Shown here: piece after piece, positions 1-64,000 of the stretch
Numbering within the stretch: the first letter of the stretch is position 1
Layout: each line of letters begins with the position of its first letter
Origin: an uncultured Verrucomicrobiae bacterium
Lineage (GTDB): Bacteria; Verrucomicrobiota; Verrucomicrobiia; Limisphaerales; Palsa-1400
Reading direction: 5' to 3'
DNA: 64,000 nt
Assembly: GCA_963764165.1 (NCBI GenBank)
Contig: CAVXRD010000002.1
Location: forward strand, 32,001 to 96,000
Position numbers and translations under genes: made by a program
Notes under the pieces: model-generated
The model's input: the letters and a program-made list of their open reading frames with translations, nothing else
Told to the model about the DNA's origin: nothing
The model's database searches: none

Positions 1-2
1 GC

Positions 3-227
3 ACGGGCGTTGGATTTTGCTACAACGTCGGAAGATTTGTCGCCGCCAGCGGGCCGCTCACCCTCGGCGCGCTGCAGCTTCGCCTTTCCCAGGGGGCGCC
101 CACCGTCGAGGCCAAGATGGAGGCTTTTCGCAACGCCTGCTGCTGGGTCAGCTCGATTTATTTGCTGGCCCTGCTCGCGCTGCCGTTCCTGCCGGAGACA
201 CGCGGACAGCCGCTGCCCGAAGACTGA
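3..227 (+). CDS. MFS transporter, 3' end only (partial)
   Basis: Frame 3 is open from the window edge: TGVGFCYNVGRFVAA...LLALPFLPETRGQPLPED*. The last TM helices and the C-terminal PETRG motif are typical of MFS. Confidence 0.85.
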   Translation, partial: TGVGFCYNVGRFVAASGPLTLGALQLRLSQGAPTVEAKMEAFRNACCWVSSIYLLALLALPFLPETRGQPLPED

Positions 228-230
228 TTT

Positions 231-1538
231 ATGAGAATACTGGCCCTGACCAATCTGTATCCTCCCCATCACGCCGGCACATTCGACACCCGCTGCCAGA
301 ACATAACCGATTCCCTGCGGCTGCGCGGCCATAGTGTTTTCGTATTGACGTCAAGCCACGGCTTGCGCTCTGAGCAGCAGGACGAGGATATCCACCGCCG
401 CCTTACCTTGAACGGCGCCTTTGGCGATCCGCTGGTGACGAATTACAACGACATGAAGGCGCTCGAGCTTCACAACAACGAAGTGCTGCACGAAACCATC
501 GCGCACTTTGCGCCGGAGCTCATTCATGTCTTCAGCATGCAGGGCCTTTCCAAATCGCTGATTTTTTCTCTTCGCCACGCGCGGCTGCCTGTTGTTTACG
601 ATGTCTATGATCACTGGCTTTCGGCCAACGTGCGCGAGGATCCGTGGCTGCGTTTCTGGAACGCGCCCTCGCTGCCCATCGTCTCGGGCTCGAGCCGGAA
701 AATGCTGGAGTTAAGCGGCGAGCGCGGCCGATTGGACACCACCGCCCCGACGCGGATGATGAAGGGCTACGACCGCATCCCCGGCATTTTCGGCGAAGGC
801 AAGGATCGCGCGGTGGAAGCAAACTCGATTGCCGGATTTCGATTTGACAGAATTTATTTTTGCAGCGAGGCGCTGAAACGGCTGACCGAGCAGGTTGGCT
901 ACACCGTGCGTCACGCCTCGGTGATTTATCCCGGCGTCACGGCGGCATACATCGGGGAAATCAAGCCGCCGGGGGCGCCGATGGACAAATTTCTTATTGT
1001 CAGCAAGCTCAACCAGGAAAGTGGAGTGATGACAGCCTTGAAAGCCGTTCACACGGCGCGGCAGGCCGGATTGAAAATCAGCCTCAGCATCTACGGGCGC
1101 GGTGATTCGGCTTACGTGGCGGAGTTGCGCTCGTTCGCGGTTTCGCGCCAATTGCCGGTGGAATTTCTCAACGTTTCAAATAACTCCAAAGATCTTCCGG
1201 CGGTTTACAAGGCGCATCACGTTCTCCTGCACACGCCGCAATGGTCGGAGCCATTTCCGTTCACGCCCCTGGAAGCGATGGCGTGCGGCCTTCCGGTCAT
1301 TGGCTCAACGGCGGGCGCCGCGGAGGAACTTCTGCACCACGGCGAAAATTGCCTGACCTTCCCGCCGGGTGACGCGGTTCAATTGGCCGCGCGCATTCAG
1401 GAGCTGATGATCTCCCCCGCCCTGCGCTGCCAGATGGCGGAAACGGCCCAGGCGCAGGTGCTCGAGCGATTCAATGACGCCACTGTCATGGACAAGGTCG
1501 AAGCCTTTCTGACCGAGTCCCAAACCCAGACCGAGTAA
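231..1538 (+). CDS. Glycosyltransferase family 4 (GT-B)
   Basis: N-terminal MRILALTNLYPP; C-terminal EPFPFTPLEAMACGLPVI (E-X7-E) motif. Confidence 0.9.
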   Translation: MRILALTNLYPPHHAGTFDTRCQNITDSLRLRGHSVFVLTSSHGLRSEQQDEDIHRRLTLNGAFGDPLVTNYNDMKALELHNNEVLHETIAHFAPELIHVFSMQGLSKSLIFSLRHARLPVVYDVYDHWLSANVREDPWLRFWNAPSLPIVSGSSRKMLELSGERGRLDTTAPTRMMKGYDRIPGIFGEGKDRAVEANSIAGFRFDRIYFCSEALKRLTEQVGYTVRHASVIYPGVTAAYIGEIKPPGAPMDKFLIVSKLNQESGVMTALKAVHTARQAGLKISLSIYGRGDSAYVAELRSFAVSRQLPVEFLNVSNNSKDLPAVYKAHHVLLHTPQWSEPFPFTPLEAMACGLPVIGSTAGAAEELLHHGENCLTFPPGDAVQLAARIQELMISPALRCQMAETAQAQVLERFNDATVMDKVEAFLTESQTQTE

Positions 1539-1550
1539 ACCGGACGGCCC

Positions 1551-2915
1551 ATGAATCTGCTCGTCATATTCATCGGTCTGGCCGCTTACTGCTTCGTGCT
1601 GCACGAGTTCTCCCAGCGATTTCCACCAGAGCAAATCCCCGCCTTGCGCCGATGGTTCCGCACTTGGACGATCAAGGGTTTGCTGACGCCCGTGTTGTTT
1701 TGGCTTCTGTTCAATGGCGCGATTTGGCAGGCGCTGCCGCCCTTGATGCAACGAGTCCAATTCGCCAAATTAAACGGTCATTGGGCCGAAGGCTTTTACG
1801 CCGCGGCGGTCCTCGGGCTGTTCGTTATTTCAACGTATTGGGCGGCTTTGACCACGGCGTGGCTGCTGGTGGTGTTGCGCGAAAACGTGCCCAGCCCGCA
1901 GCAATACCGCTCCTGCATCCTTTCGTGGTCCGTCCTGCTCGGTCCGATTGCTTTGCTGATGACATGGTCGTTCGGATGGCAGATGGCCGGCCTGGCGGGA
2001 TGCTTTTGGGCGATTCCGATTCTTCAGCAAGTCGCCGCCCTCCAGCCGGACCCAAAAGCCGTGGCGGTCTACACGCGCGCCATCGCGGCCATGCACTTCG
2101 ACAAATACGAAGTCGCCGAGCAAGCCGTCATTGAACAGCTGGAAACGCATGAAGACGATTTCGACGGCTGGCTGCTGCTGGCGGAACTTTACGCAAATCA
2201 ATTTCATGACCTCCCCGGGGCGCAAAACATTATAAATGACATCTGCGGCCAGCCCGCCACGACGGCTTCGCAATTCGCTGTCGCCTGCCATCGGCTTGCC
2301 GATTGGCACCTCAAGCTCGGCAACGACCCCGACGCCGCCCGCGCGGCTCTCGAAAAAATCTGCCGGCGCTTCCCGCGATCGCATTTGGATCACATGGCGC
2401 GCCTGCGCATCAACCAGTTGCCCGCCAATCGCGAGGAATGGCTGGCGCAGCAATCCGTCAGGAAAATCAAGCTGACCGGATTGGATGGCCAAAAGACATA
2501 TTCCGAAAAAGCACAGTCTGAGCAACGAACTCACCAGGAAGCCTTCGCCCGGAGCCAGGAGTGCATCGCGCAATTGACCGCGAACCCGGACGACACCGCG
2601 ACGCGCGAGGAACTGGCCCATGTGTGGGCGGAAGAGCTGGGCCAGATCGAAATGGCGGTGGAGCAACTGGAGCTATTGATGTCCATGCCACGAACTCCAG
2701 CCGCGAAAATGGCGGAGTATTTGGGTTTGATCGCGCAATGGCATTTGAAATTCCCGCAAAACATTCCCGCCGCCACCGCCGCCATGGAGCGGCTTGCGCG
2801 GCAATATCCAAATGCGCCCCAAGCCTTGGCCGCCCGCCGACGCCTCAAAGTCATGGAGATCGAATCCAAAATGAGAGCCGAGGCAGGGACGCCTCGCCGA
2901 GGCGTCCGGGATTGA
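1551..2915 (+). CDS. Membrane protein with C-terminal TPR-like helical repeats
   Basis: About 5 hydrophobic N-terminal segments, then repeated TPR-like helices (WLLLAELYAN, AARAALEKICRRFP, AMERLARQYPNAPQA). Confidence 0.7.
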   Translation: MNLLVIFIGLAAYCFVLHEFSQRFPPEQIPALRRWFRTWTIKGLLTPVLFWLLFNGAIWQALPPLMQRVQFAKLNGHWAEGFYAAAVLGLFVISTYWAALTTAWLLVVLRENVPSPQQYRSCILSWSVLLGPIALLMTWSFGWQMAGLAGCFWAIPILQQVAALQPDPKAVAVYTRAIAAMHFDKYEVAEQAVIEQLETHEDDFDGWLLLAELYANQFHDLPGAQNIINDICGQPATTASQFAVACHRLADWHLKLGNDPDAARAALEKICRRFPRSHLDHMARLRINQLPANREEWLAQQSVRKIKLTGLDGQKTYSEKAQSEQRTHQEAFARSQECIAQLTANPDDTATREELAHVWAEELGQIEMAVEQLELLMSMPRTPAAKMAEYLGLIAQWHLKFPQNIPAATAAMERLARQYPNAPQALAARRRLKVMEIESKMRAEAGTPRRGVRD

Positions 2916-3158
2916 AACGGGGCGCGGCTGTGTCGAAGACCAGCCGCAGCGCGTTTCATTGCCAAGAGCGCCGGTCAATTCCACGTTGCTGCGGCTGGTC
3001 TTCGACACAGCCGTATCTCCGGTGGAGACGCGCGCAAAGACCAAGGCATGGCTCGGCAGGAGGCCCCAACCAACGAATCGGTGAGAAGTTCCGACGAACA
3101 AATTTCGCGTTTGGAGGTAGGGACGCCTCGCGCCGGACGCCTCGTCGAGGCGCTACCT
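2883..3158. repeat. Cluster of REP-like palindromes (GTAG-type REP copies flanking a 26-bp inverted-repeat element)
   Basis: GCAGGGACGCCTCGCCGAGGCGTCC at ~2883 and GTAGGGACGCCTCGCGCCGGACGCCTCGTCGAGGCG at ~3117. Perfect IR CGGCTGTGTCGAAGACCAGCCGCAGC at 2925-2950 with its reverse complement at 2988-3013. Confidence 0.75.
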
Positions 3159-3203
3159 TTCGACTGGACAAACGGCAAGAATGGGTTAGTGTCCCCATAC
3201 CAA

Positions 3204-6200
3204 GTGAGAACGCCGCAGCCAAGGTTCATCGCCTTCTACTTAAACGCCCTGGTATTATTCGTATTGACAGCCTCCGCGCTGGGCCAGGCGAAACTTCAAA
3301 CCGTCCATTCGGAGCGTCCGTGGGACGCCGCGAGCCTCAAGGCCGCGAAGTCAATGGATCCCACCCGCAGCCTGCGCGTTACACTGGGGCTTCCGCTGCG
3401 CAACCACGATGAGTTGAGGGCGTTGCTGCGCGACATCTATACGCCGGGCAATGCGAATTACCACCATTACCTAACCGCCTCCGAATTCGCGTCGCGCTTC
3501 GGGCCGGATGAAGATGATTACGCCGCTGTTGTTCGCTTCGCGGAATCGCACGGACTGAAGGTAACCGGGCGGCATTCCAATCGGACGCTCGTCGACGTCC
3601 AGGGAAAGGCGCGCGACGTCGAAAAAGCTTTTCACGTTCACATGCAGGTTTTCCAGCATCCGACGGAAGCGCGCGCGTTCTTCGCGCCGGACGCCAATCC
3701 ATCGGTGGATTTGGCGGTTCCCCTGCTCACGATTCAAGGGCTGGATAACTTTATGGTACCGCATCCGATCAATCTCAAAACCGCCTTCGCGACCACCAAC
3801 GCCATTGCCAATTCGTTTGGCACCGGCCCGCGCGGCTCCTACATGGGGGCGGATTTTCGCGCCTCCTATGCGCCCGGCGTGGCGTTGACCGGCACGGGGC
3901 AAACGGTGGGATTGCTCGAGTTTGATGGCTATTACGCAGACGACATCGCGCAGTATAAATTCCTCGCCAAGCTGCCCGATGTTCCGCTGACGAACGTTCT
4001 TCTAAACGGATTTAGCGGTGTTCCCGGCGGCGCCGCGATGGAGGTTACGGCGGACATTGATATGGCCATCTGCATGGCGCCGGGGCTTTCCAGCGTGATG
4101 GTTTATGAAGGCGGAAATCCAAACACCATTTTGAATCAGATGGCCACGGATAACCTCGCGAAATCACTAAGTTCTTCCTGGGGTTATTATCCAGTCGTCG
4201 ATGCGACGCGGACGCAAATTTTCGAGCAGTTCGCCGCACAGGGCCAAACGATGTTCCAGGCGTCCGGCGATTATGGAGCTTACTCGCCCGGCGTCATTTC
4301 CTCCCCCAGCGACGATCCGAATCTCACCATCGTCGGCGGCACGATCCTGACGACGGCCGGGCCCGGCGGGCCTTGGTTGGCGGAGTCGGCTTGGTCTGGC
4401 GGCAGCGGCGGCTACAGCAGCAATTTCGCCCTGCCGAGCTGGCAGGCGAATATCGCGAACTCGGCAAACCACGCCTCTTCGACCGGCCGCAATCTTCCGG
4501 ATGTGGCGGCCATTGCGGATTCCATTTGGCTGATCGCGCTGAACGGCGAACAGGGATTTGTTGGCGGCACGAGCACGGCTGCACCGCTGTGGGCCGGGTT
4601 TGCCGCGCTGGTGAACCAGCAAGCCGCCGCCGAAGGCAAACCGCCCATCGGATTCCTGAATCCCCTTCTCTACTCCATCGGAAGAACGTCCGCCTACACG
4701 TCCGCGTTCCACGACATCACGGTTGGCAACAACACGAACAGCGTCAGCACGTCAAACTATTTTGCCGAACCGGGCTACGACCTATGCACAGGGTGGGGAT
4801 CGCCCGCTGGAAGCAATCTTATCACCGCGCTTCTCTCGCCGCCCGGCGCTCTTCAAATTTTCGCGAACTCGGGGCTCGCCGCCAGCGGAAGCCAGGGTGG
4901 TTCATTTTCCCCCGCGAACCAGGAAGTGCTGCTGGAAGATTTTGCCACGAACTCGGTGAATTGGTCGGCGGGGGTGTCGGCGCCGTGGTTGTCACTAAGT
5001 CCCGCCAGCGGCACGGTCGCAAACGGCGGCACTGCGTCCATTTTGCTGCTGAGCGTGAATTCCGCCGCGAGCGCGCTTCCTCCGGGGAATTACTCCGCGA
5101 CGATTTGCTTCACGAATCTTGCGGACGGCACTGTTCAAACGCGCCCCTTTGCGCTCGCGGTCACGCCGGGTTCGGCCGCGCCGTTAATCTATTCGCAGCC
5201 GGTTTCCCAGGAGGCCGCGCCCGGCGCAAGCGCAGCATTTACAGTGAAAGCCGCGGGAAACGCGCGCCTCACCTACCAATGGCAGCAGAACGGCGTGAAT
5301 GTTTCCAACAATGCGAATGTCACTGGCGCGACCACTGCGACACTGACCCTCGAAAACATTTCCTTAGCTTCCGCCGGAACATACACCGTAATCGTCAGCA
5401 ATTCGCTCGGGGTGGCGGCGAGTTCGAATGCTATCCTAACGCTGGCCCCCATCACCGCCAGCGGCGTGGCGATTTCTAATCTCTATTCCTTCACCGCGGG
5501 ATCCGACGGCGCAAATCCGAATGGCCTGATGCAGGCGAGCGACGGGAATTTTTACGGCACCACTCAATACGGCGGAATCAATTCAGCAGGCACCGCGTTT
5601 CGGTTTTCGCCGGCGGGCGCCCTTCAGACAATGTTTCAGTTCGGCGGAACGGATGCTGGATACACTCCGCAGGCCGCACTCGTCCAGGGTGCTGACGGCG
5701 GATTATACGGAACAACCGCTTCCGGCGGCACCATTGGCGGCGGCATCATTTTCAAGATCACCACCAACGGCGTTTTTGCAACGTTGTACAATTTCAACGG
5801 CGGCGACGGCGATTCTCCTGAAGTGCCTATGATTCTGGGCGCAGATGGAAATCTTTACGGCACGACATCGAGCGGCGGGGCGGCTGGCGACGGGGAGATT
5901 TTCGAACTGACGCAGGCCGGCGCGCTGACGCAAATAGGCACGTTCAATTATTTTAACGGATTCGATCCAAGCAAGCTGACTCAGGGAATCGACGGCAGTT
6001 TTTACGGGACGACCTTTGGCGGCGGCGCGCCCGGGGATGGCACGGTATTCAATCTCTCCACCAACGGATTGCTGACAACACTATTTGTATGTGACTACAC
6101 GAACGGCGGTTATCTCCCCCTCGCCGGTTTATCGCAAGCGCCGGACGGAAATTTATACGGCACGACTTACGAAGGCGGCGCGTCGAATTTCGGGACCCTT

Positions 6201-8669
6201 ATCGTCATGACGCCGCTCGGGAAGGTAACCACACTTTATTCCTTCACCGGCGCGGCAGACGGCGGTCATCCATCCGCCGATTTGGTTCAAGGGCCGGATG
6301 GAAATTTTTATGGCACGACGATTGTCGGCGGCGCTTTCGACGACGGGCTGGTTTTCCGCTGGACGCCCGGGAGCGCCCCTGTCCCGCTGGCGTCGTTCGA
6401 TGGCTTCAACGGAGCTCATCCGCAGTCCGCGCTCGTGGCGACGGCTGACGGGAGTTTATACGGCACAACGCCAGACGGCGGCGCGACTGGCAACGGAGTG
6501 ATCTTCCGCGTCAGCATCAATTCCCCCACCCTGCAAATCACCAGCCAGCCATCCGACCAATCCGCTTTCCTCGGCTCGACGGCCAGCTTCAGCGTCGACG
6601 TGGCGGGCAACGCGCCGATTTCCTATCAATGGTGGAAGAACAACGAACCTCTGGCGAACGGCGGGAATATTGCAGGCGCGTCGTCACGCATATTGACGAT
6701 TAGCAACGTCAGCGGTGCGGACGCCGCTATTTATTATGTCACCATCAGCAATGCGATTGCCCCGGTCGTCACGAGCGAAAACGCGCTTCTTGAAGTCGTG
6801 ACTTCACCGCCGCTGTTCCTTTCACCTCCTGTCAATCAAATCGGAACAGTGGGCGGGTCGGTGACATTTCGCGCGGTCGTGGAGGGCGATCTGCCGATGG
6901 CGTTTCAATGGCAAAGCAACCATGTCAACCTGGTCAATAATGCAAACGTCGTGGGCGCAAACAGCAGCACGCTGACGCTGGCCGGCCTTAACCAGCGAAG
7001 CGATGCGACGTACACCCTGATCGCGAGCAATGCCTCCGGCGCCAACAGCGCGGACGCAATCCTGACTGTTTATGGCGCAAGCATCGCTGGCACCGCTGTT
7101 TCCTCGCTGCACTGGTTCACGGGAGGCGCGGACGGCGGCGTCCCAAACGGCCTGGCGCTCGGCTCGAACGGCGTCCTTTATGGCACCACACAGAGCGGCG
7201 GATCGGGCAGCGGCGGAACGATTTTCAGCGTAACCACGAATGGAGAATTCCAAACACTCGTCGCCTTCGCCGCAGCGAACGGCTCCAGCCCGCAAGCCGG
7301 CCTCACGCCCGGCAGCGACGGGAATCTGTACGGCACCACCCAAGGAGGCGGGCCCAACGGCTGGGGCACCGTTTTCATGATGACGCCCGCTGGCGCCCTC
7401 ACAACGCTCGCGGCATTTGCCAGCCAGTCCAACTACGCCCCCTACACTGCGCTGACGCAAGGCACTAACGGAAATTTCTATGGTTCGAGCGCGAACCTGT
7501 ACAAGTCCGGCGACGGCAATATTTTTGAAATGACGCCGAGCGGATCGTTGAGTGTCATATATAGTTTCACCGGCGGTCAAACGGGCAATGAGCCCATCGG
7601 CAGCCTGGCGCTTGGGAACGACGGAAATTTCTACGGCATGACGACCACGGGCGCCGCGCGCAATGATGGCGGCATCTTCGCCATGTCCCCCGCCGGCGCG
7701 CTCACCAATCTTTATTCCTTCACAGGGCAGATCGACGGCTACAATCCCATCGGCGCGCTTGTCCAGGGGACGGACGGATATTTTTACGGCGTCACCCGGC
7801 GCGATGTTTTGGATGGCGAGCAGTTTGATGGAACGATCTTCAAGGTTTCGACAAAGGGGGCGTTGACGACGTTGTACACGCTAAATCCTTACGTCAACGG
7901 CGATGGCGAATACCCATTCGCGGGGCTCGTGGCGGGAATGGACGGCAATTTCTACGGCAGCACCATGTATTCGGAGAGCAACATTTACGGCACCGTCTTC
8001 CGAATCACGCCGTCGGGGGCTTACACAACACTCTGCGCTTTCAACGGCGCCGACGACGGCGCGGAGCCGAAGTCCGCGATGGTGCAGGACGCCGCCGGGA
8101 ATCTTTACGGCACGACCACATCTGGCGGACCGTACGGGAAAGGTTCCATCTTTCGACTATCGATGACTGGCGCGCCAATCATCACCGAAAACCCGAACAA
8201 CCAAATCACCACCATTGGCGGAAGCGCGCAATTTCAAGTCTGCGTTTTTGGCGCGCCCCAGCTCACATATCAATGGCGGAAAAACGGCGTTAATCTCGCT
8301 GACGACGGGCATTTTACCGGGACGTCCACACGCGTGCTCGCCATCTCTGGCACAGTGCCTGAAGATGCCGCCTACTATTCCGCCGTCGTCGGAAATCCGC
8401 AGGGAATCATCGACAGCGCCGGGGCGTCACTCACGGTGGTCGGCCAGCCGGTCATCACGAGCGCCTATCAAAATGCGGGCGCTCTGGTGTTTTCGTGGGA
8501 ATCTGTCGCCGGACAGTCTTACCAGGTGCAGTCGACCACCAATCTTGACAGCCCAAATTGGGCAAATGTTGGGAGCGCGACCAGCGCGACGACTAATTTG
8601 CTTTCGGCCACCAACTCCATTGGGGCGGCGGCGCAGCAGTTTTACCGCGTTGTGCTGGTCAGCCCATAG
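3204..8669 (+). CDS. Secreted S53 (sedolisin/kumamolisin-like) serine protease with pro-domain, BACON-like and Ig-like domains and two GloVer-type tandem-repeat (beta-propeller) blocks
   Basis: Pro-domain, MEVTADID (Glu/Asp), ASGD oxyanion and GGTSTAAPLWAG (Ser) motifs; many 'DGNFYGTT..GG..G.GTVF' repeats; Ig 'YQW.KNG' domains. GTG 3204 is preferred over 3048 because it gives a signal peptide and the upstream part overlaps REP DNA. Confidence 0.88.
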   Translation: MRTPQPRFIAFYLNALVLFVLTASALGQAKLQTVHSERPWDAASLKAAKSMDPTRSLRVTLGLPLRNHDELRALLRDIYTPGNANYHHYLTASEFASRFGPDEDDYAAVVRFAESHGLKVTGRHSNRTLVDVQGKARDVEKAFHVHMQVFQHPTEARAFFAPDANPSVDLAVPLLTIQGLDNFMVPHPINLKTAFATTNAIANSFGTGPRGSYMGADFRASYAPGVALTGTGQTVGLLEFDGYYADDIAQYKFLAKLPDVPLTNVLLNGFSGVPGGAAMEVTADIDMAICMAPGLSSVMVYEGGNPNTILNQMATDNLAKSLSSSWGYYPVVDATRTQIFEQFAAQGQTMFQASGDYGAYSPGVISSPSDDPNLTIVGGTILTTAGPGGPWLAESAWSGGSGGYSSNFALPSWQANIANSANHASSTGRNLPDVAAIADSIWLIALNGEQGFVGGTSTAAPLWAGFAALVNQQAAAEGKPPIGFLNPLLYSIGRTSAYTSAFHDITVGNNTNSVSTSNYFAEPGYDLCTGWGSPAGSNLITALLSPPGALQIFANSGLAASGSQGGSFSPANQEVLLEDFATNSVNWSAGVSAPWLSLSPASGTVANGGTASILLLSVNSAASALPPGNYSATICFTNLADGTVQTRPFALAVTPGSAAPLIYSQPVSQEAAPGASAAFTVKAAGNARLTYQWQQNGVNVSNNANVTGATTATLTLENISLASAGTYTVIVSNSLGVAASSNAILTLAPITASGVAISNLYSFTAGSDGANPNGLMQASDGNFYGTTQYGGINSAGTAFRFSPAGALQTMFQFGGTDAGYTPQAALVQGADGGLYGTTASGGTIGGGIIFKITTNGVFATLYNFNGGDGDSPEVPMILGADGNLYGTTSSGGAAGDGEIFELTQAGALTQIGTFNYFNGFDPSKLTQGIDGSFYGTTFGGGAPGDGTVFNLSTNGLLTTLFVCDYTNGGYLPLAGLSQAPDGNLYGTTYEGGASNFGTLIVMTPLGKVTTLYSFTGAADGGHPSADLVQGPDGNFYGTTIVGGAFDDGLVFRWTPGSAPVPLASFDGFNGAHPQSALVATADGSLYGTTPDGGATGNGVIFRVSINSPTLQITSQPSDQSAFLGSTASFSVDVAGNAPISYQWWKNNEPLANGGNIAGASSRILTISNVSGADAAIYYVTISNAIAPVVTSENALLEVVTSPPLFLSPPVNQIGTVGGSVTFRAVVEGDLPMAFQWQSNHVNLVNNANVVGANSSTLTLAGLNQRSDATYTLIASNASGANSADAILTVYGASIAGTAVSSLHWFTGGADGGVPNGLALGSNGVLYGTTQSGGSGSGGTIFSVTTNGEFQTLVAFAAANGSSPQAGLTPGSDGNLYGTTQGGGPNGWGTVFMMTPAGALTTLAAFASQSNYAPYTALTQGTNGNFYGSSANLYKSGDGNIFEMTPSGSLSVIYSFTGGQTGNEPIGSLALGNDGNFYGMTTTGAARNDGGIFAMSPAGALTNLYSFTGQIDGYNPIGALVQGTDGYFYGVTRRDVLDGEQFDGTIFKVSTKGALTTLYTLNPYVNGDGEYPFAGLVAGMDGNFYGSTMYSESNIYGTVFRITPSGAYTTLCAFNGADDGAEPKSAMVQDAAGNLYGTTTSGGPYGKGSIFRLSMTGAPIITENPNNQITTIGGSAQFQVCVFGAPQLTYQWRKNGVNLADDGHFTGTSTRVLAISGTVPEDAAYYSAVVGNPQGIIDSAGASLTVVGQPVITSAYQNAGALVFSWESVAGQSYQVQSTTNLDSPNWANVGSATSATTNLLSATNSIGAAAQQFYRVVLVSP

Positions 8670-8773
8670 CTGGCGGGCATTTTGATGAAATGGGATGCAT
8701 GGGAAAAATGGGACATATGGGCGGTCACTCGGCGCTTTACATTTCCTCGGGCGCGTGATGCGATTTCACCAAT

Positions 8774-10906
8774 ATGTGCATTCAGATCATCAAATCGCGA
8801 CCGCGAACCTTCTTCTTGACATTCGCGCTGGGGGCCTTGTTTTGCGCTCCCGCGACAAGCTTTGCGCAGCCAGCCAATCCGTTTGCCACCGCCAGCACCC
8901 TCCCCCTTCAAGCGCCGCCGTTCGACAAAATCAAAGACACCGACTACCAGCCGGCTTTCGACGAAGCGATCAAGCAGCAATTGGCCGAGATAGAGCAAAT
9001 CGCCGATAATCCGGCCGAGCCCACCTTCGAGAATACGATTGTCGCCATCGAAAAATCCGGCCGCATGCTGGATCGCGTTTCCACGATCTTCAGCGCCATT
9101 GTCGGCGCGAACACCAGCGATGTTCTTGACAACACGCAAACCGTCGAAGCGCCAAAGCTCGCGGGGCAGCAAGACGCCATTTATCTCAACGCGAAGTTGT
9201 TCGCGCGCGTCGAGACTGTATACAGGAGCAGCGCGAAGAAAAAATTGGACCCGGAATCACGCCGCTTGCTGGAGGTTTACTACAGGCAGTTCCTGCACGC
9301 CGGCGCGGACCTGCCGGAAATGGACAAAGAGCGCCTTCGCGAGATCAACAAGGAAGACGCCAGCCTTGAAGCGGCCTTCCAACAAAAGCTGCTCGCCGGG
9401 ACCAAAGCGGGCGCGCTGGTTGTCGATGACCGCTCGAAATTGCGCGGCTTGACCGATGCCGAAATCAACGCCGCCTCCCACGCCGCCGAAGGCCGGGGAT
9501 TGACGAACAAGTATGTCGTCCCCTTGCAAAACACGACCCGCCAGCCTTCCCTTTCAGAGCTGGCCGATCGTTCCGTGCGCGAGCAGCTTTTTCACAACTC
9601 ATGGACGCGCACGGAGAAGGGCGACACCAATGACACTCGCGAGACGATTTTGAGAATCGCCAAATTGCGCGCGGAAAAAGCGCGCATGCTCGGTTACAAA
9701 AGCTTCGCCGAGTACGCGCTCTACGACCAGATGGTGAAGACCCCAAAGGAAGTCGACAAGTTCATCGGCCAGATGGCGCCCGCCACCCGCGCCAAGGCCA
9801 ATGACGAGGCGCGCCAGATTCAAGCTATGATTGACAAGTCCGGCGAGCATTTCGAGCTGAAGCCCTGGGATTGGGAACGCTATTCGGAAATGGTGCGCAA
9901 GGAAAAATACGACCTGAACCAGGACGAGCTGAAGCCCTACTTCGTCCTCGACAAGGTGCTCAAGGACGGCGTTTTTTACGCCGCGCATGAGCTTTACGGC
10001 CTCACATTCAAGGAACGCCACGACATTCCCGTCTACCAGGCGGATGTCCGCGTATTTGACGTGATGGACAAGGACGGGTCGCAGCTCGGCATGATCTATT
10101 TCGATTACTTCAAGCGCGACAACAAGTCAGGCGGCGCGTGGATGAATAATTTTGTCCAGCAATCGCATCTGCTTGGGACCAAGCCAGTGGTGTGCAACGT
10201 CGCCAACTTCCCCCAGCCCGCTCCCGGCGAGCCGGCGCTGCTGACGTTCAGCGATGTGACCACGATGTTTCACGAATTCGGCCACGCGCTGCATGGGCTT
10301 TTCGCCAACACAAAATATCCGAGCCTGGGCGGCGCGAACACCGCGCGCGATTGGGTCGAGTTCCCCTCGCAATTCAACGAGCACTGGGCGCTTTATCCCG
10401 AAGTGCTGAAGCACTACGCCGTCAATTATAAAACCGGCGAGACGATTTCTCCCGCCCTGGTGGAGAAGATCAAGAAATCCAGCACGTGGGGCGAAGGCTA
10501 CAATGTCGCTGAACTCCTCGCCGCTTGCGAGCTCGACATGCAGTGGCACGAATTTGCCGCTGGCGACGAACCGACTGATGTGGACTCCTTCGAGCAACAA
10601 GCGCTGGCCCGCACGCACACGGATTTTTCGATCGTTCCGCCCCGCTACCGCTCCAGCTATTTTATGCACATCTGGGCCAACGGCTACGCCGCCGGATACT
10701 ACGCCTACCAGTGGACCGTGATGCTTGACGACGACGCCTACGCCTGGTTCACGGCCCATGGCGGCATGACCCGCGCCAACGGCGAGCGTTTCCGCGACAT
10801 GATCCTATCGCGCGGCCAGACCGAGGATTACGCCAAAATGTTCCGCGCCTTCTACGGAAAGAAACCGGACATTGGGCCGCTGCTGGAAGATCGCGGGATG
10901 AAGTGA
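8774..10906 (+). CDS. dcp: M3 family peptidyl-dipeptidase Dcp, with signal peptide
   Basis: FHEFGHALH zinc motif, KSGGAWM, RDWVEFPSQ, GYAAGYYAY, N-terminal NPF..ASTLPLQAPPFD. Confidence 0.92.
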   Translation: MCIQIIKSRPRTFFLTFALGALFCAPATSFAQPANPFATASTLPLQAPPFDKIKDTDYQPAFDEAIKQQLAEIEQIADNPAEPTFENTIVAIEKSGRMLDRVSTIFSAIVGANTSDVLDNTQTVEAPKLAGQQDAIYLNAKLFARVETVYRSSAKKKLDPESRRLLEVYYRQFLHAGADLPEMDKERLREINKEDASLEAAFQQKLLAGTKAGALVVDDRSKLRGLTDAEINAASHAAEGRGLTNKYVVPLQNTTRQPSLSELADRSVREQLFHNSWTRTEKGDTNDTRETILRIAKLRAEKARMLGYKSFAEYALYDQMVKTPKEVDKFIGQMAPATRAKANDEARQIQAMIDKSGEHFELKPWDWERYSEMVRKEKYDLNQDELKPYFVLDKVLKDGVFYAAHELYGLTFKERHDIPVYQADVRVFDVMDKDGSQLGMIYFDYFKRDNKSGGAWMNNFVQQSHLLGTKPVVCNVANFPQPAPGEPALLTFSDVTTMFHEFGHALHGLFANTKYPSLGGANTARDWVEFPSQFNEHWALYPEVLKHYAVNYKTGETISPALVEKIKKSSTWGEGYNVAELLAACELDMQWHEFAAGDEPTDVDSFEQQALARTHTDFSIVPPRYRSSYFMHIWANGYAAGYYAYQWTVMLDDDAYAWFTAHGGMTRANGERFRDMILSRGQTEDYAKMFRAFYGKKPDIGPLLEDRGMK

Positions 10907-11433
10907 TGGACGGTTCCCAGATGCATTTGTATGATAGCATTGTGTTCTGCAACCGGCTCAAAAACAATCTTGGTCCCGCGGGCGCCGAGGGTTTTCAAGG
11001 GGAAATTGAGCTGTTTGCCGAAACAGTGAGCATAAATTCGTCCGGCGACGAAAAGAAGCGCCCGGCAGCACCGGCGGTGCGGCAAAGGCTACACACCGTG
11101 ATTGGATGCTTGGGCTACTTGGGATTCTGAAAAGTCTTCGTTACTGTTCCCTCGTGGAAGAATTGGATGACTCGGTTGCTGGCAACTTCGGACGGAACGG
11201 TGAAGTTGGGACTTTGCGAGTGGCGCAAGGCATCCAAGACTGCCGGGGTTGATTGATAGGCATCCTTCGCGTGATCGCCACGAAGGATCGCGCTGTGCCC
11301 TGGCAAGGCCAGGATGTTTGCCAGGGTGGCGGCGGCCAGGAGGAGCGGCCCTGTTTTTTGAATCCAGGAAGAGGCGAGCTCGGTTTCCCCAGCCCTCCCC
11401 CCGCCATGAGCTTCGGCTCTTGAGCGCGATAAA

Positions 11434-11685
11434 TTGAGTTTGGCCGAGGAGCCGGTGAAGGACGTCGTTTCCGGCAACCCCTTGTTCGAGCGGATGGAAC
11501 TGGCTCGGCGCGCGCTGGACTCGCTCTCGCCGGTGCATCGCGAGGTGCTGACATTGCGGTTTCTGGAGGACTTGAGCCTGGAGGAAATCGCCGAGACGCT
11601 CCGGTGCAAGCGCGGCACGGTCAAATCGCGATTGCATTACGCAAAGCTGGAGGCCCGAAAATCTTTGGAGGCGGCAAAATTATGA
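11434..11685 (+). pseudogene. ECF sigma factor remnant (region 4 only)
   Basis: LDSLSPVHREVLTLRFLEDLSLEEIAETLRCKRGTVKSRLHYA is sigma70 region 4. There is an in-frame TGA at 11407-11409 upstream and no recognisable region 2. Confidence 0.75.
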
Positions 11686-12140
11686 ACAGAAACCAGCAGC
11701 GCCAATTTGTGCAAGAGTTGCTCAATCAGATGCCGGCGCTCAATTCTGACAAGTACAAACTCTACCGCAAGGAACTGGACGAAAAGCTTGCTCGCGCGCG
11801 AAATGAGGAAAAGTCGATGCGGCGAATTGTGGTGGCGGCGTGGGTGGGAGCCGTTCTGCTCTTCACGGCGGCGGGGATCAAGGGCTATCATGCCGGGACG
11901 CCGCCCGCGCAATATCCCGAGTGGCTCGTGCTCTCGCTGATCACCGTCGTGTTGCTGGTTCCGCCGGTGGCGTTGGTGCTGCTGGCCTTCTACCTTTTCA
12001 AATATCGGCGGCGGGTTCATCGCGCCGAGACCGACGCGCAACAAGCGGCGCTCGGAGAACTCCAGCGGCAATTAAACGAATTGCGCGCGCAATTGCCGCC
12101 GGGTGCGGCGAATCAACCTCCCACCGCGCCTGAAAAATGA
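11682..12140 (+). CDS. Two-TM membrane protein, putative anti-sigma factor
   Basis: ATGA overlap with the sigma stop; charged N-terminal helix, two TM segments and a coiled C-terminus. Confidence 0.6.
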   Translation: MNRNQQRQFVQELLNQMPALNSDKYKLYRKELDEKLARARNEEKSMRRIVVAAWVGAVLLFTAAGIKGYHAGTPPAQYPEWLVLSLITVVLLVPPVALVLLAFYLFKYRRRVHRAETDAQQAALGELQRQLNELRAQLPPGAANQPPTAPEK

Positions 12141-12865
12141 AACGCAATGCATTCACCTTGGTGGAAATGCTGACGGTCGTTGCGATCACCGCCGCGCTGG
12201 CCGCTTTGTTGTTGACTGGATTGGGCGGGGCCAGGGCGCAGGCGCTGGCGGCGTCCTGCCGGAATAATCTTGGGCAGATCGCGAAGGCGCTGGCGCTTTA
12301 CGCGGCTGATTTCCGACAATATCCCGGCACGCGCGATTTGCCGTCCGGGATTCCTCCAAGCGGGGCGGATGACTGGAAGGATATCTGGAATTGCCGGCTG
12401 TTGCCATACGTTTCAGCGGGGCGATCCGTATTCCTTTGCCCGCTTGATCCAACGCCTCACGTCTTACCGCATTTTTCGCTGACGAATTACAGCTATGGAT
12501 ACAATGCTTACGGCAGCGGCGTGCCGCCAAGCACGTTGAAATTGGGTCTCGGCCACATCCAATCTCCGGGAAGCGAAACATCCACGGTGATTCTTGCGGT
12601 AACCGACGCCCAGATCATCGCGCCTTCTGACATGATCGCAGTGGGGGATTTGAACGATTTGTACAGCGTTTTCACGGTGACGATTTGGCCGGTTTCCTCC
12701 GCCCCTTTCGCTGGCGGGCCGGCCGCGCGGCACAGCGGCGGGGCGAACATGGTTTTTTGCGATGGCCATGCTGAATTTGCAAAACAGAAAAACTGGATTG
12801 AGGAAACGGATCTTGCCCGGCGCCGTTGGAACAATGATCACGAGGCTCATCGGGAAACATGGTGA
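12137..12865 (+). CDS. Prepilin-type N-methylation / H-X9-DG (DUF1559-like) protein
   Basis: AFTLVEMLTVVAI; CRNNLGQI; H-SGGANMVFC-DG. Confidence 0.9.
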   Translation: MKRNAFTLVEMLTVVAITAALAALLLTGLGGARAQALAASCRNNLGQIAKALALYAADFRQYPGTRDLPSGIPPSGADDWKDIWNCRLLPYVSAGRSVFLCPLDPTPHVLPHFSLTNYSYGYNAYGSGVPPSTLKLGLGHIQSPGSETSTVILAVTDAQIIAPSDMIAVGDLNDLYSVFTVTIWPVSSAPFAGGPAARHSGGANMVFCDGHAEFAKQKNWIEETDLARRRWNNDHEAHRETW

Positions 12866-12976
12866 ACGATGAGTCTGAACTCATGGCGGGCACCGGCTGA
12901 GTTCAGCAAGCGGCCTCTCCTGATTTTCGGGCGCTGCCCCGATGGCGCTCGCTCGATTGTTCGGCGAGGGTGGGGT

Positions 12977-13396
12977 ATGAATACGAAAAAGCTTCTCTTG
13001 AAAGCGGGCAGCGGGACATTCGCCACGGCGGCTGTGATCGCTGGATTGTTGAGCGGAAACGCAGCGCATGCCCAAGACCTGCATGCCTCCATCAATGTAA
13101 ACGTTGCGCCCACAGTCGCGCCGAACACGTTTGACGCAAAGGACGATTACGTTTATTACCCGGCGCAAAACGTCTATTACAGCAAGCATCATCATCGTTA
13201 TGCCTACATAAAAAACAATGCGTGGGTGACAGCGGCAACTCCTCCCGGTGTGACGGTCGAAGCGCTTCAGGCGGCTCCTTCGGTGAACCTGGATTTTCAC
13301 GATTCACCCGCTCTTCACCATGCGGATATCGTCAAAAAATATCCACGAGACTGGAAGCCGGAGCACAGGGATGAACGGCGCGATGACCGGCATTAA
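12977..13396 (+). CDS. Small secreted protein
   Basis: Signal-like MNTKKLLLK...AAHA; DDYVYYPAQNVYYS motif; followed by a terminator. Confidence 0.7.
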   Translation: MNTKKLLLKAGSGTFATAAVIAGLLSGNAAHAQDLHASINVNVAPTVAPNTFDAKDDYVYYPAQNVYYSKHHHRYAYIKNNAWVTAATPPGVTVEALQAAPSVNLDFHDSPALHHADIVKKYPRDWKPEHRDERRDDRH

Positions 13397-13411
13397 TCCG
13401 GCCTCGGGCTG

Positions 13412-13440
13412 GACGCCTCAGTTAAGGCGTCTCTTTTTTT
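13412..13440 (+). terminator. Rho-independent terminator
   Basis: GACGCCT-cagtta-AGGCGTC followed by a T run, between convergent genes. Confidence 0.75.
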
Positions 13441-13452
13441 GCGCGGACGTCC

Positions 13453-14346
13453 TTACGGATTGACGGTGCTGGCGTAGCCCGTGGCAACGTAAAGGACGTC
13501 TTGCGGGCAGCTCGTAATGGTGGGGGCGGCAGAGGTGAAGTACTTGCCAGGATTCATATTCAATGCGAAAGCGATCATGATCGGGTTGAGCCAGCGATGC
13601 GTTTCGACGTGCCCGTCCGTGAAGGAGAAAGTGCTGTTCTGCAGATGCCAGGCGGCGGTGGAATCCTCGAGCGCGGCGCCAGACCAGCGCGGTGGCGATC
13701 CCAAGTCGTCTTGTTCCCAAGAGCCCTCATTTTCCATGCGCGGATCGTTTTCCTCGACGAACACAAAACGTCCGCTTGAGTGCTGAATGTCCTTTTGCTT
13801 GAACAAACTTTGACCGCTCGCCCCATTCAACCCGCCCGCGCCCGAATAGCTTCCCCACGCAAAATAGCCGGGGGCGGTCGAGGCTGCGGTCGAGATGTTC
13901 GGGCCCACAGGACTGTTGACGCGAAGATCGGCCGGGCAATGAATGACATTCATATTGGGCGCATAAGGCCAGAAGCCTGCTTCGAGATAGGATGCCTGCA
14001 TTTCCAGGATATGCTGCTCCAGTGGAGATGTATTCGGAGGAATCGTTACTCGGTTGGGATTGTAATCGGAACAGCGCCAGGAAACGACAGTCGAGGTGTA
14101 TGACTGAGGGTCCATGTTGATCAAATTATCCCGGTTATCGTTGGCATACTGGATCCACGCTGCCACGAGTTGCTTCTGGTTGCTTAGGCAAGTGGCGGTC
14201 ATTGCCTCCTGCTTGGACTTGGCCAGGGCAGGAAGAAGCAGAGAGGCCAGAATGGCAATGATGGCGATGACCACCAGCAATTCGATGAGCGTGAAACCTG
14301 ATCTTAGCCGGTCAGGCGGTGGATGTGAAAAATGTTTATGGCCCAT
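13453..14346 (-). CDS. Prepilin-type N-methylation / H-X9-DG protein
   Basis: [45 protein letters not shown]. Start placed at ATG 14346. Confidence 0.9.
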
Positions 14347-14587
14347 AACGCTTGAACGCTTTGGCGCCGATTGAGAAGGGCGCACCGATATCCCAAAGCG
14401 ACGCGCCCGCTCACGCAAACACCGCATTTTTATTTGATACATTCGCAAACGCCTGCACCTCAATACGCTTTCGGTCTTTTTTTTGAATGCAGACGGCGAC
14501 GATTCGAGTAAAGGGTGGCCTCCTAGGGGCGCCATGTCAAGTTATTTTGCCCACGCGCATTGGAATCGGGCCTGATTAGAAGTGCAA

Positions 14588-14681
14588 GCGCGGCCGCGTC
14601 GCAGACCACCCGCAGAAATACCCGAGAGACCCGCTGGATGATCCGAGGATTGCTGCGGCTGGTCTGCGACACCGCCGCGCT
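14588..14681. repeat. Degenerate copy of the REP-like inverted-repeat element at 2925-3013
   Basis: GCGCGGCCGCGTCGCAGACCACCCGCAG ... TGCTGCGGCTGGTCTGCGACACCGCCGCGC. Confidence 0.7.
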
Positions 14682-14942
14682 CCGCCTGTCGGCCTGCATC
14701 CATCACCCACTTTCAATCACACCAATTGGGATCTCCGTTTTCGCCCTGACGAGGCCAAAATACGCAGCAAAACAATCGCGAAACGTTTTGACACGAGGGA
14801 GTCAAGCCGATACTGTTCTTGCGCAGATGAACGCACGCCGGCCGGTTTCCGCTGAGCGCGGATCTCCTTCCGATGGGATGCTTGCCGGTAAACCTATCCG
14901 GAGACGGCCTCCGGGAAAAAATAGTTTGGAAATCGTTTCAAC

Positions 14943-17255
14943 ATGAAAATGCTCGCCGTTTTTAAACGCTGCCTGACGCTGGCGGCCGGTCTCGTTATCG
15001 CGGTTAACCACGCCCGAGGGGGTTCTTTGTCGTTTACGGACACATGGAAAGACAAGGGCAGCTACAGCGCCTACAATCAGGCTTCTTACGTCAGTTCCAC
15101 GGGATCCTTCACCACTTCAATTTCGCTGCCGCTGGATGGTCTGCTTGATACATCCGAAGTTGATTCAAACTCGGTATTTTCATTGTCTATTGGGCCTGTC
15201 GGGAGCCCTGTGCGAATTGTTTCCGGCACGCTGGGGGATAATAGCACTTATACTTTGGGAAAGAAATCAGCGGTGTTTCCGGTGTATGGAAGCGACGCCA
15301 ATGGCGACCAGATCACCATTGGCAGCATTCATCTTAGTTGGACGAGCACAACCATAACGATTAGTGGATCAGCCACCGCCGACCTTTTAGGGGAGGAGTC
15401 GAGCTTTTTGAGTTCTTCCGGGGGGAATCCAACTAATACGCCGATCAACGGTTTCTACGAAGTAGACGTTTCCTTTGATGCCTCGGACAATGATGGAGGC
15501 ACATTTGGTTATACCAACGAGTATGTTTCAGTGACCGGAAGCGACAGGGAAACTGAATATCCCTCTGCTACCAATAATCAGGAATCCTTGGAGTCCGGTT
15601 CTATCACGGGGACAGCCAATTTGACTCCCCCGAAGTTGACGATCACCTCTCCGTCCTCAAGCTACCAAGTGAACGATGCCAATTATTCCACGCTCGTTCT
15701 GGCAGGAACCGCCAGCGGCCACCTGCCCATCCAAAGCTTGACTGTCACAGTGAACGGACATGCGGATGCTGTGCCGATTGACACGGGAGAGGACACATTG
15801 CCCACGAACTCGGTGCATTGGACGACGGAGGCGATTGATTTGAGTTCTTACGGCGGGCCGGGCGCTAATGCCGTCACGATATATGCCACTGACGTAGCCG
15901 GAAATGTGGCCGAGGTCACGAGGACCTTCAAGTGGACCGAAGCGAACCGCATCATCGTGCAGGTCAGTCCGGCAAATGCCGGCAAAGTGACGGGCATCAA
16001 GAGCAATGAGCTGCTGACTGTGGGGCTGCGTTATCCGGTAAAAGCAACTCCAGCGAATAAGAACTGGATTTTCGCAGGCTGGACAGATGGCTCCGGCAAT
16101 CTGATCACGGATAGCTTAAGCTTTGATTACCTGGATGATGATCTTACGTTCACGAATGGCCCATCTCCGGTGCTGATTGCCAATTTCGTGGCGAACCCCT
16201 TTCAGACGGGTTTGGCGGGAACGTACACCGGACTCTACTTCGACACCGACGGGGCCACTCTTGATGACAGCGGGTCTATAGCGATCACGGTTTCAAAGAC
16301 AGGATCCTTTTCTGGAAAGCTTGTCTACGCGCAGAATGGCAAGTCCTACAGTTTTTCGGGGCAGTTTGCGTCGTCGTTGGATGGCACAATGGAATCTGCA
16401 TACGAATCGATCAAGATTTCGTCCGAGACCAATCTTGCCATGTCGATCGAGTTAACCAACTCAGACACCGGACTCATGAGCGGCTATGTTTATTACCCGG
16501 GCGCCATCTCGGAAGCCGAGATACAGGGACGCATGTCAGCCGCCAACGACGGAATCATTCCAGGTCTGCGCAATTTGTACATTGGAATCGTCTCGTCTGA
16601 TCCTTCCGCCGGACCCGGCGGATATAGTTACGGCAGCGCTACCGTGAGCACGGCAGGCGCTGTTGCTTATTCGCTGCATCTGGCGGACGGCGTGTCGCCA
16701 GCGATTTCGTTCAGCAGCGGCGTTGGCTCGGACGGATTGAGCCCGGTTTTTGCTTCTCTTTCCAAGGGCAAAGGAATGATTCTTGGCTGGGCACAGTTTG
16801 CAACCAACGGCAGCGGTGGAATGGAGACGAATACCCTTACGTGGGACGAGGACTTCTCGGGTTCGAGTTCCACATATACAAATGATTTTGGCTCGACGGC
16901 GGTTATTTCCGGAGACTTTTACGCGCCGCCGAAGGCAGGCGCAAACATCTTTGGCGAGGGAGTCACTTCCGTAACGCTGAGTGTCGATGCTAATTACTCA
17001 GGCTTAACTCTCGAGGACGCAGTGGATTACACCCTCGGTTTCAATCATGTCAAGAATACCTTTACCAACGGGGCCGCCACCCTGAAATGGACGCCATCAA
17101 CAGGCGCATTCACCGGGACCATTCCTTGGACCGGCCGGAAAACGTTTACGGTTAGCGGCGTGATCGTCGACGATCTCGGGTATGGATTTTACACGAATCC
17201 AACCAACAAAGAAACGGGACCGATTCTGATCATCCCGAACGCACCTGGCGATTAG
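14943..17255 (+). CDS. Secreted Ser/Thr/Gly-rich beta-sheet surface protein (Ig-like plus InlB-B-repeat-like domain)
   Basis: Signal peptide ending NHARG; PPKLTITSP Ig-like unit; ATPANKNWIFAGWTDG repeat-like motif. Confidence 0.65.
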   Translation: MKMLAVFKRCLTLAAGLVIAVNHARGGSLSFTDTWKDKGSYSAYNQASYVSSTGSFTTSISLPLDGLLDTSEVDSNSVFSLSIGPVGSPVRIVSGTLGDNSTYTLGKKSAVFPVYGSDANGDQITIGSIHLSWTSTTITISGSATADLLGEESSFLSSSGGNPTNTPINGFYEVDVSFDASDNDGGTFGYTNEYVSVTGSDRETEYPSATNNQESLESGSITGTANLTPPKLTITSPSSSYQVNDANYSTLVLAGTASGHLPIQSLTVTVNGHADAVPIDTGEDTLPTNSVHWTTEAIDLSSYGGPGANAVTIYATDVAGNVAEVTRTFKWTEANRIIVQVSPANAGKVTGIKSNELLTVGLRYPVKATPANKNWIFAGWTDGSGNLITDSLSFDYLDDDLTFTNGPSPVLIANFVANPFQTGLAGTYTGLYFDTDGATLDDSGSIAITVSKTGSFSGKLVYAQNGKSYSFSGQFASSLDGTMESAYESIKISSETNLAMSIELTNSDTGLMSGYVYYPGAISEAEIQGRMSAANDGIIPGLRNLYIGIVSSDPSAGPGGYSYGSATVSTAGAVAYSLHLADGVSPAISFSSGVGSDGLSPVFASLSKGKGMILGWAQFATNGSGGMETNTLTWDEDFSGSSSTYTNDFGSTAVISGDFYAPPKAGANIFGEGVTSVTLSVDANYSGLTLEDAVDYTLGFNHVKNTFTNGAATLKWTPSTGAFTGTIPWTGRKTFTVSGVIVDDLGYGFYTNPTNKETGPILIIPNAPGD

Positions 17256-17622
17256 CGGAAACGCCATCGTCCTCAAGTCTTTCTCGGGAATCGGCGATAT
17301 TATCGTGGGAGATTGCATTCCCACGGTGGAGGTTGAGCATCCCCCTGGGCTTTGCGGACTTTTCCCATTTGAAATCTAAAAGACCGATATGACCGTTTCC
17401 AACAGCACATCGAATTTCAGCACGCAGGTTTCGCCAAGCAGCGCGGCTTCCGTCGCGCAGCTTCATGCGAGGGCCTGATTAGGGCTTCTATCAGATCCCT
17501 CCGCGTTTTCAATGGGGTGCGGATGTGTCTTTGGGTTCCTCTACGCAACTTCTCCGCCGGCGATGTTGAACCAATTCCCCCTTGCGCCAGCTTTGCCGTG
17601 GCAAATAGGCTCGTGAAAAGGC

Positions 17623-17656
17623 TTGCCGTTTGCCGTCACTTTGCCAAAATGCGCGC
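17623..17656 (+). promoter_or_regulatory. Probable stable-RNA promoter of the tRNA-Lys locus
   Basis: TTGCCG-16 nt-CAAAAT followed by a GC-rich discriminator GCGCGC, about 20 nt upstream of the tRNA 5' end. Confidence 0.5.
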
Positions 17657-17670
17657 TGGTCTGACATTTT

Positions 17671-17711
17671 GCCTCGGTAGCTCAGTTGGTCAGAGCAGTT
17701 GACTCTTAATC
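17671..17711 (+). tRNA. tRNA-Lys(CTT) 5' fragment (truncated; ICE attachment site)
   Basis: GCCTCGG TA GCTC AGTTGGTCA GAGC A GTTGA CT CTT AA TC gives the acceptor 5' strand, D-arm and anticodon loop. No T-arm (GGTTCGA) or CCGAGGC acceptor 3' strand follows. Confidence 0.88.
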
Positions 17712-17733
17712 GAAAAATGCCCATTTTGCTATT

Positions 17734-17861
17734 TTTATCCATCGACATCAATCGAATGCTTCATTCACGACATCAACGAGTTACACGTCTTTCCGCTTTA
17801 TCCATATTTATCAATTTTTTGCTTCAAAATCTCCAAACCGTATAGAAAAGCAGTATAGAAA
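17734..17861. promoter_or_regulatory. att arm: IHF-like sites and tandem direct repeats (putative integrase arm-type sites)
   Basis: TATCAATTTTTTG at 17809-17821 is an exact WATCAANNNNTTR match; CATCAACGAGTTA at 17771-17783 is a near match; GTATAGAAA at 17840-17848 and 17853-17861; TTTATCCAT and CGACATCAA each occur twice. Confidence 0.65.
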
Positions 17862-18272
17862 CTGCGCAGCCCACCGAAAGGCCGACTCAAAATGAAATCT
17901 GTCAAGAGAAATGGTTTTCGTTTGGCATCATGTCAGCATAAGAGTCCATATTCCCCAATCATGGGCACGCGATAAATCGCCTCGGTCGCCCAAATCTTCT
18001 TCCAGGCATCGCCCCAAAATAGTTAGGGCTTCGACAGGCGAATTGGTGGGGGCATTGGAGGAATTACAACAGCCCCGAACCGCATAACACTAAAAGAGGT
18101 TCCGCCCGCTTCCTGACCCCCCCTTACCCAAACAACTCGGCCAGCGCCGAGAGAGCGAGGTTTGTAACGAACTCTAAACGCCGTCAGGACGGCGGCTGAT
18201 AGAGCATTGAATCGGCTGGGGGCCTGGGACGGGAACAACGGAGGAATCAAATATCAGACGAAAGCCCGAACG

Positions 18273-18500
18273 TCACTCATTGGTTGCCTCGCCATCTTTA
18301 GAGGATTGAGGAAGCAAAATGTGGTCTGGACACTTCAAACTTAACAAAGGATCGTAAGAGGACGGAAAGTCGTTTTCGTCAGTCGGGTTCGAGGGATGCC
18401 GCGATTCGTAGCGCCACGCAAGAGGCACACCGATAACGACAACAAAAAAACCAACGACACAAATCACAGTAAAAATCATAAGCCCCCCGACAAAAAGCAT
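18273..18500 (-). CDS. Small single-TM membrane protein
   Basis: Long hydrophobic N-terminus; lies directly downstream of virB6, so it could be an entry-exclusion factor (speculative). Confidence 0.4.
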   Translation of the reverse strand: MLFVGGLMIFTVICVVGFFVVVIGVPLAWRYESRHPSNPTDENDFPSSYDPLLSLKCPDHILLPQSSKDGEATNE

Positions 18501-18531
18501 AGCATGACAACCTCACTCTGTCACCGCGATA

Positions 18532-19650
18532 TCAATTTTGGTCTTTGCTTCTGTCCATCGCCCTTTTTGCAGCCTTTGCGCCCGTTATATCGTCTTTAGA
18601 GAACCTCGAACCGGAGGAACCAGCCTCTCCGCCGCCTTTGGACCTGCCTCCATTTTGGTAAGCTAAAGTTCCAAGCAGCGGTTGGCTATACCCTTTGCCC
18701 AAGGCCGCACCAGCAACACTAGACGTCGCCGCCGATGCCCCAGCAGCCACCATAAGCCCAGCGGTGAAGGCAGATTTTTCGCCGCGAGTTGCTATCGTTG
18801 CCGCTGTGGTGGCACCGGCAGCCAGTCCAGCAGTTCCGGCGGAGGATGCCCCTGACAACAAGTCTGCCGCAACTTGATACCCCTCGGTCAGAGCTTTCTG
18901 AATAGCCAGAGGGGCGGCAATCGTGCTGAAGATGAGCCACACCCCGAGCAGTCCAAGGCCGATGAAGTTCTGCAAGCCGTAGTTAGCGGTGCCCGAAAGC
19001 GTCGAGCTTTGCATGAAACTTTGATCGGTCATGAACGTCAATAAGCCCTGCGTGACGATGGATGCAACTGCCCAGCCAAGGGGCCACGCCATTACGCCCA
19101 CCAGGCCGACGATATATCGCTGCCCAACACTGCTCAGACTCCGAATCGCCATGAACCCGATGAAAATTGGCGAAAGCGAATAGCCAAGATATAAAATCAT
19201 TTTTTGAACGATGTAGGCGTAAAACATGATAGCGCTCGCCAGCAAGCCAAACAGCCACAGAAAACCGGAAACGATGGCTTCAAAAAGCGTTGCTCCCATG
19301 TGAAACAGCTTATCGGACCAACTTTTTTGAGTGGCGGTTGATTTCCGGGCAACGAGAGCCGCATTGTACTCGTCAAACACCTTGCCGGGATCCGCTTGAA
19401 TAACCTGCGTATCGGTGTCGCTCACGATCTGCGAAATCTGGTTTCCCCATGTCACAAGATACGTCAATAATAGCACAAACACGGCGGTGCGCCCGAACGT
19501 GCGGATATACGCCCCCGGGCTACGGTGCCCCGAAATGGTCGATGAAACGATGCCCACGACCAACAGGACGTATGCCACTGGCATGAGCACGGTTTTCAAT
19601 TGCGAACATTCGCTGAGAAAGTTCGGGAACAGAGAATTAAAGCTGTTCAT
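18532..19650 (-). CDS. virB6: VirB6/TrbL-like T4SS inner-membrane protein
   Basis: Multi-TM core (LGYSLSPIFIGFMAI...WPLGW) and an Ala/Gly-rich tail; GGAGG RBS before ATG 19650. Confidence 0.78.
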   Translation of the reverse strand: MNSFNSLFPNFLSECSQLKTVLMPVAYVLLVVGIVSSTISGHRSPGAYIRTFGRTAVFVLLLTYLVTWGNQISQIVSDTDTQVIQADPGKVFDEYNAALVARKSTATQKSWSDKLFHMGATLFEAIVSGFLWLFGLLASAIMFYAYIVQKMILYLGYSLSPIFIGFMAIRSLSSVGQRYIVGLVGVMAWPLGWAVASIVTQGLLTFMTDQSFMQSSTLSGTANYGLQNFIGLGLLGVWLIFSTIAAPLAIQKALTEGYQVAADLLSGASSAGTAGLAAGATTAATIATRGEKSAFTAGLMVAAGASAATSSVAGAALGKGYSQPLLGTLAYQNGGRSKGGGEAGSSGSRFSKDDITGAKAAKRAMDRSKDQN

Positions 19651-19675
19651 AGTTCCTCCGTGTGTTTTTCGCGGC

Positions 19676-20278
19676 TCAGACGCGAATTGCCCGCGATTGG
19701 GTGATGGCGGGGGTAAGAGTTTCCGATTCAACCTGGGATGGATTGATCTCGTGCTCGCAACGTCGGCCCACCGCCTCGACGACCCGTCGGCAATTTAATT
19801 CGGGCTGTTCTTCCGCCAGCGTTTCTCGAATTTTTGCCGCCAAATCCGAGGCGAGCAGTTGGAGCGTTTGCCGCTCGTTTTCCACGAAATCCTGCAAGAC
19901 CTGGCGCTCGTTGTTTCCAGTGAGAAGAACTTCGGCGGAGCCGTTGGTCTGAGCGTAGCGGGAATTCTCGGCGAACCGTTCCACCACTGCGACTTCGTCG
20001 CCTTTGCGGCAGAGCAACACTTCACTTTGGGTTAATTGCACGAGAGTGCGCCGAACGTCCCAGGGTTCACCCAGCAATCGAATTTGTCCTCCCCCGTTTG
20101 CCGTCGATTCACCGGAGGTTTCAATGGCGCGCAACGCTTGCCCGATAGCGGTGATGTCCGTCAATTCGGGTCGGGCCGTCGCCACCGCGTTTTGATACGC
20201 TTCGTTTTCCTCGTCGGTGAGGCGTCCGCTGTAATGCGGAACTTCATGGCGAGCGGGCAGTCCATTTCTCTTAATCAT
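19676..20278 (-). CDS. Hypothetical ICE protein
   Basis: 200-aa ORF packed between the xis-like gene and virB6. Confidence 0.65.
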   Translation of the reverse strand: MIKRNGLPARHEVPHYSGRLTDEENEAYQNAVATARPELTDITAIGQALRAIETSGESTANGGGQIRLLGEPWDVRRTLVQLTQSEVLLCRKGDEVAVVERFAENSRYAQTNGSAEVLLTGNNERQVLQDFVENERQTLQLLASDLAAKIRETLAEEQPELNCRRVVEAVGRRCEHEINPSQVESETLTPAITQSRAIRV

Positions 20279-20283
20279 ATCGT

Positions 20284-20499
20284 TTACTCCGATTTTAGAA
20301 GTTTCACTAACTCAGTTCGGGGAATCAGAAATTTCCCACGCAAGGCGCGGCAGGGTTTCAATTTGCCGCGCTGAATCAAACGGTAGATGCTGAAGTAATG
20401 CACGCCGAGCATTTGAGCCGCTTCTTCAATTGAATAAGCCAGCCTCTCCGTGGCGGCGGGCGGCGCAACGGCGGGCGTGATCGATGTCATCGTTTCCAT
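20284..20499 (-). CDS. Excisionase-like helix-turn-helix protein
   Basis: RLAYSIEEAAQMLGVHYFSIYRLIQRGKL...FLIPRTEL is the Xis/HTH_17 pattern; close to the att end. Confidence 0.82.
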   Translation of the reverse strand: METMTSITPAVAPPAATERLAYSIEEAAQMLGVHYFSIYRLIQRGKLKPCRALRGKFLIPRTELVKLLKSE

Positions 20500-20531
20500 G
20501 CCCGCAAAGATAGCGCACGGAAGCAAAGGAG

Positions 20532-20551
20532 TTGTTCAGCTACCTGAACAA
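20532..20551. promoter_or_regulatory. ICE operator copy 1 (TTGTTCAG-CTAC-CTGAACAA)
   Basis: Palindrome covering the -35 position of a leftward TATCTT -10 (20512-20507) before the xis-like gene. Confidence 0.75.
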
Positions 20552-20880
20552 GATTTCGGCTTCCTTTTGCACTGCAACAATTCCTCCAGCGATTCTCGCA
20601 GGTGGCCGTTGCCGTTGACCGGAGGATAAAGGTCCGTGATCGGAACTTTAAGGACATTGGCAAAATATAAGAGTTGCGTGTCCGTGACCTTATGAATTTT
20701 GGCTTCGATTTTAGCCAGACATTCGCGGCTAATGTCGTAGCCCTTGAGTTGCAGTCTGACGGTGAGTTGTGTCTGGGAGCACCCCTGTTGGTTACGGAGC
20801 CGCCGAATTTGCGGCCCCACGACGTTTAGATAATACACGTTGCCTCCTTTGCTTTGTCCAAGGAGGCAGACCCCACACAA
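20536..20880 (-). CDS. XRE-family HTH regulator
   Basis: NVVGPQIRRLRNQQGCSQTQLTVRLQLKGYDISRECLAKIE. Start uncertain. Confidence 0.8.
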   Translation of the reverse strand: MCGVCLLGQSKGGNVYYLNVVGPQIRRLRNQQGCSQTQLTVRLQLKGYDISRECLAKIEAKIHKVTDTQLLYFANVLKVPITDLYPPVNGNGHLRESLEELLQCKRKPKSCSGS

Positions 20881-21566
20881 GCGGCTGTCTCACGAGTCCG
20901 TTTCAACAATTATCTTCAGCGTGTAACGGTCAAAAACGCGACTTGATAAGAGAAGCTCCTCAGCAAAACACCTGTAGCTTATTTTAGGCCAGCCACGAGG
21001 GAAAAATTGATCAAGCAGACATTGAAAACCTCGTCGGAAAAAAATTCCAAAAAGTGTCAAATGAAACAAAATCTCTTGCAGACTTTGGGTGTCGTATCAG
21101 CTTTTCTCTGAGCGGGAGCCTCGCGCAAAAAGCGCAATTTTCACGCTTGCCGAGGACAAGTTACGGGGACGTTTCGAGTTGGGCAACAAGCCGAACGTTC
21201 CGATCTGAGTCCCAACATCTGCTCTTGGGTCAGAGGAGGGTCTGGCCGCAACGATTCGGTTTGGACGGCTACGAGTTCCACCGGGGAACAAAGTGTTGGT
21301 CGCGGAAGGATTCGAGAACCTGTGCGTAGGATTTTCCGGCGGCAAAATATCCGAAGGCGCATTTCCGGCGCAACAAATCCGCCCATTCCTCCACTGTTCG
21401 TTCACGGCAAAGGAACTTCACCCAAGCCCCGAGGCGAAAATGTCGTCCTCCAAGAAGGCATTCCCGTCCTTCGTAGGTGTATTGGGGCGGTTCAGGGCCA
21501 TGATAAGAATCGGTCGCCATTAAACGATAAGGTTTGATCTGTCAGTATTAGCCCCAAGCGGGGCTC

Positions 21567-23933
21567 TCAGGGTCTGGAGTCAAGCAATTCGCGAACTTTT
21601 CGCGCCAAGCTGGACGGCGTGAACGGTTTTTGCAGGAGGATGACTCCGTTGTTCAGAACGCCTTGGTGGACAATGGCGCTTTCGGTGTAAGCGGAAGTAA
21701 AGAGTATTTTGGTCTTTGGAAAAAGCGAACGCACGCGGTCCGATAATTCCTTGCCGCTCATGTGCGGCATGACCACATCCGTGAATAACAAATCAATGTG
21801 ACCGACTCCCGGTCGGTGCGCCAGGTTGAGGGCCTCAATTCCGTCACCGGCCGCGAGCACCGTATATCCCAGTTTTTGCAGCAATTCCTCGGTCATCTCC
21901 CGCAGCGCGGGGTGGTCCTCCACCATCAGAATCGTCTCGGCCCCGCGCGGCATGGTTGAGGACGCGGGCGGCTGGACTGGTAACGGCTGCCCTTGCGCAT
22001 AGGGCAGATAAATTTTGAATGTCGTTCCCCGTCCTAGTTCGCTGTAGACAGCGATATGGCCGTGGCATTGTTTTACGATACCGTGGCAGGTAGCCAGCCC
22101 AAGCCCAGTTCCTTTACCAACATCCTTAGTGGTAAAAAACGGCTCAAAGGCGCGCCGCTTGACTTCGTCGCTCATGCCCGGGCGGGTGTCCGTAATTGCC
22201 AGCATAACGTAGGGCCCAGGCTTAAGATCGGGCACGCGACTCGTATAGTCGTTTTCAAGCTCCACGTTTGAGGTCTCAAGCGTAAGTTTGCCGCCATTGG
22301 GCATCACGTCGGCTGCGTTCATCGCGATGTTGATGATGACCTGCTCAATCTGGCCGACATCCGCCCGAACCATCTTGATTCCCGCACCCGGCACAATGCG
22401 CACATCGGTGTCCCGTCCCATCAAATGGTGGAGCATGTTATCCATCCCCAGAATCACCTTGGTCAAATCGATGAGTTCCATGCGCAGCATTTGCTTGCGA
22501 CCGTAAGCCAAAAGTTGGCGGGTCAAACTGGCCGCCCGTTCGGCGGACTTGCCAATTTCGCGGATGGAATGGGAGGCCGGGCTTTCCGCAGGGAGATCCT
22601 CAAGCGCCATTTCGCTGCGACCGATAATCGCGGTCATAATGCTATTGAATTCGTGGGCGATGCCTCCGGCAAGTTTTCCTACCGTTTCAATCTTTTGCGA
22701 CTGAACCAAATGATCCTGCACTCGCTTAAGCTCAAAGGAGCGTCCGAGTTGAGTGCCGACATTGTTGCAAACGCGAAGCACGCCGGGCCCCTCACTCTTC
22801 GTGTCGCGGGCGAAAAACTCCATAACTCCGCCAAGTCCGTTTGCAGTCACAATTGGGAACGCGAACGCGCCGCGCAACCCAATCTGGGCAGCCGTTGCGG
22901 CACGGGGAAATGCCGGGTCCTTGGAAACATCTGGAATCCATATCGGTTCGCCGGTGCCCCAAACTCTGCCGGGAAGCCCGGCACCCTTGGCGAAAGTTAT
23001 GTCGCGCGATACCTGGAGGAAGCCATCAGCACAAAATCCCTCGACCGACCATGTCTCAGCGCATTTCAAAACAGCGGCCCGATGGTCAAGCATCCAAAGC
23101 GCGCCAACATCCTGTTTCAACGCCTCACCGATGACACGCATTGTCTTCTGGGCGCATTCCTGAAAGGTGGCTGATTCCGCCAGAACGCGGCTGACGGCAT
23201 ATTCCAAGTTTAGCTGTTGTTCGGCTTTCTTCCGTTCGGCAACCTCGGTTTGCAAAAGGGCATTGTCACGCCGCAGTTGCCGGGTGAAGCTGGAAACCAT
23301 GAAACTGGCCCCAATTGCTACCACAATGGCAAGGCCAACCAAAAAATCCCCGATCAGGCGGACCCGCGCAATCAGATTGGCGGTTGTCCGCGCCGCTTCC
23401 CTCGCGTTGACTTCAACCAAGCCCGTTAGCTTATTGATCGCGTCAAGATATTGGTTGTAGAGGGGCAACTGGCGCGACAGGGCCAGCGCGGCCGCCTCAT
23501 CATCTCGATTGAGCCGACTCAGAGCCAACACCGATTCGGTCTGCTCCCAGTAGGCTTTCCGTGCTTGCATGACATTTTCATACAAACCGCGTTCCTCGTC
23601 CCCCTCAATCAAACGCTTGTAGCTAGCCAGTTCAGTTGCATTAGTCGTCGCCGTCCGTGTGATGAATGCGTCCAGATGCACGAGTTCTGCTGAGTTCGTC
23701 GCAAGGATATGCTGAAGCACCCGCACCTGAATTTCGCCCACGTCCTGGGCGGTATCGTCAATCAAAGCCAATTTATCCAGCACCACGGATTGTTGCGTTT
23801 GGTTGCGGCTTTCAATGGCTCGAAGGCTGAACCAGAACAGCCCTCCGATCATCAGGAGTATGACGCATAAGATGACAATCGTGATCGTCATCTGCTGGCC
23901 ATTCGAGAACGGCTTCAAGATTTTCATTAGCAA
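21567..23933 (-). CDS. Membrane hybrid histidine kinase (four-helix-bundle sensor, GAF, HK, REC)
   Basis: Two TMs, GAF (GLPGRVW), H-box AHEFNS, GKGTGLGLA and REC (LLFTDVVMP). The G1 box reads DTRPG. Confidence 0.9.
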   Translation of the reverse strand: MLMKILKPFSNGQQMTITIVILCVILLMIGGLFWFSLRAIESRNQTQQSVVLDKLALIDDTAQDVGEIQVRVLQHILATNSAELVHLDAFITRTATTNATELASYKRLIEGDEERGLYENVMQARKAYWEQTESVLALSRLNRDDEAAALALSRQLPLYNQYLDAINKLTGLVEVNAREAARTTANLIARVRLIGDFLVGLAIVVAIGASFMVSSFTRQLRRDNALLQTEVAERKKAEQQLNLEYAVSRVLAESATFQECAQKTMRVIGEALKQDVGALWMLDHRAAVLKCAETWSVEGFCADGFLQVSRDITFAKGAGLPGRVWGTGEPIWIPDVSKDPAFPRAATAAQIGLRGAFAFPIVTANGLGGVMEFFARDTKSEGPGVLRVCNNVGTQLGRSFELKRVQDHLVQSQKIETVGKLAGGIAHEFNSIMTAIIGRSEMALEDLPAESPASHSIREIGKSAERAASLTRQLLAYGRKQMLRMELIDLTKVILGMDNMLHHLMGRDTDVRIVPGAGIKMVRADVGQIEQVIINIAMNAADVMPNGGKLTLETSNVELENDYTSRVPDLKPGPYVMLAITDTRPGMSDEVKRRAFEPFFTTKDVGKGTGLGLATCHGIVKQCHGHIAVYSELGRGTTFKIYLPYAQGQPLPVQPPASSTMPRGAETILMVEDHPALREMTEELLQKLGYTVLAAGDGIEALNLAHRPGVGHIDLLFTDVVMPHMSGKELSDRVRSLFPKTKILFTSAYTESAIVHQGVLNNGVILLQKPFTPSSLARKVRELLDSRP

Positions 23934-24259
23934 GAAGGCATGGCCTTAGCGTCCAGTAGCCCGTCAAATCCAGGCAGAGCTATATCCGAAAGGATCAAAT
24001 CGAACGGCTGTGTTTCCTGCGCCACCACAAACTCGGTGGCTCTAACGACCCGCGTGATCGTATGATCGACGCCCTCCCTGGCAAGCTCGTGGTGAACCAA
24101 ATCGCAGTCGATGGCGCTGTCTTCCAAAAAGAGAATGCGAACCCGCGACTTGGCGGCGGACCTTTCTCTGTTGTCTCGGGCCGACGGTTCGATCATGTCG
24201 ATATTGCGACGGAAATAGAGGCGCAGTCTGCCACGGAAAAACGCGTTAGTGGGGCTCAT
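23927..24259 (-). pseudogene. Truncated receiver domain
   Basis: RILFLED...FDLILSDIALPGFDGL, then terminates without the conserved Thr/Lys half of REC. Confidence 0.65.
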
Positions 24260-24481
24260 ATAGCGTCACGCCAATTGAACGGTCTGGCTCACTGCTATTT
24301 CTGAAATATAATCGCCACCACTCGGTGAAGCTGCTGCGTTGTCAGGCTTGAAAAAATCGTCATGATGTCTGGTTTAAGTGGCATTGTATTGGACAGTCAA
24401 CGCGAAAAGGAGGATCCATTTGTTCCGACCGGGGCGGGGGCCAGTTTGTCGTTGTTAAAGCTAGTAAGCCGGTTTTGGCGA

Positions 24482-26461
24482 TTATGTGCGTGTCGAAGGG
24501 AGAGTTTCCTGCGCTCGAGCATCCAGTAAATCGCGCACTCGGCGCACCAAGGTTGAAGTGTTATAGGGTTTGGGGAGAAAGGCTATGTTCTGCTGCGTTG
24601 CCATGTCCCCAAGAATGATCTCTTCCGTATAACCCGAAGTAAACAACACCTTGAGATGCGGGCTGCGCGATTGCAACCAATCCACCATTATTTTTCCGCT
24701 CATTTCGGGCATGACAACGTCGGTAATAACCAGTGCAATGGGATCGGCAGACTCACGAGCTACACTCAGTCCTGCCCTTCCATTGTCAGCCCTCAACACA
24801 TGATAGCCTTGGGCTTCCAAAACCAAGCAAGCCAAATCACGCACAGCAGGCTCGTCTTCGACCAGCAGCAACGTTTCCGTACCGCGGGGCAACGGCCCCG
24901 TTGGAGGTGGCTTGACCGCGATGTCCGGGGGTTGGGCAATTCTGGGGAAATAAATGTTAAATGTCGTGCCGCATCCAACTTTACTTTCGACGCTGATGTG
25001 TCCTCCGGCCTGCTGAACTATGGTATGGCAGGTTGCAAGGCCCAAGCCGGTGCCTTTGCCTTTGGGCTTCGTGGTGAAAAACGCCTCAAATAAATGCGCT
25101 TTAACCTCGTCCGTCATTCCGGTTCCCGTGTCACGGCAACTGAGCGACACGTAGTCTCCGGGTGACGCCTCGGCCCATAGTCGCGGGTCGCCTTCATTTA
25201 GCGTGACGTTAGTGGTGGCTATCGTGAGCCTTCCACCATCTGGCATGGCGTCACGGGCGTTTACCACCAGATTCATCGTTAATTGGCCTATATAGCCGGA
25301 ATCGGCCTTCACACGACCGAGTTTCTCTCCGAGAGAGATCGTTATTTGAACATCTTCATCAACGAGGCGCCGCAGCATTTTTTCCACCTCGTTCACCACG
25401 TCGTTGAGGTCAAGCACCACAAGCTGCACCGTTTGCCTGCGACTAAAGACGACCAATTGGCGCGTCAGTCCGGCCCCGCGCGCCGCCGCGTGCTGGATTT
25501 CGACTAGATATTCCCGCTCCTCGCACTCTGGGCTAAGACCCGGGGTAATTAGATTCGCATAACCCATAATGAGCCCGAGAATATTATCGAAGTCGTGCGC
25601 TATGCCGCCGGCCAATTGGCCCAGAACCTCCATTTTTTGCGCTTCGACAAGTTGCGCCTCGAGCTTTTTGATGCGGGAAATATCATGGCTGATCTTTGAG
25701 ACTCCCACGATCTCGCCATCGCGGGCTTCGATGGGAGTGAACCCGATGGAGACATTAATAAGGACGCCGTCTTTCCGTCGCCGAATCGTGTCAAAGGATC
25801 GAACCGTCTCGCCGTTCCTGACGTTAGCGATGGCGCTCATGTAATCCTTATAAGCGTCCGGCAGGAAAAGGCCGGAGACGGGGTGGCCGATCATTTCTTC
25901 GGCAGAATAACCATACAACTGTTCCGCACCTCGATTCCAACCAATGACGATTCCGTTGGCCGTTGTGCTGACGATAGCGTCTGACGAACACTCGATGATC
26001 GCGGCCAAACGCGCCATTTGCTTTTCCCTGGCCTTTCGTTCCGTGATGTCACGGACGTTGCACTGAATCACCTTTTTGTCACCTGCCTCATAGACGTTGC
26101 TGACAAACTCCACATCGATCTTGCGGCCATCCTTCGTTTCCAGCGGAAGGTCTTCATAACGAATAAAGCCATTTTTTTGCAACCGCCCCAACATTATGCT
26201 GTTCGCCTCAATATCCCTAAACGGACTAAGCTCGCCCACCGTTTTGCCGATCATTTCAGCCCGTGAAAAGCCAAGGAGTTCAAAGAGGAAAGGATTCACG
26301 TCGGTGATGCGCCCGGTGCCAACTTCCAGAATCAGGATGCCGTCTCTGGCTGCTTCAAACAGGCGGCGATAATTCGATTCGGATTCGCGGAATGCCAGTT
26401 CCATCCTAGCAGCGCCTTTTTCTGTTCGCGCATTATTACCGAGATTGGGCGTTTCCGTCAT
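24482..26461 (-). CDS. Cytoplasmic PAS-PAS hybrid histidine kinase (CckA-like)
   Basis: Two PAS/PAC domains, AHDFDN H-box, DTGTGM, GKGTGLGLA and a C-terminal REC. Confidence 0.92.
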   Translation of the reverse strand: MTETPNLGNNARTEKGAARMELAFRESESNYRRLFEAARDGILILEVGTGRITDVNPFLFELLGFSRAEMIGKTVGELSPFRDIEANSIMLGRLQKNGFIRYEDLPLETKDGRKIDVEFVSNVYEAGDKKVIQCNVRDITERKAREKQMARLAAIIECSSDAIVSTTANGIVIGWNRGAEQLYGYSAEEMIGHPVSGLFLPDAYKDYMSAIANVRNGETVRSFDTIRRRKDGVLINVSIGFTPIEARDGEIVGVSKISHDISRIKKLEAQLVEAQKMEVLGQLAGGIAHDFDNILGLIMGYANLITPGLSPECEEREYLVEIQHAAARGAGLTRQLVVFSRRQTVQLVVLDLNDVVNEVEKMLRRLVDEDVQITISLGEKLGRVKADSGYIGQLTMNLVVNARDAMPDGGRLTIATTNVTLNEGDPRLWAEASPGDYVSLSCRDTGTGMTDEVKAHLFEAFFTTKPKGKGTGLGLATCHTIVQQAGGHISVESKVGCGTTFNIYFPRIAQPPDIAVKPPPTGPLPRGTETLLLVEDEPAVRDLACLVLEAQGYHVLRADNGRAGLSVARESADPIALVITDVVMPEMSGKIMVDWLQSRSPHLKVLFTSGYTEEIILGDMATQQNIAFLPKPYNTSTLVRRVRDLLDARAQETLPSTRT

Positions 26462-26880
26462 TGGCCCAGTCCGTTAAGAAGGGAAAGATTACACTCTTCT
26501 TTCAAGATGCCTTTGAATGAACGAGGTGGGAGTGTTTCATACCAGCAAGCCTACGGAGAAGCGCCGCGTTCGTCTCTCAGGTCTTTCCCGGATATCATTT
26601 CCCGCAAATGTCACTCATAGTCTGCAATTTGCCTCACTAAGCGCCCCAATTGCTCCGCACTCTTAATCCGCCTAAGCGATGATCGGACCTTCGTATCGTC
26701 TCGCCGTGAATGCGCAGAATCGATGAAAAATTGGCACTGCGTTAAACGCGATGAGATACGGACCGCATTTAACGCCAATGCCATAGCGCCGGAGGGGTCG
26801 AACGGCTCTCCCGGAATATACGGTATCGCTATTGACGGCGGGCTTTGTTGCGTTTCGCTTCAGATTGGGTATAGTCGAGG

Positions 26881-27321
26881 GTGGCAACCCCAGCCTACAA
26901 CGTTTTGATTGCAGATGACTCGGAAGATGACCGTTTCTTTTTGCGCCGACTCCTGGAGCGCTTCCCGCGATTCAGAGTCATCCGTGAAGTCTGCGACGGG
27001 TTGGAGGCGATCGAGTTTTTGTCGAACGCGAAATCCAATCCCAAATCCGAAATGCTGCCTGATTTGCTGTTCCTGGACTTGAAAATGCCCCACAAAGGCG
27101 GGTTTGAGGTGTTGGAATGGATGCGAACCCAAAACTGTAGGCCGCTGACCGTGGCCGTTTTATCCAGTTCGGCTCTGGTCGAAGATCAACGCCAAAGCTT
27201 GCGGTTAGGAGCGGATGGATTTTGGGTGAAAACCGCCGATTCAGCCGTGCAGAACAGTATGGTGGCTGCGCTTGAAGCCATGCTGGATGAGCGCGCGAAT
27301 GCGCTCAAGAATGAAGGCTAA
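26881..27321 (+). CDS. Single-domain response regulator
   Basis: VLIADDSEDD...LFLDLKMP...VLSSS...WVK. Confidence 0.88.
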   Translation: MATPAYNVLIADDSEDDRFFLRRLLERFPRFRVIREVCDGLEAIEFLSNAKSNPKSEMLPDLLFLDLKMPHKGGFEVLEWMRTQNCRPLTVAVLSSSALVEDQRQSLRLGADGFWVKTADSAVQNSMVAALEAMLDERANALKNEG

Positions 27322-27528
27322 GCAGTTAACTATTTGCCGCCGCACAGGTTTTTTTTCGAGTGCGCGCTTTCCGAACCAAGCACCGGCAAGTAAGGCGCGA
27401 AGGAGCGCAGTTGTCAGCCAATCCTAAAACCTGCGGTCGATTGCGCAATTTCATGCCTCTGCAAGATTATTGCAAAAAGACAGAATTTCCCCCAGGTTGT
27501 TTACCGCTCGAACAAAGTTGCCGCTACC

Positions 27529-27740
27529 ATGATTTCAAACGAACGGCCATCGCCTTACGGAAATCGCGCTTACACGATTGAGAATCGAAGGTCGCCCGCT
27601 TCTGAAAACACGCTAAAAACGGAACGAATTCAAATCGAGCGCAAATCGTCCACGTTCACGCTCAAAGAAATCACAAAGGCCAGTTTTTGCGGATCACGGA
27701 GGATATTGGCGGACGATTCAACTGCACCGCCATTCCCCCA
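27529..27740 (+). pseudogene. PUR-family (DUF3276-like) ssDNA/RNA-binding protein, frameshifted and truncated
   Basis: MISNERPSPY...ERIQIERKSSTFTLKE continues in the -1 frame as NHKGQFLRITEDIGGRFN; the shift is at the A-rich run near 27664-27671. Confidence 0.68.
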
Positions 27741-27890
27741 AGCCCAAACAACTAGCCCGTCTGGCAATGAAGACAACCAAAGAGAGGGCCGGAAATAAAA
27801 GCCAAGATGAGTTTTCAACCGTCGGGCGAGTGGCGTGATTTGAAAAGGAAATCGCGTTGTATTCTTTCTTGCGAAAGTGCATTAAGAGGC

Positions 27891-28172
27891 ATGGCAAAAA
27901 CACCAAAAAAGACCGAGAGAACACCGAATGCAGCCTTCATGAAACCGGTTCAACCGGATGACAAGCTGGCCAAAGTCGTCGGCGAAAAACCGCTTCCCAG
28001 GACTGAGTTGACGAAAAAGTTGTGGGCCTACATCCGCAAGAACGGATTGCAGGACGCCAAGAAAAAGACGCTAATAAATGCGGACGAAGCGTTGAAGGCC
28101 GTCTTCAATGGAAAAAAGCAAGTCAGCATGTTTGAAATGACCAAGCTGGTCTCGGGGCATTTGAACAAATGA
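27891..28172 (+). CDS. SWIB/MDM2-domain protein
   Basis: NAAFMKPVQPDDKLAKVVG.KPLPRTELTKKLWAYIRKNGLQD...INADEALK...VSMFEMTKLVSGHL. Confidence 0.93.
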   Translation: MAKTPKKTERTPNAAFMKPVQPDDKLAKVVGEKPLPRTELTKKLWAYIRKNGLQDAKKKTLINADEALKAVFNGKKQVSMFEMTKLVSGHLNK

Positions 28173-28271
28173 TGTTGGGAGAGTCGGCGAACTCTGTCGT
28201 CGAGCAATTAATGGCGATGCGTCGGAATTTCGCTTGAGCCATTCCGGCAAGAATGGAAAACTAAGAGCGTC

Positions 28272-28769
28272 GTGGAAAATTTCGACCGTGGAGACAAATT
28301 ATCCTTGATGGCGGCATTAGGCTGGCTGGAATTGGGCAATCCACTGGAAGCAAATTCCGAATTGGATAATGTCGCGCCGGAGTTAATAGCCCACCCAATT
28401 ACCCTGCGAGTTCGTTGGTGCGTGTACGTATCGGTTGCGAAATGGGAGATGGCATTGACGGTGGCCCGAGGGCTTCGACAAATGCAGCCCAAGAATTTCA
28501 GCGGTTGGGTTTTGGAAGCCGAGACGCTCGATTTGATGGGCCGGACAGACGAAGCATGGGAGACACTTTTGCTGGTGGCACATCGCTTTTCAAATGCGCC
28601 CGCCATCAGCTACTTGTTAGCCTGCTATTGTGCAAAACTGGGCTATCCTCGGGCGGCGGAACGCTGGATAAGGGCCGCAGCAGAAATCGAGAATTCCCGC
28701 TCCCTTAAGTTGCGGCTGTTAGATGAGCCGGATTTGTCAACAGTGTGGGAGCTCAGCGAGAGCGTTTGA
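28272..28769 (+). CDS. TPR-like helical protein
   Basis: AALGWLELG...YLLACYCAKLG...LKLRLLDEPDL. Confidence 0.7.
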   Translation: MENFDRGDKLSLMAALGWLELGNPLEANSELDNVAPELIAHPITLRVRWCVYVSVAKWEMALTVARGLRQMQPKNFSGWVLEAETLDLMGRTDEAWETLLLVAHRFSNAPAISYLLACYCAKLGYPRAAERWIRAAAEIENSRSLKLRLLDEPDLSTVWELSESV

Positions 28770-28801
28770 CTCCGGCGAAATACCGTAGCATCCTTGGCCA
28801 G

Positions 28802-29146
28802 ATGAAACACCTAAAAGATTACACGGTTGCCGAATTGCGCCGAGCAATCGCCCTCAAGGAAAAGATCGAAAACCTTCAAGGTGAATTAGCCGCATTTGGA
28901 GACGGCCCTGAAACCGAGGTCCCCAAAACCGAAGGCAAGCGGCGCATGTCTGCTGCCGCTCGCAGGAAGATTGGTCTGGCGCAAAAGGCGCGCTGGGCGA
29001 AACAAAACGGAAAGGCGGGGGATAAGCCCGTATCCAAAAAGAGGCGAATGAGCGCGGCCAGCCGGGCGCGAATCGCGGCGGCGGCGAAGGCGCGATGGGC
29101 AAAAGTTCGAGAAGCTGGTGGCAACACCTTGGCCAAGGCAAGCTAG
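28802..29146 (+). CDS. Small basic histone-like putative nucleoid protein
   Basis: N-terminal coiled coil and two copies of KRRMSAA.R.(K/R)I..A.KARWAK. Confidence 0.75.
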   Translation: MKHLKDYTVAELRRAIALKEKIENLQGELAAFGDGPETEVPKTEGKRRMSAAARRKIGLAQKARWAKQNGKAGDKPVSKKRRMSAASRARIAAAAKARWAKVREAGGNTLAKAS

Positions 29147-32100
29147 ACTGCAACTCCGACTTCTGCGTTACGGTCTATTGAGGCACCGCTTCGTTGCGTT
29201 AAGTTCTCTGCTTGAGTATTTACTGATTCGCTCGATTCCGCAGTTGTCGTGTCCAGTTGATTGGAAGCCTGGTTTTTCGTCAAATCCAGCGCTTCGGTAA
29301 TGTCCTGCTGACGTTTCATCAGCCCCGCCAGTTTGTCGGCATACTCGAACGGCTGTTGCGTTTGCTCTTGCAAGCCAGCCATGCGCTTTTGGGTAGATTT
29401 AATATTTTCCTCCAGCTTCGCTGCCGCTTCATCCAAGTTTTGCACGGAATATTCCAACGAGCGCGTCATGCCTTGGGCCGTATTGGCCAAGCTGATGGTG
29501 TGAGAAGATGTTCCCCGAAGAATAATTTCTGGCCCGCGCATGTAACTGTCGGCCACCAGAATCTTGAATCCGACAAAGGAGCCGATTTCTCGCTGTGAAT
29601 TTGAACCGCGCATTTTCTCCGCGCAACGCAACATCAATTCTCCGGCGATGCCTCGGTCACGAATGGTTTCACCTTCGATGGTGATCGCAAATTTATCGCC
29701 GCGTGAATCCGCGCGGGCAGCGATATCCGCCCGCACATCGGTGAGGCTCTTTTCCAAACGCGGAATTTCATCTGTCAAATAACGAAGCTGATACTTCATC
29801 TTGTATTGAGACTGAACATGCTGGCTGTGCAGGCGGGTAAGCCGGGCAATTTCGGCATCGACACCCGCCTTTTCAATCACCATCGGATTGCCGGAAGCGA
29901 TGGCTTTAACCTCGGCATAGGTCAGGGCCGCTCCGTCCACATCTTCAATTCGTCGCAAATCACTCTCGCCCGTCATCACTTGGGCGATAAACTTGGCCTT
30001 AGTTTCGAGCGTTTGCCACATATAGGCATCGAATGATTCTTCGGTGACGTAGCGATAAATTTCAATTTCGGGATTAGTGTTTCCCTGGCGCAAGATGCGG
30101 CCTTCGCGCTGCTCGACGTCAGCAGGCCGCCAAGGCGCGTCCAAGTGATGCTCGGCGATCAGCCGTTCCTGCACATTCGTGCCTGCGCCCATTTTTTGAG
30201 TGCTGCCAAAGAGGATTCGCACTTTGCCGGCCCGGACATCGTGGAATAAGGCGCTTTTGGCGTTGTCAGCATCGTAATCCTGAATGAACGCGATTTCGGA
30301 TACGGGCACTCCTGCGCGGACAAGTTTGTCGCGCAAATTCTCATAGACTGAGAATCCTTTGCCGTTCGTCGGCGTGGACAAATCACAGAACACCAGTTGC
30401 GAACATTTCTTGTCTGCGGTTTGCCGCCAGACGCGCTCAATTTGCGCCGCCGCTTTGTTAACCTTGCTTTCTGGCACATCGGGCAGTTTGGGATCATAAA
30501 GCCGCAAATCCAAAGCCGCTTTACGCCCATCCGTCGTGACAAGCAGCATATTGTCCTCGCGAGGATCGACACGCCCGGTGCGTAAGGCTTCCGCTCGTTC
30601 CACTAAATCCTGGACGATGGCTTTTAATTGCGGTGAACAAGGGGCGCTGAGAACGATGGCTTTGCCCGTCTTGATTTCAGGGATGGGCAATTTCAACATC
30701 TTTTGCGTTTGAATGTCCGCGACCTGCCGAAATTGCTGCATGAGTTCAGGAACATTGATGAAACGGGCGAATCGGGTGTGCAGGCGATAGCCTGAACCGT
30801 CCGGTGACAGTTCCATCGCCGTGACAGGCTCGCCGAACGTCGCGGCCCAGGAATCAAAGTGGTCGATTTTTTGCGCTTTGAGCGCAGGCGTTTGGAGATA
30901 ACGCTGCATAGTGTACATCTCGGCCACGCTGTTGGCGATGGGGGTGCCGGTGGCAAAGATGACACCGCCTCCGCCATTGATTCGCTGAATATGCTGAACT
31001 TTCAGCAACATATCGAAGGCGCGTTGGGAGGCGGTGGCGGGCAAACCCGAAATGCGGGTCATTTTCGAGACGTAAAATAGATTCTTGAAATAATGCGCCT
31101 CATCGACGAACAGGCGATCCACGCCCAATTCTTCAAACGTCAAAACGTCGTCCTTTTTCTCGCCTGCCGATAACTCCTTTAATTTGGTTTCGAGTTTCTT
31201 CTTGGCCCGTTCCAATTCCTTGACGATACGAGAATTTTCCTGTTGCCGCTGCTCCTCGATAGCCAAGGCCAATTCGCGCAACTGGCTTTTGAAAAATTCC
31301 TCGGACGTTGCCTTAGCCACAGGAATCTTTTCAAAACAGGAATGAGTCACGATGACAGCATCCCAATTGCCGGTGGCAATGCGACTCATCAGAGTTTTTC
31401 GTTTCTGTTTTTCAAAATCATCCTTGGAAGCAACCAAAATGTTGGCGCCGGGATAAAGGGTCAATAGTTCAGAGGAGAACTGGCCGAGCATGTGATTCGG
31501 CACGGCGAACATTGGTTTACAGGCCAGTCCCAAGCGGCGAAATTCCATTGCCGCCGCCACCATCGTGTACGTTTTGCCCGCGCCAACAACATGGGCCAGC
31601 AAGGTGTTGGGCGTTTGCAGAATGCGCCAGACGCTGGCTTTTTGATGTGGGCGCAAGACCACGGAGGGGGATGCGCCTGGCAGCGTTAAATGTTCCCCGC
31701 TGAAAGTTCGCAAGCGGATGCAATTGAATTCGTCATTATATTTTCGGGCCAGCCGTTCGCGGCGTTCGTCATCCTGCCAAATCCATTCCTTGAAACGTTC
31801 TTTGATTTTCTCCTGCTTGTCGCGAGCTGCTTCGGTGGCGGACGGATTAAGAATGTCACGATTCTGTTCTCGATCATGATCGTAAATGGTCGGCGTGCGG
31901 AGATTAAGCGCATCTTCGAGCAAGTCCAAGGCGCTGCGCCGGTCGGTTCCCCATTCTGCCGTATTGGCGACACTGGTTTTGGCGTTCCATCCACCTTTCA
32001 CAACCCAAGAGCCGATTGTAGGGGCGAAGCTCACTTGGATGCCTCGCTCTCCCAAAAGTTCTTCGGTGAACTTTCTAATATCATCGGTCGGAATCCAAGT

Positions 32101-34317
32101 GCTGCCAAGACGGGCGTCAATTTCGGTGGCGGCGAGATCGGCGGGCTGCACCGCCTTTAGCGCTTCGACGTTTGGTTGATAGCGGGCGTCGGTCAGTGAT
32201 GCGGCTTCCGCCGTCTCCAATTTCGCCCGCACATTGCCCGAAAGATAATCGTCTTCGGTTTCCCAGCGGTCAGTTTGAGGATTGAAGAAAATCATTCCGT
32301 GCAAGTCCGGCAGAAATTCGGATGATGGCCGATGAAGGAGCCCGCTCAGATAATCGAGATCGACCATCCCTCGCTCATTAAGTGTCAAGAGCAGCCCGGT
32401 TTTGGCGTCCGGCGCAGTTTGAGGAGCTTGGACACGCTGAATCGTGCGCTCGCGAAAAATTGCCGCTTTGGAAGCCGTCTTGGTGTCTTCGTCGTAATGC
32501 TCCAAGGAAAGCAAGAGAGGTAAATCCGGGTCGCCACGAAAAGCAGAAGTATTCGCTCGCGCCGAAATCGGCCCGTAACGACTGACAAATGAATCGTAGG
32601 CTTGATTGAGTTGGGCGCGGGCGGCGATTACTGCCGCTTCATCGTGGCCTTCCAATTGTGAACCCAAGCACCTTCGGACTGCATCGCGCACTTGGATGAG
32701 CTTCCGAATACGCTGTTTGGTGTTGCTGCTTAAATCTCCAAGCGCCCGCACAGTGTCCTCCTCCCGCACGCAGACTTCCCCTTGAACAATGCAATAGGCA
32801 TTGGGTTTGATTTCGTCCGGGGCGGGAAACTTCTGGTTTGACTCAACTGTCAGGGGATTAGATTGCCGCGCGGTGAAAACGTTGGCTGGCAGACGCAAAA
32901 TGGTGGTCCGAAGTTGTTCGGCTAGGTCTCGTCCATTATCCTCAAGGGTGGGTTCGCCGCGTTGATACATTCTGCCTGCCAGCCGCATTTCACCCAGCAT
33001 CATTTCCGGCCGCGCAACGAAATACTCATTTACGGCAATGGATTCTTCCAAGGAATTTGTGATGTTCGCGACCTCCCGCCATGCTGCGTCTTGCGGAATT
33101 TCGCCGCGGAATCGTTTGCGCAACATGATAATGTCTGTAGTAACCTCGGTATTGGCATTCTGTTTGAAAGCGGTGTTGGGGAGCCGGATGGCTCCGAGCA
33201 GGTCGGCCTGTTGCGCGACATATTCGCGCAATGCGCCGTCGAGCTTGTCCATCGTTCCCTTGGAAGTCACAAATAAAATCAGTCCCCCTGGACGCACTTT
33301 TTCGAGGGAATTGGCGAAGAAATAATCGTGAATGACGAAATTCCATTTCTTGAAGCGAGGGTCAAAGGGCTTGTAATCGCCGAAGGGGATATTGGAAATC
33401 GCGACATCGTAGAAATTATCGGCGAGTTTGCTTTCTTCAAAGGGCTGATGCCGAACGTCGGCATCTGGATAAAGTGCTTTCGCCAATCGCGCAGTGACCA
33501 AATCAATCTCGATGCCCGTGATTTGAGAGCGGCCCGCCATTGCCGTGGGCATCAGTCCGATGAAATGGCCTAGACCACATGCTGGCTCAAGGATTTTGCC
33601 ATTTTCAAATCCGAAGCGAGCCAAAGTGTCGTACATGGCCCGAATGACAACCGGCGAAGTATAATGAGCATTGAGGGTGCTGGCGCGGGCCGATTCCAAT
33701 TCGTCCTCCGTCAACAACTTTTCTAACTGCTGGCGTTCCTTGGCCCATTCTTCGTTGCGAGGATCGAAAGGCTGAGGCAGTCCGCCCCAACCCACATAGC
33801 GGACAAGAATTCGTTTTTCGTCGGTGGCGGCTGAACGGTTATCCTTCTCGATTTGTTTGAGAAGGTCGATGGCCGCAAGATTATGGCGGCATTTCTGGCG
33901 AAGGGAACCAACGCCTAGTTTGTCGGCCTCAGTAATGCGATAATTGTTCTGATTGCGAGGGGCTTCTTCGTCCGGGATGGGAACTAATTTTCCGTTTCTT
34001 CCGGTGGGAGCAGGATGTACCGCTCCCTCACTATTTCCCACGCTGAGTCGTGGGCTTGCTGCGGTGTCCATCTTTGTTGAATCAACCGGCGACGAATCTG
34101 GTCGATTTCCGCTTCCGTCTGGTCCTCCGCTTGCTTCAAGGCTTGGTAAAGGGTTCCCTGGCTTTCCATTTCCGTCACCATTTTGGGACGGAACTCGCGC
34201 CAATGTTTCTCGGCCATTCGGCCGTACTGGGTTAATAGTGGTGGAGAGGTTTGCGTCATAACCAAATAAATTCAGTTGGTTGTCGTCATTGCGTGCTTTG
34301 GCGCGTTTTACTGCCAT
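29143..34317 (-). CDS. DarB-like N6-adenine methyltransferase / SNF2 helicase fusion
   Basis: YVGWGGL, LEPACGLGHF, NIPFG, HVVGAGKT, VDEAH, TGTPIANS, GTNVQ, EQREGRILRQGN. Confidence 0.93.
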   Translation of the reverse strand: MAVKRAKARNDDNQLNLFGYDANLSTTINPVRPNGRETLARVPSQNGDGNGKPGNPLPSLEASGGPDGSGNRPDSSPVDSTKMDTAASPRLSVGNSEGAVHPAPTGRNGKLVPIPDEEAPRNQNNYRITEADKLGVGSLRQKCRHNLAAIDLLKQIEKDNRSAATDEKRILVRYVGWGGLPQPFDPRNEEWAKERQQLEKLLTEDELESARASTLNAHYTSPVVIRAMYDTLARFGFENGKILEPACGLGHFIGLMPTAMAGRSQITGIEIDLVTARLAKALYPDADVRHQPFEESKLADNFYDVAISNIPFGDYKPFDPRFKKWNFVIHDYFFANSLEKVRPGGLILFVTSKGTMDKLDGALREYVAQQADLLGAIRLPNTAFKQNANTEVTTDIIMLRKRFRGEIPQDAAWREVANITNSLEESIAVNEYFVARPEMMLGEMRLAGRMYQRGEPTLEDNGRDLAEQLRTTILRLPANVFTARQSNPLTVESNQKFPAPDEIKPNAYCIVQGEVCVREEDTVRALGDLSSNTKQRIRKLIQVRDAVRRCLGSQLEGHDEAAVIAARAQLNQAYDSFVSRYGPISARANTSAFRGDPDLPLLLSLEHYDEDTKTASKAAIFRERTIQRVQAPQTAPDAKTGLLLTLNERGMVDLDYLSGLLHRPSSEFLPDLHGMIFFNPQTDRWETEDDYLSGNVRAKLETAEAASLTDARYQPNVEALKAVQPADLAATEIDARLGSTWIPTDDIRKFTEELLGERGIQVSFAPTIGSWVVKGGWNAKTSVANTAEWGTDRRSALDLLEDALNLRTPTIYDHDREQNRDILNPSATEAARDKQEKIKERFKEWIWQDDERRERLARKYNDEFNCIRLRTFSGEHLTLPGASPSVVLRPHQKASVWRILQTPNTLLAHVVGAGKTYTMVAAAMEFRRLGLACKPMFAVPNHMLGQFSSELLTLYPGANILVASKDDFEKQKRKTLMSRIATGNWDAVIVTHSCFEKIPVAKATSEEFFKSQLRELALAIEEQRQQENSRIVKELERAKKKLETKLKELSAGEKKDDVLTFEELGVDRLFVDEAHYFKNLFYVSKMTRISGLPATASQRAFDMLLKVQHIQRINGGGGVIFATGTPIANSVAEMYTMQRYLQTPALKAQKIDHFDSWAATFGEPVTAMELSPDGSGYRLHTRFARFINVPELMQQFRQVADIQTQKMLKLPIPEIKTGKAIVLSAPCSPQLKAIVQDLVERAEALRTGRVDPREDNMLLVTTDGRKAALDLRLYDPKLPDVPESKVNKAAAQIERVWRQTADKKCSQLVFCDLSTPTNGKGFSVYENLRDKLVRAGVPVSEIAFIQDYDADNAKSALFHDVRAGKVRILFGSTQKMGAGTNVQERLIAEHHLDAPWRPADVEQREGRILRQGNTNPEIEIYRYVTEESFDAYMWQTLETKAKFIAQVMTGESDLRRIEDVDGAALTYAEVKAIASGNPMVIEKAGVDAEIARLTRLHSQHVQSQYKMKYQLRYLTDEIPRLEKSLTDVRADIAARADSRGDKFAITIEGETIRDRGIAGELMLRCAEKMRGSNSQREIGSFVGFKILVADSYMRGPEIILRGTSSHTISLANTAQGMTRSLEYSVQNLDEAAAKLEENIKSTQKRMAGLQEQTQQPFEYADKLAGLMKRQQDITEALDLTKNQASNQLDTTTAESSESVNTQAENLTQRSGASIDRNAEVGVAV
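33984..34259 (-). CDS. TnpV-like protein nested in another frame of the helicase 5' end
   Basis: LTQYGRMAEKHWREFRPKMVTEMESQGTL...AWEIVRERYILLP resembles the TnpV pattern. Confidence 0.72.
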   Translation of the reverse strand: MTQTSPPLLTQYGRMAEKHWREFRPKMVTEMESQGTLYQALKQAEDQTEAEIDQIRRRLIQQRWTPQQAHDSAWEIVRERYILLPPEETEN

Positions 34318-34350
34318 AGCAAATCTAGTTCAAAAGTTGATGATTGCCAA

Positions 34351-34388
34351 CCAGGATGACCGGGCCAATCGCGGCCCGGTCATCCGGG
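34351..34388. other. Perfect 13-bp GC-rich hairpin inside the tra operon
   Basis: GGATGACCGGGCC-aatcgc-GGCCCGGTCATCC at 34354-34385. Confidence 0.7.
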
Positions 34389-34402
34389 TCGATGAGGTGG
34401 AT

Positions 34403-34807
34403 TCAAGCGGCGACGCCAACTCCTTCCGACTTGGCCTGTTGCGGGCGAGTGACACGAGCGGTGTTGCGCATATTTTGCCGCTCCAGCGAAATCATGGCTT
34501 CCTGCCGTTCGCTTTCGGGCAAATGCCGGACCATCGTTTCCAAGGCCCGCTTCTTTTCTGGGTCTTCATTGATCTTGCGCCAGATGCCGGCATCGAGCTT
34601 TTCGCCTCGCTCGATTTTCTGCACTTCATGCAGCGCCAGCGCCCTCTCCAGCCGCTCACGCGGCAACTTCTGGATATAGGCCCAATGCTTGTCGTTGTTC
34701 TTGATCCAGTCATCAATCTTGGCATTGACGCGGGGATTATCGCGATGGGCTTCGGCGGGGTCGCCGTCGCCACCGGTCGCTACCTGTCGTATTTTACCTT
34801 TGAGCAT
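34403..34807 (-). CDS. Hypothetical ICE protein (charged, helical)
   Basis: 134 aa; AAAGGAG RBS; co-oriented with the tra operon. Confidence 0.7.
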   Translation of the reverse strand: MLKGKIRQVATGGDGDPAEAHRDNPRVNAKIDDWIKNNDKHWAYIQKLPRERLERALALHEVQKIERGEKLDAGIWRKINEDPEKKRALETMVRHLPESERQEAMISLERQNMRNTARVTRPQQAKSEGVGVAA

Positions 34808-34858
34808 AATGCTCCTTTCGTTTGTGTTTTTGTTGATAGGTGGTTTGGGAGAAGATCT

Positions 34859-35440
34859 TCACCAGTTCGAGTTATCGTTGGTTGAAGGAACAGCGGTGGG
34901 AACGGGCTGTTCGCGGAGTTGTTTTTCCAAGAGTTCGATGCGCCGGGTATTATCTTCATTTTGCTGTTTTACCTGGGCGCTTTGGATTGCCGTTTGTTGA
35001 GTTGCCGCGACAACGCCGGAAAGTTTTCCCAGCGTTTGATCGAGGTGTTGCTGCTCTGAAATAACGGTTTGGGTGAGGCTCCGCTGTCGGTTGATCTCAG
35101 AAATAATCTCCGCGTTGACTGGCGGGTTACGATGCGCGGAATCGACAATGCCGACCGCTGGCCCCATTGCCACGCCAACCGGCGCGTTTGGATGGAGGTT
35201 CCACTTGGCGGTCGTCTCAACTCGATAAACTGTGTGGCGCTCGTGCATGACGAGCGGATTATCCGGCTCGACATAACGGCCAATGGTGTAGGCTTTGAGA
35301 TTTTCACCATAGCGAACGGACTCGGCTTCATCCGATGGGATAACCGTGCCCGGAACGTCATGATTCATGTGAACGACAACAGGTTTTTTGCTGGCGCAAC
35401 CGGCCAGCACCAATAGAGAGATTACGATGGAGTATTTCAT
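34859..35440 (-). CDS. T4SS-associated lipoprotein
   Basis: Lipobox LAGC; C-terminal coiled coil; overlaps the virB10 stop. Confidence 0.75.
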   Translation of the reverse strand: MKYSIVISLLVLAGCASKKPVVVHMNHDVPGTVIPSDEAESVRYGENLKAYTIGRYVEPDNPLVMHERHTVYRVETTAKWNLHPNAPVGVAMGPAVGIVDSAHRNPPVNAEIISEINRQRSLTQTVISEQQHLDQTLGKLSGVVAATQQTAIQSAQVKQQNEDNTRRIELLEKQLREQPVPTAVPSTNDNSNW

Positions 35441-36495
35441 GGCAAGACAGGTGTGAAATGGGGCGGACGTGGATATGGCATAAATTGGGGAGGAGGATTT
35501 TCAACGAAATCATTCGTTTCTGGCGGCTGAAATCGGGTGCCGCCAATCATGGCATCGCTTTGGTCTATTGTTTGGGTCACGTAGAGATAGAACTGCTTTC
35601 CCGCCGGAACCCGGACATAAAATCCGTCGCGTTCAATGGAATTGAGAATTTGCTGAGAATAAGTGCCAAGCACGCTCTCGGCTCCGGCGAGAGAACCATT
35701 TTGTACGGTTTCGGTCGCAATTGGCCCGAGAACCGTATTTTGGCGTTCAGTTAAAGCTCCGGCGGCTCCGCTCAAAAATGCGGAGGCAAAGAGTTTGATT
35801 TCGGCCAAACTGTCCGACTTGATGATGCGCCCGCGTAATCCGGCGCTTCCGTCCGTGATGCCCCAACCGCTGCCATTGGGGTCTTGCTCACGATCCAGGG
35901 CAACGCCATGAAGGCTCAATTCCTCGCCATCGTGCCAAACCAATGTCCAGTGATTGCCGCTGGCGATGCGCTCGCGCGTGGTGTCCGTTTGCGCTGTCCC
36001 ATGCACTTCCGTACCAGCCGGAATAACCAAGCGGCCCGCGTGATAAACGTCTTCGGTGACAAGGCCGATAATGGGAGTCTTCATTTTGGCCGAATCCACC
36101 GTCACAACCAATTCGCATGGAATCAATCGGCCATAGGGCGCGTAGTGCTTGCTCAATGGTTTGACTTTCGCCTCCGATGCAGGCGGTTCGACATAAAGAC
36201 TAATCGGCAGACGATCTGGTTTGACGGCGTTCGTGACCGGTGCAGTGGCCGCAATTGGCGAATGTTCGGAATGAAATTGAGGTGGAGGGAAATGCAAAGG
36301 AGCAGAATTCCCCTCCACCGTCTGCACAGTCTGAGACTGCGCAGAATTTTTCGATGGCGGATCGGGCGGTGGTTGGTCGGCCTTGGCCTTCTTAAATCCC
36401 GAGACCAAGGCCAGAATGACGATACCCGCCCCGCAAAAGCCGGTGATTTTGCCGGTAGGACTTTTTATGAAATTGATGGCATCGCGAGCATTCAT
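35437..36495 (-). CDS. virB10: VirB10/TrbI-like protein
   Basis: N-terminal TM, Pro-rich linker, GRLIPCELV...IPAGTEVHG...DGSAGLRG...VRVPAGKQFYLYV. Confidence 0.85.
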   Translation of the reverse strand: MNARDAINFIKSPTGKITGFCGAGIVILALVSGFKKAKADQPPPDPPSKNSAQSQTVQTVEGNSAPLHFPPPQFHSEHSPIAATAPVTNAVKPDRLPISLYVEPPASEAKVKPLSKHYAPYGRLIPCELVVTVDSAKMKTPIIGLVTEDVYHAGRLVIPAGTEVHGTAQTDTTRERIASGNHWTLVWHDGEELSLHGVALDREQDPNGSGWGITDGSAGLRGRIIKSDSLAEIKLFASAFLSGAAGALTERQNTVLGPIATETVQNGSLAGAESVLGTYSQQILNSIERDGFYVRVPAGKQFYLYVTQTIDQSDAMIGGTRFQPPETNDFVENPPPQFMPYPRPPHFTPVLP

Positions 36496-37388
36496 GGCTT
36501 GTTCGTATTGACGTTGGGAACAATTATCGGGGGAGTTGATTGGGCCACATGCAGGGCGGGATTGGCTTGGAGCACAACAATGAAATCGTTCTTGAGCGAC
36601 AGATCATTGCGCCCTCCGTCAGGAGTGCCGGTGACTGCGAAATAAGCGGGAGTTTCGCCCTTGGGCGGAATCATCCCGCTCGCATCACTAATGGAAGAAA
36701 AATAAGTGCGCTCCCCTGCACGCAATGAAAATCCGTCTGGCGCATAAGCCAAAGGTTGATCGGTTTTGTTCCGCAGCCGGACATGAAAGATCAACGTATC
36801 CTCGGCATCGAATCGGAACACTTCATCCAACTGCACTTCATAATCATGATAATCCATGATGCGGGGCGCTTTTTCGTAGGAGTGGTATTCCACGTCCAGG
36901 ATGGATTCCGGATGGTATGCTTTGAGCAATGGATAGCCTTTGGCTTTGTCAAGCAAGGCAAGCAAACGATGAGGCGAGACGCTGGGTTGCTCCATGTGAT
37001 CGACCGGCTCGGGCGGCAAATTGAAAATGACGGAATAGAGAGGCGAAGAATTTTCAACCAATTCCACCACATAGGTTTTGCCGTTCCACCGAATATTCAG
37101 ATTGGTCGCGGCTTTTTTCGCTAGGGCCCGGATGGACAGGAAGGCCGTGCCGGGGGAATGGGCAATTTGAAATTCCGCGGGCGTTTTGTTGTCCGCTGTA
37201 ACTTGGGCGGCATCAATGGCCGAGATTGGACCCGGAAAACTGATGGTCGTCACGCGGTCCTGCGAAACGGAGATGGTGAACACTGTCCGTTCATCCAAGG
37301 TGAATTCCTTGATCGCATCGCTGGCGGCAAGAACGCTGCCCGCCACGATTGCGCCAAGCCAAATGAGAATTTTAGTGCTGCATTTCAT
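36492..37388 (-). CDS. VirB9/TraK(F)-like core-complex protein
   Basis: Signal peptide, 'VTTISFP' N-domain, position between the VirB8-like and VirB10-like genes. Confidence 0.6.
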   Translation of the reverse strand: MKCSTKILIWLGAIVAGSVLAASDAIKEFTLDERTVFTISVSQDRVTTISFPGPISAIDAAQVTADNKTPAEFQIAHSPGTAFLSIRALAKKAATNLNIRWNGKTYVVELVENSSPLYSVIFNLPPEPVDHMEQPSVSPHRLLALLDKAKGYPLLKAYHPESILDVEYHSYEKAPRIMDYHDYEVQLDEVFRFDAEDTLIFHVRLRNKTDQPLAYAPDGFSLRAGERTYFSSISDASGMIPPKGETPAYFAVTGTPDGGRNDLSLKNDFIVVLQANPALHVAQSTPPIIVPNVNTNKP

Positions 37389-38031
37389 ATTTGTAATCGA
37401 GGACGGCAGTCGGAAACCGCCCGTTTAAGGCCATGTTGGGATTGCGCTGCAATTTGAGCGACAGTTTGAATGGGACGGCTTCGGAGAATGCTTTGCCGTC
37501 GAATATGCCGTTTCGTACGAGCTGCCCAAACACTTGGGTGAGGACAAAATCTTCGCGGGTTTGGAGAATGTCAATATGGTCCACTTCCGCTTTTTGGTGG
37601 AGATCTTTGGCCTTGAATTCCGGTTCTTCGGAGTAGCATTCGGTGGTGGCCTTTTCCCAAGCGCGCTTCAAGAACATCTGTTTGAGCAATTCGGGATGAT
37701 CGAAGCCTTTGGGATTGCGTTGCAAGAAGGCGATGGTTGCCAATGAACTTTGCTGCGCGTGCAACTGTTTGGCTTCGGGAAACGAAAGCAAGGGGGCCTG
37801 ATAATAAGTGCCGCTTGGGTCGATGATGACGACGCGCTCGCGCTCCTTGAAACTCTTGACCAGATAAATCCGCTCCACCGCTGCGCCGACGATGACCAGT
37901 ATCGCGACCCCAAACCAAAACCAAGTAAGGCGGTCGCGCTGCACAAAAATGCGGGTCGGGTCGGAATGCTTTTGCGCAGTTGGAACGTGGCCGTTATGCG
38001 GGACGGTTTCGCGAAGCGTAGGCGTGTTCAT
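37372..38031 (-). CDS. VirB8/TraE-like bitopic protein
   Basis: Single TM followed by VVIIDP and an NTF2-sized periplasmic domain ending NGRFPTAVLDY. Confidence 0.6.
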   Translation of the reverse strand: MNTPTLRETVPHNGHVPTAQKHSDPTRIFVQRDRLTWFWFGVAILVIVGAAVERIYLVKSFKERERVVIIDPSGTYYQAPLLSFPEAKQLHAQQSSLATIAFLQRNPKGFDHPELLKQMFLKRAWEKATTECYSEEPEFKAKDLHQKAEVDHIDILQTREDFVLTQVFGQLVRNGIFDGKAFSEAVPFKLSLKLQRNPNMALNGRFPTAVLDYKYEMQH

Positions 38032-38035
38032 AAAT

Positions 38036-38248
38036 TCAATGATTGGTTTTGGAAAGCGGGTTGGTGGTTTGGCCATCGGGAAAAACTGGCGTCGAAGTAT
38101 CCAGTTTGAACGTCTTTTGATAATTGCTCATGGCGTTGGGCAATTCATTTTCAACGCCGGAAGTGGCATGACGGCGGACGCCGATGATCGCGACTAGCCC
38201 GATGACGACGACGACAATGCCGCCGAAATAAATCAGTTTTCGTTTCAT
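38036..38248 (-). CDS. Small membrane protein in tra operon
   Basis: 70 aa, N-terminal TM, overlaps the trbJ stop. Confidence 0.6.
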   Translation of the reverse strand: MKRKLIYFGGIVVVVIGLVAIIGVRRHATSGVENELPNAMSNYQKTFKLDTSTPVFPDGQTTNPLSKTNH

Positions 38249-39057
38249 GGCGAATTGGTCTCCGTGAAGTTGGCGGCTTCGGTGCTTAGTTTGAAAAGGG
38301 AGCCGTAATTGGAAATGCTTTCCGTAAATTCGGCCTGCTGCTCCTCGCTTTCCGCTTTGATCTGCTTGTCCCGGTCGTTCTGATTTTCAACGTGCTGCAC
38401 TAAGGCGAGACCGACGGCTTGATCAGCCTCCTTGTCGGTCGCCGCCAGTGCGCCGTTTAGACCAGTCAAAACGCCCTGCAACTTCTGCACTTCCGCATCG
38501 GTCGTGGCCGACTGCAATTGCTGGGTGGTGGTGGCGATCTGCGCTTTTAAAGTGGCTCGACGCTGCTGCACGTCGGCATATACGTTCGTATAATTTTGCG
38601 TGGCTCCATCAATGGCCGCGTTGGGTCGATAATAATTGGTGTCCCGCGTGACCTGCGTCCCGGAAGGAGTCGTGAAATTTTGCCCCACGTTGTGATACAA
38701 CCCGTTGCCGTTGTTGTTCAAAGCCTCGTTCCCATCGGCGGAGACTTGAATGGTCACCATCGACTGGCCGACGGTGGGATGATTCAAATCGGCCACCAAG
38801 CCAGGCACGCCTGTGACTGAGACCACGGCGGCGGGGTTTCCGAAAGCGGCGTTATACTGCTGCAATTGCTGCAACTGCGAAGTCAGCGTGTTGATCTGCT
38901 GGACTTGGTTGTTGATCATCTCGACGTATTTGGCGACGTTCTGAGCCTGGTCGATGATCTGCTGGGTGTTCATCGTGGGATCGTAAACCACCCACTGCGC
39001 TTGCGCCTGAATTGCCGAAAGCAGGATTAGAAATGGGGTTAGCTTTTTCATGTTCAT
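38245..39057 (-). CDS. trbJ: TrbJ/VirB5-like (DUF4141-type) protein
   Basis: Signal peptide AQA-QWVVYDP and Gln-rich helices. Confidence 0.8.
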   Translation of the reverse strand: MNMKKLTPFLILLSAIQAQAQWVVYDPTMNTQQIIDQAQNVAKYVEMINNQVQQINTLTSQLQQLQQYNAAFGNPAAVVSVTGVPGLVADLNHPTVGQSMVTIQVSADGNEALNNNGNGLYHNVGQNFTTPSGTQVTRDTNYYRPNAAIDGATQNYTNVYADVQQRRATLKAQIATTTQQLQSATTDAEVQKLQGVLTGLNGALAATDKEADQAVGLALVQHVENQNDRDKQIKAESEEQQAEFTESISNYGSLFKLSTEAANFTETNSP

Positions 39058-39470
39058 TCCTCAATACGGAGATATTTAGTGGTCGGATTGAGCACCGCGC
39101 CATCAATCGTTTGCTCGGGAACCGGAATGGCATAAAGGCGAACACTGGGATCGACCGGTGGGGTTTGCTGCTGTTTGACTTGCAGCCAGTATTGTTGCTT
39201 CACCGCATCACTGCGGCCTTTTTCGTAGCCAGTCTGAAACGATTTGCTTTGCTCCTTGCGGGCCAGATATTGGCCGCCTTCGCTTAAGAGCACCCCGCCG
39301 GCCGCCCCTGCCACCGCGCCGACTGGACTGCCGCCGGATAATTCATATCCGGCATAGGCGCCTCCAGCTCCCAGCGCGGTGTCGGTGATGGGACGACTCG
39401 CGGCGCAACCCGACAAAAGCAGGACGGCGGCGGGAATGGAAACGAGAATCAGAATTTCGGAGTTTTTCAT
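39054..39470 (-). CDS. Glycine-zipper lipoprotein (TraV/VirB7-like position)
   Basis: Lipobox LSGC; GAGGAYAG...GAVAGAAGG; ATG 39470 overlaps the virB4 stop. Confidence 0.7.
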   Translation of the reverse strand: MKNSEILILVSIPAAVLLLSGCAASRPITDTALGAGGAYAGYELSGGSPVGAVAGAAGGVLLSEGGQYLARKEQSKSFQTGYEKGRSDAVKQQYWLQVKQQQTPPVDPSVRLYAIPVPEQTIDGAVLNPTTKYLRIEE

Positions 39471-42190
39471 ACGTTCGTGGTCACTTCGGTGGAATGTTCG
39501 ATGATGCCTTCGATGACATTGGCGCTCCCCCGCAACTGGCGGGCGCGCTTCTCGAAGTGCTCCCCGCTGGAACTGCTGCAATAAAGCATCTCCGGCGAAG
39601 AAACATTCTGGACGGTCCCGCAAATCGGGCGATGGGCGTCCAAGTGCAAATAGGTAAAGGCGCTGAACTTTTGGCCGACCTGATGGTCGGGCAGCGGATA
39701 ATTCATGATCGTGTGCTGGGTCACATCGGGCAGCGCGATGTCATGGGCCATATCTTCCAAGTCGGCCCGGTCGCTCTGGCGCATCAGGAAAAATTGACGG
39801 CTATTGCCAAAGACGGCGGAGCGAATACGCGACTGTTTGAATCGGCTGTATTGCTGGACGATGGAAATATTCCAGCAATTGAATTTGCGAAGCTGCGCGT
39901 AACTTTCCCGCACAATTTCCTCGCCGCCCGGAATATCGAGGAAACGAGCCACTTCCTCATAGACGTTGCGTTTCCGTAACGCACGCGGAAGCGTGATGAT
40001 ATGCTTCCGCGCGTCGTTGGTGATGAGGAAACCTGCTGCGGCTTTCAGCTCCTTGGCGGAATCAGGCACGTAACCCAACTCGAAGTGAGCAATTTTTCCG
40101 GTAATCGAAAGATTGCTGACTCCGTCAAACAAACACCCGTAATTGCCTTCGCGGCACCAGGGCAAAAGCAGCGTGGCGATTTCGATGATTTGGTCGCGTT
40201 CCGCGCCCGAAGCATCGAGATACATCAATTCCTGCAACATGCGATGGGTCGGATATTCGGCAGGTTGAAAATAGGCGAAGGCCAAATTGCGCACGTCGCG
40301 GGCCGTGTTCGGCTCTTTGGAGAATTTTAATATTTCCGCTTCGTCAAACCGATGGAGATAAGCCTGCGCTTCGTCAGAATGAGAACTCTGCCAGTCCCGA
40401 AAATCAGCAAATGCTTCCAAGGCAGTCGCGCCGGGTGGCAGTTTTTCATGCCGGTAATAAGACAATGCGCAGGCGTGGCGGGCGATGGCCGGCATTTGAT
40501 CGGCATGAGTGCGAGACCAATCCGTGAATACATCTTCGTAGAGGAGATTCAGGTATTTTGAAATCTGCGCCTGGCGCAACATCTGTTTGTCCTCATGCTG
40601 GCTGGTGCCAACCATGCGCGATACCAGCGCGGTAGCCGAGGCCAGATGATCGGGAGTCAGGGGCAATCGCTTGGTGTCGAGGTAATTGATCGTCAAGTCA
40701 CCGTCCGGCTGAATGATGATCGGTTTCGCCCCCGGCTCGACCGTTTGCGTGTAGATGCCATAGGACAAACCTTCTTCGATAATGACGGTGTAAGCGAAAT
40801 ACCCCTCTGTTTGACTCAAAAGGTCGCAGACATTCACGGACTTGCCGGTGCCGCTCATGCCCAGCAGCACCGCGTGTTGCGGGGAACTGTTTCCATTCGT
40901 TCCCGCAAAAGTTTTTATGCCGACAAGATTGTGGTCTGAACCTTCGTAAAGAGCTTCGGCGGATTCCAAATGTCCGGTGAAGGTCGCGCTGAAAGGAAGC
41001 ATGTCGGCCAGATAGCGATTCTCCGCGTAGAGCTTGCGCGCGTCGTACTTGCCCCAAGTCCAGCCGGGCCACGTCTGGAAGAACAATCGCCGCGAGCTGC
41101 TTGGCAATGCGCTCTCGTGATATTGTGCGCCATTCATCGAATTGATGGCGTTCTTGATCGCGCTGGTTTTGGCGCATAACCCTTCCTTGGTTTGATCCCA
41201 GGCGCGGACCACAAACAAAACTTTGAACGGCAGCGTGTGCCCCTGCATCAAGGCCGCGATTTTCTTCTGCTTCTTCTCCATGACAGTGACGAGCGAGAGC
41301 TTTTTCTCACTGGCGTAATCGCCCGCGATGCGGTCGTGTTGACGCTCCTCTTTGTCGATTTCCTCACGCACAGGCAGCGGTTCCACATTGACCGTCACGG
41401 TGAAATCTAAGAGCCGAAGGCCCGTCAACCGGTGAATCAAACCGGGATGCGTCATCTTGGGCCAACGGGTGAGGACGATGAGCGAGTGGTAGTGGCCGTC
41501 CATCCAAAATCCAAAATCGGATTGCCCGTTTCCCTCGCTGTGCCAGCAATTCTCCTGAATGGAAAGGTCCGCGTCGAACGTTTCGAGCGGGTCGTAATCG
41601 AACCGAAGGCCCAGCGAGGGATTAAGAAAAGTGGTGTAGTGCCGGTAATGCTCGGCGGCGGTCATGGGCAAAATTCTCGCGCCTTGGCCGGAGAAGATGC
41701 CGCAGAGAGTTTCATGAACCTGGGTGAATTCCGAATCCAATTGATCGAGCAACGTTTGGTAATATTCCGACAACCCTTTTTCCGAGAGGGTCCCCTTCGG
41801 GGAACTGTCAATGGCGCGGGAGATATAAAGGACCAGGCGTTGCCGCCGCAGTTTGCGTTCCGTCATCAAGTTCCAATACCGGGTGAACCGCTCATTGCGA
41901 GTGCGTTGCGTCCAGACGTTGTTCATCTTCTCGGTCTCGGTCTGATACCGAGACAGTTCATTGCGGTAGTCGGAATCGCAGTAGTACTGCACTTGCAGCC
42001 GTTGCCGGTCATGCAACGACGCCAGTAGAAGCGAGATTTGATCTTGGAATTCGTTCAGTTCCGAAATCTGCGCATTGTGCAAATCCGGCGGCTGCACGAT
42101 GAACCCTTTGGAGACATAACCTCCTTGCCGCAGGCCGTTGAACACAATCAGGTCGCGGATAAAGAAACCGTTGGGCGCATTTTCAAACAT
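39467..42190 (-). CDS. virB4: VirB4-like T4SS ATPase
   Basis: Walker A GMSGTGKS, Walker B VYEE, LRKFN...IVQQ; about 900 aa. Confidence 0.88.
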   Translation of the reverse strand: MFENAPNGFFIRDLIVFNGLRQGGYVSKGFIVQPPDLHNAQISELNEFQDQISLLLASLHDRQRLQVQYYCDSDYRNELSRYQTETEKMNNVWTQRTRNERFTRYWNLMTERKLRRQRLVLYISRAIDSSPKGTLSEKGLSEYYQTLLDQLDSEFTQVHETLCGIFSGQGARILPMTAAEHYRHYTTFLNPSLGLRFDYDPLETFDADLSIQENCWHSEGNGQSDFGFWMDGHYHSLIVLTRWPKMTHPGLIHRLTGLRLLDFTVTVNVEPLPVREEIDKEERQHDRIAGDYASEKKLSLVTVMEKKQKKIAALMQGHTLPFKVLFVVRAWDQTKEGLCAKTSAIKNAINSMNGAQYHESALPSSSRRLFFQTWPGWTWGKYDARKLYAENRYLADMLPFSATFTGHLESAEALYEGSDHNLVGIKTFAGTNGNSSPQHAVLLGMSGTGKSVNVCDLLSQTEGYFAYTVIIEEGLSYGIYTQTVEPGAKPIIIQPDGDLTINYLDTKRLPLTPDHLASATALVSRMVGTSQHEDKQMLRQAQISKYLNLLYEDVFTDWSRTHADQMPAIARHACALSYYRHEKLPPGATALEAFADFRDWQSSHSDEAQAYLHRFDEAEILKFSKEPNTARDVRNLAFAYFQPAEYPTHRMLQELMYLDASGAERDQIIEIATLLLPWCREGNYGCLFDGVSNLSITGKIAHFELGYVPDSAKELKAAAGFLITNDARKHIITLPRALRKRNVYEEVARFLDIPGGEEIVRESYAQLRKFNCWNISIVQQYSRFKQSRIRSAVFGNSRQFFLMRQSDRADLEDMAHDIALPDVTQHTIMNYPLPDHQVGQKFSAFTYLHLDAHRPICGTVQNVSSPEMLYCSSSSGEHFEKRARQLRGSANVIEGIIEHSTEVTTNV

Positions 42191-42527
42191 GATGAGATTC
42201 CTTGAGAGGATGAACGGGCGAGACGGTTTCCGGTGTGAAACCACTCCCGCTCATCCAATAGTCGAAGCAGTCCACGTCGTACCCGGGCGGCTTTCCCTGG
42301 CGGAAGCCAAAGACGTAACCGAACGTAAGCGCGAGAGGAATGGCCGCGATGGATGAAGCCAGCAGAATGTTCAGCCGCAGGGCGCTGAATAAGAGCAGCA
42401 GAATAATCACCGAAATGAATGAGCCTCCCGCCACATACCAAAACAGATTGCCATCCAGCCCCCACGTCTTCCCTTCGGAATCGTCGGCGCTGTTGGTTTC
42501 CGTGAATCTGAGTTCCTGCGATTTCAT
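42183..42527 (-). CDS. VirB3-like membrane protein
   Basis: Two TMs followed by GKPPGY; lies between the pilin and virB4. Confidence 0.65.
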   Translation of the reverse strand: MKSQELRFTETNSADDSEGKTWGLDGNLFWYVAGGSFISVIILLLLFSALRLNILLASSIAAIPLALTFGYVFGFRQGKPPGYDVDCFDYWMSGSGFTPETVSPVHPLKESHHV

Positions 42528-42817
42528 TGGAACGTGCCCACATCGACGGTGGAGTTTCCGTTGCCGAAAGCTGTGAACAGAGCCTTCACGATGACCGGCG
42601 CACCCGCGATGATGAGGCCGCCGATGATGGAGAGTTTGCCGGCGTCGGTGTCCCCGCGCCGGATGGCGAATCCCCCGCCAATGACGCAGAGCGTGCCGAA
42701 CAGGAATCCAATGAGCATGACGATGCCCAAGGCCGATGACGCGCCCGAGGACAAGCTGCCTGTAGAGGCAGCTTGCGCCAGGAGCGGTGCGAATCTTGCG
42801 ATAGCTAATGTTTTCAT
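42524..42817 (-). CDS. VirB2/TrbC-like pilin
   Basis: Short leader and two hydrophobic helices separated by RRGDTDAGK; first gene of the tra operon. Confidence 0.72.
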   Translation of the reverse strand: MKTLAIARFAPLLAQAASTGSLSSGASSALGIVMLIGFLFGTLCVIGGGFAIRRGDTDAGKLSIIGGLIIAGAPVIVKALFTAFGNGNSTVDVGTFQ

Positions 42818-42853
42818 AACGTCGCTCATCCTAGCGAAAGTTTGCAGGGGGTC

Positions 42854-42872
42854 TGTTCAGACTTCTGAACAA
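42854..42872. promoter_or_regulatory. ICE operator copy 2 (TGTTCAG-ACTT-CTGAACAA)
   Basis: In the divergent pilin/AAA intergenic region; leftward -10 TAGGAT at 42833-42828. Confidence 0.75.
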
Positions 42873-42903
42873 CATTCAACTTTTTTTCGGCTTCAATGGA
42901 GGC

Positions 42904-43821
42904 ATGAATAATATTCTCGAATCGAAGCCGGATTCCCTCGGAAAACTCCAATCTCTTGAAGCCCATCTGCGGGAGCGGATTCGCGGGCAAGACCACGTTT
43001 TGCCGCGAATCATTTCTGTCCTCCAACGCGGTGAGTTAGGGCTGACCAAATCGGAGCGGCCCAAGGGAAGTTTTCTTTTCCTTGGGCCTACAGGCGTGGG
43101 AAAAACAGAAGTAACACTGGCGTTTACAAGTTTCCTCCTGAGCAGTCAGCACGTTTTTCGTTTTGACATGTCCGAGTATCAAACACAGGACCGTTTGCCG
43201 CTCCTGCTGGGAAATTCGCAGAGTGAACCGGGAATGCTTTCGGCGGCTTATTCCCGCTTCCAAGTTGGAACATTATTGTTCGATGAAATCGAGAAGGCCC
43301 ACCCCCGTGTGCTTGACCTTGCCCTGCAAATGCTCGATGCGGCCCGCATCACCATCGCCACAGGTGAAACGCTTGACTTGAGCGGTTACTACATCGTCTT
43401 CACGTCAAATATAGGCTCTGCCGATTTGCTCAATCTTCAACACTCCAGCGCCGCGACGATGGAGCGGCATGTGTTGACGCGAGCGCAACAATCGTTGCGC
43501 CCAGAAATCTACGCTCGCATCACTGAAAAATTGGTTTTCCACCGGCTCAGTTACGATCACCAATTGGAAATTGCGCGGCTCATGTTGGAAAAGGAGTTGA
43601 AGTTTTTGCGGCAGAAGGGCTGTTGTCTGGAAGCGGATGCGTCCGTTCTTCCGTTTCTGGTGCGGCAGGGATTCCATCCAAAGCTCGGCGCTCGCCCCAT
43701 GCGTGATGCTGTTGAAAAATATGTCGGCGATGCTGTCGCCACCGATTTACTAACCGATGGGAGCGGCTCTGGCCGTATCAGCGTGGACCAATCCGCTCGA
43801 TGTCTCGTGGTTCGGCAATGA
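42904..43821 (+). CDS. Stand-alone ClpA/B D2-type AAA+ ATPase
   Basis: IRGQDH, RPKGSFLFLGPTGVGKTE, FDMSEYQ, LLFDEIEKAHP, FTSN, GARPMR. No N-domain or D1 module. Confidence 0.9.
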   Translation: MNNILESKPDSLGKLQSLEAHLRERIRGQDHVLPRIISVLQRGELGLTKSERPKGSFLFLGPTGVGKTEVTLAFTSFLLSSQHVFRFDMSEYQTQDRLPLLLGNSQSEPGMLSAAYSRFQVGTLLFDEIEKAHPRVLDLALQMLDAARITIATGETLDLSGYYIVFTSNIGSADLLNLQHSSAATMERHVLTRAQQSLRPEIYARITEKLVFHRLSYDHQLEIARLMLEKELKFLRQKGCCLEADASVLPFLVRQGFHPKLGARPMRDAVEKYVGDAVATDLLTDGSGSGRISVDQSARCLVVRQ

Positions 43822-43824
43822 TAT

Positions 43825-43999
43825 TGCGCTGATTGGCGGTTTGCGGACGCGTGAGTGGAACACGCCAAAAGGGGAAAGGGTTGGCTTCGTGGAACGGCGC
43901 GTCCGCAAACCGCCAATGAGCGCACACCAAACTCTGTGCGGCTCACTTTTGTCTCTCGCCTTCGGGAAGGGCAAGAGGGCGGAAGGCGAGAGTCAAAAG
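43825..43999. other. Multi-hairpin structured element
   Basis: 20-bp perfect IR at 43832-43851/43898-43917 (27 bp with one mismatch); second IR CTTTTG.CTCTCGCCTTC/GAAGGCGAGAG.CAAAAG at 43946-43999. Confidence 0.75.
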
Positions 44000-44011
44000 C
44001 AGCCTCCAAGA

Positions 44012-44413
44012 CTACGCCAGCAACAGGTACATGTGCTTTTCACCAGCATCGGTCTCAGGTGAATAGCCCGCTTTGTCACCTTGTTCTTTGCACCACCGGA
44101 ATATTGCGTTCCTCAGTTTGGTGTCGGCGGGCAATTCCATCACCAATTTCTCGGTGTGCTGACTGCCATTTGGCCGAGCCTTAATGTCCACGGCAAGAAT
44201 TTTAACAGCCCCAGCGGCGTATAATTCCTTCACAATTTCGAGAGATTGTTTTGTCCCTTTGAATGGGCCGAGGGTTCGTTGTCGTGCCGCCTGGCTCTCA
44301 TTGAGCCAGCGTTCCGCTTCAGCTTTATGGGACGAACGCAATAGCCTTTCGATAAGATGTAGATGATCGCTGCTGCCGGGCTGTACGCCACTCAAAATGG
44401 ATTCGGAATTCAT
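44012..44413 (-). CDS. Hypothetical protein
   Basis: Globular-looking ORF (EAERWL...VKELYAAGAVKILAV...ELPAD); preceded by an ICE operator. Start set at MNSES. Confidence 0.7.
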   Translation of the reverse strand: MNSESILSGVQPGSSDHLHLIERLLRSSHKAEAERWLNESQAARQRTLGPFKGTKQSLEIVKELYAAGAVKILAVDIKARPNGSQHTEKLVMELPADTKLRNAIFRWCKEQGDKAGYSPETDAGEKHMYLLLA

Positions 44414-44468
44414 TATGCCTTCAAAATTTGCAAATTGCGTGATCACACTATAGCCCAAGAATAATTAC

Positions 44469-44490
44469 GTTGTTCAGCTACCTGAACAAC
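44469..44490. promoter_or_regulatory. ICE operator copy 3 (GTTGTTCAG-CTAC-CTGAACAAC)
   Basis: 21 bp identical to copy 1; leftward TATAGT/TAGTGT -10 candidates at 44452-44445. Confidence 0.75.
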
Positions 44491-44573
44491 CCCTCCAAGC
44501 CTGACGCCACGCGTTCCTGCACGATTGTCAACGATTCAATATCTCGGTCAGAAAAACAGCACATTGCTGTTCC

Positions 44574-45290
44574 TCATTTCGATAATCTGAGCCGAAAAAA
44601 CATTGCGTTGGTTGAGATGGGAAAAGTTGCTCGTCCTCCCGAAAACGGACCAGCAAACGGTTTCCAACTGGTTTCGCTGAGGTTCGACTTGGATTCGACA
44701 AATACATTGCCGTCTGCCCCGAACCACAGTGCCTGCATCGTCCCATTAGTTTGGCCGGTCTGAAGCGATACGACGAATGGCCCGGATCGCCATCCGACCG
44801 GTCCAACAAACATTGAAGGATTTGATTGGACTGTTCCTGCATTTACAAAGCCTGCCGACGTGCCCAAAAGGCCGGTCAACATTTCAACACCCGGCGGGTA
44901 ATCCACGGCGAACATGACCTCCTGCGTCTTGGAGGATGAAATATACATTTCGGGGAAAGAATCGGACGCGTATAAATTCCAGAAGCATGAGTTTGTATCG
45001 CTCTGGAAAAAATCATAGCTCCAAAACCCCGCTGAGTAAAACATTGCTGGCTGACTCAGTGAATAAATGTTGGAGATGGTAAAAGCGTCTATCTGGTCGT
45101 TTGTCGTGTCATTCTCGATTTCGACAGCTACGACCGTAAAATTCGATCCAAAGTAAAGCGGCGCTTGGCCCTCCATTTGAAACGATTGGGCGTCTGCCGA
45201 ACATTCGAGACGCCAAAGAACAAATGCGAGTCCTATGCAACCAAACCAAAACCTTGCGCCAAAAAGTCGCTGTAAAAAGCTTGGTCGCAC
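44574..45290 (-). CDS. Secreted protein with C-terminal 'S.NL...W...FFRL' domain
   Basis: Signal-like N-terminus; ends VESKSNLSETSWKPF...TNAMFFRLRLSK. Confidence 0.6.
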   Translation of the reverse strand: MRPSFLQRLFGARFWFGCIGLAFVLWRLECSADAQSFQMEGQAPLYFGSNFTVVAVEIENDTTNDQIDAFTISNIYSLSQPAMFYSAGFWSYDFFQSDTNSCFWNLYASDSFPEMYISSSKTQEVMFAVDYPPGVEMLTGLLGTSAGFVNAGTVQSNPSMFVGPVGWRSGPFVVSLQTGQTNGTMQALWFGADGNVFVESKSNLSETSWKPFAGPFSGGRATFPISTNAMFFRLRLSK

Positions 45291-45307
45291 TTCAGCCCTT
45301 CAGGATT

Positions 45308-45811
45308 TTAGCGAACCGGCCTAAGCAACGGTGGCCCCGGCCTCACGACTTGGATGGGACGCCGAACTGGCGATAAGGCAGGCCGGAACACCGGCTGCTT
45401 TTGAGTGCCAATTACAGTGGGACCGGAATTTTCAGGATTGGTGACCTCTCCGACAGGCACAGAGTTTGTCGTGGTGGGAGGCGGGGTCGAACCACCTCCT
45501 CCAGCGATGATGACCGACGACGGCGAAAATTGAACGGGTGAAATGATATTGGTATTGATGACGGGCGGCGCAACCGTAATCGGACCCACAGTAGGAGCAG
45601 AGCCGCCCACAATAATCACCTGAGATGAAGGTGTCAAAACTGGAGGTGCCACCTCGGTCGGGTCACTCGTCACTGTGGTTAATTCCGAATCGTCACCTAC
45701 CACAACTTGGGCACGAACCGCACCGGCTGCAACCAAGGACAGTGTCGAGGCAAGCAACAGCGTTTTGAATTTCATCGTTATGAGGATATGTTTATTTTTC
45801 ATTTCGTTCAA
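45308..45811 (-). CDS. Secreted Pro/Val/Thr-rich low-complexity protein
   Basis: Signal MKFKTLLLASTLSLVAAGAVRA; start uncertain. Confidence 0.55.
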   Translation of the reverse strand: MNEMKNKHILITMKFKTLLLASTLSLVAAGAVRAQVVVGDDSELTTVTSDPTEVAPPVLTPSSQVIIVGGSAPTVGPITVAPPVINTNIISPVQFSPSSVIIAGGGGSTPPPTTTNSVPVGEVTNPENSGPTVIGTQKQPVFRPALSPVRRPIQVVRPGPPLLRPVR

Positions 45812-46280
45812 TGGATTTTTGTTTGTTAATTTTCACGTTTTGGGCTGGAGGAATTTGTTGACCACCCTCAAGAACCAACTGGGTAAAGTTCAGGTTTGCG
45901 GTCAAATTGGTGCTGCTGAGCGGATGGCTCAACCGAAAAACAAAATTAAATGAGGCAACCTGATTAGGGTTAAGCGCAAGCTGCTCTTTGTTGCCTCCGA
46001 TCACCCATCGGCTTCCTTGACTGACCATTGAGCCATTCTCATCCAAGAGAAACAACGAAGCACGCGCGGATTCAATTTTCACCTTAAAGGAGTTTGTCAT
46101 ATTTAATCTCACAACAACCTTCTGACCGGTGACGGAAGGTGCCTCAACCCCTACTGCGAGTTGTGCGGTACAGGTTTGACCGAAATGTAGAGCAAGGAAC
46201 AAACTGAGAATCTTCGCTATTCTCGTTTTATTCAACAGAATCGGCCGAAAGTGCAACATCAATGAGCTAATTAAATTCAT
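45792..46280 (-). CDS. Secreted small beta-sandwich protein
   Basis: Signal-like segment then VVVRLNMTNSF..IESARASLFL; co-oriented with the Rhs operon. Confidence 0.6.
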   Translation of the reverse strand: MNLISSLMLHFRPILLNKTRIAKILSLFLALHFGQTCTAQLAVGVEAPSVTGQKVVVRLNMTNSFKVKIESARASLFLLDENGSMVSQGSRWVIGGNKEQLALNPNQVASFNFVFRLSHPLSSTNLTANLNFTQLVLEGGQQIPPAQNVKINKQKSIERNEK

Positions 46281-46283
46281 TTT

Positions 46284-46493
46284 TTATTGATTTTGGACAT
46301 CGACAATGCGGCTTGGATCAAATGGTATATCCTCGCTCGTCCCGACTTTCACAATTTCTTTTGCCCACGCGATGAATACATCACGAATTCTGGTGCCGTC
46401 CTCCAAGACGACAATGACGCGGTTAACGCCATATTTGTATTCGGGAAACGTGGCTACTTTGTCCTGTAATTCTCTTGGCAATTCGCGGTTCAT
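46284..46493 (-). CDS. Putative cognate immunity protein
   Basis: 69 aa, cytoplasmic; its ATG overlaps the Rhs stop (TAATG). Confidence 0.7.
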   Translation of the reverse strand: MNRELPRELQDKVATFPEYKYGVNRVIVVLEDGTRIRDVFIAWAKEIVKVGTSEDIPFDPSRIVDVQNQ

Positions 46494-49400
46494 TAAAATC
46501 CTTTGGGGAAAATGACTTCTTGAGCGCCCCCAACCCCTCCGAACTCTCCTCCTGGGACGATGCCTCTTTGTATGGGCGTTCCAGGTGGTGGCCTAAGGAT
46601 TCGGAAATATTGAGGTGGCTTTCCGGGAAGATCCCCGAAATTCTTGAGTGCGGCGGGGTCTTGTCCGATGGCGTTGAATGCAGCTTCTGGAAACGCATAA
46701 GTTCCCGGTTGAGCCCCACTCAAAGAACCGGAGCCAAATTTTAGATTAACGGGGCCTGCACCAACGCGCACGAAGGTCTCACCCGCTTGGGTTACATCGG
46801 GTGTTTGAACGCTCGCGCCATTTGCGAACGGAAACTCCATCTGGGTGGCGTTAGCTCCTCCGGTGCCTGTGGTGGCTGTGGCCGTTGGTGTAGGAGCAAC
46901 TCCTGAAGGCTTGGAACTCGTGTTTAGGGAATTGCCAAAATCGAATTCTAACTGCGTTGCAGCAGACGCGTCGCCATCCCTAAGGGCCCCGAGGGCAGAC
47001 AAAAGCGCGTTTCCGGCAGGCGTAGGAACATATTTGAAACTTAACGGGTCCATTCCTGCTTCCTGCATTCCTTGCACACCAGCAGAAAGAAAGAGTGAGC
47101 CGAGAGAGGCATCTTGGGCGGCGGTAAAATCGCCTGTTGCAGCGGCTTCACCAAAGCCTTTTCCCATGCCGTAAAGGCCAAGACTCCCAATATTTGCCTC
47201 CGCTTCTAAAGTTCCCATGAGAATATCACTAGATGTCGGCCCGGCACTTGGGTTGTTATAGATATTCTGATATAACTGGCTGAACCCCTGATAGTCACCC
47301 CCTGCGCCACCTAACGCCCAAGCAGTCTGCGCCGTCATGTCGTAACCTATCTCCCCTGCTTGAGCTAAGCCATTGACAGTTCGGGCACCTAAATTGTAGC
47401 TGGTATTCGCGACTCCACCCCAAAATACCCCACTGGAAAGGGCGTCCGCATCCAGTGCCCCCTCCTTATAAATATTCCTGGAGACGCGTCCATCTGCGTC
47501 GAAATAAATCGCAGGATTTCCACCGAACGCCGTGTTCAAGGCCTCGTCAGAACCGTGCCCGAGGGGGTCAGCGCATAGGAATGCCCGGCGTGTGAAATCA
47601 TAGGGACGAAAACCCAATTGAGCGAAGCCTGCGGTATTGATCGCGCGACTACGCCAAGCCAAACTGGCAAAGGCTGGAGATGCTAATGAAAGGCGCGGGG
47701 GACTGTAACCGTCTGCGGGCCCGTAAAGGCTCAGTCTCGCCGAGTTCCACGACAAAACGCCATTGGTTATACCGGCTAATACATTTCCAAATCCATCCGA
47801 AATGATGCCCGACGTCAAGTTTACCGACGCGGTTCCGCTAGTGATTTCCTCGATCCCACCCACTCCTTGCATCCCGCCGTAGTGGCCACTTGTATCGGGC
47901 CCATACGTAAGGATATCCTGTCGGAAGTCACTGCCCTGACTAAGACTAAGAATAACTGGCTGGAATTGAATTTGAGGATCATATTGGTACCCAATCGTCA
48001 ACGGCTCTGGTCCACTCGTCAGAGCAATGTTATTGCTTACAGTTGTTTCAACCGTTTGGACCTGTCGCCCGAGAGCATCAAAAACTACTGCCAAATTAAA
48101 ACCATTATTATTTGTGTCACGCTCGTTAACCTTTACCAGTCTATTGAAAGCATCCCAAGTTAAGGTTTGTACTTTAATAAGCTGGCCACTTCCATTCTTC
48201 CATACAAGATTGGTCACATTACCTGAGCCATCGTACTGGCTACTTACTTGGTCTGCCGCGTTAGAACCGACGGTAAACGCACTAACCCGATTTGTAGTAA
48301 ATAGACCGCCCGGATGATCGGCATACACTGCAAGCGTATTCGTCCCTCTTTGCAGACCGAGTGCGGCACTCCACTGGCTAGCGCCTCGTCCATCGTAACG
48401 CAGATCTAGGGGCTGTCCGTTGAGATACCCACGCAGCGTCGCTGCACCGTTAACATGCCCAGTCGCCACCCGTTCAATAATGGTATTTGTCCCAGTTATA
48501 ATGCGTGAGAAGGCATCAACTCCGCCCATCCAGGAATTTGAGCTCGCAGACAACTCCGAGGCTGATGTCAAGACGCCTAAACCAGCGGCGACACCATTAT
48601 CAAATGTATATTTGTTCGTAAGAGAACTGGCACCAGCGAGATTAAAGCTCTCTTGCGTCAGCTTCCTCGTCAATGGAGCGTAGGAAAAGTTGCGTGTGTC
48701 AGTGAAATCACCCCGCGTTGCCACATAATTTGATGGAGAGCCATCATCCAACCACTTCCATGTTTCCGTCATTTCCGTCGTACCGAAGACCTTTGTGGTC
48801 ATCTGGAGTGGGCGGCCTATTGAATCTCTCGAATCAACGCTTACTGATCGGAAAGCGTTAGTCCGACCCGTAAGCAATCCGTTGTCCGCATATGCGTAGG
48901 TGGCATCGTTCATCGCGGTCATTAAGTTGTCTGCGCGGTATTGAAAACTCATGCCGGATGAAACTTGAGTCCTTCTTCCTGCACTGTCCCATTGCTGACT
49001 AATCGTGGCTGGCACGCCGCCCACCGTCAGGGTATCACTGCTCAGTTGGGAATAGGCATCGTACGATCGTTGAATGGACGTGGCTACACCCGCATTTGTG
49101 TTTACGTAAGCTTGAGTGATCGACGACACCAAACCGCGTGGTTCGTATTGCCAAACAATGGACAACTGCTGCTCAGGAAGCGAGCCGGCGGTAGTCGTAT
49201 TTGTAATACGCAGGAAATCATCATACAAATTCGTTCTAGTCACCCCTCTTTGATCAGTGACTGACTGAACCAAACCCGGCCACGCACTGCTATAGTACGT
49301 GTAAACATTTGTTCTCGTACCCTGCGCCCCTGTCTGGTCCCACTCGTTCAACATCTGACCAGCCGAGGAATAGGTGGCGGACCAAGTAAGATTTCCGGGC

Positions 49401-52400
49401 ATCGCGCGGTTGGTAAGATCGTTTAATTGATCGTAACGATAAGTCGTAGTAGCATAATCGCGTGTCGTTTCCGTTTCGATCCGGTTTAACCCATCAAAAG
49501 TCCACGATGAGAATGACCATAAGATTAAACCGCTTGATGCTTTGTCATGTTCGATTTCATTACCAGAGAGATCATATCTATGGAGATCGTAATCCAGTTT
49601 CCCGCCACCAGGAGAAGATGCTGTGAGAAGCTTACGCCCATCATTGTCAAGGTAGGTGGTTGTGCTAATAGCACCACCGCCAGTTCCTTCCGTGACAGTG
49701 ACACTGTGATGATCAGCAGAATAGACGTTTGTGGTAACATGTAATGGTGTTAAGCTGCCGGGAGCAAACACCTGCACCGAGACTTGACGGCCCAGAGCAT
49801 CCTTGGTCGTGATCGTTTTCTCGCCCAAGGTGTTGGTAAAGGTCAAGACACGCCCGCTCCCGTCATAAAAGAAGGTAACCGATTGCTGCGATATATTAGT
49901 CGTATAGGTAGGGGGGCCAGCCGGGTTTAGCCCGGAAACAATACTATCAACAGTAACTATGGCCGGACCGGACTCGATTTTCACCCGATCCAAACCGTCA
50001 AACGAGCTCACAAATATGTTTCCAAGCGCGTCTGTTTCTTGAATTGAGTTGCCTCGCCTGTCCAATTGAACTGAATTCGTTCGCAATGGGACTCCCAAGG
50101 CGGAATAAATTACTTTGGTCGTAAGCCGATTAAAATCATCGTAGGTCGTCTGGACGTACGCGCCGTTGCATTGAAATTCGCGGTAAATCCGACCGTCTAG
50201 GTAATAGCGCCAAGCATTCGTTGAGCCATCGGCGTTGTGTCTGTATTCAGGTTGTCCCGCAGCAGTGTACTCAGTTTCAGTAATGCCTCCCAAAGCATTC
50301 GTATGGTAGCGAAGAAGTCCGCCTGGCTCATACCCAAAAGTTTCGGATGACAGTAACGTGATTCCATCCACGTCGAAAAATTGCCGTCTCGTTAAGCGAC
50401 ATAGCGAATCCCAAGTGTTGCTGGTGATTGCACCACGAGGATCAACAGTCCGGGTAAGATTGCCAAGCGTATCGTATGAATTGAACGTCTGAGCATAAAG
50501 ATTGTATCCGGCAGGCGCCTGAACCCCCGATCCGTCCTGCTTCGCCTCGCAACGCCAGTGGATTTCTGTTGTTGGTCGACCGGCCCCATCATAATCATGC
50601 CAGATATAATCTTCCGGGTTGTAGCGCGGACCATCCACCCAAGTAAGTTCCCCATTTTCATTGTAATAATTGAAATTCCATGAGAGCAGATTGCCGCCTT
50701 CGTCGAAGTTTTCCTGTTCAGTCCGACGGCCCAGATCGTCGTAAGCAAATTCCGTCGTGGCACCCAAAGCGTCGCTTTCATCTACAAGTTGGCCACGCTC
50801 GTTGTAAAGGAACGTGTTGGTAATGGAAGGATCGCTAGTGCCCGAGTAAGCGACGCTTTGTGTTAGGAATCCCTGGCCATTGTAGGTGAAATCATTGGTT
50901 GCGGCATCTGGCGAACTGTAAGCACGAACAGTTCGCACCAATAGGCCACATGAAAAATTCGTCTGGGTTATTGAGCCGAGGATGACGACGTTTGTCGCGT
51001 TTGCGTATAGCTGCAAATTTGTAACGATAGGGTTAAGACTGGCGTAACGTATCGTTTGCGCGGGCAGAAAGGGAAATTGAGTGTCGTAAACATAAAAAGT
51101 GCTATTTCCCACCGGATCCGTGCGCTGCAACGGTAAACTGTTTGTGTTGTACACTGCCGTATTCGTTGCAGCTTGCGTAAGAATTCCATCTCCCGATATG
51201 TCACCCGTTATAACCGTATTTGTAATATTTCCATTCAAATCGTATTTGAATTGTGTCCAAATTCCACGCTTGTCCTTGCGTTGAGAAACGCTCCGTGGGT
51301 ACCCAGGCGCGGTCGCGTTGTCTGCATACCAAGATTGTTGGATAGTCTGCCCGAACGGGTCGGTCACCTGCGTAATAAGGCTGTTGGTGTAATCGTAACG
51401 GTTGGTTCCATTATTTCCGTCAACGACCGTCGTGTATCCACTTATGGCGTTGGTGGCTGAATTGGTGAGATTGAAGTTGTTAGAATAGTAGAATGTGGCT
51501 GTTCGTATCGGATTCAGATCTATGCCTGCCGTAGACCATTGGTTGGTGACGCGCCGCTGACTATCATAGGTGTTTTGCAACACTCTCCCATTGGGGTTGT
51601 CCTCTTCTGCGATGAGATGCGTCGAGAATAGTTGTTGCGTCACTGCGGAGCCATTTGTCACAGATTGGGTCCCGTGGAGATACTGGTAAGAACGGGTCGT
51701 GCCATCAGGCAATGTGACGCCTATCAGATCGCCAAATTTGTCATATGCGTAAACCAATCGCCTTCCGTCGCCGCAATAGGCTTCGATGATGTGTCCGTAC
51801 ACGTCATAATAAAAGCCCAGAAAGTTTCCGTTACTACACTGGATTCTTCGCACCTGGCCAAAATCCGGTTGGGAAGGATCGGAACCGTAAGTGAATGTGT
51901 AGAAATTCCCGCAATTATTTGTCCAAGCCAGCATGTATGGACGGGTCTGATTGAGAACCCCGTTGTTGAATGTAATGTACTGAAACACTCGGATGCTGCC
52001 GTCCGCCCCATATAAGGCGAAATTCGTTGTTCCGCTGGTGACCGTTTGGACAAGGCGGTCGCGTAACCGATTCACAAGCCCACCAACACCGGAGGAAGTA
52101 TTGTTTACAAGCTGGGGATTAGCAGCGGTGGTCGGCATCCAAAGATTACTGTTTGTAGGTGACTGAACATAACTCAGAACAGCTCCATCCATATCTGCCG
52201 CGTAAATATTTAGATTGCTCTGCGCGACACTCAAATATGGTGCGATGCTAAACTTCCAGCCTGATCCGAATTGGTTATCTGCGAGATTGAGACTTGAATA
52301 GTTTCTTCCCAATGAAAGCGGAATCGGGCCAGCCAGTTTCAAATCAACCTCGCTGACATAAAACTCGCCAGTGATATTGTTGACGGGATCGGCAACCTGG

Positions 52401-55400
52401 CTCATTAACTGCGAACCCATGTCGCTCAAAGTTCCCCAAAAGCCTTTTTGCTGAGTTTGCTGGACGTCTTGAGCAAGATTTTGGTTTTGAGTGCTCTGCG
52501 CCGTGAGGTCCAAGGACGACTGAACATTGGCAGACCACGCTGAGTCATAGGGTGTTGCTGCATAATCCCCGCTGAGAATTTGATTATACACCTGGGCCGA
52601 ATTGAAATTGGCGATCTGGTCTGGCAGCAAGGTGGTGCCGGAAGTTGGTGCTTGGAAGGTGAGTGTGGCAGTATCACCCATTGTTAAATTGTAATTAACC
52701 GCATTGCCTGGGGTTACGGAGTTGTTCGGCAGATTTTCTCCGAACGCGCCATTCAGGCTGTTTGGCGAAATTACAGCAGCCTGTTGATTAAACCCAAAAA
52801 CGAAAGCGCCCATGCCTGAGAACGCAGAGTTCGAAACAGGCCCTGGAGTTATGTAGGCTGTTACAAAACCGTAGTCATTGTTGTTGTTTTGAAAGGCAGA
52901 AACCACTTGATTCCAGACGTAAGGGTCAAAAGTTTGGAGTTGGCTGCCCTGGTAAACTGTTGATCCCTGCGAGGCGTAGGTATTAACACTGAGTGGCACA
53001 ATCCCTAGCCCCCGGCTTTGGGCCAATTGCAAAAGACGAACAGTGGAGACAGCATTGGATTGCTGGTAATAGTCGTTCAGGACCTGGTGTTCCTCGGCGG
53101 AACCGTCCACGACTCGAATCAAGTTGTAATTTTGCGTTGCTGTTTCAATGGACTGGCCCGAATCAGGCCGAGACGAGGCGTTGCCGACAGTCGCAACATC
53201 GTAGTAAAACATATCCACCGATGGAAGCACAGAGTCAACGGTGCCGTTGGTTAAATTGCCCGAACTGTCGCGAAGCGGCCCCAAAATCGACAGACCCGCC
53301 GCCCAAGTCGAGAGTGTATCAATCTTATGAAAGTTGCGATTGACTTGGTCAAAGTCACTAACATTTTTGTAATATGACATCCCCGCGAGATAGAGGGTGG
53401 CCCCCTGATAAACGTCTGGGGAAATGCTTGCCGTTGGATTTGTTCGCAGCGTGTTTTCCATCTGCCACAAATCTTCCGCATGAACATTCAGCATGTCTTG
53501 GGTAACTCGCCCATAATCCAGGCAAATAGCGGCCAATTCACCTTTGCGCAAGGGCCGTTCCATCACGATATTCCGGTCGGCAGCATAACCCAAGTAAGTC
53601 GAATATGGGTTTATTGCATACGATGGACTTAGGGCCCGATGCCGATTATATACGAACCTTACCCATAGCTGGTCGTCAAATTGGTCTAAGTTTATCGAAA
53701 GAACCTCTTTGGAGAGCAATGTCGAATCGTTTGTGAACGAATACTGTGTCGCAATATTGGTGCGAAATGGGGACAGAACTAAACTCAACAAGATTTGATT
53801 CGTAATATTGTTTGTAGCTGTAATATAAAATTGCCGATTGTGCAAATCGGTCAGACGCATTGGACCAGTTTGAATATCTTTGTGTGGGTCGGTTTGGCTG
53901 TAGATTTCCAGGCTGAACGTATCAAATACGTTAGTCATGAGCGGATCAACATTCGTAATGGAATTCGCGGATAGACTCTCCACTGTGTAGCTCGTGTTCG
54001 TCAAAAATGTTGGGGTTGGAAAATCCTGCCAACGAGAATAATTATGCCGACGCGGTAGAATCTGCATTCCAATATCATCCACGGAAACACCCGGATAATT
54101 TTGCAGGAGCGTCTGCGCTAAATACTTGGGAAAAATCACCCGCGGCGTGTTGTCCCCGTTCGTCGCAAGAGACAATATGTTTGAAGCTCCATAAATATAG
54201 TCCTTCGCCCAGCCGTACGCACTGCTGTAATTTGTTGGCATGTACTCATAAAGGTTGAGTCCTTCGACCATCTGATAGTCCTTGAGCCAAGGGAAAATAT
54301 GAACCCAATTGGTGCCGATGTAGGCAGCAACCCACGGATAATTGACGGCGATCATCGTGTTGCTCGAATAAAGCTGCCCGGCGTCGTTGAAGCTTCCGTG
54401 AACTTGGAATCTCAACATTTGACTGAGACGCGCATCGAGAATTTGAAGCCCGTTGTGAGCCGGAAACATATAGGTGGCGGGGACGCCAGCCTGACGAAGC
54501 AAGTAAACAAGAAGCGCGCACTGCTCGACCGGCGATCCCTGCTTCTCCAAAAACACGCCAAGTGCGCCGCGCGAGACTCCGCTGGGATTGACGGATTGCT
54601 CGGAAACAGTTCCATCATCATTGTAGTCCATCGGATCAGTGAGGTCTATATCGTTCAGCACGTAATTCGCCAAGGCCATCGGATCGTTTCCCATGTCAGC
54701 CACGAATTGATCGATGACTAGGCTGCGACGTAGTTCTGGGCTCTGGTCGATGTTGGTGCAAGCCGATGGCGACAGGCCGACGGAATTGTTGACGGGCGGC
54801 GTATTGGTTAATATTTCGTCGAGAGTCATGCCTGCATAAAAGGGCGGCAATGGATTGCCATTAAATTGAGGTTGGTCAATCATGGTTGCACGCCACGGCG
54901 GTCGCTGCTCAAATTCGAGCGAATAGAGGTACGAAGGGGCTACGTAGCCATTGGTGTCCTGAGCCATTCCAATTTGGTACGAATCGTTCGGTAATCCATA
55001 TTGAAGAATCAGATAATAGTAATTGGTCGCGGAGCTGCTGGCCGTATGAGTAAGCGTATATGCACCAAGTGTGGTGGCACCGAACGACAATTTCGGAGTC
55101 GTCGAAAGAACGGTTGTCAATCCGTATCCAGAAGCCGTTACCTGAAGTCCGTTGCTGGTGAAATTATTCCAAGAGTTCGTGTTGGAGAAATTGGGTGGAT
55201 ATAAATCCGTCTCTCCCGCAAAGGAGAAGTTTGTTCGGAAAAAGGCCAAAATCTTGAGAGGGGTTCCAACTCCAACCGGATCGCCAGCATATATCCCAAA
55301 ATTGTATTCCTGACTCAAATAAAGCGGAGTGCCCCCTACGCGTTCACCGAACGAAACAATCGGATTATTGAAGGGAATTCGATTGGTCCAATTTGTTTGG

Positions 55401-57448
55401 GTCAAGGCGTTCGTTTCATTGTAATGGTAATATGTGCTTGCGCTCCATGAGAGAAGACCGGGATAAAGCGTTGAACAGTTACCAAAGGTATTAGAGTAAT
55501 AAACGCCTTTCTCATAATCCAAAGGAACAACCACGGACCAATATGTCGGATCGCTGCCCGTCCCGCGCCAATATCGACCTACAGGAGATTGAACCGCATT
55601 GGTCGAGGAGCCAGGTGGCAAGATCGTCACGACTGCTTGTGTGTTGACGGCAAGATAATAAAGGCTGTTTGTGGAGAGCGTCAAAACTGCGGTTCGGGCA
55701 TTTGTCAGAGTGGGGCTGAGTGTCGGACCAACGATCAAATTTGTTGCGACTTGATAAGGAGCAAACGTAACCGATAAGGGGAGATTGGTATAGGTGGTGC
55801 CAGCGATGGCAGTCCCGCTGAGAGTAAAATTGGCCGTGACAGCTTTTGGATAGCCATAGGTACGGGTGATCGTAAAACTCCCTGAGGTTCCGCCCTGAAT
55901 GGCGTCGGATGCAGTGGCAGTTACACCAATCATTGGCGCGTCTTCGATTATCCCAATACTGGTGTTACTCAAGACGCCGTAATAGTACATGGTGCCCGGC
56001 TGGAGAGCCATGTTCAGAATCTTCGTGCCGTTCAAACTGGCTTCTGTTCCAGGGGTCAATGTGTTGGTCAATGCTGGTGCCCCAGCCGGTATGACAGCAG
56101 AACCGCTCAGAGATGGGGTATAATCAACGCCATTCACTGCTGTGCTTCCGGACAGGCTGTAATTTACCGTTTTTGCCGCACTAACCCCGGGATAATAGCT
56201 TTCGCGTTCAAAAATGAGGGTGGCTGTGTTTTCGCCTCGGGTCATTGTCGAGCTAGCGAGGATGTCCACATTGGGAAAATCTTCGTCAATTTCAATGGAT
56301 GTACTGTTATACGTGCCGACGCTGTACCCACTACTAGACGCAAGCGCCACGTCCAAATACTTAATTCCGTTCGTGGATGTTTCGATCGCAGGAGTGAGAG
56401 TATTGGTTACTGACCAACTTCTTGCTGGAATGACGAGGGTGCCTGAAAGCGATGGGGTATAATCAACGCCGTTAATTGCAGTGCTTCCCGAGAGACTATA
56501 ATGAATTGTGCGAGCCGTCCCTGAGTTCGGCCAGTATGACTCCCGCTCGATGACGAGAGACGAGGTTGTATCACCACGAATCATCTGTGGCGACGTAGCA
56601 AACACATCTACAATGGGAAAATCATTATAGATATATACCTCCATATTTGTGTAGGGGGCATAGAGAGCGTATGTGCCGCCTGTAACGGAAACCCTGATTG
56701 TCTTGTCCGTAGCCTGATTTGTATTGTTGGCCGTTATCGTCACGTCAGCGTGATCGCTTTCGTTTGGAATGGTAACCGTTCCAATGGTCGGAGTATAATC
56801 AGTTCCCGCGACGGCTGTACTGCCAGTGAGGCTATAGTTTATTGTTCTGCCGTCAGTCAAATAATTTCGGAAGAAACGAATCGTGGTTTGATCGCTGTTC
56901 GTAATCCCCCCCTGCAAGATATAGTTTGTCCCTACATATAACGTTCCCCCAATAACAAACCCAACCCCAACAGGGTTGTTGTTGTCCTGAATCGTTAGGG
57001 ACGCTGTTTGGATGTGATTGCTGTCAGTGTAACCACTTGCGATTTTCAGGATGCCCGTACGATCGTAGTCAACACTTGAATTCTGTGGGACGGGAACCGA
57101 GAAGGAGGCAATTGTTTGATTGGCAGCAATAGTAATGTAGTACAGACCATTGCTGCTCACGTCATAAGATTCAATTGGATTCGTTCCTGTTCCGGGATAT
57201 GGAATTTGTAGCGTTACGGTCACAGGCGAGGCCGGAAACCAGTCGCATGAGGACGTGCAACCAGTGTTTATCGCCTCACGAGTAACGGTTCCTGTGATTG
57301 TGCCGCCTTTTACGCCAGTATAAGAACTGGTGTTTAGGTAAAACGCAGTGTTGAATCCTGCCTGGGCGGTGAGTGCGGCGGTTACGAAGAAAATAATGAT
57401 TGGCCAAAGGCGCGGAATCGCACGGAAGGAAAGTGTTCGGGCTGTCAT
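46493..57448 (-). CDS. Giant Rhs/YD-repeat polymorphic toxin with signal peptide, Calx-beta-like repeats, transglutaminase-like and DUF6531-like domains
   Basis: Signal AQA; GSTAV.G.DY repeats; ALLVYLLRQAGVPATY; DPVNNITGEF...LGRNYSS...FGSGW; YD repeats; core end RPYD...ADPLG...NPAIYFDADG; variable C-terminus. Confidence 0.92.
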   Translation of the reverse strand: MTARTLSFRAIPRLWPIIIFFVTAALTAQAGFNTAFYLNTSSYTGVKGGTITGTVTREAINTGCTSSCDWFPASPVTVTLQIPYPGTGTNPIESYDVSSNGLYYITIAANQTIASFSVPVPQNSSVDYDRTGILKIASGYTDSNHIQTASLTIQDNNNPVGVGFVIGGTLYVGTNYILQGGITNSDQTTIRFFRNYLTDGRTINYSLTGSTAVAGTDYTPTIGTVTIPNESDHADVTITANNTNQATDKTIRVSVTGGTYALYAPYTNMEVYIYNDFPIVDVFATSPQMIRGDTTSSLVIERESYWPNSGTARTIHYSLSGSTAINGVDYTPSLSGTLVIPARSWSVTNTLTPAIETSTNGIKYLDVALASSSGYSVGTYNSTSIEIDEDFPNVDILASSTMTRGENTATLIFERESYYPGVSAAKTVNYSLSGSTAVNGVDYTPSLSGSAVIPAGAPALTNTLTPGTEASLNGTKILNMALQPGTMYYYGVLSNTSIGIIEDAPMIGVTATASDAIQGGTSGSFTITRTYGYPKAVTANFTLSGTAIAGTTYTNLPLSVTFAPYQVATNLIVGPTLSPTLTNARTAVLTLSTNSLYYLAVNTQAVVTILPPGSSTNAVQSPVGRYWRGTGSDPTYWSVVVPLDYEKGVYYSNTFGNCSTLYPGLLSWSASTYYHYNETNALTQTNWTNRIPFNNPIVSFGERVGGTPLYLSQEYNFGIYAGDPVGVGTPLKILAFFRTNFSFAGETDLYPPNFSNTNSWNNFTSNGLQVTASGYGLTTVLSTTPKLSFGATTLGAYTLTHTASSSATNYYYLILQYGLPNDSYQIGMAQDTNGYVAPSYLYSLEFEQRPPWRATMIDQPQFNGNPLPPFYAGMTLDEILTNTPPVNNSVGLSPSACTNIDQSPELRRSLVIDQFVADMGNDPMALANYVLNDIDLTDPMDYNDDGTVSEQSVNPSGVSRGALGVFLEKQGSPVEQCALLVYLLRQAGVPATYMFPAHNGLQILDARLSQMLRFQVHGSFNDAGQLYSSNTMIAVNYPWVAAYIGTNWVHIFPWLKDYQMVEGLNLYEYMPTNYSSAYGWAKDYIYGASNILSLATNGDNTPRVIFPKYLAQTLLQNYPGVSVDDIGMQILPRRHNYSRWQDFPTPTFLTNTSYTVESLSANSITNVDPLMTNVFDTFSLEIYSQTDPHKDIQTGPMRLTDLHNRQFYITATNNITNQILLSLVLSPFRTNIATQYSFTNDSTLLSKEVLSINLDQFDDQLWVRFVYNRHRALSPSYAINPYSTYLGYAADRNIVMERPLRKGELAAICLDYGRVTQDMLNVHAEDLWQMENTLRTNPTASISPDVYQGATLYLAGMSYYKNVSDFDQVNRNFHKIDTLSTWAAGLSILGPLRDSSGNLTNGTVDSVLPSVDMFYYDVATVGNASSRPDSGQSIETATQNYNLIRVVDGSAEEHQVLNDYYQQSNAVSTVRLLQLAQSRGLGIVPLSVNTYASQGSTVYQGSQLQTFDPYVWNQVVSAFQNNNNDYGFVTAYITPGPVSNSAFSGMGAFVFGFNQQAAVISPNSLNGAFGENLPNNSVTPGNAVNYNLTMGDTATLTFQAPTSGTTLLPDQIANFNSAQVYNQILSGDYAATPYDSAWSANVQSSLDLTAQSTQNQNLAQDVQQTQQKGFWGTLSDMGSQLMSQVADPVNNITGEFYVSEVDLKLAGPIPLSLGRNYSSLNLADNQFGSGWKFSIAPYLSVAQSNLNIYAADMDGAVLSYVQSPTNSNLWMPTTAANPQLVNNTSSGVGGLVNRLRDRLVQTVTSGTTNFALYGADGSIRVFQYITFNNGVLNQTRPYMLAWTNNCGNFYTFTYGSDPSQPDFGQVRRIQCSNGNFLGFYYDVYGHIIEAYCGDGRRLVYAYDKFGDLIGVTLPDGTTRSYQYLHGTQSVTNGSAVTQQLFSTHLIAEEDNPNGRVLQNTYDSQRRVTNQWSTAGIDLNPIRTATFYYSNNFNLTNSATNAISGYTTVVDGNNGTNRYDYTNSLITQVTDPFGQTIQQSWYADNATAPGYPRSVSQRKDKRGIWTQFKYDLNGNITNTVITGDISGDGILTQAATNTAVYNTNSLPLQRTDPVGNSTFYVYDTQFPFLPAQTIRYASLNPIVTNLQLYANATNVVILGSITQTNFSCGLLVRTVRAYSSPDAATNDFTYNGQGFLTQSVAYSGTSDPSITNTFLYNERGQLVDESDALGATTEFAYDDLGRRTEQENFDEGGNLLSWNFNYYNENGELTWVDGPRYNPEDYIWHDYDGAGRPTTEIHWRCEAKQDGSGVQAPAGYNLYAQTFNSYDTLGNLTRTVDPRGAITSNTWDSLCRLTRRQFFDVDGITLLSSETFGYEPGGLLRYHTNALGGITETEYTAAGQPEYRHNADGSTNAWRYYLDGRIYREFQCNGAYVQTTYDDFNRLTTKVIYSALGVPLRTNSVQLDRRGNSIQETDALGNIFVSSFDGLDRVKIESGPAIVTVDSIVSGLNPAGPPTYTTNISQQSVTFFYDGSGRVLTFTNTLGEKTITTKDALGRQVSVQVFAPGSLTPLHVTTNVYSADHHSVTVTEGTGGGAISTTTYLDNDGRKLLTASSPGGGKLDYDLHRYDLSGNEIEHDKASSGLILWSFSSWTFDGLNRIETETTRDYATTTYRYDQLNDLTNRAMPGNLTWSATYSSAGQMLNEWDQTGAQGTRTNVYTYYSSAWPGLVQSVTDQRGVTRTNLYDDFLRITNTTTAGSLPEQQLSIVWQYEPRGLVSSITQAYVNTNAGVATSIQRSYDAYSQLSSDTLTVGGVPATISQQWDSAGRRTQVSSGMSFQYRADNLMTAMNDATYAYADNGLLTGRTNAFRSVSVDSRDSIGRPLQMTTKVFGTTEMTETWKWLDDGSPSNYVATRGDFTDTRNFSYAPLTRKLTQESFNLAGASSLTNKYTFDNGVAAGLGVLTSASELSASSNSWMGGVDAFSRIITGTNTIIERVATGHVNGAATLRGYLNGQPLDLRYDGRGASQWSAALGLQRGTNTLAVYADHPGGLFTTNRVSAFTVGSNAADQVSSQYDGSGNVTNLVWKNGSGQLIKVQTLTWDAFNRLVKVNERDTNNNGFNLAVVFDALGRQVQTVETTVSNNIALTSGPEPLTIGYQYDPQIQFQPVILSLSQGSDFRQDILTYGPDTSGHYGGMQGVGGIEEITSGTASVNLTSGIISDGFGNVLAGITNGVLSWNSARLSLYGPADGYSPPRLSLASPAFASLAWRSRAINTAGFAQLGFRPYDFTRRAFLCADPLGHGSDEALNTAFGGNPAIYFDADGRVSRNIYKEGALDADALSSGVFWGGVANTSYNLGARTVNGLAQAGEIGYDMTAQTAWALGGAGGDYQGFSQLYQNIYNNPSAGPTSSDILMGTLEAEANIGSLGLYGMGKGFGEAAATGDFTAAQDASLGSLFLSAGVQGMQEAGMDPLSFKYVPTPAGNALLSALGALRDGDASAATQLEFDFGNSLNTSSKPSGVAPTPTATATTGTGGANATQMEFPFANGASVQTPDVTQAGETFVRVGAGPVNLKFGSGSLSGAQPGTYAFPEAAFNAIGQDPAALKNFGDLPGKPPQYFRILRPPPGTPIQRGIVPGGEFGGVGGAQEVIFPKGF

Positions 57449-57463
57449 AATTGCAGTTGTTGG

Positions 57464-57889
57464 TTATTGAACTGTTGAGCCGTTTGCTGGCGTGTCGATT
57501 GTAACGGTGAGCGCGCCTGCTGCCGGATTGTTTGGGTCAGCCAGTTCGTAATCGGGAATTCCGCTGTAAAATTGTTCTATTTGCGCTTTGAAAAAACCCG
57601 CAGAGTAACCTTCTCCATTAACGTTGAAGTTGGTGATACCGTTCGTTCCTAGGGCAATCAATTGCCACGGATAATCAGGGTCCGCGAGGGAAGGAGTCCA
57701 ATACAGCTCGTAAGAATTGGTGGAGATTGCGTTCGTAATTACGACGACATATTGGTTTGTGCCGGCAGAATTAATGGCGAGTCCGGGCGGGGTCTGAGCA
57801 CAGAGTTTGAAAGCGAAACAAAGAAGAATGAATGCGGCTACGCTTGCACCGGCGAATGTTGCCCAATATTTTTGAAGGATTGTTTTCAT
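57464..57889 (-). CDS. Small secreted protein upstream of Rhs
   Basis: Signal peptide; YELYWTPSL...W...AGFFKA; ends 15 bp before the Rhs start. Confidence 0.72.
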   Translation of the reverse strand: MKTILQKYWATFAGASVAAFILLCFAFKLCAQTPPGLAINSAGTNQYVVVITNAISTNSYELYWTPSLADPDYPWQLIALGTNGITNFNVNGEGYSAGFFKAQIEQFYSGIPDYELADPNNPAAGALTVTIDTPANGSTVQ

Positions 57890-58087
57890 TGGATTCCCTG
57901 AAGTTGGCTTATTGAGTAATCTATTTCTTTGCCGTTAAGTTGACGCTCTTTCCCCTAATTTGATCCGCTGCCCACCTGGTATTTTGTTGCGATTGCGTTG
58001 CCTTATAGAGCGTTTTCGCCGCCCTGCTGCCCGATACTTGACTATAGCAAAGTTCCTGTCAAGGCCGATGTTTTGCGAGGCTTCGTC

Positions 58088-58399
58088 ATGCCCGGCATCG
58101 GACATTACGAAACGATACGAAAGGAAATTATTCGACTTTTGCGCCTCGAACGCGAGCGTCGAGGGCTCTCTAATTACGTCGTGGCGCAACGTTCCGGGGT
58201 CTCTGAATCCATGTTGAGTTTGGTTGAGCGGGGACTTAGAAATCCAACGCTCGAATTGATGCTGCGTGTTGCGGACGGAATCGGAGTAAACTTGGCCTAT
58301 TTTATCGAAGAAGCCCAACAACCTGCTCACAGAGTCACTCCAAAAGGGCGCGTCAGAGGAAAACAACAAACCGCAAACAGCTCGCCTCCCAAAAAATGA
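58088..58399 (+). CDS. XRE-family HTH regulator (divergent from the Rhs operon)
   Basis: LRLERERRGLSNYVVAQRSGVSESMLSLVERGLRNPTL. Confidence 0.85.
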   Translation: MPGIGHYETIRKEIIRLLRLERERRGLSNYVVAQRSGVSESMLSLVERGLRNPTLELMLRVADGIGVNLAYFIEEAQQPAHRVTPKGRVRGKQQTANSSPPKK

Positions 58400-58997
58400 G
58401 CCGTCCCCGAGAACAATGCGCTGAGTCAATGGGCTCGACACAGTGAAAGCTTTTCGTCGGAATGGCGGTCGCGAGCCTTGCGCCAGCCCGATATAAAAGC
58501 TCCGCGATAGCCCCAGCCGCAAGTCATCCTGCATGACACATTTTCCGTCCGATTCCTCATTCAAAAGATTCGCTAAATGCTTGCGACAACAGTTCTCGGC
58601 CAATACGTCAATTTGCGGAAACCACGCTCGCTTCGTCCCCGTGAGCCGTGCTGCGACACAGCGCCGATGCGCGTCATGCGAATGAACTTTTTTGGAGTTC
58701 AACATTTTTCGTTTGAAATTGGAAAATTCTTAGTTGCTCCAACATGAACACCATTCGCCTTTATTTGCGAGGAGATTTTCTGAATGAGAGCCCTTCGGAT
58801 TTCAGCCATTGCCCTTTCAGGTTTGCCCCTTTTTCTGTAAAAAGAAGGCATTTCAGCAGACTTTGAGTGACAGGATTGGTTGCAGTGGAGGATAGGGCCA
58901 TTTTCGCCCATTGGAGAAGGTTGCAATGCGACAGCCGGTCTTAAGTGCTGCATACTTGATACGTTAATCAGTTCATCAACCACCATGCAAGCGCAAA

Positions 58998-59035
58998 ATG
59001 CGGATTATAATCCGTGGACGCTAAATCCTCACTAT
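58998..59035 (+). promoter_or_regulatory. C-box-like double operator
   Basis: Perfect palindrome CGGATTATAATCCG at 59001-59014, a central GTG, then a weaker GGACGCTAAATCC, just upstream of a C-protein-like gene. Confidence 0.6.
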
Positions 59036-59048
59036 TCAACACTGTCAA

Positions 59049-59279
59049 TTGTTGAAAAAGGATCCTTCGCTCAAAGCGTTTGGAGAGAAAGTCCGCCAAG
59101 TGCGAAAGGCACAAGGATTGTCTCAGGAGGGTCTTGCCTTTGAATCAGGAATAGATCGCAGCTACATGGGAGGTGTCGAACGGGGAGAACGAAATTTGTC
59201 CCTAAAAAAAATGTGTCGGATTGCCAAGGTACTGCATTGCGATTTGTCCACTTTAACCACGGGCTTGCCTCTCGACTGA
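59049..59279 (+). CDS. XRE-family, R-M controller (C-protein)-like regulator
   Basis: FGEKVRQVRKAQGLSQEGLAFESGIDRSYMGGVERGERNLSL. Confidence 0.88.
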   Translation: MLKKDPSLKAFGEKVRQVRKAQGLSQEGLAFESGIDRSYMGGVERGERNLSLKKMCRIAKVLHCDLSTLTTGLPLD

Positions 59280-59588
59280 AAAATCGAGCTGAAAAACAGA
59301 TTTTCTGACAGGGCGAATCGATTCGAGGAATTTGACCCTTTGTTTTTTTCTGCATTATCCTGTACCCTCCTGAACAAACGATGTAGAACAATTATCAAAC
59401 TTTAGCGTAACCTAGGTTACGGTCCCATCTAAAACCGCGAATTTTAATGTGCAAGACCGCAACCGGGCCGCCCCGAATCGGGCGCGGCTCGGCGTACTCT
59501 TGCACGGGCGCTTCGCGGTGCCTAGATGGGGGTGCGTTGAGTCCGCGCCTTTTCCGTTCCTGGATGTTCGTTAAGAAGAAAGAGAGAA

Positions 59589-60008
59589 ATGAACACCACC
59601 GAACCACGGGCGTTTACGCCGAACCACGAAATCAAAATTCTCCTCATTGATGATGACCCCGGAATGTTGAGGGTACTGAATTCCGTTCTTTCAATTGGAG
59701 GGTACAGCGTCGAATCGGCAAGTAACGGCAAGGAGGCGGTTCACTTGATCGAAACCCAGTCCTTTGACGCAATCGTTTCTGATGTCGATCTTCCTGACAT
59801 AGACGGGTTCGAGATTTGCAAGCTGGTTCGGCGGCACCCCCGTTACAAACTGACACCCATTATACTCATGTCGGGGCGATTGCCCGAGGAACAGCGACCG
59901 GAGGCAATTGAAGCGGGAGCCAATGATTTCTTGGGCAAGCCTTTTCCTGCGAAACGGCTTCTCGAAAAACTTTCGCTCGCTCTTGCAATCAAACCCCCCG
60001 CCTTATGA
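59589..60008 (+). CDS. Single-domain response regulator
   Basis: ILLIDDD...IVSDVDLPDIDG...LMSG...GKPF. Confidence 0.9.
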   Translation: MNTTEPRAFTPNHEIKILLIDDDPGMLRVLNSVLSIGGYSVESASNGKEAVHLIETQSFDAIVSDVDLPDIDGFEICKLVRRHPRYKLTPIILMSGRLPEEQRPEAIEAGANDFLGKPFPAKRLLEKLSLALAIKPPAL

Positions 60009-60188
60009 AAATGGAAGAAATTGCGCGGCGGGTGGAAATGCAAAATGAAAAAGCTGAACAGGCCGCAAAATGGAATCGGTTGAGGGAGGAACTGTGGCAG
60101 CGCGTAAAGACAGCTATAGCCAAAGAAAAGTCCAAAGCACGGGATGCCGGGGACGGTGTCGAGCCCAAGAATAAAATGACACGATTGC

Positions 60189-61685
60189 TTAGGCTCCCAA
60201 CCCTGCCAACCAGCGGCGCTTGTACCACCGAGAAATCTTTCCATCGGCCTCCAGTGGCGGAAGGACCGTTTTTTTTAGTCCGCGTTCGCAATGCACCAGC
60301 ACGCATTGATGCTTTCTCAGGTTGCGCAATTCGTATGGTTTCATTTTGTGTTCGTCCTGGTCGTAATAATTGCGCGTGGTCGTTCCGTTGGAATAACCCC
60401 AACTGCGTTTGGTCACTTTTTTCTGCCCAAGAAAATCGGCGCTGTCCAAAGCTCCCGCTTCGTCGGCAGCTTTGAAAATGATTCTGTTGCGCAGATTCAG
60501 CGTGAAAACCTTGGCTTTGTCGGCCCCAAGTGGCGGGATGAACGAGGTCGCTGACTGAGCGGCCGCAACCATCGTGGCCCGAGCTTCCCGAATTACGTCG
60601 ATGGAATTGAAATCGCTCATGCCGTCTTCGCTGGCCGTCACAAACCGCTGCGCCTCGTCGGCCCACAGAATGAGCAGATTATCGTCGGCTCGCTCCTGTT
60701 TGGTGTGGTCAAATCGCCGCAGAACGTGCGTGTAAAAAAGCATTTTGAGATACGTATTCACGTAACGTCGCTCCATTTGATATTTCTGCGGCATCGAAAC
60801 GCAGATAATTTTCCCGTGGTCGATGTCTGAAAAGTCAAACGTGTTGCTTTTGCCGATGGGGCAGAACACCTCAGAAATGTCCGGGGCGGCGAAGCATTGA
60901 AGATAGTTGCCGATGGTTTCCCGAACACCACCGATTTGCTCGGGCGGCTGATTCTGATAACGATTGACAAAGTGATCCCGCAGTTCATTCCGCCTCTGGG
61001 TGCGATGGCTTTCAGCCAAAGTCTTCATGGCTTCGTCGAGATCATTCTTGTCGAGCAAGATGCTGAGGGCGTTTTCCAGCGTCACGTCACCCGCAATTTC
61101 GTAAAGCAGTTCCAGCGCAAAGGCGATGTGGGTTTGGGCCTGCGTTTTGAAAAACCCTTTGTCTCCCTGCTGGCCCAAGCTGCTGGCCGAATCGACCACA
61201 AATTTGGCGAACGTGCTGAACGGGATACCCGGCGCGGACGTGAGATTGTATTTATGCTTCGGCTTCCAGTCTGAACGAGCATTGTCCGGTCTGACTTGCA
61301 AGAGAATTAAATCCCGCTCTCGGTTGAAGTGTTTTGCCATCGCTTCCAGCGTTTCCCAATAAATGCCTTTGTCGTCGATGCACAGACCGCCCCAACGCGG
61401 CTCGTTCTTGAAAACTTGATAGAGCAACTGGTTGATGCCGGAACGAGTTTTCCCTGAACCCGTGTCGCCCGTAATCAGCCAACCTCGGCAGAAATCCTCT
61501 CGCGACCATGAAAGCCCATTAAGCCGAACAATTGCCTTGGTGCCATTTCCCCACAGGAGAACAAAACCAACTACCCCTGCCGCCAGCAACAAAGCCCAAT
61601 CCCATGAAGGGATATGCGCCAGACTCCGCCACAGCGCAGCCGCTTCGCTGGCCGTCCCCCTCAAGATGTGATTCAAAGCATTCAT
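60189..61685 (-). CDS. virD4: VirD4/TraG-like type IV coupling protein
   Basis: N-terminal TM, GDTGSGKT, LWADEAQRF, REAR...AAQS, NLRNRIIFK. Confidence 0.87.
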   Translation of the reverse strand: MNALNHILRGTASEAAALWRSLAHIPSWDWALLLAAGVVGFVLLWGNGTKAIVRLNGLSWSREDFCRGWLITGDTGSGKTRSGINQLLYQVFKNEPRWGGLCIDDKGIYWETLEAMAKHFNRERDLILLQVRPDNARSDWKPKHKYNLTSAPGIPFSTFAKFVVDSASSLGQQGDKGFFKTQAQTHIAFALELLYEIAGDVTLENALSILLDKNDLDEAMKTLAESHRTQRRNELRDHFVNRYQNQPPEQIGGVRETIGNYLQCFAAPDISEVFCPIGKSNTFDFSDIDHGKIICVSMPQKYQMERRYVNTYLKMLFYTHVLRRFDHTKQERADDNLLILWADEAQRFVTASEDGMSDFNSIDVIREARATMVAAAQSATSFIPPLGADKAKVFTLNLRNRIIFKAADEAGALDSADFLGQKKVTKRSWGYSNGTTTRNYYDQDEHKMKPYELRNLRKHQCVLVHCERGLKKTVLPPLEADGKISRWYKRRWLAGLGA

Positions 61686-62047
61686 AAAAGAAACCGGCCC
61701 AGGACAAAGCCGGTAATCAGACAGGCCAGCGACGCGATCAAGATGGCAGTGACTTTGCCGTGGGCCAATTCCTCGCGGAATTTTGGAAAGGCGCGCAATT
61801 CCTCGGTGACGCTCCCGGTTTGCTTCGTCAATTCTTTGATGAGTCGGTCGGTTTGTTCCAAAGTGTCCCGAAACTCCGTGTATGAAGGCGGCGGCGGGTT
61901 GATAGGGCCATTGCCGTAGCGATGATTGAAGTAAATTTCCAGCAGCTCCAAGATGGCCGTCGTCGGGTCGTTCTCACGGATTTTGTGCTTCTGCTTCCAT
62001 TCCGCGATGGATTTTTGGAGCGAGATGGTGACTGCGGTTTCGTTCAT
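61682..62047 (-). CDS. TraM(IncP)/StbC-like protein with C-terminal TM
   Basis: HKIRENDP motif, coiled coil, terminal TM; third gene of the TraKL-like module. Confidence 0.55.
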   Translation of the reverse strand: MNETAVTISLQKSIAEWKQKHKIRENDPTTAILELLEIYFNHRYGNGPINPPPPSYTEFRDTLEQTDRLIKELTKQTGSVTEELRAFPKFREELAHGKVTAILIASLACLITGFVLGRFLL

Positions 62048-62739
62048 ACAAGAAGAAGTTCCTGGGCAGATTGAAGTTGTTCGTTAAAACGCCGTTGCCA
62101 GTTGAGCAGGCGTTGCCGGTCAATGATCGAGCATTTGTCGGACTGCCCACCCTGGCTGACGGTTAAATTCTCGGCGTTCAGCTTGGCCACCAGCCAACCG
62201 TATAGCGGGGGCATCATGATTTCCTTGGCCCGCAATTCGCCCACCACCTTTTTCCGCGTTTGGCTCTCGTCATAAAGTCGGAAGTCTTCGCACAGGCCGT
62301 AATTCTTGACCACGACATAGGCGCTTTGATCTGACAGCACCTCGGAAAGCAGTTGCACTTGCCCCACCGCGTCCGCGTCGTGAGAAATCGGGATGATGAC
62401 GGTGAGTGACGCTTTCAACTTTCCAAGCAGTTCGGCAAATCCGACTTCGCCGAAATAGGCCAGAAATTGATCGGTCGAGGCGGCGCGTCCATCCACCACT
62501 ACCAGTGGTTGAACATCCAGCGAAGTGAAAATGGCATCCATTTCCTGCTTCTTGTCCAAATTGACGAACACCGCTTCGGGATGCGCTCGTTTCAAGCTGG
62601 AATTGGCGTTATCCGTGTCGATGGCGACATGGGGTTGATTTTGGTCTTTCAGGAATTGCACGAGGTTGACGGCAAAGAAACTTTTGCCGACGCCTCCTTT
62701 GGCATTCAGGACCATGATGATTCGTTTTTTTGTGCTCAT
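62044..62739 (-). CDS. TraL/StbB-like ParA-family ATPase
   Basis: Deviant Walker A KGGVGKS, IDTDNAN, VVVDG; start MSTKK at 62739. Confidence 0.78.
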   Translation of the reverse strand: MSTKKRIIMVLNAKGGVGKSFFAVNLVQFLKDQNQPHVAIDTDNANSSLKRAHPEAVFVNLDKKQEMDAIFTSLDVQPLVVVDGRAASTDQFLAYFGEVGFAELLGKLKASLTVIIPISHDADAVGQVQLLSEVLSDQSAYVVVKNYGLCEDFRLYDESQTRKKVVGELRAKEIMMPPLYGWLVAKLNAENLTVSQGGQSDKCSIIDRQRLLNWQRRFNEQLQSAQELLLV

Positions 62740-63107
62740 AAACTTTTGGGATCGACCACGCGCGGGCCGGTGGGTGCCTGGTAACGTCCTGTTCTGCGTT
62801 GGTCGGCCAGCGCCTTGGCGGCGGTCATGCCGTTGCTGGACGCACAGCGTACCTTTTGCTTTCGTTTGCTGCCGCGACTTTCCGGTTCGGCTAAAACGAG
62901 GTGGCAAAAGCGGGCCACGGTATCAGCCGAGACGGCCACGGCGGTTTGGGCCAAGTAGGTGCGAATGATTTCGTAGGACGCTCCCTTTTTTCGGGCTTCC
63001 GCAATCGAATCCCGGAATTCCAGCAGGAGCCGCAATTTGGCCGGTCGCAGCGATGGGTGCTGCTGAATCAAGTTTTCAAAAGCGTGGCGTGAATCGTTGG
63101 CGTCCAT
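62736..63107 (-). CDS. TraK(IncP)/StbA-like DNA-binding protein
   Basis: FRDSIAEARKKGASYEIIRTYL...VSADTVARF HTH-like unit; upstream of the TraL-like ATPase and next to the repeat array. Confidence 0.6.
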   Translation of the reverse strand: MDANDSRHAFENLIQQHPSLRPAKLRLLLEFRDSIAEARKKGASYEIIRTYLAQTAVAVSADTVARFCHLVLAEPESRGSKRKQKVRCASSNGMTAAKALADQRRTGRYQAPTGPRVVDPKSL

Positions 63108-63131
63108 AGATCAAACCTCGAAATGTCGTTT

Positions 63132-63406
63132 GTTCTTGCGGCAGTCCTGCGGCAATCGTCGTCGAAGCATCGTTGGCCGCGGCGGGAGGTGTGCGGCAAG
63201 TTTCGTTGAAAAATCGTTGAGGTCTGCGGCAATCTTGCGACAAAGATCGTTGGAACTTGCGGCAGTCCTGCGGCTAAAGTCGGTGAATTTTGCGGCAATG
63301 CTGCGGCAAAGATCGTTGAAACCTGCGTCAATATTGCGGGACGGATTGTTGAAGTTTGCGGGAGACTTGCGGCAAAAATCGTCGAGACTTGCGGCGAGTT
63401 TCGTTG
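63132..63406. repeat. Degenerate tandem array: six 33-bp units built from 11-bp subunits
   Basis: Units start at 63209, 63242, 63275, 63308, 63341 and 63374, consensus aaa.ATCGTTG a...tTGCGGC a...tTGCGGC; extra 11-mers at 63132-63208. Confidence 0.85.
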
Positions 63407-63505
63407 GCCAACATCTAACGGACGTTAGAGGTCGGGCGTCCCTTCCTTTTTCATGGGCATACAGCGAATGCACGCCCACAGTTAAGCACAGTCCATTCTG
63501 TGCAG

Positions 63506-63525
63506 TTGTTCAGGCTTCTGAACAA
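63506..63525. promoter_or_regulatory. ICE operator copy 4 (TTGTTCAG-GCTT-CTGAACAA)
   Basis: Palindrome upstream of the repeat array and the traKLM-virD4 operon. Confidence 0.75.
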
Positions 63526-63869
63526 TCGGACTCCGAACTGAGGCAGCGCAATGCGCTCATTTCATCTGCGTCAGATTCACATTATCTGGCTTCAGGACCA
63601 CGGTCTTTTCGCGATGTCGCCACCCATTTTCAGCGATTTTCGATTGGTTTAACAAATGGGCGATCATCGGCTTTTTGTGCGATGCAGTCCTGCGAAAAAA
63701 CCCCATACGCAGCCTTGGGTGGGGAATAGCAAAAACCCCCAATTGGCTGAGGGCCAGAGCACAAAAAACTGCTTGTGCAGAGGTTGATCAACGGGCAAAC
63801 TCGCCACGCTGGCAAAAGGCTCGAAGGAGTCAGGCAATTAATGTAATTTATAATAGGACAATAGGACGT

Positions 63870-64000
63870 ATGAACAAATATGACCCGAGCGAACCGTGGT
63901 GCGATCTTCTTGAGAGCGCCACAGCGCCAGACCACATCGTCCAACTTTATCAGGATGAAAAATTCCTGAGTCGCGCCGTCTGCCGCTTCGCGGTTTCCGC
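63870..64000 (+). CDS. MEDS-domain sensory protein, 5' end (partial)
   Basis: MNKYDPSEPWCDLLESATAPDHIVQLYQDEKFLSRAVCRF; 'HIVQLY.D..FL...V..F' is MEDS-like. Confidence 0.65.
   Translation, partial: MNKYDPSEPWCDLLESATAPDHIVQLYQDEKFLSRAVCRFAVS

Follow-up and report, generated by a model that had tools for sequence, protein, structure and literature searches.

Do the operons for excision, mating-pair formation and DNA processing of this ICE share one cis-element, and if so, what reads it? The original prediction, made on a stretch of 64,000 nucleotides from a soil Verrucomicrobium (the window), was that four copies of the palindrome TGTTCAG-N4-CTGAACA, with none in the host part, define an ICE-wide regulon.

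Distribution of the palindrome

All four copies are present as perfect matches (sites 1 to 4, at 20533-20550, 42854-42871, 44471-44488 and 63507-63524), against a chance expectation of 0.15; none of 100 shuffles gave four or more, and the window contains no further copies at up to two mismatches. The four sites are real, but as a regulon they were incomplete. The whole genome (7.0 Mb) has six perfect copies, of which five are inside the ICE, and the fifth of these lies beyond the window edge (site 5, at C2:99915, window-equivalent 67915-67932, or L001:3915-3932). The statement about the host part holds for the window and very nearly for the genome, where the sixth copy, on a different contig (C1:1102066), is within a small module with an XRE gene and an excisionase-family gene. 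All six full sites are in mobile modules and the chromosome outside these has none, so that the genome scan proposed as a check does show enrichment in the ICE. Within C2:48000-105000, five of the eight perfect 7-N4-7 palindromes with any arm are of the TGTTCAG type, and a reversed-pattern control gave no match in any of 41 relatives and matches in only 1 of 401 genomes in a sample of the phylum.

The LexA box of Verrucomicrobia is TGTTC-N4-GAACA, and the outer five bases of each arm are identical to its half-sites. The sites could thus be LexA/SOS boxes with altered spacing, tying transfer to DNA damage via the host LexA, but we consider this highly improbable. Neither LexA_DNA_bind (PF01726) nor Peptidase_S24 (PF00717) has a match at E<=0.001 in this 97% complete genome, in a search whose controls detected the two families in 10 and 9, respectively, of 14 reference genomes, and the idea is therefore unsupported. 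Moreover, the five-base half-sites are separated by N8 instead of N4, a difference of 4 bp, the chromosome outside mobile modules lacks the motif, and sister ICEs carry different arms. The suggestion of a LexA/XRE-like repressor with altered spacing accordingly loses its LexA part, while an XRE protein, XRE1, stays a candidate reader.

The five perfect 18-bp palindromes front xis, pilin/AAA+, 44012, ParA-coupling-protein and relaxase genes, and profile searches agreed with the downstream genes first proposed, for the last operon as regards the coupling protein (xis-type/VirB6, pilin-like/VirB4, the 44012 gene and an operon with a ParA-like gene and the coupling protein). Site 1 (TGTTCAG-CTAC-CTGAACA) overlaps the stop codon of the gene directly upstream, the XRE-family HTH gene XRE1 (20536-20880, minus strand; HTH_31/HTH_3 matches below Pfam cut-offs). 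It faces a predicted operon (18532-20499, minus strand) that comprises, according to Pfam and NCBIfam, an HTH_17 excisionase-family gene in first place (20284-20499), a conserved 200-aa protein with no family assigned (19676-20278) and TrbL/VirB6 (18532-19731). Site 2 lies between a divergent pair, and here one palindrome is common to both sides. On the minus strand is a pilin-like ORF (42524-42829, with a second ATG at 42817; TrbC match only E 0.009, below cut-off) followed by VirB4, and on the plus strand a stand-alone ClpB-D2-like AAA+ gene (42904-43821; AAA_2/ClpB_D2-small). Site 3 is 5′ of the gene at 44012-44458 (minus strand), for which a family search found none. Site 4 precedes a predicted operon (60189-63479, minus strand) of unknown genes, a ParA-like gene (62044-62907) and the T4SS coupling protein (60189-61685), and its twin, site 5, is 5′ of the TrwC relaxase gene. 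The window also encodes two other XRE-family proteins on the plus strand, XRE2 (57998-58399; HTH_3, E 1.7e-11) and XRE3 (59049-59279; HTH_3, E 3e-13).

Promoter geometry

The sites have a fixed order: the palindrome, 20 nt (sometimes 21), a TA-type -10 hexamer, 6-8 nt and a start codon. The hexamers claimed at three copies are present on the minus strand, each 20 nt from the palindrome edge: TATCTT at site 1 (20507-20512, then 7 nt and the HTH_17 ATG at 20499), TAGGAT on the pilin side of site 2 (42828-42833) and TAGTGT at site 3 (44450-44445). On the AAA+ side of site 2 (42892-42906, plus strand), TTCAAT at offset 20 is followed by 6 nt and the ATG at 42904, and the site-4 operon, with a GTG at 63473, has TTAACT at 63485-63480 (offset 21). 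Over nine gene-facing contexts, the mean -10 score is highest at offsets 20/21 (+3.0 versus about -4), and these offsets are the best ones in seven of the nine, but in none of three non-gene-facing controls; the weight matrix reflects E. coli knowledge, and the offsets were inspected after the pattern was seen. In a set of 120 distinct site-orientations, in which orthologous sites are not independent samples (as also in the conservation counts below), 35 have TA at offset 20, compared with about 2-3% elsewhere, and 49 have the ATG of a frame of at least 60 codons at offsets 32-36, compared with 0-5 at each other offset. Start codons in general lie at offsets 31-36.

A phased interval of 20-21 nt to the -10-like hexamer would place the palindrome over the -35 position, which is consistent with the class II-type option of the original prediction. 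The order of palindrome, hexamer and start codon likewise suggests that the palindrome is centred near -42 of apparently leaderless promoters: its centre would be at about -41.5 to -43.5, over an absent -35 element, the hexamers are predicted -10 elements, and the mRNAs are probably leaderless or nearly so. We lean towards the hypothesis that the palindrome serves as an operator common to these promoters, read by a lineage-specific dimeric regulator that the element itself encodes and that switches on the excision, pilus/T4SS and DNA-processing operons together. The protein dimer would bind the palindrome and recruit RNA polymerase (class II-type activation), and the five palindrome promoters would be co-switched by the element's own master regulator.

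A very unlikely alternative is that the proximal arm, TGAACA, is itself the -35 of abutting divergent promoters, used by a host sigma or an ECF-like sigma, and that the palindrome is a by-product. TGAACA has four of the six bases of the sigma-70 -35 consensus, and several sites are flanked by divergent genes. A consensus scan of 42400-44800 also returned TGAACA with an 18-nt spacer and TATAGT (44452-44447) at site 3, which was the sole sigma-70-like promoter; no other sigma-70-type -35/-10 pair was found at sites 2-3, a result in favour of the activator hypothesis. However, the usual spacing of 20-21 nt exceeds the sigma-70 range. Site 1, the xis sites of related ICEs and the small XRE-xis modules described below face genes on one side only, yet have a perfect dyad, and the sides that face no gene lack the hexamer. 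Arms also differ among close ICEs in the same bacterial groups, which a host polymerase would not need, and the ICE showed no sigma-factor gene, its one weak Sigma70_r4_2 match being in the HTH_17 protein.

Geometry bears as well on a possible, though less probable, repressor role of the same operator, in which XRE1, as an XRE/CI-ImmR-like protein over the -35 regions, silences the integrated element until inactivated. Site 3 can be read as a full promoter whose -35 is the proximal arm, a layout that a repressor could block. At the other sites, arm and hexamer are 20 nt apart, which is too far for a sigma-70 -35, so these promoters should be weak unless helped. Furthermore, a distance held rigidly near -41.5 across many promoters of unrelated sequence is typical of activators, whereas repressor sites vary in position.

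Conservation and variants in related elements

Orthologous palindromes occur in at least three related ICEs (in genomes G011, G043 and G002), where sites are kept 5′ of xis, pilin/AAA+, the 44012 homologue and relaxase/ParA although the flanks have diverged, which supports the claim of one cis-element for excision, mating-pair formation and DNA-processing promoters. With its orthologues in G011 (L015:3785), G002 (L020:8525, L021:783) and G043 (L040:6640), site 1 has the hexamer at offset 20, also the best PWM offset, in five of five cases (TATCTT, TATTCT, TATTCT, TATTGT and TATTCT), and the downstream gene order recurs in other ICEs. All three orthologous versions of site 2 (including L014:6705 and L039:8891) have hexamers on both sides: TAGGAT, TAAGAT and TATGAT towards the pilin gene, and TTCAAT, TCCTAT and TTAGAT, then 6 nt and ATG, towards the AAA+ gene. 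Site 3 has orthologues with one mismatch each (L014:5075, L039:7258). In the G011 ICE, an XRE2 orthologue (L014:5025-4732, 74% identity) runs divergently from this palindrome, whereas here an RHS cargo block (44574-57889) separates the two. Similarly, G002 (L019:4050) and G043 (L043:5597) have a single palindrome between the relaxase gene and the ParA/coupling-protein operon; here, sites 4 and 5 are kept apart by a cassette (MEDS / PAS-kinase / receiver; 63675-67812).

In other related ICEs of Verrucomicrobiota, equivalent functional places are taken by variants whose arm changes are compensated (TGTTCCC, TGTTCGC, TGTCCAG, TGTCCCG and TGTGCCG), each in multiple copies within its own element, with arms identical among all copies of one element. 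For example, genomes G446 to G450 have 6, 6, 9, 0 and 4 copies of TGTTCCC-N4-GGGAACA and 1, 1, 0, 5 and 4 of TGTTCGC-N4-GCGAACA, in that order. In a survey of 70 related ICE loci, 12 hold a TGT-N12-ACA palindrome in the place of site 2, and 11 have a single perfect one at -620 to -690 from VirB4, with six differing arm pairs, all complementary; a control region gave none. By these comparisons, TGTTCAG belongs to a family of motifs that vary by lineage, with at least six arm versions. The reading as a single-motif regulon is therefore sound with regard to the shared element but incomplete, as the motif is only one of several variants.

Two features weigh against the operator hypothesis. The 4-nt spacer is oriented: purines predominate on one strand, which is the sense strand for xis and pilin and the antisense strand for the relaxase, and this is not explained by a symmetric dimer. 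Symmetric changes in the arms, for their part, preserve a hairpin too.

The same palindrome fronts XRE-xis modules (L003, L018, L024), relaxase modules (L025, L027, L028) and integrase-xis islands (L135, L136). These small modules may be hitch-hikers that respond to a helper's regulator. In G450, such modules account for four TGTTCCC sites, and the genome has no orthologue of the TGTTCCC-linked regulator.

The MOBF oriT inverted repeat beside nic has a geometry of 7-bp arms and a 4-nt loop. The palindromes share this geometry and have an oriented loop, every arm variant is compensatory, and several types of element that are not related to each other have a copy beside a TrwC-type relaxase gene. 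Hairpins are predicted to form with energies of -5 to -8 kcal/mol (DNA) and -9 to -11.5 (RNA). They could thus be ssDNA or RNA hairpins rather than duplex operators, serving as oriT-like sites for the relaxase or accessory proteins, or as signals for priming or processing carried by the transferred strand. We regard this as unlikely, because arms within one element are identical, which is more than base pairing alone demands, and the site is linked to promoters by -10 hexamers and start codons that are phased to either side of it. Five copies per ICE would also mean several transfer origins, and identity of relaxase N-domains is 71% within an operator type versus 75% across types in one comparison, and 54% versus 61% in another. 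A MOBF oriT repeat with one site per element was rejected on the same counts: the five copies per ICE, and relaxase N-domains that do not track arm type.

Candidate regulators and known systems

The favoured hypothesis, a shared operator of an element-encoded activator, requires a reader, and XRE1 is the best candidate in this ICE, by elimination only. Its gene abuts site 1 here and in three close relatives, with orthologues 72-78% identical in three related ICEs, and five small modules (L003, L018, L024, L033, L034) have a gene of this family after the palindrome or after a variant with one or two mismatches. XRE1-family genes are lineage-specific between TGTTCCC and TGTTCGC ICEs: where backbones are 85-95% identical, the sole type-specific genes are one of the XRE1 family and, for TGTTCCC elements, one for a NarL/GerE response regulator. 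These associations also favour the repressor role. On the other hand, residues of the XRE1-family recognition helix (helix 3) do not track the arms. TGTTCAG users differ in this helix (SRE[C/S] in the present genome, SRSR in G451), as do TGTTCCC users (DRVC in G446, SRAG in G447), and operator types are intermixed in the XRE tree. For G017 and G019, two of the nine motif-carrying genomes among 41 relatives, a search at E<=1e-6 gave no XRE1 homologue. Also against a repressor role, no S24- or ImmA-type partner was found among the scanned ICE ORFs.

The stretches of related ICEs that were compared gave no XRE3 orthologue. In the TGTTCCC lineage, the NarL/LuxR-type response regulator is as good a candidate reader as the XRE-family protein. 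It is ICE-linked only in that lineage, and the present ICE encodes no close relative of it (best 41-43% in G000, G002, G011, G043 and G451). None of the 37 GerE matches in the present genome is in the ICE, which thus has no GerE/LuxR-type protein.

Three known types of control resemble the arrangement. Operators of ImmR (ICEBs1), SetR and lambdoid CI are palindromic, 14-18 bp long, and vary between related elements as specificity groups. As in these elements, an XRE-family gene adjoins the excision operon here. In contrast to them, the ICE ORFs scanned and, for S24, the whole genome yielded no protease or S24 partner, and the sites are not tandem operator arrays but single, at a rigid activator-like distance and dispersed across the whole element.

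A master-activator regulon with mobilizable islands is also known for SetCD of SXT/R391 ICEs, comparable to that of AcaCD. AcaCD of IncA/C plasmids is a class 2 activator whose box fronts many transfer operons and xis; unrelated genomic islands bear this helper's box 5′ of their own xis and mobilization genes, with xis of SGI1 and MGIVmi1 as examples (PMC4207636). The palindrome, judged from sequence, similarly fronts xis and mobilization genes of unrelated small modules. However, AcaCD and SetCD are FlhDC-like heteromers with a non-palindromic box, whereas this box is palindromic, and a Pfam scan of the 154 window ORFs found no FlhC or FlhD.

The closest known case is the TraR/tra-box regulon of Agrobacterium Ti plasmids. 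This ICE differs in lacking a LuxR/GerE-type protein such as TraR, in its apparently leaderless promoters and in being integrative, in Verrucomicrobiota, with arms in at least six lineage-specific versions. TraR uses four tra boxes, each an 18-bp inverted repeat, which at class II-type promoters overlap the -35 position and lie about 45 nt 5′ of the transcription start; a single box serves the divergent traA and traC operons, and central bases matter though they are not contacted (PMC3907764). Here, too, an 18-bp inverted repeat, in five copies, stands at conjugation operon promoters, with a predicted centre near -42, which would be over the -35 position. In sister ICEs the relaxase and coupling-protein operons diverge from one palindrome, as the DNA-processing operons do from one tra box, and the conserved, oriented spacer parallels the central bases. 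The kind of control would thus be familiar, met here in a phylum that has received little study and with several versions of the sequence.

The palindrome and its copies

A pattern search found four exact copies of the palindrome TGTTCAG-N4-CTGAACA in the window, starting at 20533, 42854, 44471 and 63507 (sites 1 to 4), and no further window match with up to two mismatches. Shuffled versions of the window held 0.15 copies on average and no shuffle reached four, so the four-copy motif claimed in the original prediction is borne out. The whole 7.0-Mb assembly contains six exact copies: these four, one at position 99915 of the same contig, C2 (window-equivalent 67915, site 5), which directly precedes a TrwC-type relaxase gene, and one on another contig, C1, where an XRE gene lies about 200 nt downstream and an excisionase-family gene comes next. 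Positions 48000 to 105000 of C2 hold eight perfect 7-N4-7 palindromes of whatever arm, and five of them are TGTTCAG-N4-CTGAACA. Pfam matches confirm a conjugative element (TrbL/VirB6, TrbI/VirB10, CagX/VirB9, a VirB4-like ATPase, a weak pilin match, a coupling protein, a ParA-like gene, the TrwC relaxase and a tyrosine recombinase). Among the papers listed for a TGTTCAG/CTGAACA inverted repeat and for integrative and conjugative elements (ICEs) of Verrucomicrobia, none concerned this motif. Elsewhere on C1, from position 185962, a single perfect 7-N4-7 palindrome occurs 92 times at a spacing of about 72 nt, which looks like a large CRISPR-type array.

Position relative to genes and putative promoters

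Counted from the palindrome edge towards the gene, a hexamer lies 20 or 21 nt beyond every site and a start codon comes a few bases later; gene starts are longest-ORF calls combined with alignments and not experimental. The hexamers have T at position 6 and A at position 2 (T in TTCAAT and TTAACT). At site 1, TATCTT lies 7 nt before the ATG of the HTH_17 excisionase-family gene (xis). Site 2 faces genes on both sides: on the minus side TAGGAT precedes the pilin-like gene by 10 nt, counted to its second ATG at 42817 (the first ORF ATG, at 42829, overlaps the hexamer), and on the plus side TTCAAT is 6 nt from the ATG of a ClpB-D2-like AAA+ gene. Site 3, before the 44012 gene, has TATAGT or TAGTGT, and the gap to the start codon is not fixed. 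The hexamer of site 4, TTAACT, is 6 nt from the GTG of the first gene of the ParA/coupling-protein operon, and that of site 5, CACAAT, is 4 nt from the relaxase GTG.

Scored with a generic E. coli-type -10 weight matrix, nine gene-facing contexts have their highest mean at offsets 20/21 (+3.0 versus about -4); individually, seven of the nine score best at offset 20 or 21, as does none of the three sides that face no gene. Among 120 distinct site-orientations, taken from every locus collected, 49 have an ATG opening 60 codons or more at offsets 32-36 (15, 13, 12, 6 and 3), with 0-5 at each other offset up to 119, and 35 have TA at offset 20, against 2-3% at other offsets. All these offsets were looked at only once the pattern had been noticed, and sites that descend from one another are not independent samples. 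Should the hexamers act as -10 elements, the mRNAs would be leaderless or nearly so, and the palindrome centre would lie at about -41.5 to -43.5, in place of a -35 element. A consensus scan found no -35/-10 pair at site 2, and at site 3 it takes the proximal palindrome arm itself as the -35. The layout would be that of a class II-type activator site; that a repressor acts at the same operator instead is plausible, though less likely.

Conservation, arm variants and small modules

The motif is present in 9 of 41 relatives, mostly metagenome-assembled genomes (MAGs) and all nine from one family, and the reversed control pattern in none of the 41; within that family, 11 of 31 genomes carry it. 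In a phylum sample of 400 other genomes, 16 had one copy each and the control matched one. Related ICEs in genomes G011, G043 and G002 have the palindrome at orthologous places, in flanking non-coding DNA that has diverged: before xis, in the gap between the pilin and AAA+ genes, before the 44012 homologue (one mismatch each) and in the relaxase-ParA/coupling-protein gap. In G002 and G043, one palindrome is common to the divergent relaxase and coupling-protein operons; in the window ICE, a MEDS/PAS-kinase/receiver cassette (63675-67812) sits in the relaxase-ParA gap with a palindrome on either side.

Several further observations concern the organization of these elements. The insert at 63675-67812 (20-3812 of L001, the stretch just past the window) comprises a MEDS-domain protein, a multi-PAS histidine kinase and a receiver-only response regulator; the sister ICEs of G002 and G043 have a single palindrome and no insert there, and in G449 the equivalent position holds an insert of 3.7 kb, likewise flanked by two palindromes. 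The stand-alone ClpB-D2-like ATPase (42904-43821; AAA_2 plus ClpB_D2-small) is head to head with the pilin gene across one palindrome, a divergent pair kept in all related ICEs examined at 67-88% identity. A cargo block at 44574-57889, with a 3,651-aa RHS/DUF6531 protein and small flanking ORFs, separates site 3 from the gene for a second XRE protein, XRE2, which in the G011 ICE diverges directly from the site-3 palindrome. Another, at 21567-28172, lies between the XRE1 gene and conserved ICE genes, is missing from sister ICEs and encodes two hybrid histidine kinases (4HB_MCP-GAF and PAS types), receiver-only proteins and a SWIB-domain protein. Some 70 nt of non-coding DNA after site 4 (63437-63506, minus strand) are nearly identical in the G002 ICE (L019), where the adjoining proteins are only 40-80% identical; they contain a 6-bp inverted repeat with a 6-nt loop and are a candidate oriT core.

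A VirB4 protein search gave 79 loci, nearly all from Verrucomicrobiota MAGs, of which nine with less than 820 nt upstream were left out. At eleven of the remaining 70, a single perfect TGT-N12-ACA palindrome lies upstream of the pilin gene, 620-690 nt before the VirB4 match; one further locus shows one arm mismatch, three show two mismatches and 55 lack the palindrome. In a control stretch inside VirB4, the numbers with no, one and two mismatches were 0, 0 and 1. The arms found are TGTTCAG, TGTCCAG, TGTCCCG, TGTTCCC, TGTTCGC and TGTGCCG, with the exact complement opposite in every case. TGTTCCC-N4-GGGAACA occurs 6, 6, 9, 0 and 4 times in genomes G446 to G450, respectively, and TGTTCGC-N4-GCGAACA 1, 1, 0, 5 and 4 times; control patterns are absent from all five. 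Three more genomes (G451, G452 and G453) have two to three copies each of their own arm version. The variant sites occupy the same functional places as TGTTCAG sites, and in the variant lineages the palindrome also precedes a 1,700-aa helicase/methylase gene, whose copy in the present ICE has none.

These arm changes are compensatory and the spacer is oriented and purine-rich, as might befit a hairpin or an oriT signal, but such a role leaves unexplained both the identical arms in all copies of one element and the promoter phasing, and we regard it as very improbable. With the palindrome taken as an operator, its family may extend beyond the TGT...ACA frame, because a few more distant ICEs carry GCTCC(C)...(G)GGAGC palindromes at the pre-pilin place instead; those in L064, L075, L088 and L119 have spacers of N4-6 and lie at about -700 from VirB4.

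The palindrome also fronts small modules without a conjugation apparatus, namely XRE-xis modules (including the C1 copy of this genome), TrwC-relaxase modules (relaxases 33-37% identical), a highly conserved unannotated module and integrase-xis islands. In G450, such islands hold four TGTTCCC sites, yet the genome lacks a TGTTCCC ICE and the regulator linked to it. By eye, TGGCA-N6-CG sequences following some satellite sites were considered as sigma-54 promoters and rejected, since the -12 GC is lacking in one group and the site is too near for an enhancer-binding protein. The XRE-xis modules (L003:17085-17278 on C1, L018, L024 and L033) share a conserved leader of some 190 nt between palindrome and XRE gene; it has short inverted repeats of its own and may represent a 5' UTR or a small RNA. 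A second perfect palindrome (9-bp arms, 2-nt spacer), about 60 nt downstream of the main one in L025, L027, L028 (relaxase side) and L041, recurs across unrelated small modules.

Candidate regulators and known systems

The commonest neighbour of the palindrome is the HTH_17 gene. As reader, its protein was rejected: its recognition helix does not differ between TGTTCCC and TGTTCGC ICEs, and 64-75% identical paralogues occur without any palindrome. Nor do the N-domains of the relaxase, also rejected, track arm type. When the TGTTCCC ICEs of G446 and G447 and the TGTTCGC ICE of G450 were compared, backbone identity was 85-95% in both comparisons and the only type-specific real genes were a NarL/GerE response regulator (76% versus 27%) and the adjacent XRE1-family gene (69% versus 46%). 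Orthologues of this response regulator (76-79%) are confined to the three genomes that have TGTTCCC ICEs; in the present ICE there is neither a GerE protein nor a close orthologue of the regulator. G450 and G449 share just one TGTTCGC-specific gene, a further member of the XRE1 family (74%). A different NarL-type regulator, beside a helicase-linked XRE gene in G450, was discarded as not type-linked: copies of 80-84% identity occur in genomes without that operator, and G449 has no copy although it has the operator.

XRE1 belongs to the only DNA-binding family both lineage-specific and found in all three types, and its gene (20536-20880) terminates within site 1. A comparison of XRE1-family proteins with the arms gave no clear sign of covariation: recognition-helix residues differ among XREs with a common operator, and the family tree is muddled by paralogues. 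Two motif-bearing genomes, moreover, have no XRE1 homologue at E<=1e-6; XRE1 is therefore a possible but still doubtful reader of the palindrome in this ICE. It has no match among PDB sequences at E<=0.1. The 200-aa protein after xis belongs to no Pfam or NCBIfam family, and the ESM Atlas returned nothing above 0.78 for it. The original prediction had also considered LexA, a reading that did not hold up: LexA_DNA_bind and Peptidase_S24 domains were not found in this genome, which is 97% complete, and the organism may lack a canonical LexA.

Verrucomicrobiota are an abundant soil phylum represented mostly by metagenome bins, and we know of no work on how their conjugation is regulated. We think it quite possible, though short of probable, that soil Verrucomicrobiota harbour a large ICE family whose transfer programme hangs on one 18-bp box, with orthogonal versions that have their own regulators and regulator-less islands that carry a helper's box. 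A switch box of the form TGT-N4-N4-N4-ACA at leaderless promoters would control the whole transfer programme; symmetric arm changes would yield orthogonal versions, each recognised by its own element-encoded regulator, and therefore no cross-talk between ICEs in one cell. Small integrative islands without a regulator would be switched on by the helper whose box they carry, and the regulator may come from a family not yet recognised as transfer activators. A compact, easily searched cis-element at every transfer promoter can help to delimit ICEs and their hitch-hikers in MAGs, to predict operons and start codons and to find the regulator. The lineage-specific symmetric variants offer a natural experiment in which operator and regulator specificity drift together and satellites track helpers, and the leaderless class II layout, if confirmed, would also be informative on gene expression in the phylum.

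Master-regulator boxes spread over a conjugative element are in principle not new: Ti plasmids, IncA/C plasmids and SXT/R391 have them. Among described systems, that of TraR comes nearest: a review (PMC3907764) describes four 18-bp tra boxes, of which the class II-type boxes lie some 45 nt before the start, with one box between divergent relaxase-side and coupling-protein-side operons. The present system would work in the same way, but we do not file it as a member because one defining feature of the TraR type, a LuxR-type regulator on the element, is lacking from this ICE. The G450 islands with a helper's box, candidate hitch-hikers, have the same layout as that described for SGI1 and MGIVmi1 with AcaCD (PMC4207636).

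Follow-up and report, generated by a model that had tools for sequence, protein, structure and literature searches.

The window that we analysed is a 64,000-nucleotide stretch from an uncultured Verrucomicrobiae bacterium, and positions given here are counted within it. It overlaps a 55-kb element at tRNA-Lys in which integrase, att repeats, relaxase, coupling protein and mating-pair genes are all present and which, by gene content and att repeats, we take to be an ICE. The left att site, 43 bp that duplicate the 5' portion of tRNA-Lys(CTT), lies at 17669..17711 (plus strand). The other end, with the relaxase, the integrase and tRNA-Lys, lies beyond the window at C2:99936-104815; the MobF-type relaxase and the integrase are named from sequence features and annotated plasmid homologues.

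Within this element, two divergent genes stand head-to-head, one for a VirB2/TrbC-like pilin (42524..42829, minus strand) and one for a stand-alone ClpB-D2-derived AAA+ ATPase of 305 aa (42904..43821, plus strand). The pilin matches PF04956 at E 0.009, below the cut-off, which 2 of 7 pilin homologues scanned pass. Opposite the ATPase runs the series virB2, virB3, virB4, a lipoprotein gene, virB5, virB8, virB9, virB10 and a second lipoprotein gene, all on the minus strand. After the pilin come a VirB3-like small membrane protein (42183..42527), assigned by position and hydrophobic profile with no family match, the divergent VirB4 ATPase (39467..42244; 907 aa from the database start), a conserved small lipoprotein-like tra gene (39054..39470) and a TrbJ/VirB5-like gene with weak TrbJ matches (38245..39057). 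These are followed by a VirB8/TrbF-like gene assigned by position only, with no family match (37372..38076), a VirB9/TrbG-like gene with matches below cut-off (36492..37388), VirB10/TrbI (35437..36495; PF03743, E 3e-19) and a conserved lipoprotein (34859..35440). VirB6/TrbL (18532..19731, minus strand), whose Pfam match is over the cut-off, is displaced from the virB operon here. Among the mating-pair genes of the window, TrbI and TrbL alone exceed their Pfam cut-offs, and every VirB4 model scores the window VirB4 far under its cut-off.

The same element carries a VirD4-type coupling protein (60189..61685, minus strand) and a TraL/ParA-like P-loop protein (62044..62907, minus strand). A methyltransferase-SNF2 helicase fusion (29143..34317, minus strand) is found on many of these elements, and a conserved hypothetical gene convergent on the ATPase (44012..44458, minus strand) is common in the host order only. 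Overall, the system resembles MPF-T (VirB/Trb) with MOB-F in its gene order, virB2-3-4-(5-6)-8-9-10, in its TrbI, TrbL and TrbJ-like matches, and in its VirD4, MobF-type relaxase and tyrosine integrase at a tRNA. It differs from MPF-T in having no VirB11 and no VirB1, and in the Walker B motif of its VirB4, which is EE in 63 of the 67 scorable sequences.

The 305-aa ORF matches the family models AAA_2 (E 1e-27) and ClpB_D2-small (E 3e-12). It aligns to residues 554-844 of the ClpB model only, at 205 bits against an NCBIfam ClpB cut-off of 1232, and scans with family models find no N-domain, first ATPase module (D1) or middle domain. Its motifs are Walker A GPTGVGKT, Walker B LLFDE, TSN and GARPMR, so that the single AAA module with intact Walker A/B and GARPMR but no GYVG loop, as described from the sequence alone, is confirmed. 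By alignment the protein has the Clp-clade D2 set of Walker A/B, sensor-1, arginine finger and sensor-2, and R205 pairs with the arginine of the FINR motif of E. coli ClpB, its arginine finger. Aligned to E. coli ClpB, the pore-loop region reads LLGNSQSEPGML, a shortened loop without an aromatic residue. We found no membrane segment (maximum 19-residue hydropathy 1.09), no DNA-binding domain in the domain scan and no match of the protein to PF00437, TIGR02788 or TIGR02782, and a profile comparison with VirB4 indicates no homology (probability 7.8).

The nearest solved relatives of the ATPase are ClpB/Hsp104 NBD2 modules (E 3e-64), with which it shares the Walker A/B, RxDMSE, TSN, RPE..R and GAR motifs, a small C-terminal domain and the lack of an IGF-type ClpP loop. 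Unlike ClpB/Hsp104, it is a single module without N-domain, D1 or middle domain, and its gene belongs to a mobile element and is bound to tra operons. The GYVG loop of ClpB has also gone from 11 to 6 residues with no aromatic, and the E and H of the secondary loop are lost. These differences hold across the family: of 110 parsable rows, 86 have a pore loop of 6 residues and only 4 have an aromatic in it, compared with 11 residues in 65/70 and an aromatic in 66/70 Clp modules, and the ClpB secondary-loop E and H positions are unconserved. An IGF/LGF-type ClpP loop occurs in 0/141 family rows, compared with 30/79 Clp modules. As described in PMC6546751, ClpB D2 grips its substrate via the Y653/V654 and E639/H641 loops. 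With both D2 pore loops degenerate throughout the family, the threading of polypeptides has likely been lost, and the remodeller envisaged in the sequence-only reading is improbable in a threading form.

The catalytic residues are much better kept. D127, E128, N169, R205 and G262 never vary across the 141 rows aligned (tra context known for 42 and not for 99), and at least 90% of the rows keep K67 and R264. Since all catalytic residues are retained, including the arginine at the position of ClpB's finger, family members likely hydrolyse ATP and are predicted to hexamerise by themselves. Torsins offer a comparison, as they too are single Clp-related AAA+ modules without the pore-loop motif (PMC4999309). 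However, torsins have no arginine finger of their own and need LAP1/LULL1, whereas this bacterial, cytoplasmic family keeps the aligned R205 in 141/141 rows.

The family is an old clade under purifying selection. Protein searches return at least 120 homologues of 285-338 aa and at least 68% identity, the closest at 88% and labelled Limisphaerales, and a profile search of cluster representatives returns many more members of about 300 aa; length is constant, near 303 aa. In a 70-row tree from which five near-duplicate copies were omitted, all 38 tra-linked copies form one clade (SH-aLRT 84) apart from 32 Clp D2 modules, with a mean internal distance of 1.96 versus 1.07 for the latter, and a 170-row FastTree is concordant (clade support 0.83). 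For the ATPase, dN/dS is 0.03-0.21 in 9 of 10 pairs, the remaining pair being saturated, similar to 0.02-0.16 for VirB4; many dS values are close to saturation, so these ratios are rough. Two copies, L108 and L109, are broken. Annotation pipelines wrongly name family members ClpA or ClpB.

Between the pilin and the ATPase lies an operator-like palindrome, TGTTCAG-N4-CTGAACA (42854..42871). The shared intergenic region had been given as 86 bp, which holds from the pilin's second ATG; from the first ATG it is 74 bp. A sigma-70 scan of this region finds no promoter. The palindrome itself is real, with 4 matches in the window against 0.05 expected, but the operator that it suggests is not private to the pair: five perfect copies lie within the ICE, and the 7-Mb genome has one more outside it. 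Those in the ICE precede orf200-virB6 (copy at 20533..20550), virB2/ATPase, orf148 (copy at 44471..44488, before the gene at 44012-44458), the traL-virD4 operon (copy at 63507..63524) and the relaxase. The sixth, on another contig, adjoins a paralogue of the XRE-type HTH gene of the ICE (20536..20880, minus strand), whose product is the likely operator binder. We read the palindrome as the operator that controls a tra regulon, and its presence at five tra units means that the ATPase belongs to this regulon but gains no regulatory role from it. The palindromes of relatives differ in sequence and mostly occur once per locus, with no tie to HTH type established.

No VirB11 or VirB1 had been visible among the tra genes, and our model search extends this to the whole ICE, where PF00437, TIGR02788, TIGR02782 and PF01464 have no match. 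VirB11/TrbB models score above cut-off in 0 of 5 genomes, and a PilT/GspE/VirB11-like gene occurs in 0 of 80 metagenome VirB4 loci. A Walker A census of seven compact elements, with a pattern that misses some variants, returns only VirB4, VirD4, the relaxase and the ClpB-D2-type ATPase. By itself the absence of VirB11 is not rare, because VirB11 is rarely found outside MPF-T according to PMC4027160. In fact, F-type, Gram-positive and ComB systems are described as functioning without it (PMC12857230), so a stand-in is not required in principle.

The position of the ATPase gene varies from element to element. Among 55 elements, in which position classes were counted by hand, it lies no more than about 620 bp from a tra gene in 51. 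It stands head-to-head with virB2/3/4 in 25, is the last gene after virB10 and the lipoprotein in 9, and is joined to virD4 in 14 (directly before it in 6 and directly after in 8). Six of these 14 have the order ATPase-virD4-relaxase with overlapping stop and start codons. In the elements outside these three classes, the gene lies before virB8 in two, before virB2 and co-directional in one, and remote in four. The ATPase thus shifts among six positions yet stays at tra promoters or operons, except in the 4/55 remote cases. The slots after virB10 and before virB2 match places reported for virB11 in MPF-T (PMC3548315). Homologues are therefore linked to tra genes, which supports the earlier suggestion of a dedicated conjugation ATPase in a divergent Verrucomicrobia mating-pair system. 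Of the two outcomes named beforehand as refuting that suggestion, unlinked homologues are contradicted by this linkage, and a recent clpB fragment under relaxed selection is contradicted by the old clade and its purifying selection.

The ATPase is inherited with the mating-pair genes. Its patristic distances correlate most strongly with those of VirB4 (Spearman 0.92 over 36 elements, more than any other of the 15 pairs), although a caveat is that kinship of the elements and the similar rates of two slow cytoplasmic ATPases inflate such correlations, and that 25/55 copies adjoin virB2-4 anyway. The VirB4-VirB8 pair reaches 0.90. Other correlations of the ATPase are 0.80 with VirB8, 0.74 with VirB10, 0.64 with VirB9, 0.49 with VirB6 and 0.49 with the relaxase (15 elements). 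For VirD4 the value is 0.75 with 21 elements and 0.55 with 18, three distant ones dropped, and the partial correlation given VirB4 is 0.18-0.27. Topology tests with the ATPase alignment of 19 elements accept the trees of VirB4 (AU p 0.22) and VirB10 (AU p 0.29) but reject that of VirD4 (AU p 0.012). In the opposite direction, the VirB4 alignment rejects the ATPase tree (p 0.005). Since the VirB10 tree is accepted too, the trees place the ATPase in the mating-pair module, not with VirB4 specifically. In three elements, G459, G621 and G570, the ATPase is co-transcribed with virD4, and the VirD4 tree pairs them with the window (0.89); the ATPase and VirB4 trees put them with G444 and G453 instead (0.99 and 1.00).

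Occurrence follows the same VirB4 family closely. In the host order, a close ATPase copy is found in 32 of 301 genomes and VirB4 in 40, with 30 genomes shared, and the ATPase is head-to-head with virB2 in 28 of the 30 loci returned, window included. Nine of the 10 VirB4-only genomes were inspected: one has a distant copy, six have contig edges before the expected place and two have degraded elements. In the phylum sample, this VirB4 occurs in 37 of 401 genomes (about 9%). A stand-alone ATPase scoring at least 310 bits with the family profile is present in 33 of these and in 0 of the 364 others, a zero that covers only scores higher than the ClpB band (about 296 bits), below which weaker copies would escape. 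Three of the other four VirB4 genomes have a weaker stand-alone copy, and in the fourth VirB4 lies on a 1.6-kb contig; overall, the ATPase accompanies this VirB4 in 36 of 37 genomes. Two of the three weaker copies were checked, and both adjoin a distant virD4-like gene.

The pattern extends to other samples. All 47 metagenome VirB4 loci whose sequence reaches 600 bp or more beyond virB2 on its upstream side contain the ATPase, these loci being close kin of the window (72-81%), and it is also present in an Akkermansia muciniphila MAG. A VirB4 search of 72,556 plasmids found two, both complete Opitutaceae plasmids; both carry the ATPase and also encode type IV pilus ATPases. A protein search of PLSDB gave only ClpB-type proteins among the best 40 of 2414 matches, and a family copy on CP007054.1 was found by profile; a protein scan of genome contigs was similarly dominated by ClpB/ClpC, with family members at 2 of 80 loci. 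This VirB4 family was not found in the 201 Planctomycetota-phylum genomes searched. Taken together, these observations identify the ATPase as a core transfer gene of a Verrucomicrobiota conjugation system without VirB11.

A few copies depart from this pattern. At G310:C19, virB3-virB10 and virD4 are present with no ATPase nearby, another copy lying elsewhere in the genome, and a truncated element in G051 has no copy. In one genus, three ATPase copies are located in the recA-dnaN interval, and a solitary D1 gene of the Clp type lies two genes further downstream. Two of these copies are accompanied, at 13-20 kb, by a partial virB2-B6 cluster and by type IV pilus genes, and the third has no VirB4 on its contig. 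With the G324 protein as query, the lone D1 gene appears in 3 of 69 genome stretches, in 0 of 80 metagenome loci and not in the host. The recA-dnaN branch of the family has another or an added use.

We hypothesize that the ATPase is a third mating-pair ATPase that acts with VirB4, likely as a non-homologous stand-in for VirB11, and we regard this reading as somewhat probable. P-type VirB11 is described as a constitutive hexamer under the central VirB4 ring, and has been proposed to stabilise and activate VirB4 for pilin extraction (PMC9259494, PMC12624023). In our model, ATPase monomers would form a ring that hydrolyses ATP without threading polypeptide and that would dock on the cytoplasmic face of VirB4. 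Docking would stabilise or switch on the central VirB4 hexamer and so serve pilin extraction, pilus assembly and transfer. A VirB11-like job fits best because the protein is soluble, catalytically complete, predicted to be non-threading, inherited with VirB4 and encoded in virB11's places. Against this reading we count the acceptance of the VirB10 tree, the rejection of the ATPase tree by the VirB4 alignment, the copies joined to virD4, the T4SSs that function without VirB11, the G310:C19 and G051 cases and the recA-dnaN copies.

The comparison with known third ATPases bears on the same point. Like VirB11, TrbB, TrwD and DotB of P-type and I-type T4SSs, the protein is soluble and accompanies VirB4 and VirD4 as a third ATPase, and like virB11 its gene can lie after virB10 or ahead of virB2 and is inherited with mating-pair genes. 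Unlike VirB11, which belongs to the PilT/GspE family, it is of the Clp clade with no sequence relation, its gene is usually divergent from virB2, and its docking on VirB4 is something that we infer.

The virD4-joined copies, and in particular the overlapping ATPase-virD4-relaxase genes, could instead place the ATPase on the DNA-processing side, as a VirD4 partner by which the relaxase or relaxosome would be remodelled or unfolded ahead of transfer. Descent from an unfoldase and the VirD4 correlation of 0.55-0.75 would agree with such a role. We consider it unlikely, however, since the VirD4 tree is rejected, little of the VirD4 correlation is left once VirB4 is taken into account, and the loops with which ClpB grips its substrates (PMC6546751) are gone.

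Acceptance of the VirB10 tree, the VirB8 correlation and the two copies that head a virB8-10 unit would also suit a torsin-like chaperone, which would not sit under VirB4 but act without threading on membrane subunits (the VirB8/VirB10 tails, the pilin) in assembly, recycling or pilus retraction. Torsins are a Clp-related precedent for a module without pore loops (PMC4999309). This role strikes us as improbable too, as VirB4 gives the top correlation, the ATPase has no membrane segment and nothing points to a particular membrane client.

It is quite improbable that the ATPase is useful cargo, for stress tolerance or anti-phage or anti-defence functions, hitch-hiking on tra promoters. Dodola DolB, which contains a ClpB domain (PMC11514479), and PDC-M37B are short ClpB-like ATPases in accessory DNA; the ATPase matches both defence models weakly (E 1e-18 to 1e-23), and three chromosomal copies adjoin a lone D1 module. 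However, its scores to these models are far weaker than to ClpB, it has no DolA partner or other constant defence-type partner gene, and its linkage is to conjugation. Its near one-to-one occurrence with this VirB4, its congruent tree and its retention through six rearrangements within tra units, while cargo turns over, also argue against a cargo role.

That the ATPase acts as a signalling NTPase, or co-regulates at the operator that it shares with the pilin, as also proposed from the sequence alone, is very hard to credit. The head-to-head arrangement in 25/55 elements and the palindrome shared with the pilin operon fit it, but the protein has no DNA-binding domain, the palindrome precedes five tra units and has a further copy next to an HTH paralogue on another contig, its sequence varies among relatives, and 30/55 copies lie away from this promoter. 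Finally, a recent, decaying clpB fragment, as a match to the C-terminal third of ClpB only and the two broken copies might suggest, is refuted by the 36.5% identity to the host's own ClpB, the deep clade of its own, purifying rather than relaxed selection and constant length.

The system is a T4SS whose ClpB-derived component appears to be undescribed. Within the openly accessible main texts covered by our literature search, no paper deals with these Verrucomicrobia elements or with a conjugation ATPase of the Clp type, and 'Clp' and 'ClpB' are absent from the main texts of PMC4027160, PMC12857230, PMC5512222 and PMC6907783. A bolder formulation is that Verrucomicrobiota, including Akkermansia, have a new T4SS class in which a domesticated ClpB motor module, as a pore-loop-less ring under a divergent EE-Walker-B VirB4, displaces VirB11 and powers pilus assembly, which would be the first protein-quality-control AAA+ module turned secretion ATPase for conjugation; this we offer tentatively, as a claim with somewhat less than an even chance of being right.

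Recent reviews call the cooperation of VirB11 and VirB4 unknown (PMC12857230, PMC12624023). If our stand-in model is true, a non-threading Clp ring in the VirB11 slot would show that a hexameric scaffold or switch matters, not the fold, and the system would offer a swap test of the properties of a third ATPase.

Genetic tools for Verrucomicrobiota are few, and native transfer systems therefore matter. The ATPase marks a conjugation system in roughly one in eleven of the Verrucomicrobiota genomes sampled. MOB-suite typed one of the two Opitutaceae plasmids as mobilizable and the other as non-mobilizable, so plasmid typing missed this conjugation system on both complete plasmids examined.

In three genomes of one genus, a loop-less D2 gene, encoding a stand-alone ClpB-D2-derived AAA+ ATPase without the aromatic pore loop, is followed by an orphan of ~185 aa and then by a stand-alone Clp D1 gene (loci L181:6918-9529, L210:4334-7230 and L208:8306-10889). 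This arrangement is a split Clp in which the order is reversed. In at least two of the three genomes it has recA on one side and dnaN on the other, and two of the genomes carry a partial virB2-B6 cluster and type IV pilus genes at a distance of 13-20 kb. The D2-orphan-D1 arrangement looks like a domesticated derivative.

The divergent VirB4 that co-occurs with the ATPase (window 39467-42244) belongs to a family in which EE replaces DE at Walker B (63 of the 67 scorable sequences in a set of 92). A BLAST-detectable homologue of the window VirB4 is present on just 2 of 72,556 plasmids. On both complete Opitutaceae plasmids (loci L151-L154), type IV pilus ATPases accompany this T4SS. The replicon seems to be present twice in the NZ_CP109797.1 record, with many frameshifts.

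Within the ICE, virB6 lies outside the virB operon, at the left end of the element (window 18532-20278), and is preceded by a hypothetical 200-aa gene and a separate copy of the putative operator. The same displacement is seen in G205:C96, and several close metagenome loci have a virB operon without virB6. The operon ends with a methyltransferase and SNF2-helicase fusion (window 29143-34317), as it does in many relatives; this fusion resembles anti-restriction proteins from mobile elements.

The gene at window 44012-44458, conserved but hypothetical, is transcribed towards the ATPase gene and also has its own operator copy; in relatives it is frequently head-to-head with an HTH gene. No family was found for it, and it shows a weak atlas likeness to YfbO. 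The ICE cargo includes hybrid histidine kinases, response regulators, a SWIB-domain protein and a small basic histone-like ORF (window 21567-27321 and 27807-29146), as well as a 3651-aa RHS/DUF6531/Calx-beta protein (window 46493-57448, GC ~49%) with small, secreted-looking neighbours.

Elsewhere in the host genome, mobile remnants occur at G000:C1:1076127-1102541 and C4:780131-781190. Near tRNA-Pro lie paralogues of TraL and of the HTH protein, the HTH paralogue beside a perfect copy of the operator, and a frameshifted virD4 adjoins tRNA-Ser. Far from the window, a dense tRNA array (G000:C2:1559019-1561230) includes one call with a TTA anticodon.
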